64,000 nt of DNA from Vulcanimicrobiota bacterium. Lineage in GTDB: Bacteria > Vulcanimicrobiota > Vulcanimicrobiia > Eremiobacterales > Eremiobacteraceae. Positions 1-64,000 of the stretch are shown one piece after another (within the stretch, counting starts at the first letter, position 1; every line of letters starts with the position of its first letter). The notes below the pieces were generated by a model. It ran no database searches. It was not told where the DNA came from and saw nothing but the letters and a program-made list of their open reading frames with translations. Both the position numbers and the translations under genes were made by a program. The stretch lies in NCBI GenBank assembly GCA_963812135.1, contig CAWETU010000001.1, positions 1,248,001 through 1,312,000 on the forward strand. The letters are read 5' to 3'.

Positions 1-10
1 CGGCCAGGCG

Positions 11-1120
11 ATGTCGGCGCAAGCGACCAACGACGCCAAGGTGCTCGCGCGGAAAGGTTTCGGGGAGCTGCAGCTGACCGAGCATCATCTCAATAATTTG
101 GAAAATGGCGGGCCGTCATTCCGCTTCACAGCCGGCGGTACAGCATATTGGGCGCCTAACGGGTCAGTCGCCGACGCCGGCGCGACGCCCAGTGCAACTC
201 CTGCGACGAGCGGCGCAACCGCCGCGCCAAGCCCGACGCCGACGAGCGGACCGCCCGGGCCGGGCCAGCCGCCAGGACCTGGCGGACCGCCGCCCAGCGG
301 TCAGACGCGAACCACCGAGACCGGGATGGCCACGTTGAACAAAGTCATCACCGGAACGATCAACCCCATCGCCGACGTGCTCAGCACGGCACCGGGCCTC
401 ACCGTCGGCAACACGGACGCGTTTCGAGAGATGCTCGATCCGTTGACCGAGGACGCGCCGCTCACGCCGAAATTCCAAGCGCTGCTCGTACACTACCCGT
501 CGATGATCTCGGACCTCGACGGATCGACAAAGGGATTGCTCGCGAGCATCGAGCTCGCGCGCGCGGCGATCGCGCAGGCCGACATCGCCGTCCAGGCGAC
601 GCAGGCCGCGCTCTACGTGCCGCCGGTCCCGCAAAACCCGAACGGTCTGGCGACCCCGGGGCCGCGCCCGCCGCCCAACCTGCGCAGCGCGATCGCCGCG
701 TGGAACACCGCCATGCAGACCGCGAAGAGAGCATCGAACGTGATGTACGCCGCACAGGCGGCGACGCTCTCGTCGGAGATCACATTGCTCGACCTGATGT
801 CCTCGCCAGGGCGCTACGCCGCCTACCGCGATGCGCTGGCCGTGCGCTTCCCCGGCGTCGCGATTCCGGACTACCAGGCCGCGCGAACGCTCGCCGTCGG
901 GTCAGGCGAGATCGCGTGCGCCGCGTGGATGTCGTTCGAAACCAAAAAGGATGTCGCGGCGATCTTGACCAGCGTCAAGGATAGCGGCAGATCCTGCGAA
1001 GCGCAAGCGCTTGATCAGGCGCTAATGGCGGAGTCGATGGAGATCGCCCTCGGGCTGGTCTACGAAGATTACATCGACGAACCGCAGCGGCACGCCGTGT
1101 CGGCAAAAGCGACGAACTAG
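11..1120 (+). CDS. Hypothetical protein with Pro/Gly/Thr-rich linker; probably continues upstream of the window
   Basis: 369-aa ORF, frame open to window start, PSPTPTSGPPGPGQPPGPGGPPP linker; no family recognised. Confidence 0.6.
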   Translation: MSAQATNDAKVLARKGFGELQLTEHHLNNLENGGPSFRFTAGGTAYWAPNGSVADAGATPSATPATSGATAAPSPTPTSGPPGPGQPPGPGGPPPSGQTRTTETGMATLNKVITGTINPIADVLSTAPGLTVGNTDAFREMLDPLTEDAPLTPKFQALLVHYPSMISDLDGSTKGLLASIELARAAIAQADIAVQATQAALYVPPVPQNPNGLATPGPRPPPNLRSAIAAWNTAMQTAKRASNVMYAAQAATLSSEITLLDLMSSPGRYAAYRDALAVRFPGVAIPDYQAARTLAVGSGEIACAAWMSFETKKDVAAILTSVKDSGRSCEAQALDQALMAESMEIALGLVYEDYIDEPQRHAVSAKATN

Positions 1121-1122
1121 GA

Positions 1123-1728
1123 CTAGCCCGTCCAGAAGCGGTGCGGGCCGGTGTCCAAGTGCACCCAACCGCCGCCGTAGTATCCGACGCCGCCCGAGCG
1201 TGGGCACGACCAGCACAGGTCAGCTAGATCTGACGTCGCCACCCCGGGCACGTCGAAATCGACCGCGCGCCCGTACATATGCAATGAATTGTACGCGGCG
1301 CCTTCGGTCACCGCGTTCGTCTCCGGCGTCCGGTAGCCGCTATGCACGACGATGGGCGCACGCACGCCTTGCGCGAACAGCGCTTGCTGGACGCCCCACA
1401 GCAGCTCGATCAACGTGATGGAGATGTAGACGTCGCCGCGCGCGGGCGCGACGTGCGCGTCGCGCAGCGTCTCGCATAGGTGGTAGTAGCCGGGGTTGTA
1501 GACCGAGCGGCCGTCGAGCGAGAACGTATCGGCCACCTGCTCGCCGGTATCCGCTCGCTCCAGCCAGAGGACGTACTCGCCGCTTCGCGATCTCGGCGGC
1601 CCTGCCGCAAGCACGCTTAACGGGAAGGCAAGCGCTCCAGCGGCGGCAGCCACCCCCGCCGTGGCGCGGACGATGAACCGCCCGCGCGACGTCGGTTTCT
1701 CACCGGAAAGAAAGCACTTCCCGCACAT
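1123..1728 (-). CDS. YcbK/DUF882-like peptidase M15 family protein with Tat-like signal
   Basis: Motifs HSGYRTPETN, NSLHMYGRAVDF, GGVGYY...WVHLDTGP; N-terminal SRGRF plus hydrophobic stretch; start trimmed to ATG at 1728. Confidence 0.85.
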   Translation of the reverse strand: MCGKCFLSGEKPTSRGRFIVRATAGVAAAAGALAFPLSVLAAGPPRSRSGEYVLWLERADTGEQVADTFSLDGRSVYNPGYYHLCETLRDAHVAPARGDVYISITLIELLWGVQQALFAQGVRAPIVVHSGYRTPETNAVTEGAAYNSLHMYGRAVDFDVPGVATSDLADLCWSCPRSGGVGYYGGGWVHLDTGPHRFWTG

Positions 1729-1780
1729 ACTCTCATCATCGGCACGAGAGAACCGATGGTCAAGAGGGAATGACCACAAT

Positions 1781-2809
1781 ATGAAGGCTCTCATCCTGGG
1801 CGGGGGCGGCGCCCGCGGTGCGTACGAGGCTGGGGTCGCCATGACCCTGGTCCGGGAAGAGCGTTTTGACATCATCTGCGGCGTGTCGATCGGCGCCATC
1901 AACGGCGCCTTCATCGCGCAAGATGACGCCGCCGAACTCGAGCGCATCTGGCGCTCGATGGCTTCGCTGCGCGTCATCCGGCTCGCGCCCGAGGTCGAAT
2001 CGCTCACCAAGATGGCGGCGGGTTTGCGCCGGCTCAGCCATGATCCGCTCGCGCAGCGCCCCGGCGCGCTCGTGGATCTCTGGCGTGAATACGCGGCATT
2101 GAGCGCCGGCCGCGAGCTGGCCCTCATTCAGGGAGCGCTGCTCACCCAACCGATCGCTGAAATACTCGAGCCGCGTCTTAAACTGGGCTGGCTCAAGCAC
2201 ACGCTGATCGTCAACGCGACCAATCTCAACCGTGGCAGGCCGGAGCCGTTCTATCATTTCGCCGGGCTCAACGCGGCGGAGTTCGAGCGGCTGTTCCAAA
2301 CCCGAGAGCCCCACGGGCACACGCTGACCGACGAGAACTATCTCTCCGCCATCTGCGCGTCATCGGCGATGCCGGGAGCCTTCCAACCAGTCTCAATCAA
2401 GGACGACGACGGCGTAACCGATCGATTCGTCGACGGCGGCATCACGGGCAATGCACCGATCCGCCAGGCGATCGATGCAGGCGCGAACGAGGTGACGGTC
2501 GTGCACATGGACCGCGCCGACTTGCGGCCCCGCGAGCAAGATCCCGCCTCGATCACGGACATCGCGATCGCGATCCAAGACATCCGCCATCAGCACATGC
2601 TCGAGCTGGACCTCAAACACGCGGCCAGCGTGAATAAAGCGGTGCTCGCAGGCACCGCGCCGGACAAACGCTTCGTGCGGATTCGCGTGATCACACCGCA
2701 GGCGCCGCTCGCGGTCTCGATTATGGCCTTCGATGATCAGGCGGCGATCGATGCCGCGCTCGAACACGGCCAGCGCGACGGCGAACGCTTCGCCGCCCGC
2801 GCGGGTTAG
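1781..2809 (+). CDS. Patatin-like phospholipase family protein
   Basis: GGGGARGAY oxyanion motif, GVSIG nucleophile elbow, DGG motif; ATG at 1781. Confidence 0.9.
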   Translation: MKALILGGGGARGAYEAGVAMTLVREERFDIICGVSIGAINGAFIAQDDAAELERIWRSMASLRVIRLAPEVESLTKMAAGLRRLSHDPLAQRPGALVDLWREYAALSAGRELALIQGALLTQPIAEILEPRLKLGWLKHTLIVNATNLNRGRPEPFYHFAGLNAAEFERLFQTREPHGHTLTDENYLSAICASSAMPGAFQPVSIKDDDGVTDRFVDGGITGNAPIRQAIDAGANEVTVVHMDRADLRPREQDPASITDIAIAIQDIRHQHMLELDLKHAASVNKAVLAGTAPDKRFVRIRVITPQAPLAVSIMAFDDQAAIDAALEHGQRDGERFAARAG

Positions 2810-3324
2810 AGCGGCGCGGCCGCCGGCGGCGGTTCGGGTTGGGCTGCTTGGAGCGCCTGCAGCTCTTCGGGCGTGATCTTCTGGAACGAGTAGTGATACC
2901 CGAAGTAGATCGCGATGCCGTAGAAGAGCAAGTCGATGATGCTGAACCCGTCGGTGAGAACGCGCCATGCGACGTCTGGCGTCAACCGCGCGAGGATAGA
3001 CATGACCGGGATATGCTGGTGGACGGAGACAGCGATGACCGTGGCTAGAATATTGCCGAGCACGCAGCCGGCGAGCGAAAGCACGGCGCCCATGTAACCG
3101 AAGATCCGGTCCATGCCATGCCCGAGCATGCGTACGCCGAAACCGACGAGGAACCCGACGCCGATCGCCATGAAGCCGATCTGAAAACTCGTGAGGGCGG
3201 TGATCGCTCCCCACAGCAACGCGCCAAGGAGCGCGCCGATGACGCCGCCCAGAAAACCCATTCCAAGATTCTGCGCAGCACGGCGCCGGGCCAGATAATC
3301 CGCGAGCTTGGCCTGGTCGATCAT
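2806..3324 (-). CDS. Hypothetical membrane protein
   Basis: Several hydrophobic Gly-rich helices; stop overlaps the convergent patatin stop. Confidence 0.75.
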   Translation of the reverse strand: MIDQAKLADYLARRRAAQNLGMGFLGGVIGALLGALLWGAITALTSFQIGFMAIGVGFLVGFGVRMLGHGMDRIFGYMGAVLSLAGCVLGNILATVIAVSVHQHIPVMSILARLTPDVAWRVLTDGFSIIDLLFYGIAIYFGYHYSFQKITPEELQALQAAQPEPPPAAAPL

Positions 3325-3381
3325 GTCGGTTCAGTGTAACATTTCGAGGAAACCATCGTCAATCGACAGTATGAGTAGGCA

Positions 3382-3999
3382 ATGGATCGCATCATCAACA
3401 TCTGGTCCGACGTCATTTGACCGTTTTGCTACCTCGGCTCAGTTTGGGCCGAAGAAGCGGCGCGAGAATTGCAAGCTCATCTACGTTGGCTTCCCTTCGA
3501 GATTCATCCGGGGACGCCGGCCGAAGGGGCACCGAAGCCATTTCCTCCAGAGGCGTGGCCGCAGGTTCGAGCGAGGCTCGAGCGCTTAGGTCGAGAGGTC
3601 GGACTTCCAATCGACCCGCCAAAACGCAACGTGAATTCGCGTTTCGCACTTGAAACAGCCGAGCTGGTGCGCGCCCAAAAGGACGACGACGCAGCCGGCG
3701 CGTTCTATCACGCCGTTGCGCGCGCATTCTTCACCGATCAGGCCGATATCTCGAAACGCGAGGTCGTCGTCCCGATCGCTGAACGTTTCGGCATCCCCGC
3801 TTCAGACGTGGAGGCCGCCTGGCGCGAGCGCCGGTTTTCTCCAGCCGTTGACGCGTTCATCGAAGAGGCGCACGCGGCCGGCGTTGCCGGCGTTCCAGCA
3901 ATGGGGTGGCCGCATCGACGCGCGATCGTCGGGATGATGCCGGCGGCCGATCTTGTGGCTCGACTTCGAAACGAGGCGCCCGGGGCAGGTCGGCACTAA
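3382..3999 (+). CDS. DsbA/FrnE-family thiol oxidoreductase, probable selenoprotein (UxxC)
   Basis: ATG 3382 reads MDRIINIWSDVI-TGA(3418-3420)-PFCYLG... in frame with ORF 3469..3999 (WLPFEIHP, GVAGVPA); the TGA occupies the first Cys of the family's SDxxCPFC motif. Confidence 0.85.
3421..3460 (+). promoter_or_regulatory. Candidate bacterial SECIS hairpin
   Basis: Directly 3' of the UGA: TCGGCTCA-GTT-TGGGCCGA stem-loop with a G-initiated loop about 22 nt from the UGA; flanks CCGTTTT/AAGAAGCGG can form a lower stem. Confidence 0.6.
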
Positions 4000-4026
4000 A
4001 AAAACGTTGTAAAAACCGAGGGTCCC

Positions 4027-4101
<75 letters not shown>

Positions 4102-4120
4102 TTTCGTAAGGAGGATCTCA

Positions 4121-4663
4121 GTGCGTAAGGCTATTGTCGTAGCTGCTTTTTCCATGTTCGCGGTCGCAGCGTATGCGACCACTGCTTTGTCGGCGCCGAA
4201 GCCGGCCCCGGCGCTTACCGGCCCGATCACCAAGCTCCAATATCTGATCGGCACGTGGAGCTGCGCCACCAAGGTCGCGGCGTCGCCCACGATGGCCGCC
4301 TCCACCCACCAGGGCACGATCATGTTCTCTGTGGAGCCGAGCAATACGGTCGGCTACTACCTTCGGTCCGACATGTATTCGTCAGGCGGCTATATCGGCT
4401 GGATGGATTCCAAGAAGATGTGGTGGAGTTCGAGCGCCGACAATTTCGGCGGCGTGACCAACGAGTCGGGACCTGACAACGCCGGCGCGGGTTCCACGAT
4501 GACTGGAACCACGATCTATCAGGGCCAGTCCATGAGCTCGCGCGACACCATCACCAAGATCAGCAACACGAAGTATCGCGACCTCTACGAGACCCAAAAG
4601 GGCGGCGCGTGGTCGATGGGCGCAGATTCGAGCTGCACCAAGACGTCTGACAAGAGCATGTGA
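4121..4663 (+). CDS. Secreted hypothetical protein (LQYLIGTWSC motif, beta-rich; paralog of 18388-18957)
   Basis: AGGAGG RBS before GTG, signal peptide, similarity by eye to the 18388-18957 product. Confidence 0.8.
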   Translation: MRKAIVVAAFSMFAVAAYATTALSAPKPAPALTGPITKLQYLIGTWSCATKVAASPTMAASTHQGTIMFSVEPSNTVGYYLRSDMYSSGGYIGWMDSKKMWWSSSADNFGGVTNESGPDNAGAGSTMTGTTIYQGQSMSSRDTITKISNTKYRDLYETQKGGAWSMGADSSCTKTSDKSM

Positions 4664-4676
4664 CGCGCTTGGCGCG

Positions 4677-7600
4677 CTAGATCTTGAACTCGACATCCAT
4701 GTACATGTTGAACGGTTGCGCCGAGATCGCCGCGCCGTACGGATAGCGCACGATCGGTTGGATCGGGTCGGTGGGATTGTGGATGTTGCCCGCCGGCGGG
4801 ACGTGCCCTTGTAGGAAATCATAGCCGCACGTGTAGCCGTTCGACGTAACCCACGGCTCCGCCGACCCGCCCGAGCATTTCGTGTAGATGTTGGTCATCG
4901 TCAAACGCAAGCTGGTCTTGCTCGACAGCTCGTATCCTAGCTGCGCGTGGATCGCGAACAGATTCGGTTCGCGGAAGGCGCCCGGCGTGTCGAAGTTGCC
5001 GGTGTACTGATCCGGGATCACCATCGTGCCCGTGCACGTCGTCGCATCATAGCCCGTGCCCGTGCCGCCGAACGGATAGCGGTTGTCGCTCGAGACCGGC
5101 GGCGCTCCCGCAAGCGTTCCGCATGTCGTCGGATCCACGCCGATCTGCTGTTGCGGCGCGCCATATTGGCTGCCCTGGATGAACTGGAAGAGCGGCGCGA
5201 TCGTGAAACGCTGGTGCTTGTAGCTGAGCGCCAACGCGAGGAAGCTCGGCACACCGTAGCTCGCGCTCGACAGCTGCGTGCCGGTCGGCACGACGAAGTA
5301 CGTCGGGTACGCGGCGTTCGGATCGAGCAGCGGACGGATCGGCGCGTTGAAGTACGGATTGGCGACGCCGCTGAGCTCGGTGGCGACCGCGTTCGATCCG
5401 CCGAAGACGCCGCAGGGCGCCGTCGGATTCTGTGAGGGCAAAGCGCCGGCGCACGCGGATGTGAACGAGTTGTATTGTTGGATCGACGCGTTCACCGGCG
5501 AGAGTAGCGTCGAGCCGTTCGGCAGCGGCGCATACGTGATGCTGCTATGCGTGTACGTGTACGAGAGCTGCAGCGACAAACCGTCGTGCGTGAAGTCGCC
5601 CTTTTGCAGCTGGAACTCGACGCCTGAGCTGGTCTGCTTGCCGGCGTTAACGCCGTCGAGCGTGCCCGTCGTCGGGTTGATGAAGAAGCGCTGGATCTGA
5701 TCGCGCGTCACACGATGAAAGGGCGTGACCTTCATGCTCGTGTCCGCATCGTTGAAGCGGTGCTCGTACGACAGGTCGTAGTTGTAGGAGACCTGCGGAC
5801 GGACGGCGTGCAGCGGCGTCGTGTCGCCGAGCGCGAAGAACAGCGGTCCGATGTACGCCGGTAGATTCTGCTGCAGCGTGTCGTTGTATTGGAACTGCGA
5901 GGGCGGCGGTTGCGCGTAGACGCCATACGAGAAGCGCAGCACGTCGAAGGTGTCGAGCGTGTACGTGCCGCCGATGCGCGGCTCGAGGATGTTGTAGTTC
6001 GTTGTCGTGCCGTTGGCCGTGCCGTTGGTCAGCGTAGCCTGCGCGAAGTTCGCCTGGTGCAGCCAAGCCCACGGTCGGGTCATACACCGTTGCGCAAGGT
6101 GTGCCGGGCGCCCAGGGCATGGAAGTTCCCGGATTGGTCAGCAGTGTCTCGTCGATTGGGTTGCCGCCATTGACGCCTTGATCGAAGCACATGACGTTGT
6201 TCCACGCGTTGAACCAGAACGCGCGAGCTGTGCCGCCGGCGGTCGACGGGTATGTCGTACTCGAACCGATCCCAGCGCAGGCCCATGTTGATGTGCAGCC
6301 GGGACGAGGGCACCCACTGGTCTTCGATCGACAGGGCGGCGAATTTGGGCGTGGCGGCGTTGACGGTGCCGGTCGGGCCGCTTTCAAGCGACAGCCACTC
6401 GCACGCCGATGCGCCGCCGCAACCGCCCGGCGGAGCAGGGAAGAACGGACCCGCGAACGTCAAGAACTTCTGATTGATGAAGCCGGAGTTCGGTCCCGGC
6501 AACGGCGTGATCGGCTCGCACGAAGTCGCCGTCGGTGCGCCGGGCGGTCCGGGCGGGAGGGGGAAACTGAGGTAGTAGCAAGTTCCGTTCGTCGGATTCG
6601 TCGCGCTCACAAGTGCGGCGAACGCCGTTTGCGGCGCAGGGAACCACGGCGGGCCCATCTGCGACGTGCTCGGCTGGTCGTTCTCCACGGAAACGTCGTG
6701 TCCGTACGTGTACGATCCCTGGATCTTGAGCAGGTGGTGCGTGCTCAGCTGGCCGTTGTAGTCGGCGGAGAATCCGCGCTCGTGGTTAGAGAACTCGCGA
6801 TCGGCCGGCAAGCTGACGTAGAGCTGCGACTGGCCATTCGGGCTGTAGGTGAACCAGTTCGCATACGACGTGAAGCCGTACACGCGAAGATACGCCGCGG
6901 GGCTGAAGAAGTGTGTGTACTGCACCTTGGTGACCGCGAGTGCGTTGGATTGCGAGTCTTCTTGATTCGCCGGGATCGGCGAACCGCCGCCATACTGGCC
7001 TGCGCTTGGGAAGAAGTACGGGGCTACGCCGGTGATCGGACCGCCTAGCATGCCCGCGACCGGTTGCAGCAACGATCCGGTGTACTGAAAACCGGGCACG
7101 AATAACGGATGCTGGTTCGAATGGAAGCCGGGCGTCATGCTGTAGCCGTTCCAGAACGGCGCGCCGCCCCAATCGTTGTACGACGAGTATTCGTACGTGT
7201 ACAGCTGCGACACGTAGTAAAGCAGCTGCACGTCGTCGTCGGCGTTCGCGCCGCCGCGTGGGATCCGGAAATGGAAGTTGCCGATGTTCTCGCGATCGTT
7301 GACGCGGGAATTCTTGCCGGTCGCATACGGGCCGATGACGTAGCCGCCCGGACCGGCCGGCAGCGCGCGGAAGAAGCCCGTGTTCGCGTAGCAGCCGGTG
7401 TAGTTCGATCCGTTGGGCAGGCCGCAACCCGGCGGTCCGTTGTTGACGGGGCCGAGCACGACGTTTTGGAGATCGAACGGCTGCCCGAAATCGGTCGAGA
7501 ACGACGCGCCATTGAACTGATCGACGAAGCGAAATGCCTGATCGTAACCGCCGACCGTCACGAAGTACGTGAACCTTCGATTCGGTTCCGAGCCGCCGGC

Positions 7601-8419
7601 TTCGAGATCGAACTTGTTGTACAGCGCGGGCGAACCGACCCCGAGCGTCAGATCCGTGAACCCGGGATACGTGCCGGTGCGCACGACTTGGTTCACGTAA
7701 CCCGAGAGCCCGTGCGACTCCGCGTCCGCAGGCGCCGCGCCGGTGTAGACCTGCAGCGACTGCTGACCCATGGTCGAGAGCGTCGTCAGCGGGGCATTAT
7801 CGTACGTGCGGTTGACGGGGATGCCGTCGAATTCATAGCCGACCTCATCGAACGCGCCGCCGCGGATGAAGATCGGTTGGTTCCAGCCCTGCTGCGCAGG
7901 CGCCACGAACGCCCCCGGCACCGCGGTGATCGCGGAATAATCGTTGTCGATGCCGCCGCCGCCGTTGAGGCCGACCAGCGTCTTCTGCACCGGCCGGGTG
8001 ACCGAATACACGTCGACCGTCGTGCCGGCGCTGACGAGTCCGCCTCGGCTCACGAGGACCGTGCCGAGCGTCTTGACGGTTTGCAGCACGAATTGAACCG
8101 TGCGCGTGTTGTCGGCCACGATATCGATACCGGTAAGCGTCACGGTCTGGAATCCGGTCTTAGACGCGGTGACCGCGTACGTATCGGGGATGAGCGCGAC
8201 GAACGTGAACCTGCCACGGGCGTCGGTCATGGTAGTCGCATCCTGCGACGGCGAGGTCGCGCTGATCTTGGCTTCCGCGACGGGTACGCCCACAGCCGTC
8301 TGCGTGAAGCCCGAGAGGGTGCCGGTCGTGCCCGCGCTCGCTGGTCCGGTCATGAAGGCGAACAGTCCGGCGCACCAGGCGCCACAAAGCGCGGCACGCC
8401 ACGTCATCGAGATTGGCAT
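4677..8419 (-). CDS. TonB-dependent receptor with N-terminal carboxypeptidase-regulatory-like domain; two apparent +1 frameshifts (~6250, ~6047)
   Basis: Signal peptide, GTLSG...YAVTASKTGF domain, plug motif IFIRGG...YEFDGIPVN, barrel strands GLRWDRFEY, EPRIGGTY, C-terminal YMDVEFKI; split across ORFs 6080..8419, 5647..6387, 4677..6083. Confidence 0.85.
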
Positions 8420-8461
8420 GTGTGGTCCTCCGACGGAAAGGGGGTGCGACCGTCCGGCAGC

Positions 8462-9640
8462 CTATCCCTCCCTGCCGGAAAAAACTTGCCACGCTCCCTG
8501 CGACTCCTCGAAAAATGCCGCTTGATGAGCCACGATGTCAGCTGCATTCGGAAACCGCGGATCGGTGCGCTTGCCGGTGAGCGTGTAGCCGTCAGACGCT
8601 CTTGCGATGATATTCAAGCGCTGCAACCCATCGAGCGCGGCTCGCGTCATGCGCTGCGGTGACGCTTTCAGCTCCGGTTCGACCCAGGCGAGCGACGGCA
8701 GCGCGCCGAGCCGATCGCTGACCGCCTCGAGGGCGTCCTCATACGTGAATGCGGTTCCGGGTTCTTGATGGGTTGTGATCAACCAGTCCGCCATCAATTG
8801 GCTCACCGTCACCGGGCGCGGCGCCTTCATCGAATTGACCAAATCGTTGCGGTCGATCGCCGGCAGCACCCGGAAGAGCATCGACAGCCGCCTGCCGACG
8901 AACACGTCGTAGCTGATCGCGATCGTGTAGACGTTTTCAGCGAGCGGCGCGAGCCGCCAGAGCGCGGTGCGCATCGGGCTCATGCGGCCGTTCTTCGTAA
9001 ACCGGCCCTCGGGCGTGAGCCAGAACGTCGCGCCGGCCTTCAGCCGGTCCTCGAGCAATTGCAGATCTTTTTCCATGTCCGCGTGCATGTGCTCGAAGAG
9101 CTCGCTGCGATAGGGCTCGAGAATCGATTTGATCGGCAATTCCGTGCGGCGTGCTTTCATAAAGGACTTCGCCTTGAATGCGTATGACAGGCGCTCGTCG
9201 CGCGCTTCTGGGCCGATGGCGTCAAGCGCGCTTTGCCGAAAGACCTGCGCGAGCGGCAGATCGCCATGGCGCGTGTAGACGGCCCGCGCGAAGCCAAGGA
9301 ACGGGCGCGTCCGGATCTCGTTCTCTATCGGCAGCATGCCGACCGCATAGAAGAGCGGCGCCGTTTCGACGTCGCGCATGATCGGCTCGAGCCAGGGGAC
9401 CGTCCACCCCATGGCGCCTCGCTCGAACAAACGCTTACCGCTCACCGCGTAGATCGTCTTATCCCACGGCCCTGCGCGCTCCATGTACGAGATCGTGATC
9501 TTATCGTCGAGGTCGTGTTGGTGGTTGGCGATGCACAGCGTCGGACCGCGCGGATTAGGCAGGCGGCCCCATCCCCGAATGCGGTACGCGCTCCAGAAGT
9601 ATGGCCAAATCGCAAAACATGCGACTGCTTGGAATGTCAA
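8462..9640 (-). CDS. Phospholipid/glycerol acyltransferase (PlsC-like) family protein
   Basis: IANHQHDLD (HxxxxD) and TPEGR motifs. Confidence 0.8.
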   Translation of the reverse strand: MTFQAVACFAIWPYFWSAYRIRGWGRLPNPRGPTLCIANHQHDLDDKITISYMERAGPWDKTIYAVSGKRLFERGAMGWTVPWLEPIMRDVETAPLFYAVGMLPIENEIRTRPFLGFARAVYTRHGDLPLAQVFRQSALDAIGPEARDERLSYAFKAKSFMKARRTELPIKSILEPYRSELFEHMHADMEKDLQLLEDRLKAGATFWLTPEGRFTKNGRMSPMRTALWRLAPLAENVYTIAISYDVFVGRRLSMLFRVLPAIDRNDLVNSMKAPRPVTVSQLMADWLITTHQEPGTAFTYEDALEAVSDRLGALPSLAWVEPELKASPQRMTRAALDGLQRLNIIARASDGYTLTGKRTDPRFPNAADIVAHQAAFFEESQGAWQVFSGREG

Positions 9641-9646
9641 TGCGCG

Positions 9647-10864
9647 TTACGGGGACGGTCGAGTAAACTCGACCGCTACATTGGTGGTGGGGGCGGGGCG
9701 CGGCTTGACGGCCAGCACCACCACCGACCCGAGAATGAACATCAGCCCGGCGAGCAGGAACAGCGTCTGGTAGCCGGCGAGCGGACTGAGATAGCGCGCG
9801 AGCAGCCACGCGCCGACGATCGGCGCGACCACGTTGGGCAGGCCTGAGGCAAGACCCCAGATGCCGAGGTCGCGCGCGACGTCGCGCATCTGCGGCACCG
9901 TGTCGATGGCGAGCGCCCAGCCGACCGCCAAGAACGCGCCATAGCCGAGCCCGAAGCACAGAGCGTAGGCGATCAGGTATTGCTGCTGCGGCGCGATGGC
10001 AAAACCAAGACCCGCGATCGCCATCGGGATGCCCGCGGCCGCGAGGACGTACTTGCGGGGGAACCGGTCCGAGAGCGTCCCCGTCCAAAACGCGGTGACC
10101 ATCGCGCCGGCGAGTGCGAGGATGCCGAAGAGCCCGGTGCTGACCGACGGGTTGTCGACCTTTTCGACGTCGCGGAAGAAATACAGCACGAACGTGCCGA
10201 GCAGCGTCAGCCCGGTGTTCGTCAAGAAGCGCGACGCGAACACGACGCCGAAATTGCGCCAGTCGCTGACGTGGACGTGTTCGGGCTCGACCCACTTGCC
10301 TTCGGGCGTGAGCGCGACCGTCACGCCGCCGAGACCGACGACGAGCGCGGTCCATAAGAACGTCGCTTCGGGCGTCGCGATGCTGGCGACCGCGAGGCCG
10401 CCGACCGCACCGACGATCGATGCGACGCCTTGATAGCCGGCCGAGGCGCCCCAATCTTCGCGCGGCACCACTTCCGGGATGAGCGCCTGGTAGGCAGCGG
10501 TGCTAAAGCTCTGCCCGAGCACGCCGACGAACAGCGCGAGAGCAAAAGTCCAGAGGGAACCCGTGTACGCGAGCCAGATCAACGCGGCGACGTTGAGCGC
10601 CGCGCCGAGCAAGATGAACGGGCGGCGGTGGCCGCCGCGTCTGCGCAGATAGTCAGAGATCGCGCCGATCGGAGGCGGCACGAAGATCGAGATGGCGGCC
10701 GCAACGCTCACGAGAACCGCGAGCTGTTGGGTGTGGCCGGCGGCGGTCTGGAACTTGAGGAGCGCGGCCGGAACCGCGATAGCCAAGAGCGCCGAACCTT
10801 GGAAGTTCAGCGGGATCCAGTACGCGTTGAGCAGCGATTGGTCGCGGACGCCGCGAGAGAGCAT
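9647..10864 (-). CDS. MFS transporter
   Basis: About 12 TM helices; GAISDYLRRRGGHRRPF and GTLSDRFPRK MFS loop motifs. Confidence 0.9.
   Translation of the reverse strand: MLSRGVRDQSLLNAYWIPLNFQGSALLAIAVPAALLKFQTAAGHTQQLAVLVSVAAAISIFVPPPIGAISDYLRRRGGHRRPFILLGAALNVAALIWLAYTGSLWTFALALFVGVLGQSFSTAAYQALIPEVVPREDWGASAGYQGVASIVGAVGGLAVASIATPEATFLWTALVVGLGGVTVALTPEGKWVEPEHVHVSDWRNFGVVFASRFLTNTGLTLLGTFVLYFFRDVEKVDNPSVSTGLFGILALAGAMVTAFWTGTLSDRFPRKYVLAAAGIPMAIAGLGFAIAPQQQYLIAYALCFGLGYGAFLAVGWALAIDTVPQMRDVARDLGIWGLASGLPNVVAPIVGAWLLARYLSPLAGYQTLFLLAGLMFILGSVVVLAVKPRPAPTTNVAVEFTRPSP
9654..9679 (-). repeat. GTAG-type REP palindrome, copy 1 (inside 3' end of MFS gene)
   Basis: Reverse strand GTAGCGGTCGAGTTTACTCGACCGTC. 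Confidence 0.75.
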
Positions 10865-10882
10865 GCGGTGCTGTTGGACGGC

Positions 10883-13800
10883 TTAGCGGGGGGAGCCTGT
10901 GCCGGCGGCGCCGTCGCGGTCCTCGTCGTCCACGGCGCGCAAGGCAGCCGCGACGCGCGCGCTGCGGGCCTTGATCTCCTTGGGGCTGATCCATAGGTAC
11001 GCGACAGGGATAAGCACGAGCGTCAGCAGCAGCGAGCTGATCAGGCCGCCGATGACCACGACGCCGAGCGAACTGCGCGACGCCACCGCGTGATCCAAGC
11101 CGAGCGCCAGCGGCAACATGCCGAAGATCATGGCGACGGTGGTCATGACGATCGGGCGGAAGCGCAACCGCGCGCTCTCGCGGATGGCGCTGAGGCGGTC
11201 CATGCCGCGCATGCGCAGCTGGTTGGCGAAGTCCACGAGCAAGATGCCGTTCTTGCTCACCAGGCCGATGAGGAGCACGCCGCCGATAAAGGAGAAGGCA
11301 TTGAGCGTCTCATGCGTCAGCGCCAGCGCACCGATCGCGCCGACGACCGCAAGCGGCACGGACACCATGATGATCAGCGGCGTGATGTAGCTGTTGTACA
11401 GCGCGACCATCAGCAAGAACACGAGCACGACGCCGAGCACAAGGGCGAGCACCATGCCGTTGATCGTGTCGCTTAAGTTTTGCTGATTGCCGGCGCTGCT
11501 CGGAGCCACGTGCACGCTGAGCGGCAGGCTCAGATCGGCAAGCCGCCTGCTGAACGCGGTGTCGACGTTCGACAGCGCGGTGCCCGGCGCGACGTTGGCG
11601 CTCACATGCACGACCGTCTGGCGATCGACTCGATCGATGCTGCGCGGGCCGTTGTTCGCGCTCAAGCGCACGAAGTCGCCGACGCGCACGACCTCGCCGG
11701 TGTTCGAACGGATCGGCAATTCAAGCAGCTGCTGCTTGTCACGCTGATATGCGCTTGGATAGATGACCTCGACGTCCTTGAGTCCGTCCGCGCCTTCGAA
11801 CTGTGTGGCGCGCACGCCCTCGAACGCGGCGCGAATGGCAGCTGCAGCCGCGACGAGACTGACGTTGTGTCCGCGCGCCAGCGCGCGATCGAACGTCACG
11901 TCGAGCTGCGGCGCGAGGCTGCTGGCCGAGCTGTAGACGTTGACTGCGCCCGGCGTGTCGCGCAACAGCTGATAGACGCGCTGCGCGTACTTGGAGGGAT
12001 CGCCGCTTGCGTCGGTGACCAGGTAATCGAGCGGCTGCGCATTGCCTTCGCGTGTGTTGGTCACGGGGATGACGACTGGCGATGCGGCGGGCGCGACGCG
12101 CTGGGCGATCTCGCGCAGGCGGCTGACCCAATACTCGGTGGGGTGGCGCCGCCTGTCTTTGAGATGGATGTCCACCATGCCGACCGCGCCATCGACGAGG
12201 TAGCCGCCGACCGGTGACTCCGCGACGCCGGCAAGGGTCGACTCCGAGCGCACGTCGTCGATCGCGTCGACCTCGCGCTCGATGGCGAGCGCCGCCGCGC
12301 GCGTGGTCTGCAGCGGCGTGCCGCTCGGGAAGCTCAGCTGGATGAAGATCTCGCCGTTGTCTTGCGCCGGGTCGAAATCGAACCCGACGACGCCGAACGG
12401 CAGGAGCGCGATCGCCGCGAGAAATGAGACGACAGCGATGACGGCGACCGTCGAGCCGTGTTGCAGGCCCCACGGCAAGAGGCGCTCGGCGTACCATGTC
12501 CGCAGCCGCTCGAACGCTTGCGCGAACGGCTGCGTGAAGGCGATGAAGCGACCTTTGGAGAGCAGCGCCCAATTGCCAGCCAGCGCCGGCGTCACGGTGA
12601 ACGAGACGACCAGCGAAGCCAGCGTTGCGACGACGACGACCAGTGCGAATTCGGATAAGAACCGTCCGACGATGCCCGGCAAGAACGCGATAGGCAGGAA
12701 GACGACGACGTCGACGAGCGTGATGACGATGGCGGCCAGGCTGATCTCGAGCCGGCCGTTGATCGCCGCCAACAGCGGCGACTCGCCCATCTCGTAATGG
12801 CGCTGGATGTTCTCCAATACGACGATCGAGTCGTCCACGAGGATGCCGGTGATGAGCGTCATGGCGAGCAGCGACACCGTGTCGAGCGTGAAGTGGCCGA
12901 GCTGCATGACCATGAGCGTTGCGAACAGCGAGGTCGGGATCGCGATGAGCACGGCTGTGGCGTTGCGCCACGAGCGTAAGAAGAAGATCATGACGATCGC
13001 GACGAGGATGATCCCCTCGAGCAGCGTGCGCAACACGCCCTGCACCTGACGGCCCGTCTGATTCGATTGATCGTTGATGACGGTGAACACGACATCGGGG
13101 AACTGCCGCGCCAAGGCGGGCAATGACGCGATAACCCCTCGCGCCGCGTCGATCTCGCTCGCGTCGGTCGCCTTTTTGATGTTGAGCAGCAAGGTGGGCT
13201 TGCCGTTGACGTACGCGTAGATGCGCTGCGGCTCGTTTGCGTCGGTCACTTTGGTGACGTCGCCGACGGTGTAGAACTTCGGCGACGGCGTGTTCGGGTT
13301 GAGCAGCGCTCGGAACGCGCTGTCGGACAGCGGGGCGCTGCCGATCGGCAGCGATTTGACCGAATCGACGCCCGTGATGTCGCCGCGGATGTTGATGCCG
13401 GTCTCATACCGGTCGCCGAAGAGGATGCCACCGGGTGCGCGCACGTTGTTGCCTTGCACCGCGCCGACGACATCGTTGATCGCCAAGCCGGCCTGCTGCA
13501 ATTTCTTTGGATCGATTTCGACTTGGATCGACGGCGTGACGATGCCATACGAGCGCACCATGCCGACGCCGTTGACCTGCTCGATCGCCGGTATGATCTT
13601 GGCGTTGATCAGAGAGGACAGTGCGCCGGGCGAGAGCGTGTCGGAGGCCACTGAGAGCGAAACGATGTCGGATTCGCCCGGATCGAACGTCTCGATGACC
13701 GGTGCGACGAGGTCAGGCGGCAGCTGCGATTGGGCGGCCTGCAAGCGGCGCTGCACTTCGACCAGCGCGTCGGTCTTCTTCGAGTGCAGGCTGAACTGGG

Positions 13801-14074
13801 CTTGGACGGTCGCAAAGCCTTGCTGGATGCGCGACTGGATGTGCTCGAGTCCGGGCGCGCCCGCCATCGAATCCTCGATGGGGCGCACGATGCCGTCCTG
13901 CATCTCCGCGGGCGATGCGCCCGGGTAGAAGAGGATGACGACGATGTTCGGCACGTCGACGTTGGGGAGATCCTGCGTCCGCAGGCTCGTCGCCGCAAGA
14001 AAGCCGCCGATCGTGATGAGCGCGACCAGGACGGCCGCCAGCGTGGGCCGGGAGACGAAAAGCTTGGTAATCAC
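10883..14074 (-). CDS. RND efflux permease (AcrB/AcrD/AcrF family)
   Basis: 1063 aa; ILVDDSIVV, SKNGILLVDF, RFRPIVMTT motifs. Confidence 0.93.
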   Translation of the reverse strand: MITKLFVSRPTLAAVLVALITIGGFLAATSLRTQDLPNVDVPNIVVILFYPGASPAEMQDGIVRPIEDSMAGAPGLEHIQSRIQQGFATVQAQFSLHSKKTDALVEVQRRLQAAQSQLPPDLVAPVIETFDPGESDIVSLSVASDTLSPGALSSLINAKIIPAIEQVNGVGMVRSYGIVTPSIQVEIDPKKLQQAGLAINDVVGAVQGNNVRAPGGILFGDRYETGINIRGDITGVDSVKSLPIGSAPLSDSAFRALLNPNTPSPKFYTVGDVTKVTDANEPQRIYAYVNGKPTLLLNIKKATDASEIDAARGVIASLPALARQFPDVVFTVINDQSNQTGRQVQGVLRTLLEGIILVAIVMIFFLRSWRNATAVLIAIPTSLFATLMVMQLGHFTLDTVSLLAMTLITGILVDDSIVVLENIQRHYEMGESPLLAAINGRLEISLAAIVITLVDVVVFLPIAFLPGIVGRFLSEFALVVVVATLASLVVSFTVTPALAGNWALLSKGRFIAFTQPFAQAFERLRTWYAERLLPWGLQHGSTVAVIAVVSFLAAIALLPFGVVGFDFDPAQDNGEIFIQLSFPSGTPLQTTRAAALAIEREVDAIDDVRSESTLAGVAESPVGGYLVDGAVGMVDIHLKDRRRHPTEYWVSRLREIAQRVAPAASPVVIPVTNTREGNAQPLDYLVTDASGDPSKYAQRVYQLLRDTPGAVNVYSSASSLAPQLDVTFDRALARGHNVSLVAAAAAIRAAFEGVRATQFEGADGLKDVEVIYPSAYQRDKQQLLELPIRSNTGEVVRVGDFVRLSANNGPRSIDRVDRQTVVHVSANVAPGTALSNVDTAFSRRLADLSLPLSVHVAPSSAGNQQNLSDTINGMVLALVLGVVLVFLLMVALYNSYITPLIIMVSVPLAVVGAIGALALTHETLNAFSFIGGVLLIGLVSKNGILLVDFANQLRMRGMDRLSAIRESARLRFRPIVMTTVAMIFGMLPLALGLDHAVASRSSLGVVVIGGLISSLLLTLVLIPVAYLWISPKEIKARSARVAAALRAVDDEDRDGAAGTGSPR

Positions 14075-14142
14075 TCTCTGTTACTTATTTCGGCAGGTGC
14101 GCCGAGGAACCCCCACGTCGGTGCCACGAAACCCGCAGCTTC

Positions 14143-15126
14143 ATGCGTGCGATGCAGCTCGACCAAGCGCGCCGGCCGCTCCGCGCGGCGCAACTCTCGG
14201 ATCCGTCGCCGGGTCCGGGCCAGCTCCGCGTTCGCGTCGGCGCGTGTGGCGTGTGCCGGACCGACTTGCACATCATCGACGGCGACTTGGACAAGCCGAA
14301 ACTGCCGCTCGTCTTGGGGCACGAGATCGTCGGGGTGGTGGATGCATGCGGCGAAGGCACACAGCGGTTCTCGCCTGGTGACCGCGTCGGCGTAGCTTGG
14401 CTGGGATGGACGGACGATGTGTGCCGGTACTGCCGCGCAGGTCGCGAGAATCTATGCGATCACGCTCGGTTCACCGGCTACGACATCGACGGCGGCTACG
14501 CGGAGCTGACTGTCGCGAACGAAGCGTATTGTTTCGCGCTATCCGCGTCGTATTCAGATGCCGAAGCCGCGCCGCTGATGTGCGCCGGACTCATCGGTTA
14601 CCGGTCGTTATCCATGGCGGGCGATGCGCAGCGGATCGGCATCTATGGGTTCGGCGCCGCGGCGCATATCATCGCGCAAGTCGCCATCCATCGCGGCCAG
14701 CGCGTCTTCGCATTCACAAGACCAGGCGATCTCGCGACGCAAACATTCGCTCGCGAGCTCGGCGCGGTGTGGACGGGCGGGTCCGACGAGCGTCCGCCCG
14801 AAGAGCTGGACGCTGCGATCATCTTCGCGCCCGCGGGTGAGCTCGTGCCGGCGGCGCTACGCACGCTCGCCAAAGGCGGCATCGTGGTCTGCGCCGGCAT
14901 TCACATGAGCGACATCCCATCGTTTCCGTACGACCTGCTATGGGGCGAGCGGCAAGTGCGCTCGGTCGCCAACCTCACGCGCCGCGACGGCGAAGAATTT
15001 TTGGCGCTCGCGCCCACGGTGCCGGTGCGCACTCTAGTGACGCCCTATCCACTCGAGCGCGCGAACGAAGCGCTCGCTGATTTTCGAGCGGGCAAGCTCC
15101 ACGGCGCCGCCGTTCTCGTGATGTAG
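14143..15126 (+). CDS. Zinc-dependent alcohol dehydrogenase
   Basis: CGVCRTDLH, GHEIVG, CRYC...ENLC, GIYGFGAAAH motifs. Confidence 0.93.
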   Translation: MRAMQLDQARRPLRAAQLSDPSPGPGQLRVRVGACGVCRTDLHIIDGDLDKPKLPLVLGHEIVGVVDACGEGTQRFSPGDRVGVAWLGWTDDVCRYCRAGRENLCDHARFTGYDIDGGYAELTVANEAYCFALSASYSDAEAAPLMCAGLIGYRSLSMAGDAQRIGIYGFGAAAHIIAQVAIHRGQRVFAFTRPGDLATQTFARELGAVWTGGSDERPPEELDAAIIFAPAGELVPAALRTLAKGGIVVCAGIHMSDIPSFPYDLLWGERQVRSVANLTRRDGEEFLALAPTVPVRTLVTPYPLERANEALADFRAGKLHGAAVLVM

Positions 15127-15147
15127 CGGCCGGATTTATTTGACCGT
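15123..15147 (+). repeat. GTAG-type REP palindrome, copy 2 (degenerate; supplies the ADH stop codon)
   Basis: GTAGCGGCCGGATTTATTTGACCGT. Confidence 0.65.
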
Positions 15148-16095
15148 TTACTCGGTCCCCAAGCCGCTCGGCATATTCAGATTTGGCCCGGTGACGGTGT
15201 AGCCTGGGGCCACGTTTCCGTTGCTGCCAAGCGGGAAGGCCAACAGATCGTTTGCGCCGGCGTTCGCCACGACGAGGTTGCCTGCCACGATGTCGATGTC
15301 CCCGGGGAGGTTGAACGTCGTGTTCGGACCCGCGATGGTGGCCGACGGTGCCTGGTTTCCGCTCGAGTTCGGCGGATAGACCGTGACGGCGTCAGGCGAA
15401 GTATTCGTGACGTAGATGTTGCCGGTCGAATCCAGAACGATGCCGCTCGGATTGGTCAGTCCTGTCAGTGCGCCGGAGATGGTCGCGAATGGAGCCACGT
15501 CTCCCGAGATCGATGTGAACACATCTGCTGAGCGGTAGATCGTGACGCTATTGCCGGCGTTGTTCACCACATAGATGTTGCCCGAGCTGTCATGGTGGAG
15601 CGCGACCGGATAATTCAACGCGGTCGTGGGCCCGACGATCGAGGCGAGAGGGATCGCATTGCCGGAGGCGTTCGGCGCGAAGACGCGCACGCTGTTGCCG
15701 GCGCTGTTGCCGACGTACACGCGTCCAGAGCTGTCCACATCGATATCGGTCGGATGATCAAGGCCTGTGTTCACGCCGGAGATCGTCGTGATGGGAGCGG
15801 CGTTGCCGTTCGCGTTCGCCGCGTAGACGGTGACCGTATCAGCGTGATTGTTCGCGACGAAGATCGTGCCGTTGCTGAAGCCGACGCCGGTCGGGTAGTT
15901 GAGCCCCGTGTTCGCCCCAGCGATGGTCTGCACGTTGGTCGCGGTTCCGCCCACCACATTGAACACCAGCACGGAGTTGCCGGAGCTGTTCACCACCAGC
16001 AGCACGCGCGACGGGGGGATGGGAACCGATGTGCTGTATTCGGAACATCCGGACAGCAGGCACGCCAACGCGATGACGGCCGCAATGCGCTTCAT
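15148..16095 (-). CDS. NHL-repeat beta-propeller lipoprotein
   Basis: Lipobox LLSGC after MKRIAAV (ATG 16095); repeated P.GI..D..GNIYV.N units. Confidence 0.85.
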   Translation of the reverse strand: MKRIAAVIALACLLSGCSEYSTSVPIPPSRVLLVVNSSGNSVLVFNVVGGTATNVQTIAGANTGLNYPTGVGFSNGTIFVANNHADTVTVYAANANGNAAPITTISGVNTGLDHPTDIDVDSSGRVYVGNSAGNSVRVFAPNASGNAIPLASIVGPTTALNYPVALHHDSSGNIYVVNNAGNSVTIYRSADVFTSISGDVAPFATISGALTGLTNPSGIVLDSTGNIYVTNTSPDAVTVYPPNSSGNQAPSATIAGPNTTFNLPGDIDIVAGNLVVANAGANDLLAFPLGSNGNVAPGYTVTGPNLNMPSGLGTE

Positions 16096-16106
16096 GTCGC
16101 CGGACG

Positions 16107-16847
16107 TTAGGACCTTACGGCGCCGTCTCCTAGGCGAGCGAGCGACGCACGAAGGGCTTTCCGGAAGTTCTGCGCCGATTCGGTCATCGGCCAGTGGCCC
16201 GCCTTGGCGAAGCACACAGTCTCGAGGCCTTGGCTTTCTAGCCAACGGACCGTCGCGGGCGAGAGTCCGTTCGCGGCGCTTCCATAGTAGTAGGTCCTTG
16301 GCACCTTCACGCCCGCGTACATCTTGGCCATGGCGTCGAAGCGCGTGAGCGCCACGATGTCGCGCGCGCAGGCGAGGAACGTCGCCGCGTCGGCTTCATC
16401 GACGCTCTTGGCATAGTGGGCAGGCGCGCCGCTCTCGGGAGACTGCATAGCGCGGCGGAATCGACGGAACCAGCGCGCGAAGTTAGTGGCACGACTCGCT
16501 TGCAGGCTGGTATCTCCGTCGATCGACGTGAGCGGTCCTTCGATGTTCACGAAGCCCGCCACAATCGATGGATGCTGCGCGGCGACCAACGTGCTGATCA
16601 TTCCGCCCATCGAGTGGCCGACGAGCAGCACGCGCCGGCCGCGCGACCGGCTCACGATCTGCGCCGCAAGCCAATCGGCCATCCCGTGAATACCGCGACG
16701 GCCTCTCGCAAGCGGCGCCGTTCCGCCAAGGCCCGGCAGCGTCGGAGCGATCAACCGGTATCGCTTGAATGCCGCATCCGCTCGGACGCCGCGCCAGACG
16801 CGCGGCGCATCGCCAAGGCCGTGGATCAGCCAGACGTCGGCCTTCAT
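16107..16847 (-). CDS. Alpha/beta hydrolase
   Basis: LIHGLG, GHSMGG, AGHWPM motifs. Confidence 0.88.
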   Translation of the reverse strand: MKADVWLIHGLGDAPRVWRGVRADAAFKRYRLIAPTLPGLGGTAPLARGRRGIHGMADWLAAQIVSRSRGRRVLLVGHSMGGMISTLVAAQHPSIVAGFVNIEGPLTSIDGDTSLQASRATNFARWFRRFRRAMQSPESGAPAHYAKSVDEADAATFLACARDIVALTRFDAMAKMYAGVKVPRTYYYGSAANGLSPATVRWLESQGLETVCFAKAGHWPMTESAQNFRKALRASLARLGDGAVRS

Positions 16848-16911
16848 TAGATACCTCCAAATGGGGCGGCCAAGGTTAGTGCGACATCCGCCAGAACCCT
16901 AGCGCACGCAC

Positions 16912-17742
16912 ATGCCTCCGGAGCCGAAGCCCGCATTTATCAGCGAGCGAATCACGCCCGAGCCAGGTTCGTCAGACGTGGGCGCCATGTCCCGTGGTGA
17001 GCCCGGCGTGCCGAAAGCTTTCGTGTGGCGCGGCGAGCGCTTCGAGACGGGTCGCTTGCTCTCAACGCGCCGCGACATGGGAACGGATCGCGGCGACGCC
17101 TACGTCCGGAGGCATTACTACGAAGTCGAGACGATGGATCAGCTGCGTATGGTGATCTACTTCGAACGCAATCCTTCGGATCGGTCCAAACGCAAAGCGT
17201 GGTGGCTGTACACGCTTGCGTTTCCCGAACCGGTCATCGTGACGGCGCGGCTCACATTGCGGCGCTGGACCTATGCGGACCGCGATGCCTTCCGAGCAAT
17301 GGTGGCTGATCCGGACACGATGATCCATCTCCACGACAGCGTGCCGCTCACAAGCGCGCAAGCCGATGACGCGTTGCGCGACACGATCGAACATTACGCC
17401 GCTGGCTATGGGGACTGGGCGATCGTGGCGCGTGACGGCAGCGCCATCATAGGCGAAAGCGGCTTGACCAAGCTGCGCGAGAAAGGCGAAGTCGAGCTCG
17501 GCTACATGCTGCGCCGGCCATACTGGGGACGCGGCTACGCATTCGAGGCTGCGGCGGCGGTCAAAGCGTACGCGTTCGACGAGCTGCGGCTCGAACGACT
17601 CGTCGCGTTGAGCCGCCCCGAAAACGCCGCTTCGATCAGGATCTTAAACAAGCTGGGTATGAAGCCGCTCGGCCACGCGATGCACCGCGGCCACGACATG
17701 GTCAAATATGAGGCGTGTTCGCCACACGCGCTTCCCGCATAA
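16912..17742 (+). CDS. Fusion of a DUF6504-like N-terminal domain and a RimJ/RimL-type GNAT acetyltransferase
   Basis: N-term GEPGVPKAFVWRG...YVRRHYYEV; C-term TARLTLRRW, ELGYMLRRPYWGRGYAFEAA, NAASIRILNKLGM. Confidence 0.75.
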   Translation: MPPEPKPAFISERITPEPGSSDVGAMSRGEPGVPKAFVWRGERFETGRLLSTRRDMGTDRGDAYVRRHYYEVETMDQLRMVIYFERNPSDRSKRKAWWLYTLAFPEPVIVTARLTLRRWTYADRDAFRAMVADPDTMIHLHDSVPLTSAQADDALRDTIEHYAAGYGDWAIVARDGSAIIGESGLTKLREKGEVELGYMLRRPYWGRGYAFEAAAAVKAYAFDELRLERLVALSRPENAASIRILNKLGMKPLGHAMHRGHDMVKYEACSPHALPA

Positions 17743-17744
17743 GC

Positions 17745-18365
17745 ATGGCACTGCTGCTCGTGGCCGTCGCGCTCATCGGCATCTTGCACACGCTGGCGCC
17801 TGACCATTGGGCGCCGATCGCGGTGCTCGCGCGCCAACAGCGATGGACGCGCCGGCAAACCGTGTGGACGGCTGCAGGCGCAGGGTTAGGTCACACGCTC
17901 TCGACGCTGCTCATCGGCGCGATCGCGTGGTTCGTCGGCATCGCCGTCGCCCAGCGCTACGGCCATTACGTCAACATCGCATCGGGCGTCGCTTTGATCG
18001 CATTCGGGTTATGGATCGCGCTCAGCGCACTGCGCGAAGCGCGCGAGCCGGAGGCGGAGCTCGAGTCGGAGGTGGCAGCCGAAGCGAAGAAGATCGCGAC
18101 GCGCACTTCGATCATGCTCGTCGTCGGATCGTCGCCAAGCGTGGAAGCCCTGCCGACTTTCTTCGCTGCGGCGAAATACGGCGTCTCTGCGGAACTTGCG
18201 CTTGCAGTCGTATTCGCGGCGACCACGATCGGCACGTACGTCGTGACGTGTGTGTTGTCGGCGGCGGGCCTCGAGCGCCTGCGGATCGGGCCGCTGGAAC
18301 GTTACGGCGAAGTGATCAGCGGCACGGTGGTGGCGCTCGTCGGCGCGGTATTCCTTTTCCTCTAG
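17745..18365 (+). CDS. Membrane protein, RcnA/HoxN-like Ni/Co transporter family
   Basis: LHTLAPDHW motif, GLGHTLST, six TM helices. Confidence 0.65.
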   Translation: MALLLVAVALIGILHTLAPDHWAPIAVLARQQRWTRRQTVWTAAGAGLGHTLSTLLIGAIAWFVGIAVAQRYGHYVNIASGVALIAFGLWIALSALREAREPEAELESEVAAEAKKIATRTSIMLVVGSSPSVEALPTFFAAAKYGVSAELALAVVFAATTIGTYVVTCVLSAAGLERLRIGPLERYGEVISGTVVALVGAVFLFL

Positions 18366-18391
18366 GACGGTCGAATAAATTCGACCGCTAC
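18366..18391 (-). repeat. GTAG-type REP palindrome, copy 3 (supplies stop codon of 18388-18957)
   Basis: Reverse strand GTAGCGGTCGAATTTATTCGACCGTC. Confidence 0.8.
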
Positions 18392-18957
18392 GGTTTCTTC
18401 GTGCAAACGGCGTCCACGGCGACCATGCGACCCGATTTTTCTTTGAACCCGGTGTGAGACGTCTGTTTCGCGTCGCTGGCTTTGGTCACAGTGAATGGTG
18501 AGTTCGCGACGATGTTTGGACCGGGAGTGAACAGCGGGTCTTTCCAGACCATCGTGTTGCCGCTCCACCCGGGCGAGAATGTGGTGCCATAGCCGCCTTG
18601 GTCGTCGGTATAGACGTCGACCCAGCGATGTTGGTCTGGGTCGTAGGTTATTTGGTCGACGGAATTGATGGCGGCCGCCCACGAGAGCTTGGGCGTGGTG
18701 CTCTTCTGGATCATCCAGTAGCCGGTCGGATCCATGGTCGTGACGATTGTCGTGGGGAACGGGCCAGGCCGTCGAGAGCTTTGCGTGCTGCACTCCCATG
18801 TTCCGACCAAGAACTTCATGGACGACCAGTCAGGTTTTTGCGTCAAGGGAATGGGCGTGGTTTCCGCGCCCGGTGTCGCGGCTGCGAAGCAGCTCGCGCC
18901 GAGCGCAAGTGATGCGACGAGAAGGCCAAGGAAGAACCGAACGGGTCCGATGCGCAC
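18388..18957 (-). CDS. Secreted hypothetical protein (MKFLVGTWEC motif)
   Basis: GAAGGAGG RBS before GTG 18957, signal peptide; paralog of 4121-4663. Confidence 0.75.
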   Translation of the reverse strand: MRIGPVRFFLGLLVASLALGASCFAAATPGAETTPIPLTQKPDWSSMKFLVGTWECSTQSSRRPGPFPTTIVTTMDPTGYWMIQKSTTPKLSWAAAINSVDQITYDPDQHRWVDVYTDDQGGYGTTFSPGWSGNTMVWKDPLFTPGPNIVANSPFTVTKASDAKQTSHTGFKEKSGRMVAVDAVCTKKP

Positions 18958-18970
18958 AGACGCCTCCTTC

Positions 18971-18996
18971 GACGGTCGAATAAATTCGACCGCTAC
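18971..18996 (-). repeat. GTAG-type REP palindrome, copy 4
   Basis: Identical 26-mer to copy 3. Confidence 0.8.
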
Positions 18997-19098
18997 GATG
19001 TAGCAGACCGTTACGATGGCGGACCGAGGTTCCGAGGCGCTCACACTATCTCCTTCGGAACGGGTGAACCGCGTCGCCGACGCGAAGCCCGCACTCGG

Positions 19099-20574
19099 AT
19101 GAAGAGCGCCGTTATCATAATCCATGGCATCGGTCCGCTTGACCGTTACCAGATCCAGGATCAATTCGCCGCAGAACTGCGCGACGCGCTCAACACCGAA
19201 ACGGACGATGAGCGGCGTGAGCGCTTTGGCGGAGAAGCGCCACCGCGCCAGGGCCAATGGCACGCCGACGTCATCTGGCCGCCGGTGCAGCGCAACGAGC
19301 AGCTCGAAGGCGTGCGCCCGAGCGCCGTGCGCGTGCATTGCGACATCAACGGCGTCGACGTGCTCCAAGAGCCGTCGGTCGACGTCTTCGAAGGCTACTG
19401 GAGTCCCGTCGACAAACGCCAGACGAACGCGTTCAGCGTCCTCTCCTGGTTGTTGCGTTCCATCTTCTCACCGATCGCCGACACTCGGATCGCGGCGCCC
19501 GGCAGCAAAACGACGTACGACATCGCCGTCATCGTGGCCGTCGCGCTGCTGGTCCCGGTGCTCACGGTCCTTTCGCTGACCAGTGGCTACCGCGCATATA
19601 TCGGATTACCCACCAGCGGGCCGGTGCCCGCATGGGTCGCGCTGCTCGTCGGGTTGGCAGGCGGTTATCTCGTCGCGCAAGGTCTCTCGCGGTTGGTGCC
19701 GCTACTCTTCGTGGCGCGCGCGGGCCGAAGCGTGAGGCGTCCGATCTTTCTCGTCATCCTCGGTCTCATCATCGTCGCGGTCACCTCGTACTTCGCCGGA
19801 GGAGAATACTTCGACATGTTCGGCAGGCTCGGGTGGCTGCTCGTGACCACCACTTCCGCGCGCTTGTTGCTCAGCCTCATGATCGATTTCTTAGTCGATC
19901 GAGTGGGCGACATCCAGATCTACGCGACGCACAACGAGAACGAGCGCTACTATCTGCTACGCGAGAAGATCCTCCAAGTCGTCGGCGACACGGCGCTGTC
20001 GGTCCTGCGCACGAAAGACGGCTTGCTCGCCAAACCGCTCTACGACCGCGTGTACTTGGTGGGGCACAGCCTCGGCTCGAGCATCTTGATGGATGTCATC
20101 ATCGAGCTGCACCGGCTGTTGATGGAAGGCGGCTTGGACGAGTCTTCGTGGAATCGGCTGCGCTGCTTCGTCAGTTACGGCAGCTCGCTCGAGAAGACGC
20201 ATTATCTATTGGGCTGCGCCCGCCCGGTCGCGCCGCAACAGGTCAGCGAGTTCAAAGCCGATCTGTATTCCCGTTTGTTCAGCGCGGACCCGGCGGCGCT
20301 TCGGCCGGCGCAGGCCGCGACGCGCCCGCCGATGTTCTGGATCAACTATTGGTATTTCTCCGACGTCGTCGCGAATGCGATCGCGTCGTACGGGCGCGCT
20401 CGAAGCGTTGGCGATCCGTCGCCGGAGCCAGGCGTACATTATACGAGCCTTAACGCGCGGTTGCCATCGCCGCCCGGCGTCATCTGGTCGCATGACCATT
20501 ATCTGAACGACCGCCGCCTGTGGCACTCGCAAGAGGGGCGGCGTGGGCTCGCGACAATCGTCGCTTCAGCCTAA
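19099..20574 (+). CDS. Membrane-inserted alpha/beta-hydrolase-like hypothetical protein
   Basis: IIIHGIG, VGHSLGS, WSHDHY motifs around four TM helices. Confidence 0.7.
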   Translation: MKSAVIIIHGIGPLDRYQIQDQFAAELRDALNTETDDERRERFGGEAPPRQGQWHADVIWPPVQRNEQLEGVRPSAVRVHCDINGVDVLQEPSVDVFEGYWSPVDKRQTNAFSVLSWLLRSIFSPIADTRIAAPGSKTTYDIAVIVAVALLVPVLTVLSLTSGYRAYIGLPTSGPVPAWVALLVGLAGGYLVAQGLSRLVPLLFVARAGRSVRRPIFLVILGLIIVAVTSYFAGGEYFDMFGRLGWLLVTTTSARLLLSLMIDFLVDRVGDIQIYATHNENERYYLLREKILQVVGDTALSVLRTKDGLLAKPLYDRVYLVGHSLGSSILMDVIIELHRLLMEGGLDESSWNRLRCFVSYGSSLEKTHYLLGCARPVAPQQVSEFKADLYSRLFSADPAALRPAQAATRPPMFWINYWYFSDVVANAIASYGRARSVGDPSPEPGVHYTSLNARLPSPPGVIWSHDHYLNDRRLWHSQEGRRGLATIVASA

Positions 20575-20635
20575 GCAGTCCGACCCCAGGGCTTTGTGTT
20601 GAAACACCGAACCCGCATACGCGAGTAATGCTGTC

Positions 20636-23600
20636 ATGTGGTTGACCCGCTTCACCCTCCGCCAACCGATCATCGCCACCCTGTTCTTCCTGGCCGTCGC
20701 GGTCTTTGGGTTGATCGCCTATTTCTCGATGGGCGAGAACATCATCCCGAACGTGAACTTCCCGATCGTGTCGGTGACCGCGGTCTACCCCGGCGCCAGC
20801 CCCGACGAGATGGAACGCCTCATCGTCAAACCGATCGAGGACCAGATCCAAGGCCTGCCGCACCTCGACAAGGTCAGCGCGACCGCACAAGAGGGCACGG
20901 CCAGCATCACCGTGCAGTTCAAGCTGGGCACCGATGTGAATTTTTCGGCGACGGACGTGCAGCACGCCGTCGACGCCGCGCGCCTCTATCTCCCCAACGA
21001 CTTGGATCCGCCGCTCGTCGAGAAATTCGACGTCTCCGCGCAGCCCGTTCTGACCGAAGCAATCACGTCGACCGTGCTTTCGCCGGTCGACCTGTCGAAC
21101 GTCATCACAAACGAGATCGTACCTGCGCTCCGCGGTGTGAAAGGCGTCGGCGCCGTCGTGGTCGGCGGCAAGTACACGCGCCAGATCACGGTGCAACCCG
21201 ACCTCGCGCGGCTGCGCAGCGTCGGCCTGACGCTCTCCGACGTCAATAATTCGCTTGCCGCCGGCAACGTCAGCATGCCGGGCGGCAGGCTCGATGAGCC
21301 GTTCGCTGAGTCGACCGTCGGCGTGCGGGCCGACCTCACCAACGCCTCGCAGATCGCGCACCTGCCCCTCATGAATCCGTTTGCCCTCACGGCAGGCACG
21401 CCGGCGGGTTCGACCGGCCAACCGCTTCGCATCGGCGACGTGGCCACCGTGGTCGACGGCTATGCCGACCATCGCGTCATCTCGACCGTCAACCACGTGA
21501 CGGCCAACGTCGTGACGATCTCGCGCGACGCGACATCCGATACCGTCAAGACGACCGAGGCGGTGCGCAGCGCGTTCAAAGACCTCCAGGCGCGCTTCCC
21601 GCAGATCAAATTCTCCGAGATCGACGCCGACCTGTATTTCACGCGCGATTCGATCAACGGCGTCCTCGAGAACCTCTTCGAGGGCATCCTGCTGACCGCG
21701 CTCGTGCTGCTGCTGTTCCTACACGTGTGGCGCAGCGCGCTGGTGGTGATGATCGCCATTCCGGCATCGCTGCTCGCCACGTTCTTCGTGATGTGGATGT
21801 TGGGCTTCACGGTGAACGTGCTGTCGCTGATGGGACTTTCGCTCACCATCGGCATTCTGGTCGACGATTCGATCGTCGTCATCGAGAACATCACTCGCCA
21901 TCGAGAGATGGGCCAGCCGCCGGACGATGCCGCCATCACCGGCCGGTCCGAGATCGGCGGGGCGGCCATCGCCATCACGCTCGTCGACGTCGTCGTGTTC
22001 GCGCCGATCGCGTTCATGTCGGGCATCATCGGCCAGTACATGCGCGAATTCGGACTCGTCGTGGTGTGCGCCACGCTGTTCTCGCTGCTCGTGTCATTCA
22101 CGCTGACGCCGTTGCTCGCCGCGCACTGGGCGCTCGTGCGCAAACCGCGTCCGCCGGCGGGCATCTTCAAGGCGTTCGCAGACTGGTTCGAGAGCGTGCG
22201 CCACGCATACCACGACCGCTGGCTGCCGGCGGCGATGGCGCATCCGTACATCACGTTCTTTGGATCACTTGGCTTGGTCTTGGGATCTATCGTGCTCGCG
22301 GGCATCCTCATGGGTTCCGGCATCCTGCCGGGTGAGTTCCAGCCCTACACCGAGTGGGGCTACGCGAGCATCGATCTGAACTACCCGCCGGGCACGCCGA
22401 TCGATGTCACCGCTGCAGGCGCCGCGCGGATCGGCTTGGCGCTGGAGAAGATGAAGGGCGTCAAGAACGTCTCCGTGACGGTCGGCCGCGCTGAGAACGG
22501 CGCGACCGAGATCGTCGGCGGCAATGTGGCGCACATCTGGGCGTTCCTGTATCAGGATCAACGCCACGAGGAGCGCGGCATCGTCTCCAAAGTCGCAACG
22601 CTCGGCGCGCTTGCGCCAGGAGCCCGTATCTCCGCGGCCGGCGCGGCGAATGCCGGCCAACCGCCGATCTCCTTCACGTTGACCGGTCCGGCGGAAGAGC
22701 TCGACGCGGCCAGCAAGAAGCTCGTCAACTTCATCGCGAAGCAGCCAAACGCGACGGACGTCACCTCGAGCACCGCGATCGTCGGCCCCCGTCTGGAGAT
22801 CAACATCGATCGCGATCGCGCCGCCGTGCTCGGCGTGAGCCCGCAAGACGCGGCGCTCGCCGCGCGCGCGGCTATCGGCGGCGTCATCTCGACGCGGGTG
22901 CGCCAACGAGAAGGGCTCATCGACGCGGTGGTACAGCTGCCGCCCGCGACCCGTAACGATCCATCGCAGCTGCGCACGGTCGACGTGCGTTCGCTGACGA
23001 CCGGTCAGCTCGTGCCGCTCGAGGACGTTGCGGCGTTCACGAAGACGACCGAGCCGCCGTATATCGAGCGGCAAGACCGCGAACGCATCGTCAGCGTCAC
23101 GGCGAACACCGCCAACGGCGTGCCGATCGGGCCGATCGTCGACAAGGTCAACCAAGCGCTGAACACGCCGGGGTTCCTGCCGCCAGGCGTGCACTCCAAG
23201 ACTGAAGGCGACACCCAGCTGTTCGGCGACGCGATGACCAAGATCGGCCTGGCGCTGCTCACGTCTTTCATCCTTATCTATATGCTGCTGGTGGTGCTGT
23301 ATCGGAGCTATCTGACCCCGCTGGTCATCATGATGAGCGTGCCGGCTGCGATCGTCGGCGTCATCGGGTTCTTGATCGTGCTCAACTTGTTCAACGTCGC
23401 GTTCCCGGATTTTCATATCCAGCTCGGACGGTTCTATCTGCGGCCGTTCGCGGGACAAACGTTTAATCTGTTCTCTATGCTCGGCATCGTGATGCTCACC
23501 GGCCTCGTCGCGAAGAATGGGATCTTGCTGGTAGACTATGCCAACACGATGCGGACGCGTGGTCTCGCGCTCGCCGATGCCATGCGCGAGTCGGCCACGA

Positions 23601-23884
23601 TCCGGTTCCGGCCGATCGTCATGACCACCGCTGCGATGATCGCTGGCATGACGCCGCTTGCGCTCGGGCTGACCGAAGGCGCGGAGTTCCGCAAGTCGAT
23701 CGGCACCGTGATCATCGGCGGGCTGACGAGCTCGCTCTTCCTCACGTTGTTCCTCGTGCCGGTCGTCTACGTGGCAATGGTCGGGTTCTTCGACCGGGTC
23801 GCGCAACGCAAGCTGGCTCGCCAGCTGAAAGTTGCCAAAGATGACCAGGACGGTGTCACAGGCACGGCACTCGACGCGGGTTAA
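20636..23884 (+). CDS. RND efflux permease (AcrB/AcrD/AcrF family)
   Basis: 1082 aa; ILVDDSIVV, AKNGILLVDY, RFRPIVMTT motifs. Confidence 0.93.
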   Translation: MWLTRFTLRQPIIATLFFLAVAVFGLIAYFSMGENIIPNVNFPIVSVTAVYPGASPDEMERLIVKPIEDQIQGLPHLDKVSATAQEGTASITVQFKLGTDVNFSATDVQHAVDAARLYLPNDLDPPLVEKFDVSAQPVLTEAITSTVLSPVDLSNVITNEIVPALRGVKGVGAVVVGGKYTRQITVQPDLARLRSVGLTLSDVNNSLAAGNVSMPGGRLDEPFAESTVGVRADLTNASQIAHLPLMNPFALTAGTPAGSTGQPLRIGDVATVVDGYADHRVISTVNHVTANVVTISRDATSDTVKTTEAVRSAFKDLQARFPQIKFSEIDADLYFTRDSINGVLENLFEGILLTALVLLLFLHVWRSALVVMIAIPASLLATFFVMWMLGFTVNVLSLMGLSLTIGILVDDSIVVIENITRHREMGQPPDDAAITGRSEIGGAAIAITLVDVVVFAPIAFMSGIIGQYMREFGLVVVCATLFSLLVSFTLTPLLAAHWALVRKPRPPAGIFKAFADWFESVRHAYHDRWLPAAMAHPYITFFGSLGLVLGSIVLAGILMGSGILPGEFQPYTEWGYASIDLNYPPGTPIDVTAAGAARIGLALEKMKGVKNVSVTVGRAENGATEIVGGNVAHIWAFLYQDQRHEERGIVSKVATLGALAPGARISAAGAANAGQPPISFTLTGPAEELDAASKKLVNFIAKQPNATDVTSSTAIVGPRLEINIDRDRAAVLGVSPQDAALAARAAIGGVISTRVRQREGLIDAVVQLPPATRNDPSQLRTVDVRSLTTGQLVPLEDVAAFTKTTEPPYIERQDRERIVSVTANTANGVPIGPIVDKVNQALNTPGFLPPGVHSKTEGDTQLFGDAMTKIGLALLTSFILIYMLLVVLYRSYLTPLVIMMSVPAAIVGVIGFLIVLNLFNVAFPDFHIQLGRFYLRPFAGQTFNLFSMLGIVMLTGLVAKNGILLVDYANTMRTRGLALADAMRESATIRFRPIVMTTAAMIAGMTPLALGLTEGAEFRKSIGTVIIGGLTSSLFLTLFLVPVVYVAMVGFFDRVAQRKLARQLKVAKDDQDGVTGTALDAG

Positions 23885-23965
23885 CCTGAAAAATCTCGCC
23901 TTCTCGGACAGAAATCGACGGCCCAGGGGCGAAACATCCGAAGCGGCACGGCGGTAGGGGTTCAC

Positions 23966-26900
23966 ATGTGGCTGACACGTTTTGCCATTCGGCAACCGAC
24001 GATCATAACGTTATTCTTCTTGGCCGTGGCGCTGTTCGGCGTCATCGGCTTTTTCCAGATGGGCGTCAACGTCAATCCGCCGGTCACGTTCCCGGCAGTG
24101 GCGGTGTTCGCGAGCTACCCGGGCGCAAGTCCGCAGGAGATCGAGCGGCTCGTCGTCCGCCCGATCGAAGACCAGCTGCAGAACGTGCGCCACGTGGAGA
24201 AGATCTTCGCACGCTCCCAAGAGGGGTCCGGCACGATCTTCGTCCAGCTCAAGCTCGGCACAAGCGTGGACTTCGCCGCCACCGATGTGCAGCAAGCTGT
24301 TGATGCGGCTCGGATCAACCTGCCCACCGATCTCGACCCGCCGATCGTCACGAAAGAAGATCCGAACGCGCAGCCGATCCTGACCGAGTATCTCACGTCG
24401 ACGAAGCTCTCACCCGTGGAGTTGTCGAATCTCGCCGAAAACGAGATAATCCCAGCGCTCAAAGGTGTCCATGGCGTCGGCTTTGTCAATGTGAGCGGCG
24501 AGTTCATACGTCAGGTGAATATCAACCCGGATCTCGCGCGCCTACAGATGCTGGGTGCGACGCCGCTCGACGTCGTCAACTCCGTGGGTCAAGGCAACGT
24601 GAGCATGCCGGGCGGCCGCCTTGACGAGGCCTTCCGCGAAGCCACAGTGGGCGTTCGGGCGGACATCACGGATCCGGCGCAGATCGCCCAGCTACCGCTG
24701 GTCGTGCCGAACGCATCGCCGAATCAGATCAAGATCAGCGATGTCGCCAATGTGGTCGATACCTACCAGGACCACCGATTGTCATCGGATGTCAATGGAC
24801 AGCCCGCCATCGTGCTCAACGTCGCGCACGACTCGGACGCCGATACGCAGCGGACGACGCAAGCGATTCGCTCCGAGTTCAAGCTCCTCGCGGCCAAGTA
24901 TCCTGATGCGCGTTTCAACGAGCTATCCGCCGATGAGGATTTCCTCCACGAAGCCGTTGACGGCGTGATGTCCAACCTGTTTGAAGGCGTGTTGCTCACC
25001 GCGCTCGTGCTGCTGCTCTTCCTCCACGTGTTGCGCAGCGCCGTCGTCGTCATGATCGCCATCCCGACCTCCATCCTCGCGACGTTCCTCGTCATGTGGA
25101 TGCTCGGGTTCTCGATCGATCTGCTATCCCTGATGGGGCTGTCACTGACGATCGGCATCCTTGTCGATGACTCGATTGTCGTCATAGAAAATATCACCCG
25201 ACATCGGGAGATGGGCAAGCCGGCTGAAGAGGCGGCTATCACTGGCCGCACCGAGATCGGCAATGCCGCTATCGCGATCACGCTCGTCGATGTCGTCGTG
25301 TTCGCACCGATCGCGTTCATGGGCGGCATCGTCGGCCAATTCCTGCGCGAATACGGCTTGGTCATCGTGACCGCCACGCTGTTCTCGCTGCTGGTCTCCT
25401 TCACGCTGACACCGCTGCTCTCAGCGCATTGGGCGCTGGCGCGCAAGCCCAAGCAGACCGTCCTTTCAGGGCGAGCCATCACTATTACGCTGGCGATCGT
25501 CGGGGCGATCTCGTTGCTCGGCATTCTCGCGCGTATCGGCGGCGTGATCGGCGATCCGCTGCTCGTCGCGCTGCTCATGCTCACCGGTGGCACCGCGTTC
25601 CTCGTGCTCGTGTACAACCAGTTCAACGATTGGTTCGACAATCTGCGCCGCTGGTACCACGACAAGCTCTTACCGATCGCGTTGCGCCATCCGTATGCGG
25701 TGGGGTTCGGCTGCTTCGCACTTGTGATCGCAAGCGTCGTCATCGGATTCATCGTGGTTCCGACCGAGTTCCAGCCGGATACAGAGTACGGTTCCGCGTC
25801 CGCGAGCATCACCTATCCCGTCGGCACGCCGATAGGCGTCACGACGGCGGGCGCCGAGCGCATCGCGACAGAGCTGCGCAAGCGCGACGACATCCGCGAG
25901 GTCGTCGTCAACGTCGGTGCGGACACGAACGACGTGACCGGCGGCTACGTGGCAAACGTCCAGGTCAATCTCAAACCCGACCGGCGGCACGACCAGCACC
26001 TTGTGGTGGACCAGATGCGCCATATGGGCTACCTGGTGCCGGGTGCGTACATCAACGCGGGCGGCGAGGGCGGCGCCCAGATGATCTACACCTTGCTCGG
26101 CAACCCGGATCAGCTCTACCCGGCTGCCGACAAGCTCGTCGCGTACATAAAGAAGATACCGAACACTATCGACGTCGTCGCCACCAGCGAGATCGTCGGG
26201 CCGCGCCTGGAGATCGACATCGACCGGGCCAAAGCAGCGGCGCTCGGCGTCTCGCCCCAAGCCGCGGCGATGACCGCGCGTGCAGCGGTCGGCGGAGTTA
26301 TCGCGACGAAGTTGCGCATGACCGAGGGACTGGTGAACGCGATCGTTCAGCTGCCGCCCGGCACGCGCAACGATTATCGCAATCTCACCTACGTGCCCGT
26401 CCGCGCACAAGACGGCGTCACACTCGTGCCGCTGGCTGACGTCGCGACCTTCCGATGGGTCACCGAGCCGCCGACGCTGCGCCGGCAAGACCGCCAGCGC
26501 ATCGTGCGCGTGTTCGCCGATCCGGTCGCCGGCGCGCCGATCGGTCCGATCGACAACAAGGTGCAAGAGGCGCTACGCCAACCCGGCTTCCTGCCATCTG
26601 GCGTTCAAGTGCAAACAGAAGGCGACACGCAATTCCTCGGCGACACGATCACGAAGATCTTCATCGCGCTGGGAACGTCGTTCGTCCTCATCTACATGCT
26701 GCTCGTGATCCTCTATCGCAGCTACCTCGAGCCGTTCATCATTATGCTCAGCATTCCGGTAGCGCTCATCGGCGCATTCGGGATCCTGACCGTCTCGAAC
26801 GTCATCCACATGGTGCTGCCGGATCTGCGCTGGTTCGCTGGCCAGACGCTCAACATATTCTCGATGCTCGGCATCGTCATGCTCATGGGACTGGTCGCCA

Positions 26901-27271
26901 AGAACGGCATCCTGCTCGTTGACTACGCCAATACGCTGCATGCGCGCGGCCTCTCACTGCTCGATGCCGTGAAGGAATCCGCGATCGTGCGATTCCGTCC
27001 GATCATGATGACGACGGCAGCCATGATCGTCGGCATGGCGCCGCTCGCGCTCGGATTCACCGAGGGCGCAGAGTTCCGCAAGTCGATGGGCACCGTGATC
27101 ATCGGCGGGTTGACGAGCTCGCTGCTGCTGACGCTCTTCCTGGTCCCGGTGATGTACGTGGTGATCGTGGGCGCGGCGGAGCGATATGCGCAGCGCCGCC
27201 TTTCGCGCCGGCTCGTGCTCGCCGCCGACGAGGACGAAGCGGTCGGCTCGACGATCCCAAACCCGTCCTGA
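23966..27271 (+). CDS. RND efflux permease, tandem paralog of 20636-23884
   Basis: 1101 aa; same motifs and long near-identical TM segments. Confidence 0.93.
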   Translation: MWLTRFAIRQPTIITLFFLAVALFGVIGFFQMGVNVNPPVTFPAVAVFASYPGASPQEIERLVVRPIEDQLQNVRHVEKIFARSQEGSGTIFVQLKLGTSVDFAATDVQQAVDAARINLPTDLDPPIVTKEDPNAQPILTEYLTSTKLSPVELSNLAENEIIPALKGVHGVGFVNVSGEFIRQVNINPDLARLQMLGATPLDVVNSVGQGNVSMPGGRLDEAFREATVGVRADITDPAQIAQLPLVVPNASPNQIKISDVANVVDTYQDHRLSSDVNGQPAIVLNVAHDSDADTQRTTQAIRSEFKLLAAKYPDARFNELSADEDFLHEAVDGVMSNLFEGVLLTALVLLLFLHVLRSAVVVMIAIPTSILATFLVMWMLGFSIDLLSLMGLSLTIGILVDDSIVVIENITRHREMGKPAEEAAITGRTEIGNAAIAITLVDVVVFAPIAFMGGIVGQFLREYGLVIVTATLFSLLVSFTLTPLLSAHWALARKPKQTVLSGRAITITLAIVGAISLLGILARIGGVIGDPLLVALLMLTGGTAFLVLVYNQFNDWFDNLRRWYHDKLLPIALRHPYAVGFGCFALVIASVVIGFIVVPTEFQPDTEYGSASASITYPVGTPIGVTTAGAERIATELRKRDDIREVVVNVGADTNDVTGGYVANVQVNLKPDRRHDQHLVVDQMRHMGYLVPGAYINAGGEGGAQMIYTLLGNPDQLYPAADKLVAYIKKIPNTIDVVATSEIVGPRLEIDIDRAKAAALGVSPQAAAMTARAAVGGVIATKLRMTEGLVNAIVQLPPGTRNDYRNLTYVPVRAQDGVTLVPLADVATFRWVTEPPTLRRQDRQRIVRVFADPVAGAPIGPIDNKVQEALRQPGFLPSGVQVQTEGDTQFLGDTITKIFIALGTSFVLIYMLLVILYRSYLEPFIIMLSIPVALIGAFGILTVSNVIHMVLPDLRWFAGQTLNIFSMLGIVMLMGLVAKNGILLVDYANTLHARGLSLLDAVKESAIVRFRPIMMTTAAMIVGMAPLALGFTEGAEFRKSMGTVIIGGLTSSLLLTLFLVPVMYVVIVGAAERYAQRRLSRRLVLAADEDEAVGSTIPNPS

Positions 27272-27324
27272 GCGTGTAAGCGCGGTCACGAAGCAGGCCC
27301 GCGCCAGTTGCCGAAGACTAAAAG

Positions 27325-28347
27325 GTGAGCATCTGGCGTTGCGCCCTCCTCTGCCTTACCCTCGCCGCCTGTGGCGGGGCGGGAAGCCCCGGCTCTAGTC
27401 CGGGCTCGGGCCCGCCGGGCATCGTCGTCGGGCCGACGGCGACACCCGCACCCACCGCGACACCAGGTCCGACTCCCACGCCTCCACCCGGCCAGGTCGC
27501 CTCGATCGGCGGTTGCCAGGTCTTTCCATCGGACAATCCGTGGAACCAAGACATCTCGGGCTTGCCGGTCGATCCGAACTCCGCGAACTATCTCGCGCAC
27601 ATGAACGCCGGCACGAAGAACCTGCATCCCGATTTCGGCTCGAACCTGACCTATGGCATTCCGTATGTCACGGTGCGCGGCAAGACGCAGCCATTCGTGG
27701 CGATCAATTTCACGCTGTACGGATCCGAGAGCGATCCCGGCCCGTATCCGGTGCCGTCAAACGCGCCGGTCGAAGGCGGCTCTGGTTCGACGGGCGATCG
27801 TCACGTGCTCGTCGTCGACATCGACAATTGCATCGACTACGAGATGTATTACGCGTTTTATGTCGGGCCGGGGTGGAACGCGGGGTCGGGTGCGATCTGG
27901 CATTTCAACTCAAACGCTTTGCGGCCGTATCACTGGACATCCGCCGACGCTGCGGGTCTGCCCATCGTTGCCGGGCTTGCCCGCTACGACGAGACGGTGC
28001 AGACGGGCGCGATTTATCACGCGCTACGCTTCACGGTGCATCAGACCCAGGAGGGCTTCATCTTACCGGCGACGCACTGGGCGAGCACGTCGACGGATCC
28101 GAACGATCCGCCGATGGGCTTGCGTGTCCGGCTCAAAGCGAGCTACGACATCAGCAAGTTCACCGGCGCGTCGCTCGTCATCTTGAAGGCGCTGAAGAAG
28201 TACGGTATGATGATCGCCGACAATGGTTCGGACTGGTTCATCAGCGGGTCGACCGATGCGCGCTGGGACGACACCGATCTGGATCAGCTCAAGACGGTCC
28301 CCGCGAGCGCTTTCGAAGTGGTCCAAACCGGGTCGATCATACACTAG
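27325..28347 (+). CDS. Secreted lipoprotein, hypothetical
   Basis: Lipobox LAAC, Pro/Thr linker, FPSDNPWN...DRH...SADAAGLP domain. Confidence 0.75.
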   Translation: MSIWRCALLCLTLAACGGAGSPGSSPGSGPPGIVVGPTATPAPTATPGPTPTPPPGQVASIGGCQVFPSDNPWNQDISGLPVDPNSANYLAHMNAGTKNLHPDFGSNLTYGIPYVTVRGKTQPFVAINFTLYGSESDPGPYPVPSNAPVEGGSGSTGDRHVLVVDIDNCIDYEMYYAFYVGPGWNAGSGAIWHFNSNALRPYHWTSADAAGLPIVAGLARYDETVQTGAIYHALRFTVHQTQEGFILPATHWASTSTDPNDPPMGLRVRLKASYDISKFTGASLVILKALKKYGMMIADNGSDWFISGSTDARWDDTDLDQLKTVPASAFEVVQTGSIIH

Positions 28348-28379
28348 ATCTAGCTTCACTTCTTCGAAGAGAGGTGTGC

Positions 28380-29570
28380 ATGCATAGGTTGCTTGCCACG
28401 CTTGCTGTCGCTTCATTCGGGTTGCTACTCGCAGGCGCAGCCACTCCGGCACCCGTGCCGGCGGCAAGTCCCGCACCAACGCCGACGGCCGCGCCGACGG
28501 CCACCTCTGCACCCACGCCGGCCGGTCCGTCGGCTGGCACCGTGACCGCGGTGGTCGATCCAAGCCTGTTCACGCACGGTCGCAACGTCCTCCACGGCAT
28601 CGCGCGCGATCCGAAGACGGGCAATCTGTATGTCGGCGTTTCGAATTCTCTCGCGCACTGGAATCCTATCACGGGCATGTCGTCCTCGAACGACGATTCG
28701 CTTCGAGTGATCTCATCCTCGGGAAACGTCACCCGGCTGACGAGCTTTCCCTATCCCAACGGCATCTTGATCAACCCGCGTGACGGCATGGTCTACGTGG
28801 CCACGGGCGCGATCCGTTGCAATGAGCAAGTGGGAGGATACACCGTTTCAAGGCATTGTCCAGGGACCAACGGCCTCGTGGCCGTGGATCCGGCAACCGG
28901 AAATCACCACGATTATGTCGGCGCCGGACCTGGCCGCACGGACGCGGTCGGGACGAACGCCCGCTTCACCGCCGTGGCGGAAGTCGCGTTCGATCCGGAC
29001 AACGGCAACATGTATGTCACCGACAACGAGAATCATCTGATCCGCCAAATAGCGCCCGATGCGACTGTCACGACACTCGCCGGAGTTGGGACTCGCAGTA
29101 GCGCAGACGGTGTTGGGCCGGCGGCCGGTTTCAGCGGACCGCGCGGCATCGCGTATTGCGCAAAAGATAAGAGTCTCTACGTCGCAGATCGCGACAACAA
29201 CGAGATCCGCAAGATCACCATGGACGGCACCGTGTCAACGGTCGCCGGCAGCACGAGCGTGGGCTATGTGGATGGTCCCATTGCCAACGCGCGTTTCGAC
29301 CATCCCCAGGGAGTCGCGTGCGATGCGGCTGGCGACATATTCGTCGCCGACACCGATAACAACACGATCCGAGTGATATCGGCAAGCGGTTCGGTCAGCA
29401 CGCTCGCCGGTGCCAAGGCGATGGGTACCGTCAACGGGGTTGGATCAGCGGCACGCTTCGCGAACCCGAGCGACTTGTGGTTCGATCCGAGCGACGGAAG
29501 CCTCTACGTGATCGACGAAGGCGCGAACAACATCCGCAAGGTGACGACGGGCGTCGGGTCTGGGGGCTAG
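28380..29570 (+). CDS. Secreted NHL-repeat protein
   Basis: GAGAGG RBS, ATG 28380, signal peptide; repeats F..P.G.A.D...YVAD..N..IRKI. Confidence 0.85.
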   Translation: MHRLLATLAVASFGLLLAGAATPAPVPAASPAPTPTAAPTATSAPTPAGPSAGTVTAVVDPSLFTHGRNVLHGIARDPKTGNLYVGVSNSLAHWNPITGMSSSNDDSLRVISSSGNVTRLTSFPYPNGILINPRDGMVYVATGAIRCNEQVGGYTVSRHCPGTNGLVAVDPATGNHHDYVGAGPGRTDAVGTNARFTAVAEVAFDPDNGNMYVTDNENHLIRQIAPDATVTTLAGVGTRSSADGVGPAAGFSGPRGIAYCAKDKSLYVADRDNNEIRKITMDGTVSTVAGSTSVGYVDGPIANARFDHPQGVACDAAGDIFVADTDNNTIRVISASGSVSTLAGAKAMGTVNGVGSAARFANPSDLWFDPSDGSLYVIDEGANNIRKVTTGVGSGG

Positions 29571-29590
29571 ATCCTCGGGGTCGGTTGCGC

Positions 29591-32500
29591 CTATGGCTTG
29601 CGCGGCGGGAGTTTCGGCGGCGCGAGATTCGGGCGCCGGTCGAATGTCGGCAGCTTCACCGGATTCTTTTTGAGCGCGTCGAGCACGAGTTCCAGCGCCT
29701 TGTCCATCTGCGGATCCTTGCCGTCACGGTAGTCGTGCGGCGCGACGTCGATGTCGTAGTCCGGATCCGTGCCGTGATTCTCGACCTTCCAGCCGACGTC
29801 AGTGAACCAGAAAGAGAACTCCGGCTGCGTCGTTACCGTGCCATCCACGAGCGGGTGCTGTGGCCAAATGCCGATGACGCCACCCCACGTGCGCTTGCCG
29901 ACCAGCGGGCCGAGTTTGTACAGCTTGAAGCAGTGGCTGAAGATGTCGCCGTCCGATCCCGCGAATTGGTTGGTCAAACCGACCAAGGGTCCGGCGACCG
30001 ATTCGTCAGGATAGGGCCGGGGCAGCCCGTGGCGCGGCACATCGTAGCCGACGCGCTTACGCGAAAGCTTCTCGAGCAGCAAGGCAGAGACGTGGCCACC
30101 GCGGTTGTAGCGCGCGTCGACCACCAACGCTTCGCGGTTGAACTCCGCCAGAAATCCGCGATGGAACTCGGCGAACCCAGCTGGTCCCATGTCGGGGATA
30201 TGCACGTACCCGACGCGTCCGCCCGTGTGCTCGTGCACGAGCCGCCTGTTGCTCTCGACCCAATCGCGATAGCGCAGCGAGCGCTCCTCGCGGAGCGTCT
30301 TGACGATGACACGCCGGCGCACGCCCTCGAGATCGAGCATCGTCAGCGCGACCTCGCGGCCGGCATAATTGACCAGCAATGCTTCGACCGACATGGCACG
30401 GCCCACCGCGTGGCCGCCCACGCCGACGATGATCTCGCCTTCACGGACCCGCAAGCCCGGTTCGGCGAGCGGAGAGTCGGTTTCGCGATTCCACGAATCG
30501 CCGCGCAAGATGCGAACGATCTTGTAGCCGCCGCTGCGTTCGTCAAACACGAGGTCCGCGCCGAGCAAGCCGACTTTGTAGACCGGCGGCCGGCGGTAGT
30601 CGCCGAAATATTCGTACGCATGCGACGTGCCCAGTTCGCCCTGCATCTCCCAAAACAGGTCCGAGAGCTCGCCTCGCGTGCGCACGCGCGGCAGCAGCTT
30701 CGCATAGCGGTCGCGTACAACGCTCCAATCGACCTGCGACATCGCCTCATCCCAGAAATGCTCACGCTGCAAGCGCCACGCCTCGTGATACATCTGCTCC
30801 CATTCGTCGCGCGGTTCGACGAGCACGGACACGCGACCGATGTCGACCCAACCCGATCGGCGGTTGGGCTCCTCGGGGACGGGCGGTCGCGCGTCGCCTT
30901 CGCCCAGTGGTTCAAGCGCATCGATGGCCCGCAGCCGGAAGCCCGAACGGTACACAAGGGTGTGGTGATCCGCGGCCAAGCGGATCTCGCCGACCTGGGC
31001 AGCGATGGTGCCGCTGCGCTGCTCGGTGAAATCGTAGGTCAGCAGCGTGCCGTCGTCGTGCGAATCTTCCTTTAGAAAGGAGTGCCCGAGGCTGCCGCGG
31101 ACAGGGAATTGCGTGAACAGGGCGCGCCCAGGCGCGCCGACGATCTGCTCGTAGCGCCCTTCATCGACAGGGAAGCCGATGATGCGCCCGTTGATCCCCT
31201 CGAAGTCGATGTCGATGTTGGGCGGCGGTTTCGGCGATTCGCTCGGTGCGGCATGGATCTGGTCTACCTGGCTGGCTTCTCGAGCTTCGTCGCATTCTGC
31301 GCGCGCGCCGCGACCGAAGGCCCACGGTCGGATTCACGCCGATGCTCAGGGGCGCGCGATTGCATATCCTTACGAGATTGCGAGTCCTCGTTCCGGGATT
31401 GCATCTCGTCCTCGTGCGGTGCCGGCGTCTTGGGCGCGCCGTTGAAGGCGCGCGCCTTGGGCACGAACGGCGACGCGACGTCGGCGCGCAGCGTCACCAA
31501 GAACGGTCGCATGGCGAATGGGAAGCTCAGGTCGAATTGCAGCGCATCGTAGACCGGGATTGAAGTCGCGCGTCGAGAGGAAATAGAGATACTTGCCGTC
31601 GGGATCCCATGCCGGCGCTCGATCGATGCGCAGCGGCGCGGTGACGTCGCGCGCCGTGCCCTCGCCGACGTCGACCACGCGGATCGTCGATTGATCGCTT
31701 TGCGCCGAATACGCGTACGCGACCCAGCGCCCGTCGGGCGACCACGCGAGATCGCGGACGCGCAATCCAGGGCTGCGATCGACGATGCGGGCCTTTCCCG
31801 TGGCCAGGTCGACGATGACCAGCTCGTGCCGATGGTTGGCGAGCGCGACCACATCTGCGACCGGCGAGACGACCAGCTCAGAGATGCGTCCGAGGTCGCC
31901 CTCGCTGGCAGTCGTCGATTGCTGGCTGTCATCCGCCCAATAGATCTCGAGATGCTCGGTGCCGCCTTCATCCGTCACGGCGACGAAGCGCAAGCCGTCG
32001 CGCAGCCATTCCGCATGCCGGTAGCGCACGCGGCTGCCGACGCCGTGGTGCATGACCGCCTCTTCCCACAGCGGCATGGTGAAAGGCTGGCCGCGCGCGA
32101 TCAGCGCGAGCGCGCGCCCGTCGGGGTGCGGGGCGAAGTGTTCGAGCGTCGGCGCTGCGTCGACGAATCGCCGCGCGGTTTGCGTCGTGGTCGATGGCGC
32201 GGTGACGTCGAGCCGCGCCGTCGTATCCGCCTTCGCATCATAAAGGAAGAGATCCGCACCGGCTCCGTAGACGATGCGCTTGCCGTCGGTGGACGGATAG
32301 CGGACGTAGTATTCGTCGTGGTCGGTATGGCGACGGAGCTCCGAACCGTCGACGGCGCACGAGTAAAGATTGCCGATCCCCTCGTGATCGGAGAGGAAAT
32401 ACACGCGCTCGCCGACCCACATCGGGTTGACGGCGTTGCCGTCGACCGAGAGAAGCTTGGAGAACCGACCCTTGCCTATGGGGTCTGCCCACAGCTCACC

Positions 32501-33001
32501 GGCGGTCCCGCCGCGATACCGTTTCCATCGAGCAGGGTCGTTGTTGTTGCGTCCGATGAGCGTGGCGCCGTCGCGCGCGATGTCGATCGACAGCATGTGA
32601 CCGAGTTCGAGCGAACGGGGCGCGCCGCCGTTGCGGCTGACGGCGAAACCCTCGGTGTGGCGGAGAAACGGCGATCGTCCGTCCGTGACGAATAAGATCT
32701 CATCACCGTTTGGATGCCAACCGGCGACGTGACATGTCTCAGAACCGAGATACGTCAGTCGCGTGGCGTCGCCGCCGTCGGCGGACATGACGTAGACTTC
32801 AGGATGCCCTTCTTCGCGCCCCACGAACGCGATGAAGCGGCCGTCCGGCGAGAATCTCGGCGACGAGCACTCGCCGACGCCCGCGGTCAGGCGTCGAGCG
32901 ACGCCCCCGCTAGCCGCAACCGACCACAGATCGTCCTCGCACACGAAGACGATGGTGTCGCCGGCGATCGTCGGCTGACGATAATAGCCCACGTTGCTCA
33001 T
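29591..33001 (-). CDS. Tricorn protease-like S41 peptidase with two compensating frameshifts (~31557 and ~31270-31330)
   Basis: PD40/beta-propeller N-terminus (FVCEDDLW, WKRYRGG), PDZ, catalytic region GYVHIPDM, AGSDGD, GKRTWGGVIG; split over ORFs 31370..33001, 31264..31971, 29591..30979. Confidence 0.88.
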
Positions 33002-33052
33002 AAGAGGCGAGAATTGGCGTGTGCGGGGAGCCGAGCCTTTTCCCGGCGGCGA

Positions 33053-34066
33053 TTATGAGGGCTGGCTGGGCCGCGGCGCGGGCAACACGGGCGCCGCATC
33101 CTGGGTGCCGGATGTCGGGCGGTTACCCGCAAGCATGTCTTGCCAGGCTTTGCTCGCCGCGGGGGCCACAGACTGCAGCGAGTGGGTCGCATCGGGCTGC
33201 TCGTAGTACGTGACGAGCGCACCGTGCGTGCGTAGCCACGCCGCGAGTTGGCGGACGTAGGTCGCGGCGACGCTCTGATCATTCGCGCCTGCGACCAAGT
33301 AGATCGATTTGCCGCGCACGCGACCTGCGACCGCCTCGCTATCGGTCTCGGCTACAGCCCCTTCGATCACCAGCGTTGCCGTCCAGCGGTCGGGCGATTT
33401 CGCAAGTGCCTTGAACGCAGCGAAGCCGCCAAGCGAATCGCCTGCGAGATAGACGCGCCGGCGATCGATGCGCATCGAGTTTTCGACCTGATCGAGCGCC
33501 TGATACAGATCGGCGATGTTCGCGTCGGAGAGCATGTCATCGCCGCCAGCATACGGCGCGACGACGATGCTGCCGGTCGTGTCTGCCAGCGAGCGTACGA
33601 GTGGAGAGGCGATGACGTCCGCCTCGTTTTGGCCTTTCCCGTGAAGGAAGAAGATGAGCGGCGCAGATTTCGCCGCGGCCGCCGGCGACACGTAGACCGC
33701 CATGACGTAGGGTCGCTTTTGCGGACCGATGGCCGGCAGCAGCGCCGGCGAAGCGCCGCGGATTGCGCCCAAGGTCACGTACGTCTGGTTCGCGAGCTGA
33801 TCGATGAGCGCGGCATCGAGTTCGGCCAGGCGCAGAATCGCTTCTGGATCGCCGCCCGCATTGAGCTGCGCGCGAGCGGCTTGCAAGCGCGTCTTGAGCA
33901 GCGCGCTCATCTGCCAGCGCCCGTCGATCGCGGCCGCGTTCGCGTCGAGCTGATGTTGCGCATCGTCCAAGACGACGCGCGCTTGCTCGATCTGCTCGTT
34001 CGGCGTCGCCGCCGATGCGATGCCGGCCGTGAGCGCGAGCGCGGTGATCAGGCTGAAAAATCTCAT
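33053..34066 (-). CDS. Secreted esterase/alpha-beta hydrolase
   Basis: Signal peptide from ATG 34066; FLHGKG, GDSLGG, AGAND, THS motifs. Confidence 0.78.
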   Translation of the reverse strand: MRFFSLITALALTAGIASAATPNEQIEQARVVLDDAQHQLDANAAAIDGRWQMSALLKTRLQAARAQLNAGGDPEAILRLAELDAALIDQLANQTYVTLGAIRGASPALLPAIGPQKRPYVMAVYVSPAAAAKSAPLIFFLHGKGQNEADVIASPLVRSLADTTGSIVVAPYAGGDDMLSDANIADLYQALDQVENSMRIDRRRVYLAGDSLGGFAAFKALAKSPDRWTATLVIEGAVAETDSEAVAGRVRGKSIYLVAGANDQSVAATYVRQLAAWLRTHGALVTYYEQPDATHSLQSVAPAASKAWQDMLAGNRPTSGTQDAAPVLPAPRPSQPS

Positions 34067-34129
34067 CAGCGCGCGTTGTTTTCGCACGCTCTCGCGGGAT
34101 TCATTTTCACGAATTTCGAATGTAGCCGT

Positions 34130-34690
34130 ATGAAAGTTCTGGCTCACGCAGCCGCGGGGGCGACCACGCTCGCACTCATGTGCGCCCTGGGGTCGAGCGC
34201 CTTGGCGAGCATGCCGGCGGACGGTGCTCGCGCGCCGGCGATCCCCGTGCTGCAGTCCGTGTTCGACGGCAATTACGAATCATTCGATCTTGCAAAGGCG
34301 TCGGCCGGCAGGACCGTGGTGCTCTACTTCTTCCCCAAAGCGTTCACCGAGGGCTGAACGATCGAGGCGAAAGCCTACGCCGCCAGGCTGGCGGACTTCC
34401 AGAAGCTGGGCGCGACGGTCGTCGGGATCTCCAACGATCCGCTCGATGTCTTGAAGAAGTTCCAGACCGAAGAAAAAGCGCCGCAGCGCTTCGTCTCTGA
34501 CCCAAAGAACGACGCCGTCAACGCGTTCGATGTCTCGCTCACCGATCAGAACGAGGTCTATGCCAAACGCGCGACGTTCGTCATCCGCGACGGGACTGTG
34601 CTCCACACGGTATTCGATTGGAGCCCGCTGGGAAACGTCAGCAAGACGCTCGAGTGGCTGACGGCGCATCCACAAAAAGATGCACAGTGA
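34130..34690 (+). CDS. BCP/PrxQ-type peroxiredoxin with signal peptide, probable selenoprotein
   Basis: VVLYFFPKAFTEG-TGA(34355-34357)-TIEAKAY...VVGISND...AKRATFVI; the TGA sits at the peroxidatic Cys of PxxxTxxC and the downstream ORF 34451..34690 is in frame. Confidence 0.88.
34358..34400 (+). promoter_or_regulatory. Candidate bacterial SECIS hairpin
   Basis: CCGCCA-GGC-TGGCGG stem-loop with a G-initiated loop about 29 nt after the UGA. Confidence 0.5.
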
Positions 34691-35211
34691 TAGATAGAGG
34701 CGCTGCGCTCGCGCGCGCAGTCTCTCTGTTCGCTCTGGTGTGCCTCGCGGCGCTTGCCCCTGCCGGCGCGGCGTCGAAGCCGCCGCTTGCAGGTACGCAG
34801 GCGCCTGCCATCGCGCTCCCGATCATCGTCAATGGAAGCGGCAGCTTCGTGCTCGCGCAGCAGCGCGGCCACGGCGTCTATCTGAATTTCTTCTCGTCGT
34901 GGTGCAAGCCGTGCGCGCAAGAGGTCACGACGATCGAAGCCGTCACACGCGAGCTTCCCACCGACGGCCCGCGAGTCGTCGGCATCGCCGTGCTGGATTC
35001 GCAGGCGAGCGCGCTAGCATTTGTCCAAAGTCATGGGGTTCGTTATCCAATCGTCTTCGATCGATCGGGCGACGTCGGAGCTGCGTATCGGCTCACCAAA
35101 CTACCGCTGCACGTGTTCATCGGGCCGGATGGGGTGATCAAGCAGTACGTGGAAGGCGGACCGATCTCGGCGGCGGAGTTGCGCGCGGGGCTGTCGCAGA
35201 TCGCCCACTAG
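34687..35211 (+). CDS. TlpA-family disulfide reductase (exported thioredoxin-like)
   Basis: LNFFSSWCKPC motif, LPLHVFIGPDG; GTG overlaps the upstream TGA (GTGA). Confidence 0.88.
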   Translation: MIDRGAALARAVSLFALVCLAALAPAGAASKPPLAGTQAPAIALPIIVNGSGSFVLAQQRGHGVYLNFFSSWCKPCAQEVTTIEAVTRELPTDGPRVVGIAVLDSQASALAFVQSHGVRYPIVFDRSGDVGAAYRLTKLPLHVFIGPDGVIKQYVEGGPISAAELRAGLSQIAH

Positions 35212-35242
35212 GATTTTTCCGGCGTTCGCGAAACCGCCCGGC

Positions 35243-36076
35243 ATGTACGATCTGTTCGCACACGCTCCCGGTTGGTTTGTGCTCGCGATCTTCATGCTGG
35301 TGCCGGCGTTGACCGCCGTCGCGCTTCACACGATCTTCCGACGGATCGTCCCCGCGAGCGTCCTCATCCCGCATCATGACGTCGCCGGTTTTCTGGTGGC
35401 GATCGTCGGCGTGCTGTATGCGGTGATGCTCGGGTTTCTCGTCATCACCGTCTGGAATTCGTTCGACCAAGCACAGCGCAATGCAGACGCTGAGACGACC
35501 GCAATCGCGGATGTTCTGTACTTGACTCGGGCGCTGCCGGACCCCGAGCGTTCGCGCGAACGCGAGCTGCTCGGCGCCTACGCGCACGAGGTGCGCGACG
35601 TCGAATGGCCGATGCTGGCGGACGGACAGGAGGACCTTCGGGCGCGCAGGCTCTTAGCCGCGGCGCTGAACGTGATCGCGGCGAGCGAGATCCCGCCCAG
35701 CACCCGACAAACGGAGATGCTGCGGCAATCGTCGTTACGCGATGCGGCGCTCGGCAGCTTCCGCGATGTCACCGCGGAGCGCCGTCTTCGCATCCTCGAC
35801 GCGCAGAGCCAGGTCCAGCCGACGATGTACGTCGCACTGATCGCGGGCGGGCTTATCCTGCTCGCGTTCGTCTTTCTTTTCGGAGTGGACAACTGGATGC
35901 TTCAGTCGGTGATGACGGCGCTCGTGGCTGCGATGATCGGTTTGCAGATCGGCGTCATCTTCGAGATGGATCGCCCGTTTTGGGGTGCGATCCACGTGAC
36001 TTCAGACGCGTGGTCGCTGCTGATCCAAGACAATCATCTGGTGAGGTTTCAGGACACCGGATCGGCACCGCCCTAG
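35243..36076 (+). CDS. Membrane protein (DUF4239-like)
   Basis: GVLYAVMLGFLVITVW, RRLR, MDRPFWG motifs; four TM helices. Confidence 0.7.
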   Translation: MYDLFAHAPGWFVLAIFMLVPALTAVALHTIFRRIVPASVLIPHHDVAGFLVAIVGVLYAVMLGFLVITVWNSFDQAQRNADAETTAIADVLYLTRALPDPERSRERELLGAYAHEVRDVEWPMLADGQEDLRARRLLAAALNVIAASEIPPSTRQTEMLRQSSLRDAALGSFRDVTAERRLRILDAQSQVQPTMYVALIAGGLILLAFVFLFGVDNWMLQSVMTALVAAMIGLQIGVIFEMDRPFWGAIHVTSDAWSLLIQDNHLVRFQDTGSAPP

Positions 36077-36273
36077 TCGAGATCTTTTTGGTGATCGATG
36101 TTCCATTCTTTGGTGGTCGGCAGCCGCTGCAGATCGTCTTCGGTGAAATGCCGCTCGACAAGCTCGTCTTTGTGGTGGAAGCGGACGACGATCGAGCGCG
36201 TGCGCACCTCGATGACCTCGCCTTCGACGCCGAGGTTGCGTATGAGGACCTTGTCGCCGTGCCGAAATTTCAT
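36073..36273 (-). CDS. Small hypothetical protein (KOW/SH3-like)
   Basis: MKFRHGDKVLI...GEVIEV pattern; fits between neighbours. Confidence 0.6.
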   Translation of the reverse strand: MKFRHGDKVLIRNLGVEGEVIEVRTRSIVVRFHHKDELVERHFTEDDLQRLPTTKEWNIDHQKDLD

Positions 36274-36366
36274 ACTGCCATCACCCCTACTCGAGCCAAT
36301 GCCTTGGATACCGGTTTGGGGCTTTCCGCTCTTGGAAAAACACTAGCCAAAGGAGAATAAGGCCGG

Positions 36367-37263
36367 ATGAAATACCGCGCACTCGGCCAGACCGGCGAGC
36401 GGGTCTCGATTGTCGGCGTCGGAGGCTTCCATTTGAGCAAGCCTGCGGATCCACAGATCGCGATCCGCATCGTGCGCACGGCGCTGGATAACGGCATCAA
36501 CTTTCTCGACAACAGCTGGGACTATGGCGAAGGCGAAAGCGAACGCCGGATGGGTATGGCGCTGCGCGACGGCTATCGCGAGAAAGCGTTCCTGATGACC
36601 AAGATCGATGGCCGCACCGCCGAAAGCGCGGCCACGCAGCTCGAAGAGTCGCTGGAGCGCCTTCAGACCGACCACGTAGACCTCTTGCAATTTCACGAAG
36701 TGATCCGCATGGAGGATCCCGATCGCATCTTCGCGCCCGGCGGGGCGCTGGAAGCCGTGCTCCGAGCGCGGGATCAAGGAAAGGTGCGCTACATAGGCTT
36801 CACCGGTCACAAGAGTCCCGAGATCCACAAGCACATGCTCGAGCGCGCAGAACAGCATAACTTCCGCTTCGCCACATTGCAGATGCCGCTCAACGTCATG
36901 GATGCGCACTACCACAGCTTCGAGCACATCGTGCTACCCATAGCGACGCAGAAGCAGATGGGCGTTCTCGGCATGAAGCCGATGGGCGATCCGTTTATCC
37001 TGGACAGCCACGCCGTCAGCGCGCCCGAGTGCCTGCGCTATGCGATGAGCCTGCCGGTGAGCGTGACGATCACGGGGATCGATTCTATGGAGATCCTACA
37101 ACAGGCGCTCGACGTGGCCGATCATTTCGAACCGTTGACGGCGCAAGAACGAACGGCGCTGCTCGCAAAGACGGCAGTGGCTGCCGCGAATGGCCAATTC
37201 GAGCGCTACAAAGCGACCCAGCACTTCGACAGCACCGCGCTGCATCCCGAATGGCTCGGTTGA
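36367..37263 (+). CDS. Aldo/keto reductase
   Basis: MKYRALGQTG, GINFLDNSWDY, SLERLQTDHVDL, GKVRYIGFTGH. Confidence 0.92.
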   Translation: MKYRALGQTGERVSIVGVGGFHLSKPADPQIAIRIVRTALDNGINFLDNSWDYGEGESERRMGMALRDGYREKAFLMTKIDGRTAESAATQLEESLERLQTDHVDLLQFHEVIRMEDPDRIFAPGGALEAVLRARDQGKVRYIGFTGHKSPEIHKHMLERAEQHNFRFATLQMPLNVMDAHYHSFEHIVLPIATQKQMGVLGMKPMGDPFILDSHAVSAPECLRYAMSLPVSVTITGIDSMEILQQALDVADHFEPLTAQERTALLAKTAVAAANGQFERYKATQHFDSTALHPEWLG

Positions 37264-37361
37264 CGCGACGGCCTCTCACCACACTTTCGGCTGGGTTTAC
37301 GAAACAGACGTCTTAGTCTATGATCACCATCTGATCTCGACTCTCCGGAAGGATAGGATCC

Positions 37362-39347
37362 GTGACGATCAATCAAATGGATCTGGCTTCACCGGTTTCA
37401 CCGGTTGAGACGCGCGAAGAGCTCCTTTACCTGCTCACCAGAGCGTCGGAATTGGAGCACAATCTCGCCTGCGTCTATTTGTACGCCGGCTACTCGCTGA
37501 AGAATCATGTCGATGAGGGCGGTGTGACGCCGGAAGAGCTGGAGATCGTGCGCACGTGGAAGCGCAATCTCGCCGGCGTCGCCGTCGAGGAGATGCTTCA
37601 TCTCGCGCAAGTCTCAAATATCCTGACGGCGGTCGGGGGCGCTCCGCATTTCGCCCGCTCGAACTTCCCGATGCCTGCCTCGACCTATCCCTTCGGCATC
37701 GCGCTGACGCTTGAGCCGTTCTCAAAGGCGTTGATCGAGCGGTTCGTATGCTACGAGCTGCCGGAAAAGGGCGTCCTACCGGAGGATCGCGCAGCCTTCT
37801 ATGACGAGATCCGGGGCCGCGTGGCGGTTGACTTCGACCGAGTCGAGGCGATTCGCGCGCAAAACGCGCTCGAGCCATTCGACATCGACTTCCGCACCGT
37901 CGGCGAATTCTATCATAAGATCGAGAGCGCGTTCCGCTGCATTCCGCAGGAACGCCTTTTCATCGGGCCCCCGGAAGCGCAAGCGAATCCCAAGTATCTC
38001 GACCTGCCGGGTGAGCTGGTCGAGGTGACGGACGCAGCTTCGGCGGCTCGCGCCATCGAGATGATCATCGAACAGGGAGAGTCACCGACCAGCGAACACC
38101 CCGACGCGCACTTCGTGGTCTTCGACTCGATTCGCAAAGAATACGAAGACCTGTGCGCGCGCGCCAAAGCGGCCGGCAGAGTTTTCGATCCGGTGCGTCC
38201 CCTGATCAGCAACCCGACGACTCGCGGCTACGCCGACGCTCCCGGTTCGAACCGCATCACGGATGCGACCGCGCAAGAGCTTGCGGAGCTGTTCAACGGG
38301 ACATACGATTTGATGCTGATGATGCTCTTGCGGTTCTTCGCTCATGAAGGCGAGACTGAAGAGCAGTTCCGGTTACTCGCGCGCGGCACTTTGCGCATCA
38401 TGGCATCGGTGCTGCGCCCGCTCGGCGAGGCGCTCGCGAAGACACCCGCAGGACCGGAGTACCCCGGCAAAGCCGCCGGTCCCGGGTTTGGATTCAACCG
38501 CAGCATCCATCTGCTGTCGCATCGGCAGTCGGCGTGGATATTCTTCCTTGAACGGCTCTATGATCTGGCGGCGCGGTTGACGCAGCTGGCCGACGACGCG
38601 GCGATGCCGCCGGAGGTGCAGGAGGCGGCGGCCGCGCTCGAATCGGTGGCCGAGCACCTGACGCCATTCATCCCGCAGGACTTCGCGCAGACGATCCGCG
38701 GCAGCTGCACCGAACGCAACGCGCGTACAAGCGTTCGTCCGGAGTTGAACGGGCCGTTGATCGTCCGCAATCTGCGTAACCTCACCAATTCAAAGGGCGA
38801 GGTCTTGCGAACCCGTCCGATCGTCGCGCTCTGCCGCTGCGGAGGATCGAATCTCAAACCGTATTGCGACGGCACGCATGCGCGCAACGGCTTCGCGAGC
38901 GCGAAATCTCCCAACCGGACGAAGGATCGCTTGGACAGCTACGAGGGGGTTGGGATCACGGTGCGTGACAACCGCGGCACGTGCTGCCATTTCGGGAACT
39001 GCACGGACCATTTGCCGCAGGTGTTCCATGCGACCGGCGAGCCGTTCGTGACGGCGAAAGGCGCAGATGCAGATACCATCGAGGCCATCGTGCGCCAATG
39101 CCCGTCAGGCGCCCTCGGCTTTGTCCGCAACGGAACCGCCTATCAAGGCGAGCAGCGCGAGCCGGGGATCTACGTCGCGAACAACGCGAGCTATTATGTC
39201 CGCGGTGGGATTGAGTTGGAGGGTGAGCTGAAGAATGAGGGCGCCAACAGCGAACACTACGCGCTCTGTCGCTGTGGCCAATCGAAGAACAAGCCGTTCT
39301 GCGATGGGACCCATTGGTGGGTCAAGTTCAACGACCCCGATAACTAG
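37362..39347 (+). CDS. Ferritin-like (VioB/RebD-type) domain fused to CDGSH - divergent 4Fe-4S - CDGSH iron-sulfur module
   Basis: ELEH...YLYA, EEMLH, IIEQGE, HF motifs; two LCRCGxSxxKPxCDGTH motifs flanking CCHFGNC...CPSGAL. Confidence 0.85.
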   Translation: MTINQMDLASPVSPVETREELLYLLTRASELEHNLACVYLYAGYSLKNHVDEGGVTPEELEIVRTWKRNLAGVAVEEMLHLAQVSNILTAVGGAPHFARSNFPMPASTYPFGIALTLEPFSKALIERFVCYELPEKGVLPEDRAAFYDEIRGRVAVDFDRVEAIRAQNALEPFDIDFRTVGEFYHKIESAFRCIPQERLFIGPPEAQANPKYLDLPGELVEVTDAASAARAIEMIIEQGESPTSEHPDAHFVVFDSIRKEYEDLCARAKAAGRVFDPVRPLISNPTTRGYADAPGSNRITDATAQELAELFNGTYDLMLMMLLRFFAHEGETEEQFRLLARGTLRIMASVLRPLGEALAKTPAGPEYPGKAAGPGFGFNRSIHLLSHRQSAWIFFLERLYDLAARLTQLADDAAMPPEVQEAAAALESVAEHLTPFIPQDFAQTIRGSCTERNARTSVRPELNGPLIVRNLRNLTNSKGEVLRTRPIVALCRCGGSNLKPYCDGTHARNGFASAKSPNRTKDRLDSYEGVGITVRDNRGTCCHFGNCTDHLPQVFHATGEPFVTAKGADADTIEAIVRQCPSGALGFVRNGTAYQGEQREPGIYVANNASYYVRGGIELEGELKNEGANSEHYALCRCGQSKNKPFCDGTHWWVKFNDPDN

Positions 39348-39506
39348 GAATCCGGAAAAGACGGAAATAGCGCAATAACTTTGCGACTTTGGTTCGAAGG
39401 TCGTTCCGTCAGAGCCGCGAAAACGCCCGGCCACAAGCGCTGCCCTCGGTAGAGACTCGCTTTTGCTGCTTGGTCGGCATCATTGTATGCTGGGAGCGTA
39501 GTCGCC

Positions 39507-40754
39507 ATGCACGTTGCACGCTTCGCCGCGGCGGTTTTCGTCGTTGCGTTCCTCCTCTGGGGCGCCGGCGCAAACGCTGCCGATTTCGGCAGTCCGCCCT
39601 CCGGTCAGATCCCGATCCTCTACAACGATCAGCATGTCTACGCGAAGCCCGACGTGTTGCGCGCCGGCCGCGTGCTCGCTGCGTTGGTGAAGAACGGCGA
39701 GATCCTCGTGCCGTTGCGCAGTATGTTCGAGTCGATGGGCGCCACCGTCAGTTATGACGCCAAAGCCAAGAGCTTCACCATCCAACGCAGTGGCGCGAGC
39801 ATTCAGCTGGCGCTCGGCAGCAAATCGGCGATCATCAATGGCGAGACGCGCCCGCTCGACCAGGGCCCCATGATGTACCAAGGCGTTGCGCTGGTGCCGA
39901 TCCGGGTTATCTCGGAGACCATGGGCGCGTACGTCCAATGGGTGCAGGAGCGGCGCATCGCGGTGGTACGCTATCTTCCGCCCACGCCTGTCCCGACGGC
40001 GCCGCCGACTCTAGCGCCGACCGCACCGCCGACTCTAGCGCCGACGGCGCCTCCAACACCCACACCGACGAAAGCCCCGTATCAGTTCTTCGTCCAGGCC
40101 GGTTTCGCGGGCGGTAGAAACTTCAACGAGTTTGTGGACGGCGCATACTGCTTCCGGAACACGTATGTCGCGTCCGGCGCGTGGGTCCCCAAGAATTCGC
40201 CGTTCGCACTCAAGGTCGATTTCCGTCAGGATGCATACGTCACCGCCGATAACTTCGTCGACTCGGCCGGCGACCATTGGACGATCTTCAACACCGTCGA
40301 TGGGCTCGTCGACGCAGCGCCCGTGTTCTTAGGCAAGCAGACGACGCTGGACGGCCGGCTCGAGTACGAGATCTTCCAGCCGCACGTCTATGTGGGCGTC
40401 GGCTACTTGACGACGTCCACGAGCTACGGATATCCGCATCTCAACGGCGTGGGCTTCGGGGCGGAAAAGCTGCCCGACTTCACGTCGTCGCTCAGCTATT
40501 ACGGCTCGATGTACTACTACCCGAGCACGACCGGCAACTATACGATCCCCCAAGTGGCGAGCCCGAATTTCGGCGTGACGTACAAGCAGCAGTATTCGAT
40601 TCTCAAGTACGACGTAGGGCTTGCACTGTCCGAGAAACGCTTCCCCGTATACCTGTACGGCGGCTGGAGCGGCAATACGTATTACGCGAGGGCTAATGCG
40701 CCGATAGGTCAGTCGCACAACGGCCCCTACATCGGCCTCGGCGTTCGGTTCTAG
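39507..40754 (+). CDS. Copper-amine-oxidase-like N-terminal domain protein with C-terminal outer-membrane beta-barrel
   Basis: LVPLRSMFESMGATVSYD, VPIRVISETMGA, PPTLAPTA tandem linker, C-terminal YIGLGVRF. Confidence 0.82.
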   Translation: MHVARFAAAVFVVAFLLWGAGANAADFGSPPSGQIPILYNDQHVYAKPDVLRAGRVLAALVKNGEILVPLRSMFESMGATVSYDAKAKSFTIQRSGASIQLALGSKSAIINGETRPLDQGPMMYQGVALVPIRVISETMGAYVQWVQERRIAVVRYLPPTPVPTAPPTLAPTAPPTLAPTAPPTPTPTKAPYQFFVQAGFAGGRNFNEFVDGAYCFRNTYVASGAWVPKNSPFALKVDFRQDAYVTADNFVDSAGDHWTIFNTVDGLVDAAPVFLGKQTTLDGRLEYEIFQPHVYVGVGYLTTSTSYGYPHLNGVGFGAEKLPDFTSSLSYYGSMYYYPSTTGNYTIPQVASPNFGVTYKQQYSILKYDVGLALSEKRFPVYLYGGWSGNTYYARANAPIGQSHNGPYIGLGVRF

Positions 40755-40775
40755 ATCGGCAGAGGTGCAAAGACG

Positions 40776-42242
40776 ATGCGAGAGATGATACACTCGGCTC
40801 GACACAAGCTCATCGGCGTGCTCGCGACGATCGCGATCGCCTTCCTCGCCGGTTGCAGCTGCAACAATTGCAGCGTGCCCATGGGCGCCCCGGGCGGCGG
40901 CCTGCCGCCGGGCGTGCTCAAGTGCACGGCCAGCGGCACCGGCGCCATCGGCGTCATCTGCACCAGCGGCAAGACCTACGCGTTCGTCGGCAAAGGCAAC
41001 GCAGGCAGTAGCACTGTCGAGCAGATCGATATCTCCGCGGGCGCGTTGAAGGCTGCGGCCTCGTCCGCGCGCGTGGTACAGTCCGCGTCGCGACCCGTCC
41101 AACAGGATGGCGGGTCACGTGCCAACGGACGCAGTGGTCAGACTGCTCCAATCCTAGGATTGCAGCCCGCGACCGTGACGAAGCAGGCTGCGCCCGCCAC
41201 AAGCTCGATCGTCCACACGTACGCGCTTTCGTTCGCGGCCACGGAATGCGCGTCCGACGAGGGGAATCTGCGCGTTTTCTGCGCGGCCTACGGCGCCTCG
41301 AAGATCGCCGATATCATGGTGGCCGCCCAAACGGATACCGAGTTCGACACGTTAGCGACCGGAACGTTGGGCTTCACCGGCGGTTCATGCACCATTTGCG
41401 ACATCGCTTACGATCCCACTGACAACGCGTTCCTCATCCTCGTGCCGGGCCCGAGCGGAGGGTTATTCCAGCGATGGGGTGAGAACTCGCACACCTCCAC
41501 CGCGTCGGTCGCGGTGTCCGACCCGAATGAGAATTGGGGCTATGACTACGTGAAGAACTGGGTCTTCACACCCCAATACAACACGACGCCGCCGGCGCTG
41601 CAGATCATCGACTTCACGACCTCCACGCTGTACACGTCGTCGACGACCTTCCCGATGATCGTCACGCCTGACTCGGGCAATGTTGACGTTTCGACGCACG
41701 TCGCAATCACGCCCAACGAGTTCAACCCGCCTGATGTGTTCACGACCGCGGATCTTGGCACGGCAGTCCTCAACAGCCCGTCAGCCGGCATGTTCACCGT
41801 ATCGGGCAGCTCGCAAACGCTGACGATCAACCTGCTCGGCACGTGCGGCGCGGACGACACCGACATCGCGACCGATTCGGTGCTGCATCTGGAATTCGTC
41901 ACCGGCGAGTTCTGCGACGGCGGCATGGAGCGCATGGGTTTCGTGCTGCTGCCCACCTCGAGCAGCGGCTTGGCGATCTCCGACTACGCGTTTGTGAAGA
42001 TACCCAACACGCCGGACGCGAAGCCGTGGGATGCCGCCCACGACCCGCACCCGATCGCCGCGTTCAACGATCCGGCCAACTGTCCTGACTGCGCCGTCAT
42101 CGTGAATCGCGAAGTCACCTGGCTTGCCGTCATCGATCTGAAGAAGCTGATGGCGGCGCCGCGCAGCGCCACCGATCCGCACGCGATCGACCCGACGTAC
42201 GACCTGCAAACGAACGGGGTACTCGCCTACTACGGGATCTGA
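40776..42242 (+). CDS. Cys-rich hypothetical lipoprotein
   Basis: Lipobox LAGC, multiple CxxC/Cys pairs, 488 aa. Confidence 0.7.
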   Translation: MREMIHSARHKLIGVLATIAIAFLAGCSCNNCSVPMGAPGGGLPPGVLKCTASGTGAIGVICTSGKTYAFVGKGNAGSSTVEQIDISAGALKAAASSARVVQSASRPVQQDGGSRANGRSGQTAPILGLQPATVTKQAAPATSSIVHTYALSFAATECASDEGNLRVFCAAYGASKIADIMVAAQTDTEFDTLATGTLGFTGGSCTICDIAYDPTDNAFLILVPGPSGGLFQRWGENSHTSTASVAVSDPNENWGYDYVKNWVFTPQYNTTPPALQIIDFTTSTLYTSSTTFPMIVTPDSGNVDVSTHVAITPNEFNPPDVFTTADLGTAVLNSPSAGMFTVSGSSQTLTINLLGTCGADDTDIATDSVLHLEFVTGEFCDGGMERMGFVLLPTSSSGLAISDYAFVKIPNTPDAKPWDAAHDPHPIAAFNDPANCPDCAVIVNREVTWLAVIDLKKLMAAPRSATDPHAIDPTYDLQTNGVLAYYGI

Positions 42243-42297
42243 CGAGTCCTATCGGCGTCGCCACTTGAAACCCGCACCGCGTAAAAGCGTTGCGGGT
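42243..42297 (+). repeat. Degenerate tRNA-Asp 3'-end copy plus terminator-like hairpin (att remnant upstream of the tRNA)
   Basis: CGAGTCCTATCGGCGTCGCCA-CTTGAAACCCGC...GCGGGT versus tRNA CGAGCCCGATCAGCGTCGCCA-CTTGAAACCCGC. Confidence 0.7.
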
Positions 42298-42451
42298 AAC
42301 CGATCATGGCGAGCGCGATTCCCCGCACCCGATCGCCTATTAGGCCCCACGGCCGATTGTTTGGCAGTCGATAGTCACAACAACGTCTATGTCCTTAGGA
42401 CTGACTCGACGAAACCCGGCAGCCCGTCGTTATGAGAAAGGCTTAGGCGTC

Positions 42452-42979
42452 ATGGCTAGACATCTGCTTGCGACGACGGCGCTCGCGCTGACCGTCGCTC
42501 TCTTCAGCGTTGGCGCGTCTGAGCCGGTCCGACCCATCGATCAATTGAGTTGGCTTGTGGGCGGCGTTTGGACAGCCCAACCACCCGCATCGACCGACGG
42601 CCCGCAGCGCATCGATGTGCGCTACGAATGGCCACCGAATCACAGCTTTGTCCGCTTCACCACGCAATTCGTGATGGCCAACGGCTCGAACGCTGGGTAC
42701 GCGGGCGACCTGTTTTACGATCCTGCTGACAAGGCTCTGAAGATATGGTACATGGATGAGCACAACGCGATAACGCAAGGCCCGATGAGCGTCAGCGGCG
42801 ACAAATGAACGATCTCATTCCGCGACTCGGGAGATATCGTCGGCGTCACGGGACCCGTCGATTATCGAGTGGATATCGTCCGCACAGCACCTGACACGTA
42901 CCAGTGGACGCTTTTCGCAAACGTCGCGCAGACTTGGAAGAGGGTGTTCGCGCTCGTGTACCAGCGCTCCCAAGCATAG
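42452..42979 (+). pseudogene. Secreted hypothetical protein interrupted by an in-frame TGA at 42806
   Basis: Signal peptide, QLSWLVGGVW; frame continues 56 codons past the TGA (TISFRDSG...YQWTLF...VYQRSQA) to TAG 42979. Confidence 0.6.
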
Positions 42980-43032
42980 CTGGGACGTAGGTAAGAATTC
43001 GGGGACCGCGAAAAGCCGCTACAATGGCGCGT

Positions 43033-43109
43033 GGCGCTGTAGCTCAGTTGGTTAGAGCGCCTGCCTGTCACGCAGGAGGTCGTCGGTTCGAGCCCGATCA
43101 GCGTCGCCA
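43033..43109 (+). tRNA. tRNA-Asp(GTC)
   Basis: GGCGCTG/CAGCGTC acceptor stem, AGCTCAGTTGGTTAGAGC, CCTGC-CTGTCAC-GCAGG, GGTTCGAG, encoded CCA; TACAAT -10 at 43020. Confidence 0.97.
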
Positions 43110-43113
43110 CTTG

Positions 43114-43146
43114 AAACCCGCGTAGCATAAGGCTTCGCGGGTTTTC
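43114..43146 (+). terminator. Intrinsic terminator-like hairpin after tRNA-Asp
   Basis: AAACCCGCG...CGCGGGTTTT. Confidence 0.7.
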
Positions 43147-43511
43147 TTATCCTCGGATGCAGATCAGCGGATTGGGTTTTGACAGCCTAATGACAGCCCA
43201 TAGTGCGTTCCGAGCTCGGAATGCCGCGGTTTTCAGCGCTTCGAGTCAGCACACAGCTTGGCGAGGGAGCGGAGGGCGGAGGGATCATCTTGTGACAAGA
43301 CCGCGTTTTGCGGCGCTGCTCGTCTTCGTTTAACGGGGCAAGCTTGAGGCGATTTCGTAGCTTCCTCCCGGGAATTCAGCCACGATGCCTAGCCGTCCGT
43401 GGAAACGTCGCGCGGTGCGCGCGATAGCAGAGTTCCGCGAGAAACTCGACGAACCGGTCCAAGCGTGCTCTCAAGGTAACCCATCACCCGTCTAACCAGG
43501 TCGTCACGTTT

Positions 43512-45950
43512 ATGGATAAAAACGTCAGAGCCAGCGACTTAGCCGAGACGAATCTTTCGCCTCGCGAGCGTGAAGTTGCCGAACTGGTCGCCCACGGCAA
43601 GTCGAATCGCGCGATCGCCGAGACGCTCTTTTTGAGCGAGCGTACCGTCGAGACTCACGTCAGTTCGATCCTCAGCAAATTGAGCTTCCACTCGCGCGTG
43701 GAGCTCTTGGCCGCAGTTCTTCAAGGCGACGCCAACGTCGATTCGCTGGCCGGTCGGCATCATGTGCCTTCGAACAATCTTCCGATTCAGCTCACGAGCC
43801 TTCTCGGACGCGAGCATGACATCGACGATGTCAAGTCGCTGCTTGGACAGCACAACCTCGTGACAGTGTCGGGCGCCGGCGGCGTCGGCAAGACACGGCT
43901 CGCGCTGCGAGTCGGGGCCGACGTTCTCGACCACTACAGCGACGGCGTGTGGTTTGTCGACCTTGCGCCCATCAGCGACCCGGAGTTGGTCTCAAGTGTC
44001 ATTGCTCGAGTGCTTGGCATGAGTCAGCAGGAGGATCGCAGAGTCGATCCATCGATTCCGCGATGGCTCAAGAATAAGCAGTTGCTGCTCATCCTGGACA
44101 ACTGCGAACATCTCCTCGGGGCGGTCGTGAGCATTGCAGAGAATATCGCGCGGTCGTGCACAAAGGTGCGAATGCTCGCCACCTCGCGACAGGCGCTTGA
44201 CATCGGCGGCGAGGTGGTGTATCGGTTGCCGTCACTGACCACTCCCGATAAGGCCGTGATCGTGCAGGCAGCCGAAGCGCCGCAATACGCCGCCATCGCG
44301 CTCTTCGTCGACCGAGCGAAGGCCGCCGACAATCACTTTGCGCTCACCGATGAAACTGCGCCAACCGTTGCCGACATCTGCCGCCGCTTAGACGGAATCC
44401 CGCTGGCGATCGAGCTAGCCGCGGCCCGCGTGAAGGTGCTCTCCATCCCAAATATCGCGCGCCGCTTGAACGACCGCTTTAAGGTCCTCACCGGCGGCAG
44501 CCGCACTGCGGTACCGAGACAGAAGACGCTCGGCGCGCTCATCGACTGGAGTTATGATCTGCTCGATGCCGACGAGCAAGCGCTCTTCAAGCGCCTTGGC
44601 ATCTTTGCCGGCGGTTTCAGCTTGGCTGCGGTGGCGGCAGTTCATGCTGGCGATGATCTCGACGAGACCGGCATCGTGGACCTGCTCTCATCGTTGACCG
44701 ACAAGTCGCTAGTCGTAGCGGATACGAGCGGGGAGCAGGAACGTTACCGGTTGCTTGAATCCACCCGCGCCTATGCTTTGGAAAAACTTGACGCTACCGG
44801 CGAACGCGAGCAACTCGCTCGCCGTCATAGCGACTACTTTCGCGCCGAAGCGGAGGCGGCTGACAAGCGATTCGGTACTGGCTCGACCGGCGCGTGGCTT
44901 ACGGTCGTCGAGCTCGAACTCGACAACTACCGCGCGACGCTTGAGTGGGCGCTCACAAACGGACATGATGTGGCGCTCGGTGGCGAGCTCGCCGGCGCGT
45001 TGGAACATCTCTGGTTTGACGGCGGACTCCTGGGCGAAGGGCGCTATTGGATCGGTCTTGCGCAAGCCGAACTTGACGAGGTCGAGCAACCTCGCGTGGC
45101 GGCCCGTCTTTGGCGTGCATCAGCCCGGCTGTCCGGTGGTAAGCGACGGCACGCGTGCGCGGAGCGGGCTCTGACGCTATATCAATCGATAGGAGATGAC
45201 GACGGGGCGACCTGGGCGCTGCTCGATCTTGTGCACGGTCTGCTCGACCTCGGCCGCATTGAGCAGGCTGATGAGGCGAACTCACGCGCGCTAACGGCCG
45301 CACGCGAGCAGGGAAATAAATGGGGCTTGGCGTTGTCCCTGCTTCACCAAGCTGGCATCGATGAATCTCGCGGTGATTTTGCGGCAGCGCGTTTGTCGTA
45401 TGTTCAGGCGCTTGAGACATTCGAAGCCATCGGAGACGAAGCTGGGATCGCGTGGGTTTTAGCGGACCACTCTGAGCTAGAATTCGAAGATGGTCGCGTT
45501 GAACAGGCGCTGCGCCTGGTGCGCGAGGCCATCGATATCGACGCGCGTGGCAAGAATGTATCGCACCTAGCTCTTGACCACAGCGAAAAAACGGTATTCT
45601 GCATTGCGCTCGGAGATCTCACAGCAGCGCGTGAAGCTGCACGCGAAGCACTGCGCTGGGCGCTGAAAGCTCACTCCGTGCTTCTCATGCTCGCGCTGCA
45701 GCACTTCGCGCTGCTTGGAGCGCTCGGCGGACAAATATCGAGTGCAGCACGCCTTATCGGATACGTCAACGCGAACTACGAGGAACTCGAGCTCCAGCGT
45801 GCGAGCATCGGGGCCGCCGGCATGTGGGGCCTCGAGAAGCTCATGGCAACGCTGCGCGAGCATCTCAGCGACGCCGAGATAGATGAACTCGCGGCCGAAG
45901 GCGCGGCTTGGTCCGAGGATCGCACGCTCGAAGCAGCGCTCGAGATGTGA
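43512..45950 (+). CDS. LuxR-type HTH + NB-ARC/STAND-like ATPase + TPR transcriptional regulator
   Basis: LSPREREVAELVAHGKSNRAIA, GAGGVGKTRLA, LDNCEH, LDGIPLAIELAA, RYRLLE, helical repeats. Confidence 0.9.
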   Translation: MDKNVRASDLAETNLSPREREVAELVAHGKSNRAIAETLFLSERTVETHVSSILSKLSFHSRVELLAAVLQGDANVDSLAGRHHVPSNNLPIQLTSLLGREHDIDDVKSLLGQHNLVTVSGAGGVGKTRLALRVGADVLDHYSDGVWFVDLAPISDPELVSSVIARVLGMSQQEDRRVDPSIPRWLKNKQLLLILDNCEHLLGAVVSIAENIARSCTKVRMLATSRQALDIGGEVVYRLPSLTTPDKAVIVQAAEAPQYAAIALFVDRAKAADNHFALTDETAPTVADICRRLDGIPLAIELAAARVKVLSIPNIARRLNDRFKVLTGGSRTAVPRQKTLGALIDWSYDLLDADEQALFKRLGIFAGGFSLAAVAAVHAGDDLDETGIVDLLSSLTDKSLVVADTSGEQERYRLLESTRAYALEKLDATGEREQLARRHSDYFRAEAEAADKRFGTGSTGAWLTVVELELDNYRATLEWALTNGHDVALGGELAGALEHLWFDGGLLGEGRYWIGLAQAELDEVEQPRVAARLWRASARLSGGKRRHACAERALTLYQSIGDDDGATWALLDLVHGLLDLGRIEQADEANSRALTAAREQGNKWGLALSLLHQAGIDESRGDFAAARLSYVQALETFEAIGDEAGIAWVLADHSELEFEDGRVEQALRLVREAIDIDARGKNVSHLALDHSEKTVFCIALGDLTAAREAAREALRWALKAHSVLLMLALQHFALLGALGGQISSAARLIGYVNANYEELELQRASIGAAGMWGLEKLMATLREHLSDAEIDELAAEGAAWSEDRTLEAALEM

Positions 45951-45953
45951 GTA

Positions 45954-46379
45954 CTAATGTTGGCGTCTGTCTATGGGCGCCCCGTGTGCGACTGCAAGCT
46001 GGAGCGGGGAGCCGGTGAGGTAGATCGCCGTCGCAACAAAGCCGCCCACGGGCCAGGCCACGACGCTAGTTGCCAAACGCGCCACAAGATACGCGGCGCC
46101 GATTGCAAGACCGACGGAGAACAGGTGTAATGCACCCCACACTACCGCGCGCGGTGGATGAACAATCGTGGTTTCATGCGATCCGGCGAAAGCCAGCAAC
46201 CCGACAGTCGCGTACGCCGCGACTGCGCCGAGCAGGAACAGCAGCGCTTCGCTCGCGCTCGGGACGCCGTGCGCGTGCGTCAGGACCGCTCCGGAAGTCC
46301 AAACCGTTAGCGTGTAGCCGTACGGAGCCGCGCTCGCGACCACCGTCGCGCGCACGGCAGATTTATAGCGCTCCCACAC
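45954..46379 (-). CDS. Hypothetical membrane protein
   Basis: Four hydrophobic helices, SAAPYGYTLTVW. Confidence 0.65.
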   Translation of the reverse strand: MWERYKSAVRATVVASAAPYGYTLTVWTSGAVLTHAHGVPSASEALLFLLGAVAAYATVGLLAFAGSHETTIVHPPRAVVWGALHLFSVGLAIGAAYLVARLATSVVAWPVGGFVATAIYLTGSPLQLAVAHGAPIDRRQH

Positions 46380-47328
46380 TACGACCGCGCTCCGTTGGCG
46401 TCGAGAACACTGCGCACATCAAACTGGCGTCGCAACACCCACGAAAACGTGGGCCGAAAGACCAGCCTTAAGACCAGGTTCTGCACCGCAACACCAAACG
46501 ATGTGCTCGGCAGGAACGATTTCGCGAACGAACGCGCGGCTTTTTGTTGCGACTCGACATATGGTCGGAGCTGCCGCTCATAACGTGCGAACGCTGCCTC
46601 CGGGGATGATTCCTCTCCTAGACACTGAGCGAGGATGTATGCTCCGCCCATGGCAAGGGATGCGCCTTGACCAGCGTCGGGCAGTCGCACGCATCGCCCA
46701 CGAGCGCCACGCGCCCTTCATGCCAGCGCGGGATTTGAATTTGCGCCACCGTGTCCATGAACACGTCGTCGCCGTCGGGCGCATCGTCGAGAAGGTCGCG
46801 CGTTATCCAGCCGACCCCCTCAAATTCGCGCTGCAACCGAGGTACGCGTTCCGCCCGAGGGACGTGCAAGCGATCGGTCGTCTCGAACATGAAGAAAGCA
46901 AACGCGCTACCCGGAGCATCACCCGCATAGAGTCCGACCATATGCCCAGGCTCGAGATACATCGTCCAGGTCGGCCCGAGCTGATATCGATCGGATACTC
47001 GGTAACTCGCTACGCAATATCCTAGGGGCCACAAAAACGCGTCCTCCCCGCCGAAGACAAGCGCGCGCACGCTTGAATGGATGCCGTCAGCGCCGACGAG
47101 CACGTCGCATGACAGTTGCGATCCGTCGTCGAGCTTTACGTGCACCCCTTTGTCGTCGGATTCGAGTGCGGTGATCGTCGTATCGAATCGGACGTCGCTC
47201 TGGTCCTTGACCGCGTCGAAGAGCACGCTTTCAAGCGTTTGATGCATGAGCGCCATGTAGCGTCCACCCAAGATCGCTCGGATGCGGTCGATGGATAGCG
47301 ACGCAATAGGCTTTCCATTCTTGCCGAC
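46379..47328 (-). pseudogene. FAD-dependent monooxygenase, 5'-truncated and frameshifted
   Basis: DVLVGADGIHSSVR, GRVALVGDA, GQGASLAM motifs present; N-terminal GxGxxG absent; frameshift near 46670. Confidence 0.8.
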
Positions 47329-47639
47329 GGGTGTTACCGCGGAGTTACTTGCAACGCTTGACCTTGGCCCTGAGATCGAGGGTATGGCAGGGCGCCAACT
47401 TCGAATGCGTATGGTGACTTTCGAGCCGGGAGGCGTCTTCGGACCGATTCACGACCATAAAGACAGACCAGGCATCGTCTACATACTGCAAGGAACGATC
47501 ACTGACCATCGAAACGGAGTCGCTACGGACTATGGGCGGGGAGTGGGCTGGCCCGAGGATAGGAGCACCACACACTCGCTCGAGAACAGAGGAACGATTC
47601 CGGCGGTGGAGATCTCGGTCGATATAGTCAGGCGGCACC
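47327..47639 (+). pseudogene. Cupin-domain protein fragment (native start missing; 3' end abuts the tRNA repeat)
   Basis: LRMRMVTFEPGG...HDHKDRPG...YILQG...H.LENRG; no stop before the repeat at 47640. Confidence 0.7.
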
Positions 47640-47718
47640 CCTGTCACGCAGGAGGTCGTCGGTTCGAGCCCGATCAGCGTCGCCACTTGAAACCCGCGTA
47701 GCATAAGGCTTCGCGGGT
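47640..47718 (+). repeat. att-like direct repeat R1: tRNA-Asp 3' half plus hairpin
   Basis: 79 bp identical to 43064-43142. Confidence 0.95.
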
Positions 47719-47841
47719 CTCTTCTTGATTTTGCCGTTTTAGGCTTGACACCAATTGGAGATTGGCGACCCACGGTGCCGACGTTACGTAGCCCCTATCG
47801 TCTGTCAATTGGGTACAAAAGGACCGCATAGAAGGCTTGCG

Positions 47842-48564
47842 CTAACCGGTCACCAACCGCGCAATGAGAAACGCCACGGTCGCGGCGACGCCGCCGATAA
47901 TGACCGTCTGAACCGCGCTGCGAAACCAGGTCACACCCGTCAATGCACCCTTCACTGCACCAAAAGTGAAAAGAGCGAGAAGTGTAACAAGTGATGAGAC
48001 GTATAGAGCCTGTCTTGAATCTTGGACCAACATATAGGGCAGTAGCGGCACCAATCCACCGACCACGTATGCGCCGCCTATGGTGAGCGCGCTCATCGGG
48101 GCCCTCTTTCGATCGGGCTCCTCGAGACCCAGCTCGAATCGCATCATGAAGTCGACCCAGCGTTGTCGGTCGGCGCTAAGACGGGTAGCGGCGTTGCGCG
48201 CATCCTCGTCGTTCAACCCGTACTCACGAAAAATGCTGACGACCTCGGCCTTTTCAGCCTGCGGCATCTCCTCGACTTCCCGTAGCTCGCGACGCTTCTC
48301 GCTTTCGAAATGCTCGACGTCGGTGCGGGCCGCGAGATAACCGCCAAGACCCATCGATATCCCGCCTGCCGCCAACTCCGCGATGCCGGCGGTTACAACG
48401 ATGTGCGAAGCGGCGATCGCCCCAGTGATCCCAGCAGCGAGCGCGAAGGGCACGGTCAGACCGTCCGACATGCCAATGACCACGTCGCGAACAGCTGCGG
48501 ATGCTTTGGAGTGTCTTTCTACGTGTTGGGGCTGCGGCGTGCTGCGCGGAATTCGTGCGCTCAT
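47842..48564 (-). CDS. VIT1/CCC1-family iron/manganese transporter
   Basis: RDVVIGMSDGL, AELAAGGISMGLGGYL, FMMRFELGL. Confidence 0.92.
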   Translation of the reverse strand: MSARIPRSTPQPQHVERHSKASAAVRDVVIGMSDGLTVPFALAAGITGAIAASHIVVTAGIAELAAGGISMGLGGYLAARTDVEHFESEKRRELREVEEMPQAEKAEVVSIFREYGLNDEDARNAATRLSADRQRWVDFMMRFELGLEEPDRKRAPMSALTIGGAYVVGGLVPLLPYMLVQDSRQALYVSSLVTLLALFTFGAVKGALTGVTWFRSAVQTVIIGGVAATVAFLIARLVTG

Positions 48565-48613
48565 ATCCTACGATGCCTCTGTTTCCTGTTCAGCGGGTTA
48601 CGCGATTCGGAGC

Positions 48614-49864
48614 TCAGTGGGCTTGGACGAACGCGAATCCTATCCAGGCCGCCAACAGCATGAGCACAAGCCCCGGGATGACCTGCAGCGCAAAGCGGGA
48701 GCCGCCGATCCAAGCGGCGATGATAGCTTTCGTCACAGCATTGGTGGTCAGGCCTGCAAGAATGGGAATCGCGGCCTCCGGCGCTGTGATCCTATCGGCG
48801 GCCACGAGAGAAGCCACGGACACGGCCGCGGAATGAGTATCGGCGAAGCCTGCGATCGCTGCGGCGGCGATCAGTCCTTTTTCGCCGAACCACGCGTTGA
48901 GTGCCGCCGAGACGACGACGACGACGGTGATCGTCGTTGCCAAAGCAAGCGCGGTCCAAAGATTGAACGGCCGCCCCAGTCGCTTCAGGTCGGGCGTTTC
49001 GTGGCGGATGCTCGTGATCGTCAGCAGCGTTCCGTAAGCGATTGCCGCTATGCCGGCGGCGATCAGCGGAACACGCAATTCGAGAAAGGTGGGCTCGCTA
49101 ACCGCGGCCAGCACTATCCCCATCAGCACAACGGTAGCAACACTTGAAAGGACGGCGCCTGCAACGGCTGACCGCGCGACCGAAGGTTCCTTTGCGGCTA
49201 GGGCGCCCATCGCGCCGATCGTGGCCGAGCTCGAGACAAAGCCTGACGCAAGACCGGCAAGAGGAAGCCCGAAACGGGTGCCAAGCAGCCGAACCGCGAC
49301 GTATCCAGCGGCGCTGATCGACATCATGAGGATGACGATCATCCAGACAGTGCGGGGATTTATCGAATCAAAGGGCCCAAGATATCGGTTCGGGACAAGG
49401 GGCAACACGACCAGAACCGCAGCTGCGAAGATGAGTCCGTCCGTCAGCTCTTCTTCGCTTAACACGTTGCGGACGAAGCGATGCAGACTTGTCCGAGCAG
49501 CCAATAGGATCGTCACCACAACGGCGACGCCTGCGGCGATCGCGGTATCCTGCTGGGCCAGCGCGCCTAAGAGAACGGTCAGCAAAAGCGCTGCTTCTGA
49601 TGTGACGCCGGGATCTCTGTCGTGACTTCGCAGATAGGCCATGGCACAGAGGCTAGCGGTTGCAAGCATCGTGACGGCTAGCAGTACATAGCCGCCCAGC
49701 ATGAAACTCACGCCCCCAAGGAGTGCCGCCACCGCGAACGTTCTGATCCCCGCCGCAGAGCGCCCCGGAGACTCCGTCTTTCGGCGCTCACGTTCGGCGC
49801 CGATCAGCAGGCCGATGGCGAGCGCGCTGCCCAGCCGGAATACCGGCTCGTCTGTGATCACCAC
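48614..49864 (-). CDS. MgtC/SapB-family membrane protein with DUF4010
   Basis: GLLIGAERE, AGIRTF, GVTSEAA, GFVSSSAT motifs. Confidence 0.88.
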   Translation of the reverse strand: MVITDEPVFRLGSALAIGLLIGAERERRKTESPGRSAAGIRTFAVAALLGGVSFMLGGYVLLAVTMLATASLCAMAYLRSHDRDPGVTSEAALLLTVLLGALAQQDTAIAAGVAVVVTILLAARTSLHRFVRNVLSEEELTDGLIFAAAVLVVLPLVPNRYLGPFDSINPRTVWMIVILMMSISAAGYVAVRLLGTRFGLPLAGLASGFVSSSATIGAMGALAAKEPSVARSAVAGAVLSSVATVVLMGIVLAAVSEPTFLELRVPLIAAGIAAIAYGTLLTITSIRHETPDLKRLGRPFNLWTALALATTITVVVVVSAALNAWFGEKGLIAAAAIAGFADTHSAAVSVASLVAADRITAPEAAIPILAGLTTNAVTKAIIAAWIGGSRFALQVIPGLVLMLLAAWIGFAFVQAH

Positions 49865-49982
49865 GTGCGATTCAACCTACAGGGCGATAAAGAGAACTGC
49901 GCCCACAGTTACGAAATTCTTGCCTCGTGAAAGCAGTGTGTTTCGGGGAGGGTCGGGGTCCCTGCCGTCTGAGGGGACCGAT

Positions 49983-51134
49983 ATGCAGGCGTCGTCGCTC
50001 GTGAGCGCGCGTTTGGGGACCGCGCTCCAGGTGCTCGCGGTGATCGTGCTCGCTGCAGTCATCCTCATCGGTTTCATCCACCTCCTTGGGCGGCTGCACA
50101 CTTTGACGACGATTGTCATCGGCGCTATATGCTTGTGCTACGTGATGGTGCCGGGGGTGCGGCGTCTCAACGAGCGTCTACCGATGTGGGCGTCCATAGC
50201 CATCGTCTATGCGGCGGTCATCGTGATCGTCGTCTCGTCGATCGCATTTATCGTGCCGGCGGTCAGTGGTGACGTCAAGCAGTTCGTCCAGGACGCGCCC
50301 GGGATCGCCCGCGACGCGCAAACCACGCTCTCCGATCCCACTAGTCCGATCGGGGCACGGCTGCCGCCTTTCATCAGAGATTATATCGCGGGACTGCCGA
50401 CGGAGTTCGTCACGCTCGTAGATCGCTACGGCGCCGACGTCGCGAAGAGCTTCTTCGGTGTGTTCATGTCCGCGATATCAATTCTTGCGCTCTTCGTGGT
50501 CGTCCCGATCGTGGCGATCTATCTCATGATCGAGAGCGACTCGATGCATCGTGGGATCGTCAGCTTGATCCCTCCCTCTGCAAGGCCCAAGGCGCTGGCG
50601 ATCCTCGATGGCATCAATGCAGTTCTCGGTGGATTCATCCGAGGCCAATTGCTCGTCGCGCTCATCGTCGGCACGTTGACCGCTGTCATGTTGACGCTTC
50701 TCCACGTTCGTTTCGCGATCTTGATCGGCCTTATTGCGGGCCTTCTCAATGTGATCCCCTATGTCGGCGCGTTCGCCGGTGCAGCGCCTGCAGTGCTGAT
50801 CGCGCTTATCACCAGTGGTCCGTTGAATACGCTCTTCGTGATCATCGGATTCGTCATCATCAATCAGCTCGAAGGACATCTCATCGCACCAAACGTCGTC
50901 GGTCCAAGCGTCGGCCTCTCGCCGCTGGCGGTGATCATCGCGTTGCTCGCGGGCGGCGAACTCTTCGGACTGCTGGGCCTGCTCGTCGCGGTGCCGGTCG
51001 CTGGCATCATAAAGGTGGTATTCGTCACCCTCGTTCCGCGATATGCGCCCCTCGAATCCGCGCCAGCGCCGCCGGCCAGCGGCAGCCCGCCACCGGGGGC
51101 AGTTACCGATGACGAGGCAGGCTGGTCTGGATGA
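49983..51134 (+). CDS. AI-2E family transporter
   Basis: GFIRGQL, IPYVG, QLEGHLIAP, GLSPL motifs; GAGGGG RBS before ATG 49983. Confidence 0.9.
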   Translation: MQASSLVSARLGTALQVLAVIVLAAVILIGFIHLLGRLHTLTTIVIGAICLCYVMVPGVRRLNERLPMWASIAIVYAAVIVIVVSSIAFIVPAVSGDVKQFVQDAPGIARDAQTTLSDPTSPIGARLPPFIRDYIAGLPTEFVTLVDRYGADVAKSFFGVFMSAISILALFVVVPIVAIYLMIESDSMHRGIVSLIPPSARPKALAILDGINAVLGGFIRGQLLVALIVGTLTAVMLTLLHVRFAILIGLIAGLLNVIPYVGAFAGAAPAVLIALITSGPLNTLFVIIGFVIINQLEGHLIAPNVVGPSVGLSPLAVIIALLAGGELFGLLGLLVAVPVAGIIKVVFVTLVPRYAPLESAPAPPASGSPPPGAVTDDEAGWSG

Positions 51135-51282
51135 AAGCGAACGCGCACCGCTTCTACGCTCACGTCAAGGTCAACGAGATATGCTTACGCGAGCTTATGG
51201 CGCTATGGACTGAGCGCTTGTCCGGTTGGCAGGAGCCAAGCTGAGGGCAAGATTCCCGCGTAGAATCTCTCTCCAAACCTTA

Positions 51283-51311
51283 TTGACCCGCATATCGATA
51301 CATGATACACT
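51283..51311 (+). promoter_or_regulatory. Sigma70-like promoter of higBA (leaderless)
   Basis: TTGACC-17 bp-TACACT ending 7 nt before GTG 51318. Confidence 0.65.
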
Positions 51312-51317
51312 TTCATC

Positions 51318-51605
51318 GTGGGGTGCTTCGCCGACCGCGGCACCGAGGACCTAGCAAACGGTTTCGATACTAAAGCTGCCCGGGCTTCATGCCCCAAGGC
51401 AATTTGGCCAGTTGCGAGACGGAAGCTTGACATGGTCATTTATGCGGGAGGTCTTGGAGATCTGCGTTCGCCTGGCAACCAACTCGAAGCTCTGAAAGGG
51501 GATCGACCCAGCCAACACAGCATTCGCGTGAACAAGCGGTATCGTGTATGCTTCGTTTGGTCCGATCAAGGAGCACAAGAAATTGAAATCGTCGACTATC
51601 ATTAG
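51318..51605 (+). CDS. higB: HigB (RelE/ParE superfamily) toxin
   Basis: FADRGTEDL, DLRSPGNQLEALKGDR, HSIRVN..YRVCFVW, EIVDYH terminus. Confidence 0.88.
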   Translation: MGCFADRGTEDLANGFDTKAARASCPKAIWPVARRKLDMVIYAGGLGDLRSPGNQLEALKGDRPSQHSIRVNKRYRVCFVWSDQGAQEIEIVDYH

Positions 51606-51921
51606 AACCGATATTTTCGTTCCATCTGCGCGGCGACCCACAAGCCCCGGCACCATGCTGGTCGAGGAGTTCATGAAGCCTCTGGGGCTCACGCAGCAGG
51701 CTCTCGCGGATGCCATGGCTGTTACGCGGGTCCGTGTCAATGAAATCGTCAACGGCCGGCGTGGTATTACGGCCGACACGGCGCTGCGACTGGCAAGGGC
51801 GCTGGGTACCTCCGTTGACCTCTGGCTCAGGCTTCAGCTCGCATGTGATCTCTTCGACGCACTTCACTCGCCAAAAGCGAAAGCCATCGCCAAGGTTCGA
51901 CGGATCATCCCAGCCGCTTGA
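51601..51921 (+). CDS. higA: HigA antitoxin (HTH Xre); start uncertain (ATT 51601 or ATG 51655)
   Basis: PTSPGTMLVEEFMKPLGLTQ..LA, NEIVNGRRGITADTALRL, WLRLQ. Confidence 0.88.
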   Translation: MRTDIFVPSARRPTSPGTMLVEEFMKPLGLTQQALADAMAVTRVRVNEIVNGRRGITADTALRLARALGTSVDLWLRLQLACDLFDALHSPKAKAIAKVRRIIPAA

Positions 51922-52081
51922 GCTTTGATCTGACGGCATGTGGCTTAATGTGGCTTAGCGCCCAAAGAAACGCGGGCGAATGTCGGCGAACAGCCGTTAA
52001 CAGTAGAGCGAGGATCCAGGGGCTGTGCCGAAATTCTTCGGCGGACGCTCGGGGAAACTGGAGGACAGGCCGAAAACGCCC

Positions 52082-52160
52082 GTCACGCAGGAGGTCGTCG
52101 GTTCGAGCCCGATCAGCGTCGTCACTTGAACCCGCATCGCGTAAAGCGTTGCGGGTTTTT
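52082..52160 (+). repeat. att-like direct repeat R2: tRNA-Asp 3' half plus hairpin
   Basis: GTCACGCAGG...CAGCGTCGTCA (1 mismatch) then AACCCGC...GCGGGTTTTTT. Confidence 0.92.
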
Positions 52161-52285
52161 TCTTGACTTTAGCGTTTCAGGCTTGACACCAATTTTGACA
52201 CCAAATGGAAGATTGGCGACCCTCGCTGCCGTCGTTACGTAGCTCCTGTCGTCCGGCATGGCTGAGCGCTCGAGCGTTGGCTGAG

Positions 52286-52323
52286 TCAGAATGTCGTTGG
52301 TTCGAGTCCAACTCGGGGAGCCA
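52286..52323 (+). repeat. 3' fragment of a different tRNA (Asn-like), att remnant
   Basis: T-arm GTTGG-TTCGAGT-CCAAC, 3' acceptor strand TCGGGGA, G discriminator, CCA; no D-arm upstream. Confidence 0.65.
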
Positions 52324-52325
52324 CT

Positions 52326-52369
52326 AAAAAAGTAAACCCTCTGCGCAAAGCGTGCGGGTCTACTTTTTT
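52326..52369. terminator. Bidirectional terminator-like hairpin
   Basis: AAAAAAGTAAACCC...GGGTCTACTTTTTT. Confidence 0.7.
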
Positions 52370-52381
52370 GCTAGACGTTGG

Positions 52382-53065
52382 TCATCTGGTGCCCATTGAT
52401 TGGTGCATCGGACAGTTCGCCATTGCGCCCATCATAGACCCACTCTTCCCGGCGCCGCTCATTAGCTGACCCATGTTGCCTTGCATCTGGCTCATGCTGC
52501 CGGGCATCTGGCCCATACGCATATGACCCATGCCGCCATGCATCTGGTCCATGCCGCTGGGCATCGGCGATGGCGCCATCATTGCATGTGCGCCGTGATC
52601 CTTCACTTGCGCGTCGAACCACTCGTGCACCGCGGAAACTAGTGAAGCATCCTGCGTCGTGAACGCGATCTGCGCGCCGGCCGGTAGCGCGCTATAGCGC
52701 ACCTCGAGGCGCGTTGCACTCGCGCTCAATGCCTGGAGACCGGGCATGTCGCTGCCGTGGATGTAAGCAGGATCCGAGAAATTACCTGCCGCGAAGAGCT
52801 TGCTCTCCTTTTCCAGGTGCGAGCGGACCAACGCGATGTCTGCGGTATCGCTCGGGTCCTTTACTACAATCGTCTCGACGCCACCGGACGACGTCTTGCG
52901 GAAGACGTGCATGGTCTTGTTCATATCGAACGGCATGACTTGCTTGCTATGCTGTTCGACCGTAGTGGATTGGCTATCGTCCGCGCGAACGGTGGCGCCG
53001 GCCAAGGCCGTGCCGATGATCAACGCGAGTGCCGCCAGGAGAATGGTCTTCTTATCGGTTTTCAT
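52382..53065 (-). CDS. Secreted hypothetical protein with Met/His-rich C-terminal tail (probable metal binding)
   Basis: Signal peptide, VMPFD...FSDPAYIHG.DMPGL...WFDAQVKDHG; tail MHGGMGHMRMGQMPGSMSQM. Confidence 0.8.
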   Translation of the reverse strand: MKTDKKTILLAALALIIGTALAGATVRADDSQSTTVEQHSKQVMPFDMNKTMHVFRKTSSGGVETIVVKDPSDTADIALVRSHLEKESKLFAAGNFSDPAYIHGSDMPGLQALSASATRLEVRYSALPAGAQIAFTTQDASLVSAVHEWFDAQVKDHGAHAMMAPSPMPSGMDQMHGGMGHMRMGQMPGSMSQMQGNMGQLMSGAGKSGSMMGAMANCPMHQSMGTR

Positions 53066-53513
53066 AGATCACCTTTACAAGAGTGTCAACCGCGCGCAGT
53101 ACCGACGTCCGGTCCGCGCGCGGTATGCCTTGGAATAGCCGTGAGAACATCCGGCGTCGAGAGTCGGCCAATTGCGCGGCCGCTTTACGCCCGGCGGGCG
53201 TGAGCCTCAGCAGAAGAGCCCGCCCATCGCCGTCGCTGCGGGCCCGTTTGATCCATCGGCGCCCGGCAAGAGCGGCGACGAGCCGGCTGACGGTGCTCTT
53301 CTCGAGCGCGAGTCGCCGCGAGAGCTGTGTCTGTGATAACGGTGCTTGCTGAGTGAGTTCGAGTAGCGCGTGCGCCTCCGCAACCGAGACCGGTCGCCCG
53401 CACGGCGTACGATCGGGCGCGTGCAGCCCGAGCGAGCGGACCAACCGGACCATCTGCCCCTGGAAGTCTGCTGCGGTTGCGCGGCCATTCTGGCCGCGGA
53501 GGATGGTGCGCAT
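53052..53513 (-). CDS. MarR-family transcriptional regulator
   Basis: TPCGRPVSVAEAHAL, LEKSTVSRLV, DGRALLLRLTPAG. Confidence 0.88.
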   Translation of the reverse strand: MRTILRGQNGRATAADFQGQMVRLVRSLGLHAPDRTPCGRPVSVAEAHALLELTQQAPLSQTQLSRRLALEKSTVSRLVAALAGRRWIKRARSDGDGRALLLRLTPAGRKAAAQLADSRRRMFSRLFQGIPRADRTSVLRAVDTLVKVIYENR

Positions 53514-53532
53514 TAGTTGTACCATACAACTA
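53514..53532. promoter_or_regulatory. Perfect inverted repeat, probable MarR operator
   Basis: TAGTTGTA-CCA-TACAACTA immediately upstream of ATG 53513. Confidence 0.7.
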
Positions 53533-53629
53533 TATCACCGGGGGTTCCTGCCGGCGAAACACTTGCCCACAGACCGGCCCTTGGATGGCGTTTCGGCCGG
53601 GGTGACTTGTCGTGTTACGGGGGGAGGAC

Positions 53630-53908
53630 ACCCTTGCGCCAAAGTCGTCTTGTGGGTCGATCAAAAGCAAGGTAGCAGAAGGACGTGTCGACCGGACCGT
53701 GGTGATTCGATTCTCGCTCGACGAAACGTTCGACATAGGCGAGGACACAGGCACGCCCGTCGTAGAGGACTACGCCGATAAGATGCCGTTTGCTTTCCAA
53801 GGCACGCTGCACAGGTTCGTCGTCGTGCTTCAACCGCAGAAGTTGAGCGAGGAAGACCAGCAACGCCTCCTGGCGGAACTAGCGCGCGCGTCAATGGCGG
53901 TTCACTGA
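53630..53908 (+). pseudogene. C-terminal fragment of an arylsulfatase-like protein
   Basis: VAEGRVDRT..RFSLDETFDIGEDTGTPVVEDY..KMPF recognised as a sulfatase C-terminus; rest of gene absent. Confidence 0.65.
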
Positions 53909-54142
53909 GAAGGCATCACGGGGGCTTTCATCACCATCAATGCGCCGGCTGCATTTCGGTAGGGCGGGTGGCTGCCTATCCCCGGTTTTTCTGACGCCAA
54001 AGTTGACACCAAATGGACGCTCCGTTGGCGCACACCGGCGCACATGCGGCAGACAAGAATATCCGGGTAACCCCTAATGAATGCCACGTCTGCGCATGTT
54101 GGCGCACATGCGCGCACGACCGCGCACATCGAGGGGAATTGT

Positions 54143-54224
54143 CTGTCAAACAGGAGGTCGTCGGTTCGAGCCCGATCAGCGTCGCCAGTCAAAAGCCCGT
54201 GAAGTGAAACTCCGCGGGCTTTCC
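54143..54224 (+). repeat. att-like direct repeat R3: tRNA-Asp 3' half plus hairpin
   Basis: CTGTCAaaCAGGAGG...CAGCGTCGCCA then AAAGCCCG...CGGGCTTT. Confidence 0.92.
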
Positions 54225-54269
54225 TTTCCTTGGCATCCCCGTCGCGTTTGACTAGTACCATATACAGTA

Positions 54270-54299
54270 TTGCAATCGTGGTATCATATATGATACTAT
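54270..54299 (+). promoter_or_regulatory. hicAB promoter with palindromic operator
   Basis: TTGCAA-18 bp-TACTAT overlapping the perfect palindrome GTATCATATATGATAC (54281-54296). Confidence 0.7.
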
Positions 54300-54306
54300 A
54301 GTTTTG

Positions 54307-54534
54307 GTGGAGAAACGGCTTCAGCGGCTGTACGACCAAGTAGCCAAGAATCGCAAGAATTGCCGCTATGAGGATCTGGAGCGGTTGTTGCTAGCTGCGG
54401 GGTTTACGCTCCGAAAAACGGGTGGATCGCACATGATCTTCAAGCGCGGTTCAAGCATACTGAGCGTGCCGAAGCGGAAACCCGTCAAAGAGCACTATGT
54501 CAGTGAGGCCCTCTCAATGATCGCTGAGACCTGA
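54307..54534 (+). CDS. hicA: HicA toxin
   Basis: LERLL.AAGF...GGSHMIF....LSVP...PVKEHYV; directly upstream of hicB. Confidence 0.85.
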   Translation: MEKRLQRLYDQVAKNRKNCRYEDLERLLLAAGFTLRKTGGSHMIFKRGSSILSVPKRKPVKEHYVSEALSMIAET

Positions 54535-54563
54535 AGAGGCCGCCCTAACTGGAGAAGTATGAT

Positions 54564-54941
54564 ATGGCAAACGTAACCGTGAAGCGAGACAAGATAAAAA
54601 AATATCTCGCGAAGCCCTATGCCCGGGAATTGATTCGGAACGAAGACGGGACCTGGTTTGCTCGAGTCATGGAGCTCAAGGGTTGCATGACTGAAGGCAA
54701 TACGAAAGAGGAGGCTCTCAAGAATCTTGATGATGCGATGAAAGGCTGGATTGATGTCGCAATTGCAGATGGCGAGTCCATACCCGAGCCACTCGAATCG
54801 CGCTCTTTTAGCGGCAAGTTTGTGGTTCGCGTTCCGCGGTCGCTGCATCGGAACTTGGCAAAGCATGCAGAGGTCGAGGGCGTAAGCTTGAATCAAGTCG
54901 TTGTGGCGGCCTTGGCCAGAGAAATCGGGCAGAAGAAGTAA
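54564..54941 (+). CDS. hicB: HicB antitoxin
   Basis: ELKGCMTEGNTKEEAL...IPEP followed by FSGKFVVRVPRSLH...EGVSLNQ. Confidence 0.9.
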   Translation: MANVTVKRDKIKKYLAKPYARELIRNEDGTWFARVMELKGCMTEGNTKEEALKNLDDAMKGWIDVAIADGESIPEPLESRSFSGKFVVRVPRSLHRNLAKHAEVEGVSLNQVVVAALAREIGQKK

Positions 54942-54956
54942 ACGGGCGGGATTGAA

Positions 54957-55081
54957 GCGTCCATAATCAGGATCGATTTGGTGCCATCGCCGGGCGTCGG
55001 GAACGCAAACAGATCAGTGTAGTCTAAGCGCGCATCCCCATGGGGGAACGTAACGTCGGGACCCGAGTAATGGTGGGACAT
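54957..55081 (-). pseudogene. N-terminal fragment of a DUF4331-like protein
   Basis: GGAGA RBS, MSHHYSGPD..FPHGDARLDYTDLFAFP; truncated after about 41 codons at the hicB boundary. Confidence 0.6.
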
Positions 55082-55309
55082 AGTTTATTTTCTCCTTCGC
55101 TGGCAGTATTCCCGATTTCAGCGCCGGACGGCCGATCAATGGTACTGCTGCATATGGCGATGTGCAAGGACACGTATGTTCGCATCGCGGCTGCTTTTCA
55201 CTACGCAGAAGTGTTTGAAGAGCGCCGACAGGTATTGCGCTTCAAGGTGGAGAGAGCGACGCTTTCTGACGTACAAGCGTAGGTTCCGAGTTCTAAGAGG
55301 AGGCGCACC

Positions 55310-56350
55310 ATGCACGAGGATCTCAACCTCGGCCGCCGCAAATTCTTTGGGAAGGCGGCGATGACCATCGTTGCCGCTGAGCTCGGCATGCTAAGCCCTG
55401 CGAGCGCGCAATTGAGCAGCGCTCCAGTAGCCGTGACGCCGGCGAGTCCGAAGAATACCTCGTTTGCGTCCATCAAACAAGTCAACGCCGGCGTTCTCAA
55501 CATCGGGTACGCTGAGGATGGACCGGCCGATGGGCAGCCAGTAATCCTGCTGCACGGATGGCCCTTTGACATCCACGCGTTCGTCGATGTCGCTCCGCTG
55601 CTGGCGAAGGCTGGGTTTCGCGTCATCGTTCCGTATCAACGTGGCTATGGCTCGACGACGTTCCTCTCTGCCGACACGTTTCGCAACGCTCAGCAGTCGA
55701 TTTGCGGCGAAGATGTCGTCAACTTGATGGACGCGCTCAAGATCAAGAAGGCGATCATCGGCGGTTTCGATATCGGATCGCGAACGGCGGCCGTCGTGGG
55801 GATCCTTTGGCCCGAGCGGGTCAAGGCGTTGGTGCTCGTTAGCGGCTATTTGATCGCCAACGTACCGGCAAACAAGCTACCGGCACCGCCGAGAGCCGAA
55901 TATGCCTTTTGGTACCAGTGGTATTTCTCGACGCAACGCGGGCTCTTAGGCTACACGCAGTACACCTACGATTTCAGCAAACTCGTCTGGACACTCCAGT
56001 CGCCGAAATGGCAGTTCAGCGATGCGACATACGATCTCACGGCGGCGTCGTTCAAGAATCCCGATCATGTGGCGATTGTGATACACAACTACCGTTGGCG
56101 CATCGGCCTCGCGGCAGGAGATCCGAAATACGACAGCTTGGAGAACAAGCTCTTCGCGGGTCCTGCCATCGATCTGCCCACAGTCACGATCGCAAGCGAT
56201 TTCGACGGCGCGAACGCGAGCGGCGCTGCATACCGGAGCAAGTTCACGGGCAAGTACTCGCACCGGATCCTCAGCGGCATCGGTCACGATGTGCCACAGG
56301 AGGCGCCGCAAGCGTTTTCGGACGCGATCGTCACCGTCGCCGGCTATTAG
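55310..56350 (+). CDS. Alpha/beta hydrolase (epoxide-hydrolase-like) with Tat-like signal
   Basis: GRRKFF signal, LLHGWP, GFDIGSR, GIGHDVPQEAP; GAGGAGG RBS. Confidence 0.9.
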   Translation: MHEDLNLGRRKFFGKAAMTIVAAELGMLSPASAQLSSAPVAVTPASPKNTSFASIKQVNAGVLNIGYAEDGPADGQPVILLHGWPFDIHAFVDVAPLLAKAGFRVIVPYQRGYGSTTFLSADTFRNAQQSICGEDVVNLMDALKIKKAIIGGFDIGSRTAAVVGILWPERVKALVLVSGYLIANVPANKLPAPPRAEYAFWYQWYFSTQRGLLGYTQYTYDFSKLVWTLQSPKWQFSDATYDLTAASFKNPDHVAIVIHNYRWRIGLAAGDPKYDSLENKLFAGPAIDLPTVTIASDFDGANASGAAYRSKFTGKYSHRILSGIGHDVPQEAPQAFSDAIVTVAGY

Positions 56351-56353
56351 GTG

Positions 56354-56531
56354 CCCCGCAACTGAAGTATGGGCGGTTACGGGAGATGAGCTGGCCGCGC
56401 ACTTGGCTCCACACTTTGTCGGATGGGCGCTTCCCGACTACTACGTTTTCGTGGAGTCGATCCCACACGCGTCCGTGGACAAGGCGGACAAGAAGGAACT
56501 CCGTGACGACTACAGGGATTGGCGGCCCTAA
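56354..56531 (+). pseudogene. C-terminal fragment of an acyl-CoA ligase (AMP-binding C-terminus)
   Basis: ELAAHLAPHF..WALPD.YVFVESIP..S..K.DKKELR pattern; rest of gene absent. Confidence 0.55.
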
Positions 56532-56547
56532 CTGAATCTCATTCGCC

Positions 56548-57147
56548 ATGAGGTGGCTGCCTATGCGTCGTCTGCTTTGTTTTACGTTGGTGGTTATCGC
56601 ACTTAACATCGCTTTGAAAGCCGCACAGGCGTCGGTGGATTTGGACCGTTGGTTCCTTGACGCCACCGCGTCTCAGGCCAAAGTGACGGCGACACAACTC
56701 GCGAAGCCAGACTTCTTGGGCGGCAGTTCGCTGTCAAGCAATTGCCATTTCCCTTATAATGGCAAGCTGCCGGCCTTGGCCGGCGTGTGGCAGCTGTTAA
56801 AGTACGACCGCAAGCATCAAATAGGCTTGGCATACGCGACGACGGACCAATGCAGCTCCGCCCTCTTCAAAGCTTCTCCGCCGCCTGCTTCCGTACCAGA
56901 TGGCGATCTGTCGCAATATGGCACCGCGCGAGGATTGAAGATCGGCAGCAGCTATGCCCAAGTGCTTTCTACGTACGGGCTGCCCGCCAGGCACGGGCAG
57001 CACTTCGTGGCTGCGTATAGCGCGAGCGTGCCCTCCACGGACCTCAAAAACAAGCCGATCAAGCTTCCCGAGATCATCACGTTGGTGATCGAGGACGGCA
57101 GAATTTCGTCGATAACGATCTACGTCGACGAAGGCGGCCTGTTCTAA
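56548..57147 (+). CDS. Secreted hypothetical protein
   Basis: Signal peptide; GLKIGSSYAQVLSTYG motif. Confidence 0.7.
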   Translation: MRWLPMRRLLCFTLVVIALNIALKAAQASVDLDRWFLDATASQAKVTATQLAKPDFLGGSSLSSNCHFPYNGKLPALAGVWQLLKYDRKHQIGLAYATTDQCSSALFKASPPPASVPDGDLSQYGTARGLKIGSSYAQVLSTYGLPARHGQHFVAAYSASVPSTDLKNKPIKLPEIITLVIEDGRISSITIYVDEGGLF

Positions 57148-57181
57148 GGATGGTTTCCAAGCTCGGTCCCGGCTGCATAGA

Positions 57182-59061
57182 TCAGTTGCACGCGGGCGCG
57201 AGATCGTCGTCGAGATGGTTGCCGTGCCCTTTCTTGCGGTCAGCGTCGACCGATCGTTGTGCAGCTCGCAAATCTGGGTCACGGTCGCGAAGTTGTAGGG
57301 TCCGAGGCTTGTATCGGAAGCCGAAGTGTATTGCCAGGGGATGACCGCCTTCACGAAGCCGGGGTCGAACGACCGGTGTGGTTGCGCTCCCGACCAAACC
57401 GAGTCAGTCAATTTGAGCAGCCATCCCTTGCCCAGCGCGAACGATCTGGCTTCAATCCACGGCGGATTAAGGATGGGATGATCCCAGCCTTCGTGCCACT
57501 TGCCGTCCTCCCACCCGTAATAGCCGGTCGCGCTGAATTGCACGTCTTTCTCGCGGACCTTGATGTATTGGAATGAGACCGTGTCGGGTTGGAGGTAGAC
57601 GTTCGCGTCGAAGCCGACGCTGGGAATGCCTTGGAAGTGGTGGAAGAAATCGGCATCGGGCGGCGGCGTGGCTTGATTGGCGGGGATGACCTCAAAGAGC
57701 GGATCCTGTGGCGTCAATATCTTGAAGGTGATCGTCGCGGTGGCATGTGTCACTGCGTCAACGGCCTCGATCGTCACCGCCGGTGCAGCTGTGATGCTCG
57801 CGGTGTACGTGACGGTCTTGCCACTGGTCGATGAGAGTTTCCCAAGACCGCTCGCATTCGACCACTGCGCGCTGTTGCCCGAGAAGGTCAGCGTCACCGG
57901 CTCGTTGACGCCGAGATCGTGGCGTGACCGATCAGCCGGCTCCGTCGCGACCGTCTCTGAAGTGATTTCTGCGCTCGGCGACGGTGAGGGCGTCGGCTGC
58001 GGCGGAGCGCCGCCAGGTTGCGGCGCTTGTGTCAGCGGCTGCACCGAATCGGAGCCCGGGTTGTTCACCACGTTCGAAAACGGAACGTTTGCACCGCCGG
58101 ACGGAGGACCGAGGCCGAACAGCCGCGTGCCGCTGACTTGTGAGGCCGCAAGAACGCGGACCTCGTACGTGCCGGGTGTGGCGAAGTTGCCGCTCGTCAC
58201 GAAGCGGACGTAGACGCGATCTGAGTAACGGCTCCACGGCGTGTCCCCCGAACCAGCGTGCTCCGGCGGCGCGTAGGGAATCAGTTCGCGTACCAGCTCG
58301 TTAAATGTCGGTGGAGGCTGCGCCATCTCCTCGCGTAGCCGCTGCATCTCCAGCACAGCCTGCCCGACCGAGCCGAGGCGGCCAAGCGCACCGTCGAAGG
58401 ACGGCATGCCTGGCACTTTCGACGCGACTTGATCGTACTGCGCGCGGATGCTCGTGTAGACATCCGCGTTGAGACGAGAGCGAAAATCCGGAATGACCCG
58501 ATCGACGATCGCGCGCTGGGCCTGCGGCATCGCGCTGTACGGAAGCCCCGCTTGGATGTCCCACGAGAGCACCTGCACTGCGCGATGATCGAGTTGATAC
58601 GATGGAATGCGCGAGTTGAGCGCTCGGAAGATGTCAGCCGCGGAGCCGCGCAGGGGCGCGACGAGGTAGCGGTGGCCGCTTGGGCTATGCGCGTGCGCCT
58701 TCATGCAAAAGACGTCAACGCTGAAGGCGTAGTCGCCTGGCGGCAGCGAGACCGTGCCGTCTGTTGAGGCGCGAAGCAGCGCGGTGATGTTGCGCGCGCT
58801 CGCTGCGGCGAACGGCAGTCCAGGCAGGTTGGCGGTTGGATACGCGTCTGATGGCGACACGACAATAGGAAGCTGATCGCCGATCGTCTTGCCGAAGGAC
58901 GAGAGCGCGGCGCGAACCGTGGCATCCTGCGCGGCTCCGGCCGGATTGGGAATCGGAATCGGGAACGCGACACTCGACGTGGCGGTTGCAAGCAGGATGA
59001 TGCAACCCGCGATCAACGCGTATGCCAATGCCGTCCGGAACCTCACCGCGAGCCGCCACAC
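57182..59061 (-). CDS. Large secreted hypothetical protein; true end probably TGA 57182 via a frameshift near 57200
   Basis: ORF 56797..59061 has a signal peptide, VFCMKAH motif and Pro linker; its last 350 bp overlap the convergent gene implausibly. Confidence 0.65.
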
Positions 59062-59222
59062 AGGTCAGCCGTTCTTTAGTGCAATCGCGTTTCCCACCCT
59101 GAAACGCGGAGATGCAACGCCGCGCCCTAAGTCGCCGTCCGCCGCAGTCCGTGCTCGTACGATCTCTCCAATGGCCCGTCCATGCCCGTGCGGGTGTGTG
59201 CGCTCAAGTGCAAATGGCGTGC

Positions 59223-59301
59223 GTCACGCAGGAGGTCGACGGTTCGAGCCCGATCAGCGTCGCCAGGTCTAGGAACCCGTGCAGCATGCTTCATGGGTTC
59301 C
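59223..59301 (+). repeat. att-like direct repeat R4: tRNA-Asp 3' half plus hairpin
   Basis: GTCACGCAGGAGGTCGaCGG...CGCCA then GGAACCCGTG...CATGGGTTCC. Confidence 0.92.
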
Positions 59302-59384
59302 TTCGTCTAACCAAGCCATTATAGCCCGCTTATTTCGGCGATCCCGCGAAATTGGATTAGTATCCTAGTAGAAAGGGGCATCGT

Positions 59385-60134
59385 ATGCGAGTCATTCGTG
59401 TTCTCGCGATGGTCACTCTACTTTCGTTCCTCGGTCCTCTTGTGGGCCTATTTCCCGCGGGGCGAGCCCTCGCTGGCAACGTTCGCATCGTCGTCAACGG
59501 TCAAGAGGTGACGTTCGACCAGCCACCGATCGAGCGAAGCGGACGTGTTTTTGTGCCGCTGCGCGGCGTATTCGAGCGCCTTGGCGCAAGCGTCGTCTAT
59601 GACAACGGTTTGATCAACGCCAGCGGCAACGGCCGCAACATCCAACTGCACATAGGCTCAACGTCGGCAACCGTCAACGGCCAGACGACCTCCTTGGATG
59701 TCGCCCCCTTCTTGGTGGGCGCGCGCACGTTGGTACCGTTGCGTTTCATCTCCGAGTCGTTGGGAGCGAACGTCAACTACGATGGCAGCTCTCAGACCGT
59801 GACCGTTGCATTGGCCGCTGCGCAGGGCCCGCCACTTCCGACGGCAACCCCCGCTGGGGTCAGGGTCATCAACATCGTCGCGTCCAACTGGCAGTTCACT
59901 CCGAACACCATCACCCTTGCGGCTGGAAGGGCCGTGACGCTGCGATTGACGTCCGCTTCCGGCGTGCATGGGATCCAATCAAACGAACTCGGGATCCCGC
60001 TCACGGCGATCAAGCCTGACCAATTCGTACAAACGACCTTTATTCCGAAAGCGGCAGGAACATACGTCATCCATTGCGCGATTGAGTGCGGCGCTGGCCA
60101 TAGCAACATGACCCTCACCATTATGGTGAAATAA
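59385..60134 (+). CDS. Copper-amine-oxidase-like N-terminal domain fused to a cupredoxin (CuA-like) domain
   Basis: VFVPLRGVFERLGA, LVPLRFISESLGA; C-terminal VHG...HCAIECGAGHSNM. Confidence 0.85.
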   Translation: MRVIRVLAMVTLLSFLGPLVGLFPAGRALAGNVRIVVNGQEVTFDQPPIERSGRVFVPLRGVFERLGASVVYDNGLINASGNGRNIQLHIGSTSATVNGQTTSLDVAPFLVGARTLVPLRFISESLGANVNYDGSSQTVTVALAAAQGPPLPTATPAGVRVINIVASNWQFTPNTITLAAGRAVTLRLTSASGVHGIQSNELGIPLTAIKPDQFVQTTFIPKAAGTYVIHCAIECGAGHSNMTLTIMVK

Positions 60135-60159
60135 CGTCGGGTTTCTTGTTACTGGTCGC

Positions 60160-61353
60160 TCACAGCAGCTGTTCGAGAACGACCGCGTGGCTCGAGCTCT
60201 TGCCATGAGACTGGCTCACGACCGTTATCGACGTCCCCGGCAGGTTCGTCGCGAACATTGCTCTGAGCGATAAGACGTCCCCGGGGTCGACTCGTCGGCC
60301 ATTCACGGCCACGATGTCGTCGCCTTGCTGTAACCCGGCATTCGATGCGGGCCCTGAAGGCAGCAGGCCGGCGACGTACGCGTGGTCGTCGTGCGTGGAG
60401 ATCCACAGGCCGCCGCGATCGTATCCGTCGCGAACCGCAAAATCCGCGCTCTTCCAAACATATAAGGTGCTGTGCGGATAATCGTAGACGATGTTGAAGC
60501 GCCTGAGAACTCCACCGCCGATGCTCGCCGCGGCGATGTTTGATTCAAAAGCTCCGCCGCTTTGACGTGAGGCGCGCGTTGTAATATTGGTGAGACGGGC
60601 GCCCAAGATGTCGAACTGCGGTAACGTAAACACGTCTGCGTAGACCGGACCGCCGACGCCAAAACCTGTCAGCACGTCTCGTACGCCGCCAAATCGTCCA
60701 TACATGCTGTGCTGCCTGGCAAAGGGGCCGAACAGAGTGAGCGACGTACGATCGCCGGTATCGATGAGTATCCGTCCGGGCTGATCTTGTATGCGGCCTT
60801 GCACGAAGACAAAGCCGGAATCCAGCGTGAACGGAACGGAAATGGCGTCAGACGGAAGCGCAAGACGTTCGCGGCTCAGTGTCAGAACGTGTCGATCCAT
60901 GTCGACTTCGACGGCGTAATGCCGCAGCATCGAGTACCCGATGATCCCATCGAGGCGGCGCAGGCCAATGCCTTCGCGGATGGCCGACAGATCCAGAATC
61001 GTCGCTTGTTGGTTCGAAGCGTGGGCGGTGCCAACGTCGAGCGCTGCAACAAGCGCGGTTGAATAGGATACGGTGTGGCTTCCCGCCCCGCCGAGGGTAC
61101 CTGCGTGTTCCCCGTGCAGATCCAGCCGATGCGCGAGTGTGCGATCGATCGTTATATCGCCCGCCCCGGTGTCGATGACAAAAGCATACGGCCCTTGTCC
61201 ATTGATCTTGCACTGGACGAATATGCGATTGTCTTCAAACGAGAATGGCACTGTGGCGGATTGGAATTGGGTCGCCGCGGCTGCGGGGCACATATGCGCT
61301 GCGCCGTAAGCGAAGAGCAGACCTAAGATGATCCGGGCAATCGACTTATGCAT
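60160..61353 (-). CDS. Secreted tandem retropepsin-like aspartyl protease with PDZ domain
   Basis: Two IDTG motifs, DGIIG, GPASNAGLQQGDDIVAVNG. Confidence 0.88.
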   Translation of the reverse strand: MHKSIARIILGLLFAYGAAHMCPAAAATQFQSATVPFSFEDNRIFVQCKINGQGPYAFVIDTGAGDITIDRTLAHRLDLHGEHAGTLGGAGSHTVSYSTALVAALDVGTAHASNQQATILDLSAIREGIGLRRLDGIIGYSMLRHYAVEVDMDRHVLTLSRERLALPSDAISVPFTLDSGFVFVQGRIQDQPGRILIDTGDRTSLTLFGPFARQHSMYGRFGGVRDVLTGFGVGGPVYADVFTLPQFDILGARLTNITTRASRQSGGAFESNIAAASIGGGVLRRFNIVYDYPHSTLYVWKSADFAVRDGYDRGGLWISTHDDHAYVAGLLPSGPASNAGLQQGDDIVAVNGRRVDPGDVLSLRAMFATNLPGTSITVVSQSHGKSSSHAVVLEQLL

Positions 61354-61628
61354 CCTATGCTCTTGGACGTTCAGTGGTCTGGCTCATGTGCAAATGTTGC
61401 CAGCGGCGTGCCAGCGAAACGGCACTCCAAAAGAGCATGAGTGGCCGACGCTAGCGCAGTGATTTTTCGTTCACAGATATACGGCCATGCCTGCCACGAT
61501 CTTCATCGAGCCAGGGGTCAGTGATCGGGAGACGCCTCGCGTGGCGCGAAACGCCGGCACCCTCTGACGCCAGCTGTCATTCGCGTGATGGTGGGGATCA
61601 AGGGCGGCTGCAATCGCCCTAAGCGCGT

Positions 61629-62880
61629 ATGGAGCGAACGGGCACAAAGTCGATGGCGCATGTACCTAGGGGGACGCCGCTCAAGCGGATGGCGCGGGTG
61701 AAGCTTTATCCCACTCCCTCCCAGGCAGCCGCCTTGGGAAAGGCGCTTGACATCTGTCGCCAGCTCTATAATACCGCGCTCGAGCAGCGGCGCGACGCGT
61801 GGCGCACCCGTCGGCTCTCGGTCACGTTTCGTCAGCAGTATGCGCAGCTGACTGAGTTGCGTCAAAGTGACCCGCGCATCGCTTCGATCTATCGCGAACT
61901 GCTTGATGCTGCCCTGTGGAAGCTCGATCTCGCATTCGCGGCATTTTTTCGAAGAATGCGCAAGGGGGAGAAGCCCGGATTCCCACGCTTTCGCGGTCGC
62001 GTAAGGTACAACTGCCTGGAATTCCCCCACGGCAACCGAGCTCTTACGCTCAGCCCAGCGCGGCGAAAAGTGCGCGTGCCAGGAGTGGGTCTTGTACGCA
62101 TGCGTAAGGGTCGCGATATCGGCGTCTTCGGGCGCGCCATGATAGTGCGGAACGCGCGAGGATGGTACGCGCTCTTCGAATGCCAGCGCGAGACTAAGCC
62201 CAAATCGCCAACGGGCCGGCGAGTGGGGCTGGACCGCGGCATCAACACGTTTCCAGCCCACCAGAGACGGGGATCGGTTGACGCACCCGCCTTTGCAATC
62301 GGAACCAGGCTCACGTGGCGCGCTTAGCGCGGGTCGTAGCTCGGCACCAGAGAGGTGCCAACCGGCACGGCCGTGACCATGCTGGCTCGAGCACATGACC
62401 GCCTGCGCTGGACCAGACGAGACTTCTTACACAAGTTTTCGCGACCCTCATCACAGCGACGATTTTGTCGCGATCAAGCGCTCAAGGTGCGCAACGTGAT
62501 CGCTCGACCAAAGGGAGTATGAGCAGCCGGTCAGCAACGTACGCGCTAAGGCGCGCTTGAACTTCGCGATTGCCGACGCAGGTTGGACTCTGTTTGCCTC
62601 GATGCTGCATGCCAAAGCGGAAGAAGCTGGGCGTACGTTTTCGAGGTCGACCGCGCCTTACAAGCCAGACTTGTTCAAGTTGCGGCTGGGTCGACGGTGC
62701 ATCAGTATCTCTAAAGCGGTGTTCGTCTGTACCGATTGTGGCTCGCAGATAGACGCCGATGTCAACGCCGCCAAGATGATACTCAAGAAGACCGAGTTAG
62801 CGGCCTGTGGGGAGGGGCGCCGGGTTGCCGGACCTCAAAGATCCACGAAGTTCACTAGCGCCGGGGCGGACCCGGTTCAC
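61629..62880 (+). mobile_element. tnpB: Degenerate IS200/IS605-family (IS1341-like) element with frameshifted tnpB, no tnpA
   Basis: KLYPTPSQ HTH, PGFPRFR, RuvC-I VGLDRGI, IADAGW, SQTCSSCG, FVCTDCG, DADVNAA distributed across several frames. Confidence 0.85.
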
Positions 62881-63282
62881 GCGCATCGGCTGCGTGAGAG
62901 TGCATGCAACGAACGAAGTCGTACCAGTTTAAGAGGTGAGCCCACAACGGCGCGTCCTTGCGGTCGTACGATCCTTCTCGAGACATCCGAAACGCCGCGA
63001 AGGTTTCTTTCGCAACGACTTTGTCGGTCGCGCAAAACGGCGAAGAACGGATATCGCATCGACAGGATGATGAGCAGACGATCGGGAACAACGCGATCAC
63101 ATCTGCACATCGCCGTTCGGATGCACATGCAAGCGGTAACTCGACCTCGCGAGAGCGGAAGGTACGATTTACCCTGCGTCCCTCCGCAAGCTGGATGATG
63201 TTACCTACGATTAGGTCATCGTACAGGAAGCGAGTGCCGCTATTCGCAAAGCCGGAAATGTGACAAATCAGAACAGCTCCGA

Positions 63283-63744
63283 ATGAGAGTGGTTGAAATG
63301 CGCTATCTCGTGGTTCTCTTCATTTGCATGTGCGCGCTTGTCTTGGCCACATCGAGCGACGCCTACGCGAAGGGCACCGTAACGGTGCAGCAAAGCGACG
63401 GCTCGACCCAGCAATATGCCGGCGTCACGATCCATGTCGTCAACAAGACGCTGCGGATCACGACGGCTGATGGGTTAGGCACACTCGTGATCGACAGGGC
63501 CGCGTGCTCGTACGTCGGCAATCTCATGATGTGTCTGCCCTACGACATGACGCTCAATCAAGGCGGCGGATCGCACCCGCTCGATTTCCAGCGGGGAACA
63601 GTGTACCTCAATCTCACCGACGCAAAGCAGCAATTGCCGCTTTCGTCCACGCAGTTGCCGCCGCAAGGCATCCTGCTCTCATTGACCACGAAGATCGGAA
63701 CGATCGTCAATCTGAGCGGAACGATCGATCAGGTGCAGAAATGA
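63283..63744 (+). CDS. Secreted hypothetical protein
   Basis: Signal peptide, 153-aa beta-rich ORF. Confidence 0.7.
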   Translation: MRVVEMRYLVVLFICMCALVLATSSDAYAKGTVTVQQSDGSTQQYAGVTIHVVNKTLRITTADGLGTLVIDRAACSYVGNLMMCLPYDMTLNQGGGSHPLDFQRGTVYLNLTDAKQQLPLSSTQLPPQGILLSLTTKIGTIVNLSGTIDQVQK

Positions 63745-64000
63745 GAACGTTGGCTTGCGCAATCGCAGTTCTCTTGCTCGCGGCTCAGCCCCTTAGCAGC
63801 GCTGGAGCGGCCCACCGGCGGTGGCGGCGGTTCTCCGAGCGTCTCGCGCCCAGCTCGGCGCCGGCACGGCCCGCGCCAAGCGGCGGATCTCGCCCTCCGG
63901 CGGCGCGCCGCAAGGCGGGGGCTTCAATATCAGTCGTGACATGAGCGCTTCGCAAAAGCCTGCAACCGTCCGGCCAACAACCCGGTCGCGAACCGGCCGA
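63741..64000 (+). CDS. Secreted low-complexity protein, partial or frameshifted at the window edge
   Basis: ATG overlapping the upstream stop (ATGA), signal peptide MRTLACAIAVLLLAAQ. Confidence 0.45.

Follow-up and report, generated by a model that had tools for sequence, protein, structure and literature searches.

Peroxiredoxins of the 1-Cys type are reduced directly by a partner, and selenocysteine (Sec) glutathione peroxidases without a resolving cysteine are also known. For the cell envelope of Caulobacter crescentus a pathway has been described which leads from ScsB over TlpA (CC2210) to the peroxiredoxin PprX (CC1673), with TlpA reducing PprX (Cho et al. 2012, PMC3322552, accessible part). 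Bacterial Sec-peroxiredoxins with a TxxU motif are likewise an established family, which includes PrxU of Eubacterium acidaminophilum (PMC13188914, accessible part); the words periplasm, signal peptide, secreted, exported and extracytoplasmic are absent from the text available of that source. Sec-peroxiredoxins and the envelope relay of TlpA and PprX are each known, and it is their combination that appears to be new at the locus described here. A literature search, with subscription papers outside its range, found neither an exported Sec-peroxiredoxin nor its combination with a TlpA relay described, and no article on the selenoproteins of this lineage.

The locus is part of a stretch of 64,000 nucleotides from a Vulcanimicrobiota bacterium (the window; positions without a contig name refer to it). 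In our main reading, to which we assign a probability of about 0.68, one gene gives rise to an exported Sec-peroxiredoxin that is recycled by the neighbouring TlpA, itself fed via CcdA, and that removes peroxide in the envelope. If this is true, a selenoenzyme of soil bacteria takes part in peroxide defence beyond their cytoplasmic membrane, and the combination of peroxiredoxin and TlpA represents a natural test case for the recycling of selenium enzymes of this kind. In the protein databases the Sec-peroxiredoxin genes are stored as fragments of 77-108 amino acids beginning after the UGA, and so the enzyme was missed and its localisation lost.

With the in-frame TGA at 34355-34357 (plus strand) read as Sec, positions 34130-34690 of the plus strand form a single intact open reading frame of 186 amino acids, which is interrupted at this triplet in a translation with table 11. 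The active site consists of P69-K-A-F-T73-E-G-U76 (PxxxTxxC/U) and the conserved Arg147. Homolog alignment and conservation in the family place the TGA on the catalytic cysteine, as the initial annotation had claimed; its remark that the mature domain has no other cysteine was also correct, the sole one (C18) being located in the signal-like N-terminus. The protein reaches 87 bits against Pfam AhpC-TSA (cut-off 26), its nearest solved relatives (the top PDB matches) are BCP proteins, and its best NCBIfam matches are BCP/PrxQ models, with scores below the equivalog cut-offs. Profiles, alignment and the conserved UGA thus point to a BCP/PrxQ-type peroxiredoxin, a predicted peroxidase with Sec76 as peroxidatic residue and no resolving cysteine. 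As in PrxU (NF040737), the peroxidatic residue of its AhpC/TSA domain is Sec and a selenocysteine insertion element (SECIS) lies just past the UGA; unlike PrxU the protein is of the PrxQ type and predicted to be exported, and it scores 35.1 bits against that model, far from the curated cut-off of 270. No sigma-70-like promoter was found for the peroxiredoxin/TlpA locus, and the RNA runs hold short contigs of relatives only, in which neither transcription nor co-transcription is visible. On one side the locus is flanked by a divergent gene for an exported alpha/beta hydrolase (33053-34068, minus strand); behind TlpA follows a bestrophin-like membrane gene (35243-36076, plus strand), which is near the locus in three of four congeners. 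Neither of the two is seen in the short flanks of the loci of other genera.

The N-terminus had been noted to look like a signal peptide, and the pattern is present here as well as in all 30 orthologous loci by hydropathy and charge. These N-termini are extended by 20-35 residues, carry one to three basic residues together with a hydrophobic core and finish in small residues; none of the 30 matches a twin-arginine motif or a lipobox. In the protein under study the predicted Sec-pathway signal peptide (34130-34207, plus strand) has a basic start, a hydrophobic core and an Ala-x-Ala end at about residue 26. The BCP paralog of the same genome (C1:357011) is without an N-terminal extension. From the conserved pattern the peroxiredoxin is presumed to be exported.

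The hairpin which had been reported to follow the UGA turned out to be two small ones. Hairpin 1 (34365-34376, plus strand) begins 7 nt after the UGA and has a 4-bp stem with a GNRA-type tetraloop. Hairpin 2 (34380-34394, plus strand), the putative SECIS, lies 27 nt after the UGA and consists of a 5-bp G/C stem with the loop A-G-G/U-Y-U. The bacterial SECIS consensus comprises a loop of 3-9 nt with a G within its first two positions, a stem of 4-16 bp, a distance of 16-37 nt from the UGA and an energy of -7.5 or lower (PMC13188914, accessible part); hairpin 2 agrees with it by a 5-nt loop, 5-6 bp, 27 nt and -8.6 kcal/mol. Its stem is whole in 23/23 UGA loci and broken in 7/7 Cys loci. The stem of hairpin 1 is intact in 21 of the 23 UGA loci and broken in all seven Cys loci, and its GNRA loop, present in 20/23 UGA loci, is kept through changes of Lys to Arg or Gln in four; hairpin 1 also exists in both loci of family f3 and adjoins the SECIS in the consensus fold. 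Among the 23 UGA loci the third base is at least 90 % identical in 8/9 conserved degenerate columns between codons -1 and +12 compared with 1/38 elsewhere in the domain, a difference whose p value of 4e-5 is overstated because kin are not independent. A fixed AGG encodes Arg in the SECIS region (20/20 codons, against 2.4 % genome-wide), and 18 of 23 Leu codons there are TTG (15 % genome-wide); in the Cys forms the third-base constraint after the catalytic codon is lost. At residues +8 to +12 two forms occur in 23 Sec sequences versus 13 forms in 21 Cys sequences, as expected if the RNA imposes them. The folding energy after the UGA is not significant in four windows (z -0.76 to -1.83), and the evidence for both predicted hairpins is conservation rather than folding energy. 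Covariation was found neither among the first 23 rows nor in hairpin 1. With 11 rows added, hairpin 2 contains one pair with a double change from C-G to U-A, in two rows of separate lineages among 33 distinct ones, a weak signal because slid controls reach similar scores.

The distribution of the UGA agrees with its reading as a predicted Sec codon. Within the own family (f1, 32 genomes including this one) the peroxiredoxin ortholog is present in 24 genomes, of which 23 have TGA as the catalytic codon and one, G017, has TGC; leaving out the unpublished genomes G010, G013 and G016, the count is 20/21. Five of the eight genomes lacking the ortholog are less than 90 % complete. Out of 488 metagenome matches the best 80 include ten members of the peroxiredoxin clade, nine with TGA and one with TGC. 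Family f3 has the TGA form in two of three genomes. The sister family f2 possesses a homolog in 187/207 genomes, without an internal stop in any among the 131 rows listed, and selA in 26 of the 28 genomes tested. Named relatives of the clade are labelled Eremiobacteraceae or Vulcanimicrobiota. Absence of the sel genes had been put forward in the initial annotation as an argument that would speak against Sec. In this 98 % complete genome selA (C1:622181-623509), selB (C1:620259-622109), selD (C1:531860-532789) and tRNA-Sec (selC, C1:612205-612298) are all present above curated cut-offs; the active site of SelD contains Cys, not Sec. In G022, an assembly of 370 contigs, the UGA gene and selB are present and neither selA nor tRNA-Sec gave a match. 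A 94-nt 'tRNA-Cys' predicted by ARAGORN (G000:C1:1985591-1985684, minus strand) resembles coding sequence and is probably false.

A nonsense mutation, a pseudogene or a sequence error at the UGA may be considered in view of the apparent frameshifts elsewhere in the assembly (in the tricorn protease, 29591-33001, and in the BCP paralog). This explanation can practically be regarded as refuted by a TGA that is common to 23 loci of 10 genus codes and is conserved along with its flanks on both sides, and by a contig of an independent assembly that matches the UGA region. This contig of 177 nt belongs to run X1, possibly the source sample, and covers the UGA without a difference; another contig covers the junction between peroxiredoxin and TlpA. 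The earlier judgement that the TGA is not a random error, a sporadic nonsense mutation included, is thereby borne out: it is kept in 23/24 family loci. Decoding of the UGA as Cys or Trp by a suppressor is very improbable, too. The only tRNA with a UCA anticodon found at default stringency is tRNA-Sec, and a SECIS of the consensus type that is under selection argues against any such suppressor.

The absence of a resolving cysteine separates the clade from its relatives. No cysteine occurs in the domain of 24/24 family loci and 20/20 Cys proteins of the clade; the outgroup has exactly one downstream cysteine in 70/70 genome loci, 6/6 f2 loci and 12/12 proteins, and so do the 70 outgroup metagenome loci among the best 80 of 488 matches. 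In the aligned rows this resolving cysteine is located 40 residues past the catalytic one, a position occupied by Lys116 in the Sec-peroxiredoxin. A tree of 79 rows, drawn up without L059-L068 and 53 of the 70 outgroup loci, supports the clade free of resolving cysteines with 100/100. When the catalytic and SECIS-coding columns are masked, the Cys forms interleave with the Sec forms and at least three switches are forced; a tree in which the 21 Cys forms are held together is rejected (p-AU 3e-5, for a group named after the first tree had been seen). Since the deepest branches are Sec forms when the tree is rooted with the 2-Cys outgroup, Sec was most likely gained when the resolving cysteine was lost, or close to that event. 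Within the clade there may have been three reversions, or one reversion and regains by recombination. Position +6 is Thr or Val in all 21 Cys forms and Ala in all 23 Sec forms. Changes from Sec to Cys are called rare (PMC1794560, accessible part). Loss of the Sec machinery as a cause of the Cys form was ruled out, as G017 has selA, selB and tRNA-Sec. The Cys forms are over-represented in the protein databases because the Sec forms are stored as fragments. Judged by these alignments and trees, the enzyme is a member of a PprX-like, presumably exported peroxiredoxin clade with Eremiobacterota-type relatives that would have lost the resolving cysteine and passed through at least three switches between Sec and Cys.

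The stop codon of the peroxiredoxin gene (TGA, 34688-34690) overlaps the GTG at 34687 (GTGA) of a WCKPC TlpA gene, as had been noticed before. This gene (34687-35211, plus strand) encodes a predicted exported TlpA/ResA-like thiol-disulfide reductase of 174 amino acids with a hydrophobic, signal-like N-terminal segment of its own; the assignment is based on profiles and on the ResA fold of a fused homolog. Like the ResA/TlpA/CcmG reductases, of which Bacillus subtilis ResA (1su9) is an example, the partner is a CxxC thioredoxin fold protein predicted to be exported. It scores 54 bits against Redoxin (cut-off 26.6), and unlike the named families it stays below the curated cut-offs of the ResA, DsbE and TlpA models and forms a subfamily of this lineage that is bound to the gene of the peroxiredoxin. 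Close orthologs (E 1e-31 or better) were found in 19 of 32 family genomes, in every case either immediately behind the peroxiredoxin or a tandem copy of it, or fused to it; the eight family genomes without peroxiredoxin have none. Counted by locus, TlpA is beside or fused at 19/22 assessable family UGA loci (17/20 without the unpublished genomes). In all 16 directly adjacent split loci TlpA lies in a frame overlapping the stop, with an ATG, GTG or TTG on the stop in 11. In two congeners (G005 and G006) peroxiredoxin and TlpA constitute a single reading frame, joined by a short linker and lacking a second signal. Fragments of such fusions, starting after the UGA position, make up five database clusters. 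TlpA still adjoins the Cys-form peroxiredoxin of locus L151. In genus g3 (four genomes with three UGA loci and one Cys locus) a thioesterase gene takes the place of TlpA and no close TlpA ortholog was found; L146 shows the same picture, judged by its sequence. The stop-start overlap also exists with this thioesterase neighbour, so that the overlap alone says little. The TlpA subfamily was found only beside the peroxiredoxin (19/32 genomes), and two congeners have the two proteins fused; TlpA is therefore the likely reductant of the peroxiredoxin. The putative role of 'dedicated reductant' proposed in the initial annotation is supported by strict co-occurrence and natural fusions; the TlpA gene is missing, however, at 3/22 assessable family UGA loci and at 2/2 UGA loci of f3.

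Structure prediction of the fusion, with Cys standing for Sec, resulted in two confident domains, one PrxQ-like and one ResA-like (pLDDT 91), without a fixed arrangement (pTM 0.54). The predicted TlpA domain superimposes on B. subtilis ResA (PDB 1su9) with a TM score of 0.92 by target length. Alignment A3 was left out of the folding, for it placed peroxiredoxin rows on the TlpA domain. A prediction of the complex of the L151 Cys peroxiredoxin and its TlpA with alignments scored 0.01 against a mark of 0.32, which counts as 'no answer'. A -1 frameshift joining the split genes was rejected: each separate TlpA has its own signal-like segment, and the true fusions are without it. In L147 (139-681) and in L032/L259 of the unpublished genome G010 the Sec-peroxiredoxin is duplicated in tandem before TlpA, with a SECIS in both copies.

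A TlpA outside the membrane would depend on a membrane electron donor. The N-terminal domain of DsbD/ScsB (DsbD_N) has no match in the 98 % complete genome, and the model does match the Caulobacter control. Two CcdA-type genes only were found in the genome. One (C1:75035-75826; L050:1273-2067, minus strand) has kept both Cys motifs, with the first Cys-bearing helix moved to the C-terminus; this permuted order is shared by the matches in family f1 and by one f3 genome, and the normal order is present in 11 of 15 f2 genomes. The second CcdA-like protein (C1:169204-169800; L051:1483-2166, minus strand) has no cysteine in either catalytic motif. The permuted CcdA is the likely electron donor.

The features shared with the Caulobacter pathway are a peroxiredoxin of the BCP/PrxQ type, which is exported with a signal sequence in Caulobacter and predicted to be exported here, the active site PxxxTxxC with Arg, a TlpA-type partner and the need for a membrane electron donor; the likeness to CC1673 refers to its described features, as its sequence is given only in a figure. 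Unlike PprX, the new enzyme has Sec in place of Cys, the resolving cysteine of the outgroup is gone and TlpA is adjacent or fused, and unlike in the ScsB pathway the genome contains CcdA-type proteins only and no DsbD/ScsB N-terminal domain. As the resolving cysteine and the ScsB features are missing, the system was not filed as PprX. With the 1-Cys peroxiredoxins and the Sec glutathione peroxidases it has in common a single catalytic chalcogen and a resolving thiol that would come from outside the chain; it differs from both in that a TlpA, predicted to be exported, is proposed to provide this thiol and that the clade contains Sec as well as Cys forms.

The following course of events is proposed. 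SelB bound to the hairpin at 34380-34394 would deliver Sec-tRNA to the UGA, as suggested by conservation and by the sel genes, and the signal peptide would export the chain. From the chemistry of the family, Sec76 is expected to attack peroxide and to become a selenenic acid. With no resolving cysteine in the chain, the first cysteine of the TlpA CxxC motif would attack the oxidised selenium under formation of a Se-S link, which the second cysteine would release, and CcdA, fed by cytoplasmic thioredoxin, would re-reduce the oxidised TlpA across the membrane. The net result would be removal of peroxide from the envelope by a selenium version of the Caulobacter relay of TlpA and PprX in which the partner takes over the resolving step. 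The weakest step is the presumed direct reduction of oxidised Sec by TlpA, since thioredoxin was unable to reduce Sec forms of MsrB devoid of a resolving cysteine (PMC1278935, accessible part). Ribosome stalling by an RNA element has a eukaryotic counterpart in the Sec redefinition element, to which a stalling tetraloop hairpin may be likened. A more far-reaching proposal, which we consider tentative and on the whole rather doubtful, joins these parts: selenium was gained, the resolving cysteine given up, a private TlpA became the outside thiol that reduces the selenenic acid directly, and this one-residue chemistry was kept through the switches between Sec and Cys, with a two-part recoding RNA in which a ribosome-stalling tetraloop hairpin 7 nt after the UGA is stacked on the SelB-binding hairpin.

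An unlikely but serious alternative accepts a real and exported Sec-peroxiredoxin and has it recycled in another way, by a small thiol, an intersubunit diselenide or Se-S bridge, or another TlpA paralog, with the neighbouring TlpA being co-regulated or acting at a later step. It would account for the loci without a TlpA neighbour (3/22 in the family, 2/2 in f3), the tandem duplicates in L147 and G010 could pair with each other, and this genome contains no fewer than four further TlpA-like genes. A precedent is the engineered Sec form of mammalian MsrB without resolving cysteine, which was not reducible by thioredoxin (PMC1278935, accessible part). Recycling by other means fits poorly with a TlpA subfamily that is never found away from the peroxiredoxin (19/19), that is fused to it in two congeners and that stays beside the Cys form in L151. 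Clearly less probable is that the pair works as a redox relay or sensor rather than as a bulk scavenger, with oxidising equivalents derived from peroxide being passed on to TlpA or to substrates in the envelope. Without a resolving cysteine every turnover would oxidise a partner, and deletion of pprX did not make Caulobacter sensitive to peroxide (PMC3322552, accessible part). The full catalytic set of Pro, Thr, Sec and Arg argues against a mere sensor, as do the peroxidase activity of PprX in vitro (PMC3322552, accessible part) and the lack of any regulator seen beside the pair within the window. Recycling by the neighbouring TlpA remains the preferred reading.

The initial annotation had pointed to a second TGA at a catalytic cysteine in the window, and this one is real: a separate DsbA-family gene (3382-3999, plus strand) is a Sec candidate in which a SECIS-like hairpin comes after the TGA (3418-3420). 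A copy with 89 % identity and one TGA is present in G025 of another genus, the only one of 31 family genomes to have it; the gene is patchy in its distribution and was possibly transferred. At least six UGA candidates exist in the genome, in a scan that was not exhaustive and with not all of them validated. The others comprise the BCP paralog (C1:357011, within 356882-357270), whose reading frame is disrupted some 45 codons past the UGA by error or as a pseudogene, a motif-based candidate at C1:445690 that we take to be formate dehydrogenase alpha-like, a peroxiredoxin-like candidate (C1:1200994, minus strand) and a thioredoxin-TPR protein with UxxC (C1:1323436). All six show, 16-27 nt past the UGA, a hairpin whose second loop position is G. 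This pattern cannot validate them because the hairpin filter was fitted on them, and genome-wide 2098 of 70458 TGA triplets pass the filter; two looser scans gave mostly noise. The suggested comparison of TGA with Cys over the whole genome thus yielded candidates, and their shared hairpin pattern carries no independent weight. With six candidates the threshold for a 'selenoprotein-rich' genome, given as six (PMC1794560, accessible part), is reached, so that this earlier characterisation is borderline as long as not all are validated.

Two further genes of the window may be mentioned. The tricorn-like protease gene (29591-33001, minus strand) is split into two open reading frames near 31400-31070, apparently by frameshifts. 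At 37362-39347 (plus strand) a protein of 661 amino acids is encoded which combines a ferritin-like domain, two CDGSH iron-sulfur domains and a Fer4_19 domain.

Follow-up and report, generated by a model that had tools for sequence, protein, structure and literature searches.

How did four gene cassettes come to lie in a row behind a single tRNA-Asp gene, each bounded by copies of that gene's 3' half and none carrying a recombinase, and can they still move? The array in question spans ~16 kb between tRNA-Asp and a conserved gene (59385-60134) in the window, the 64,000-nucleotide stretch of DNA analysed here. The 3' half of the tRNA forms one repeat family of five direct copies with start-to-start distances of 4576, 4439, 2063 and 5078 bp, the spacings claimed in the preliminary description, and copy 1 is part of the tRNA gene itself:

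43033-43109, + strand, intact tRNA-Asp(GTC), attL-type end of the array (ARAGORN)
47640-47718, + strand, copy 2, tRNA 3' half (47640-47685) and hairpin, 79/79 nt identical to 43064-43142
52079-52124, + strand, copy 3, tRNA 3' half, 2 mismatches
54142-54187, + strand, copy 4, tRNA 3' half, 3 mismatches
59220-59300, + strand, copy 5, tRNA 3' half (59220-59265) and native terminator hairpin (repeat family, folding)

The perfect 79-bp identity reported for the tRNA-proximal copy was found in copy 2, and copies 3-5 are 76, 70 and 73% identical over the same 79 nt. A 25-mer covering the T-arm and acceptor end gave five matches with at most one mismatch (0.00 expected in shuffled sequences), and a search of the whole 2.79-Mb genome placed all tRNA-Asp 3'-half copies at these five positions, with none elsewhere. 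In the 46-nt tRNA part, mismatches counted by eye increase from zero in copy 2 to two, three and four in copies 3, 4 and 5. Three of the four mismatches in copy 5 precede GTCAC and, therefore, identity begins in the anticodon loop, as had been described. The hairpin said to follow every copy was also recovered (-17.6 to -24.3 kcal/mol, z -2.5 to -5.2), by folding rather than by a simple terminator scan, which performed at chance level (18 found versus 14.7 expected) and missed these hairpins through its loop limit. The native terminator hairpin of copy 5 is homologous to the hairpin following the last copy in the array of G005, a genome of the same genus. The evidence supports the view that the repeats are att-type scars of insertion into the tRNA anticodon loop, with the crossover site probably located in this loop.

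Upstream of the intact tRNA gene lies a sixth, diverged fragment (42243-42297, + strand), which comprises the last ~21 nt of tRNA-Asp with three mismatches and a hairpin (-22.7 kcal/mol). The window also has an extra 6.7 kb to the left of the tRNA compared with the same-genus genomes G006 and G002, and its left flank is conserved only leftwards of 36274. Simple accretion on the 3' side does not account for the fragment at 42243 or for the extra 6.7 kb of left DNA. Anticodon-loop duplicates are also carried by five further tRNA genes in the same genome, in each case of the gene's own 3' part.

The four cassettes and the right-flank gene contain the following features:

43110-47639, cassette 1, 4.5 kb, bounded by the tRNA and copy 2
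43180 and 43191 (motif positions), left arm of cassette 1, hairpin and tandem TGACAGCC
43512-45950, + strand, LuxR-HTH/NB-ARC/TPR regulator (Pfam)
46618-47271, - strand, FAD-monooxygenase fragment (Pfam)
47282-47701, + strand, cupin with a reading frame that enters the next tRNA copy (Pfam)
47686-52078, cassette 2, 4.4 kb, also encoding a 167-aa protein of unknown function
47745, left arm of cassette 2, type A, single TTGACACCAATT
47842-48564, - strand, VIT1 (Pfam)
48614-49864, - strand, MgtC/DUF4010 (Pfam)
49701-51134, + strand, AI-2E-family transporter (Pfam)
51940 and 51950, right arm of cassette 2, type B, tandem GTGGCTTA, common to G002
52125-54141, cassette 3, 2.0 kb, alone among the four with both type-A arms
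52125-52260, left arm of cassette 3, TTGACACCAAWT at 52183 and 52195
52286-52323, 38-nt tRNA-Asn 3' fragment
52382-53065, - strand, 227-aa protein of a widespread unnamed family
53052-53525, - strand, MarR (Pfam)
~53985-54141, right arm of cassette 3, motif at 54003 and GCGCAC repeats
54188-59219, cassette 4, 5.0 kb, composite, with ORFs of unknown function following HicAB along with the hydrolase
54304-54534, + strand, HicA (Pfam)
54564-54941, + strand, HicB (Pfam)
55310-56350, + strand, alpha/beta hydrolase (Pfam)
56797-59061, - strand, 754-aa ORF with a weak PKD match
59385-60134, + strand, right-flank gene, Cu_amine_oxidN1 and cupredoxin (Pfam)

Many cassettes of this array and of its relatives have conserved ends, comprising a right arm of ~165 bp and a left arm composed of a hairpin and a tandem TTGACACCAAT motif located 55-90 nt past the tRNA half. 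The 11 distinct type-A right arms share near-invariant blocks (two copies of TTGACACCAAAT, GGCGCAC repeats and ACGTCTGCGC) separated by variable spacers. A small protein encoded by the right arm was considered and rejected; the matches fall in several frames on both strands, so the conservation is at the DNA level. TTGACACCAAWT occurs four times in the genome, always on the + strand and inside the array. The tandem motifs are predicted from sequence to be arm-type binding sites of an integrase. The same tandem motif is present in a Ktedonobacteraceae MAG, between a tmRNA 3' end with its hairpin and an intact 388-aa integrase sharing 40% identity with an integrase from G005 (see below). In a scan of genome contigs for the tandem motif, seven of the eight loci were set aside as chance matches in low-GC genomes (28-44% GC).

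Both arms are kept in one of the four cassettes here; the conserved right arm is absent from cassette 1, and no right arm is recognizable in cassette 4. Cassettes 1, 2 and 4 are most likely decayed or fused units, and cassette 3 a well-kept non-autonomous one. Across all arrays, six of the seven complete type-A cassettes have both arms but no recombinase, and the 588 frames from 25 segments revealed no other shared gene. The HicAB module of cassette 4 forms a separate 0.9-kb cassette in the metagenome contig L093 (89.8% identity over 850 nt). The idea that the 227-aa protein encoded in cassette 3 is a hidden recombinase was rejected, as this protein has no Pfam or NCBIfam match, its Atlas leads are weak (<0.9), and it is absent from other cassettes. 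Of its 235 homologs at E<=0.001, the 120 that were listed are mostly hypothetical proteins of 150-200 aa.

Comparison of cassette content at tRNA-Asp showed that the array is an insertion that varies from strain to strain, lying between the tRNA and a flank gene that is conserved. In both G005 (93% DNA and 94.8% protein identity) and G006 (88.8% protein identity), the last repeat copy is immediately followed by the counterpart of the gene at 59385-60134. The cargo carried in between is unrelated when this genome, G005, G006 and G002 are compared. The cassettes range from 0.9-1.6 kb at the small end up to 5.4 kb, with at most four units in a row, and G002 retains a decayed attR. An integrase-bearing element is first in the G005 array and second in that of G006. 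This difference in order, along with the mismatch gradient of the repeats, makes it plausible that the newest unit lies next to the tRNA, and these two observations are the support for the polarity and order of insertion proposed earlier. The 79-bp identity of copies 1 and 2, which reaches into the hairpin, could reflect gene conversion and not a recent insertion.

Which enzyme could have built the array? Pfam (28 ORFs) and PHROGs (20 ORFs) detected no gene for an integrase, a phage function or conjugation in the segments, in accord with the preliminary description. Searched in six frames with PF00589, the genome, which is 98.4% complete, returned no integrase and a single Xer-like (XerC/D-like) tyrosine recombinase ~236 kb from the array; this is the sole recombinase, and no serine recombinase was found in the genome. 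Searches of genome and array by tblastn with two related integrases were also negative, with the best hit at a loose threshold (E 0.038) being noise. The search for a tyrosine recombinase outside the window, as advised in the preliminary description, yielded just this Xer-like protein.

In the arrays of relatives, all three integrase copies look broken, through a frameshift, a 5' loss or reduction to the catalytic domain. The tRNA-proximal cassette of G005 encodes a 338-aa tyrosine integrase (PF00589, 3e-15, with a SAM-like domain), and G006 retains the C-terminal 164 aa of this protein. Over 653 bp, the two copies share 97% DNA identity and differ by a one-base gap; in the G005 copy, this gap may stem from misassembly. 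The third copy, on contig L092, is a 250-aa piece with the catalytic domain alone, adjoining a type-A right arm. The integrase gene of the relatives is oriented towards the tRNA 3' end. Integrase homologs at E<=1e-20 are present in 150 of 301 genomes of the class, and 19 of the 30 loci fetched have a tRNA gene within 1.5 kb. Integrase remnants, named beforehand as the mark of ordinary decayed islands, were therefore found as broken genes in the relatives' arrays and not in the segments of this window.

Viral contigs were searched for a helper element, and none was found among them. The tRNA half gave no matches and the G005 integrase nothing, whereas the L092 integrase retrieved relatives at 30-39% identity and one 18-residue match. 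The motif matched 14 times, all in one phage lineage of 38% GC with no tRNA-like sequence in the surrounding ~110 nt. Public sequencing runs were examined as Logan contigs, the best holder being X1 at a depth of ~5x, and these contigs supported neither circles nor empty sites. Three sets of joints were rejected as evidence of excision, having short sides or being derived from relatives. In X2 the joints are 43145/6 to 57193 and 52163 to 57193, those at 57193 being weak, and in X4 a joint goes back from 54941 to 54100. In a contig of X1, 57159 is joined to 59284 through 32 letters that resemble 57172-57203 and take the place of 57160-59283; neither breakpoint coincides with an att site.

We consider it probable (about 0.72) that the locus is a tandem stack of islets formed by repeated anticodon-loop insertion by tyrosine integrases and now most likely inert. 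The attP of an incoming circle would place a copy of the tRNA 3' half between the right (P) arm and the left (P') arm, the latter comprising the terminator hairpin and a tandem arm-type motif of 8-12 bp. Insertion of the circle would restore the tRNA, and the 3' half thereby displaced would come to lie at the distal boundary of the new islet. Tyrosine integrases of the family seen as broken copies in the same-genus arrays would have been responsible, and because the genome retains no such integrase, the array is most likely inactive at present. Several points stand against this explanation: no intact cognate integrase was found anywhere, all three copies in these arrays looking broken; the viral contigs yielded no helper; both conserved arms are present in just one of the four cassettes; and for cassettes 1 and 4 the evidence of an integrase origin is confined to the tRNA repeat and left-arm architecture.

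It is tentatively possible that the type-A units are a distinct class of integrase-less cassettes (0.9-5 kb, with a complete attP) moved in trans by a tyrosine integrase specific for tRNA-Asp. The tRNA genes of this soil lineage would then function as integron-like arrays for gene capture. We regard as rather unlikely the alternative that the cassettes are purely fossils, each once autonomous and later deprived of its own integrase, with arms that are slowly decaying leftovers, and that no cassette was ever moved except by its own enzyme. The three integrase remnants at differing stages of loss are consistent with such a history, as are, in cassette 1, the truncated FAD-monooxygenase gene and a cupin frame that extends into the next tRNA copy, the composite nature of cassette 4, the decayed attR of G002 and the replacement of 57160-59283 in the X1 contig, with its breakpoints off the att sites. 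However, independent deletions would have had to spare arms of ~165 and ~130 bp in at least six cassettes of unrelated cargo, and the arms are conserved blockwise, not uniformly.

The preliminary description had proposed a polarised, integron-like accretion platform, with small non-autonomous units added at the tRNA by a recombinase acting in trans. In an active form of this platform, integrase-less units would be a dedicated class that is excised, shuffled and inserted by an enzyme supplied by a visiting element or not recognized as such here. This proposal accommodates the lack of an integrase-like frame in six of the seven complete type-A cassettes, arms conserved in blocks around unrelated cargo, cassettes as small as 0.9-1.6 kb, the independent HicAB cassette of L093, and the differing rank of the same element in G005 and G006. 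The duplications at five more tRNA genes of an integrase-free genome and the tRNA-Asn copy within cassette 3 point the same way. Nevertheless, a 98.4%-complete genome has just the Xer-like recombinase, the broken integrases of relatives suit the decay of autonomous elements, most cassettes here miss one or both arms, and the viral contigs held no helper. In addition, with genes on both strands, the array does not follow the common-promoter logic of an integron. Served by neither a suitable recombinase in the genome nor a circle or empty site in the contigs, the platform is improbable. It is highly improbable that the array was made or reshuffled, with no dedicated integrase, by the host Xer enzyme or by homologous recombination among repeats of 46-79 bp, an origin that would find its parallel in Xer-dependent dif modules. 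In its favour, the genome's sole tyrosine recombinase is XerC/D-like and the perfect 79-bp repeat around cassette 1 could allow RecA-mediated deletion. Against it, dedicated integrase genes adjoin the arms in relatives' arrays, what is repeated is half a tRNA gene flanked by long arms of the integrase-attP type and not a 28-bp dif-like site, and homologous recombination deletes cassettes but cannot import new ones.

Seen as a tandem stack of integrase-inserted islets, the array resembles several known systems. The sublocation classes of tRNA and tmRNA integration by tyrosine integrases are reportedly those of Williams 2002. Islander/TIGER islands integrate into tRNA or tmRNA genes by means of tyrosine integrases with anticodon-loop crossover. 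Like such islands, the locus has an intact tRNA at one end, a direct repeat of its 3' part at the other, variable content and a conserved right flank, but its islets lack an integrase and the repeats bound a multi-unit array instead of a single island. With integrons it shares a row of small exchangeable units at a fixed site with a repeated recombination site between them, in contrast to which it has no intI, attI or Pc, its genes occupy both strands, and its repeat, unlike an attC hairpin, consists of half a tRNA flanked by duplex-type arms.

Work on CIMEs and the ICESt1/ICESt3 elements is said to include Pavlovic 2004 and Bellanger 2011. The islets are best read as CIME-like or tycheposon-like. 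In the accretion model outlined for the ICESt1/ICESt3 family of Streptococcus thermophilus, CIMEs keep attL and attR without integration or transfer genes, and site-specific integration beside a resident decayed element at a target gene's 3' end gives rise to tandem structures (PMC5704250). All four cassettes are likewise bounded by tRNA halves, free of recombinase genes and stacked in tandem, probably by site-specific integration. Compared with the CIMEs of that outline, they are much smaller (0.9-5.4 kb across the arrays), target a tRNA anticodon loop and combine several arm types with one core, and no conjugative element or relaxase was seen in this array or in those of relatives. In the tycheposon islands of Prochlorococcus, as sketched in 10.1101/2020.12.28.424599, tandem integrations displace older elements outwards and leave degenerate remnants with partial tRNAs. 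Cargo flanked by partial tRNAs, successive integration at one tRNA, fragmented integrases, additional partial tRNAs inside the islands and small-genome hosts with few other mobile elements are common to both. Unlike the tycheposons in that sketch, the cassettes contain no helicase, primase, capsid-type gene, recombinase or other tycheposon hallmark gene (Pfam/PHROGs) and the host is a soil lineage.

Tandem accretion of islets at a tRNA is an already known kind of gene-gain hotspot. Here, an uncultured soil bacterium with a small, integrase-free genome still has a strain-variable accessory stack at a tRNA, with cargo that includes metal transporters, regulators, a toxin-antitoxin pair and hydrolases. 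The conserved arms and tandem motifs offer a bait for the missing integrase and a basis for testing movement in trans. If such movement is real, cassette arrays anchored at tRNA genes would be a widespread means of gene capture operating in parallel with integrons; if it is not, the locus would be a clean case of tRNA islands decaying into fixed accessory DNA.

The tRNA-Asp(GTC) gene, placed by ARAGORN at 43033-43109, opens an array that extends to the conserved flank gene at 59385-60134. A repeat search of the window revealed one direct-repeat family with five members in the assembly, namely the tRNA gene and 3'-half copies beginning at 47640, 52079, 54142 and 59220, with the spacings of 4576, 4439, 2063 and 5078 bp reported in the preliminary description. 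A 25-mer from the T-arm and acceptor end gave five matches at one mismatch or fewer (0.00 expected), and the genome-wide search proposed earlier found copies only at these five places in the 2.79-Mb, six-contig genome. As described, the tRNA-proximal copy (copy 2) matches the tRNA region perfectly across 79 nt, a stretch that takes in the hairpin. The distal copies carry 2-4 mismatches within the 46-nt tRNA part, mostly 5' of GTCAC, and therefore the similarity starts in the anticodon loop, as had been proposed. Folding likewise confirmed a hairpin after every copy (-17.6 to -24.3 kcal/mol). The copies end four cassettes.

Cassettes of the tRNA-Asp array and their cargo (Pfam, PHROGs; genes use both strands)
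43110-47639, cassette 1: LuxR-HTH/NB-ARC/TPR regulator; FAD monooxygenase fragment; cupin with frame entering the tRNA copy
47686-52078, cassette 2: VIT1; MgtC/DUF4010; AI-2E-family transporter; unknown ORF
52125-54141, cassette 3: MarR; 227-aa protein of a widespread unnamed family (235 homologs)
54188-59219, cassette 4: HicA/HicB; alpha/beta hydrolase; unknown ORFs; 754-aa ORF

Pfam and PHROGs searches identified no integrase, phage or conjugation genes in cassettes 1-4, in agreement with the first reading. In cassette 1, a 217-aa ORF (46618-47271) covers the FAD_binding_3 profile at positions 93-165 of 349 only and is therefore probably a gene fragment. The frame of the adjacent cupin ORF (47282-47701) terminates within copy 2, and both features point to decay where cassette 1 meets its right boundary. 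Cassette 3 contains, just past its type-A left arm, a 38-nt 3' fragment of tRNA-Asn(GTT) (52286-52323), which is identical to the tRNA-Asn gene of the genome (contig C1, 2007588-2007663) and has its own hairpin behind it. This fragment could be the trace of a former residence at tRNA-Asp, or else att DNA that was captured. The HicAB module (54101-54942) has a counterpart of 89.8% identity in the database locus L093, where it forms a cassette by itself, with 944 bp between the tRNA halves; hence cassette 4 is a fusion.

The material between tRNA-Asp and the flank gene differs among genomes of the same genus. The flank gene (Cu_amine_oxidN1 and cupredoxin) is also located directly past the last tRNA-half copy in the same-genus genomes G005 (93% DNA and 94.8% protein identity) and G006 (88.8%), so that the suggested comparison of cassette content between relatives showed a conserved flank beside unrelated cargo. 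G005 has four cassettes encoding an integrase with a TPR protein, ricin-lectin/beta-lactamase-fold and Vgb-lyase-family proteins, and ECF sigma factor and DUF899 proteins. G006 has different cassettes again (one cargo item is a HEAT-repeat protein), and a third relative, G002, has a single 1.4-kb cassette with a decayed far tRNA copy. The integrase-bearing element is first in the G005 array and second in that of G006. A 35-mer was present in 23 of 41 genomes searched, with at least three copies in four of them (the genome under study, G005, G006 and G022). Tallies for the 35-mer, integrase homologs, arm BLAST and tandem motif include the unpublished genomes G010, G016, G176, G182, G190, G219, G268 and G296, from which no specific locus is described.

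On the left side, 28100-36274 is syntenic with G006 and G002, and the synteny stops there; hence 6.7 kb of DNA, beginning at 36275 and reaching the tRNA, are extra in this genome and contain ordinary genes and no mobility genes. A diverged tRNA-Asp 3' end (last ~21 nt) with a hairpin lies at 42243-42297, where it directly follows the stop codon that closes a 488-aa ORF; the intact tRNA lies 735 bp further downstream. Together with the extra 6.7 kb, this diverged copy indicates variable DNA on both tRNA sides, unexplained by simple 3'-side accretion. Beyond the array (~3 kb), a 213-aa ORF at 62557-63198 matches only the Cas12f1-like TNB domain (PF07282, 4.7e-08) and is probably a TnpB remnant.

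The read-level search used Logan contigs of public runs, in which no convincing circles or empty sites were found (the best holder, a soil metagenome that may be the source sample, had ~5x depth). One 538-nt contig of this best-holding run, X1, connects 57159 with 59284 through 32 letters that resemble 57172-57203; judging from this contig, a co-occurring relative appears to be without the 754-aa ORF segment (57160-59283) and the last tRNA copy.

A search for a tyrosine recombinase elsewhere in the genome had also been suggested. A six-frame PF00589 search of the genome (98.4% complete) found a single one, at C1:1527056-1527571, which by score is XerC/XerD-like. No PF00239 serine recombinases were found in the genome, and tblastn with two related integrases returned only the Xer-like gene, with no credible match in 42001-60000. 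The tRNA-proximal cassette of G005 encodes a 338-aa tyrosine integrase facing the tRNA, and in the second cassette of G006 this gene is reduced to its C-terminal 164 aa (97% DNA identity over 653 bp). A 1-base gap between the two copies, which could be an assembly error, ends the G005 frame prematurely; full-length relatives have open frames of ~390-420 aa. On L092, a contig from a metagenome, a 250-aa ORF encodes the catalytic domain only and immediately precedes a type-A right arm. Thus, each of the three integrases carried by these arrays looks broken. The integrase family occurs in 150 of 301 genomes of the class (E ≤ 1e-20), but in only two of six in the genus. A tRNA gene lies within 1.5 kb of the integrase at 19 of 30 retrieved loci, and at the four loci compared (G005, G012, G189 and G052) the tRNA and integrase genes point towards each other with their 3' ends.

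The cassette ends carry conserved arms, with a right arm preceding the tRNA half and a left arm after it. The type-A right arm (~165 bp) was found at 11 distinct places and has near-invariant blocks (TTGACACCAAAT twice, several GGCGCAC, and ACGTCTGCGC) with variable spacers.

Type-A right arms and left-arm motifs (L-numbers, database contigs; L088, L089 and L090 are repeats of G006 or L092)
Type-A right arms: window cassette 3; G005 cassettes 1-3; G006 cassette 1 and contig C35; L091, two; L092, two; L093, one
Left arm, TTGACACCAAT twice: window cassette 2 (one copy only), window cassette 3, G006 cassette 1, L091, L093
Left arm, GTTGGCCAATG twice: G005 cassette 1, G006 cassette 2, L092
Left arm, TGACAGCC twice: window cassette 1
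Left arm, TAGTGACC twice: L092

The type-A arm was detected by BLAST in three of 32 family genomes and the tandem motif in three of 301 class genomes, in each case all in this genus. Window cassette 2 and the G002 cassette terminate in another type of right arm, which contains tandem GTGGCTTA. Left arms share a common architecture, in which the tRNA half and terminator hairpin are followed, 55-90 nt on, by a tandem 8-12-bp motif that is not the same from cassette to cassette. TTGACACCAAWT occurs four times genome-wide, always within the array and on the + strand (0.17 expected in the window). A Ktedonobacteraceae MAG (L084:4782-6461, DASRHT010000050.1) shows the left-arm design of the window's type-A cassettes at a different target gene: a tmRNA 3' end and hairpin are followed by the same tandem motif (TTGACACCAAATTTGACACCAAAT) and then by an intact tyrosine integrase of 388 aa (40% identical to that of G005). 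The tandem motifs are putative arm-type integrase sites.

Seven cassettes that end in a type-A right arm are complete; six of them contain no integrase-like frame, and the seventh has the broken integrase. Integrase pieces and HicAB are the only proteins common to segments (588 frames, 25 segments). We consider it rather unlikely that the type-A units belong to a non-autonomous class of cassettes that is mobilised in trans. The array does not qualify as an integron, as it has neither intI nor attC and its genes lie on both strands. The 23-nt tandem motif is also carried by 14 IMG/VR contigs (L102-L115) of one 38%-GC viral lineage, which was considered as a lead to a viral helper but taken as coincidence; 11 of the 14 are 79-141 kb long, the motif lies ~200 nt from a contig end in 13, and the ~110 nt around it contain no tRNA-like sequence.

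The array fits the kind of accretion outlined in two accounts, those of tycheposon islands, where partial-tRNA-flanked elements are pushed outwards by successive integrations and integrases are fragmented (10.1101/2020.12.28.424599), and of CIMEs, att-bounded elements without integration genes stacked by site-specific integration (PMC5704250). Tycheposon hallmark genes are absent from the array. With a probability of about 0.7, we interpret the locus as a tandem accretion array at tRNA-Asp, built by anticodon-loop tyrosine integrases, now integrase-free and probably inert in this genome. For five further tRNA genes of the genome, the 3' part is duplicated from the anticodon loop onwards, and the second copy lies 0.45-6.9 kb away.

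Other tRNA genes with 3' duplicates (contig C1, gene/copy)
151005/157770: Ala(cgc), 6.8 kb away
1240328/1237404: Val(gac), 2.9 kb away; hairpin, then tandem ATGCTGACCA motif
1799774/1792859: Pro(ggg), 6.9 kb away
107732/107165: Glu(ttc), ~0.5 kb away
1113420/1113866: Glu(ctc), ~0.5 kb away

Thus, integrase-less tRNA islets occur genome-wide in this organism and not at tRNA-Asp only.
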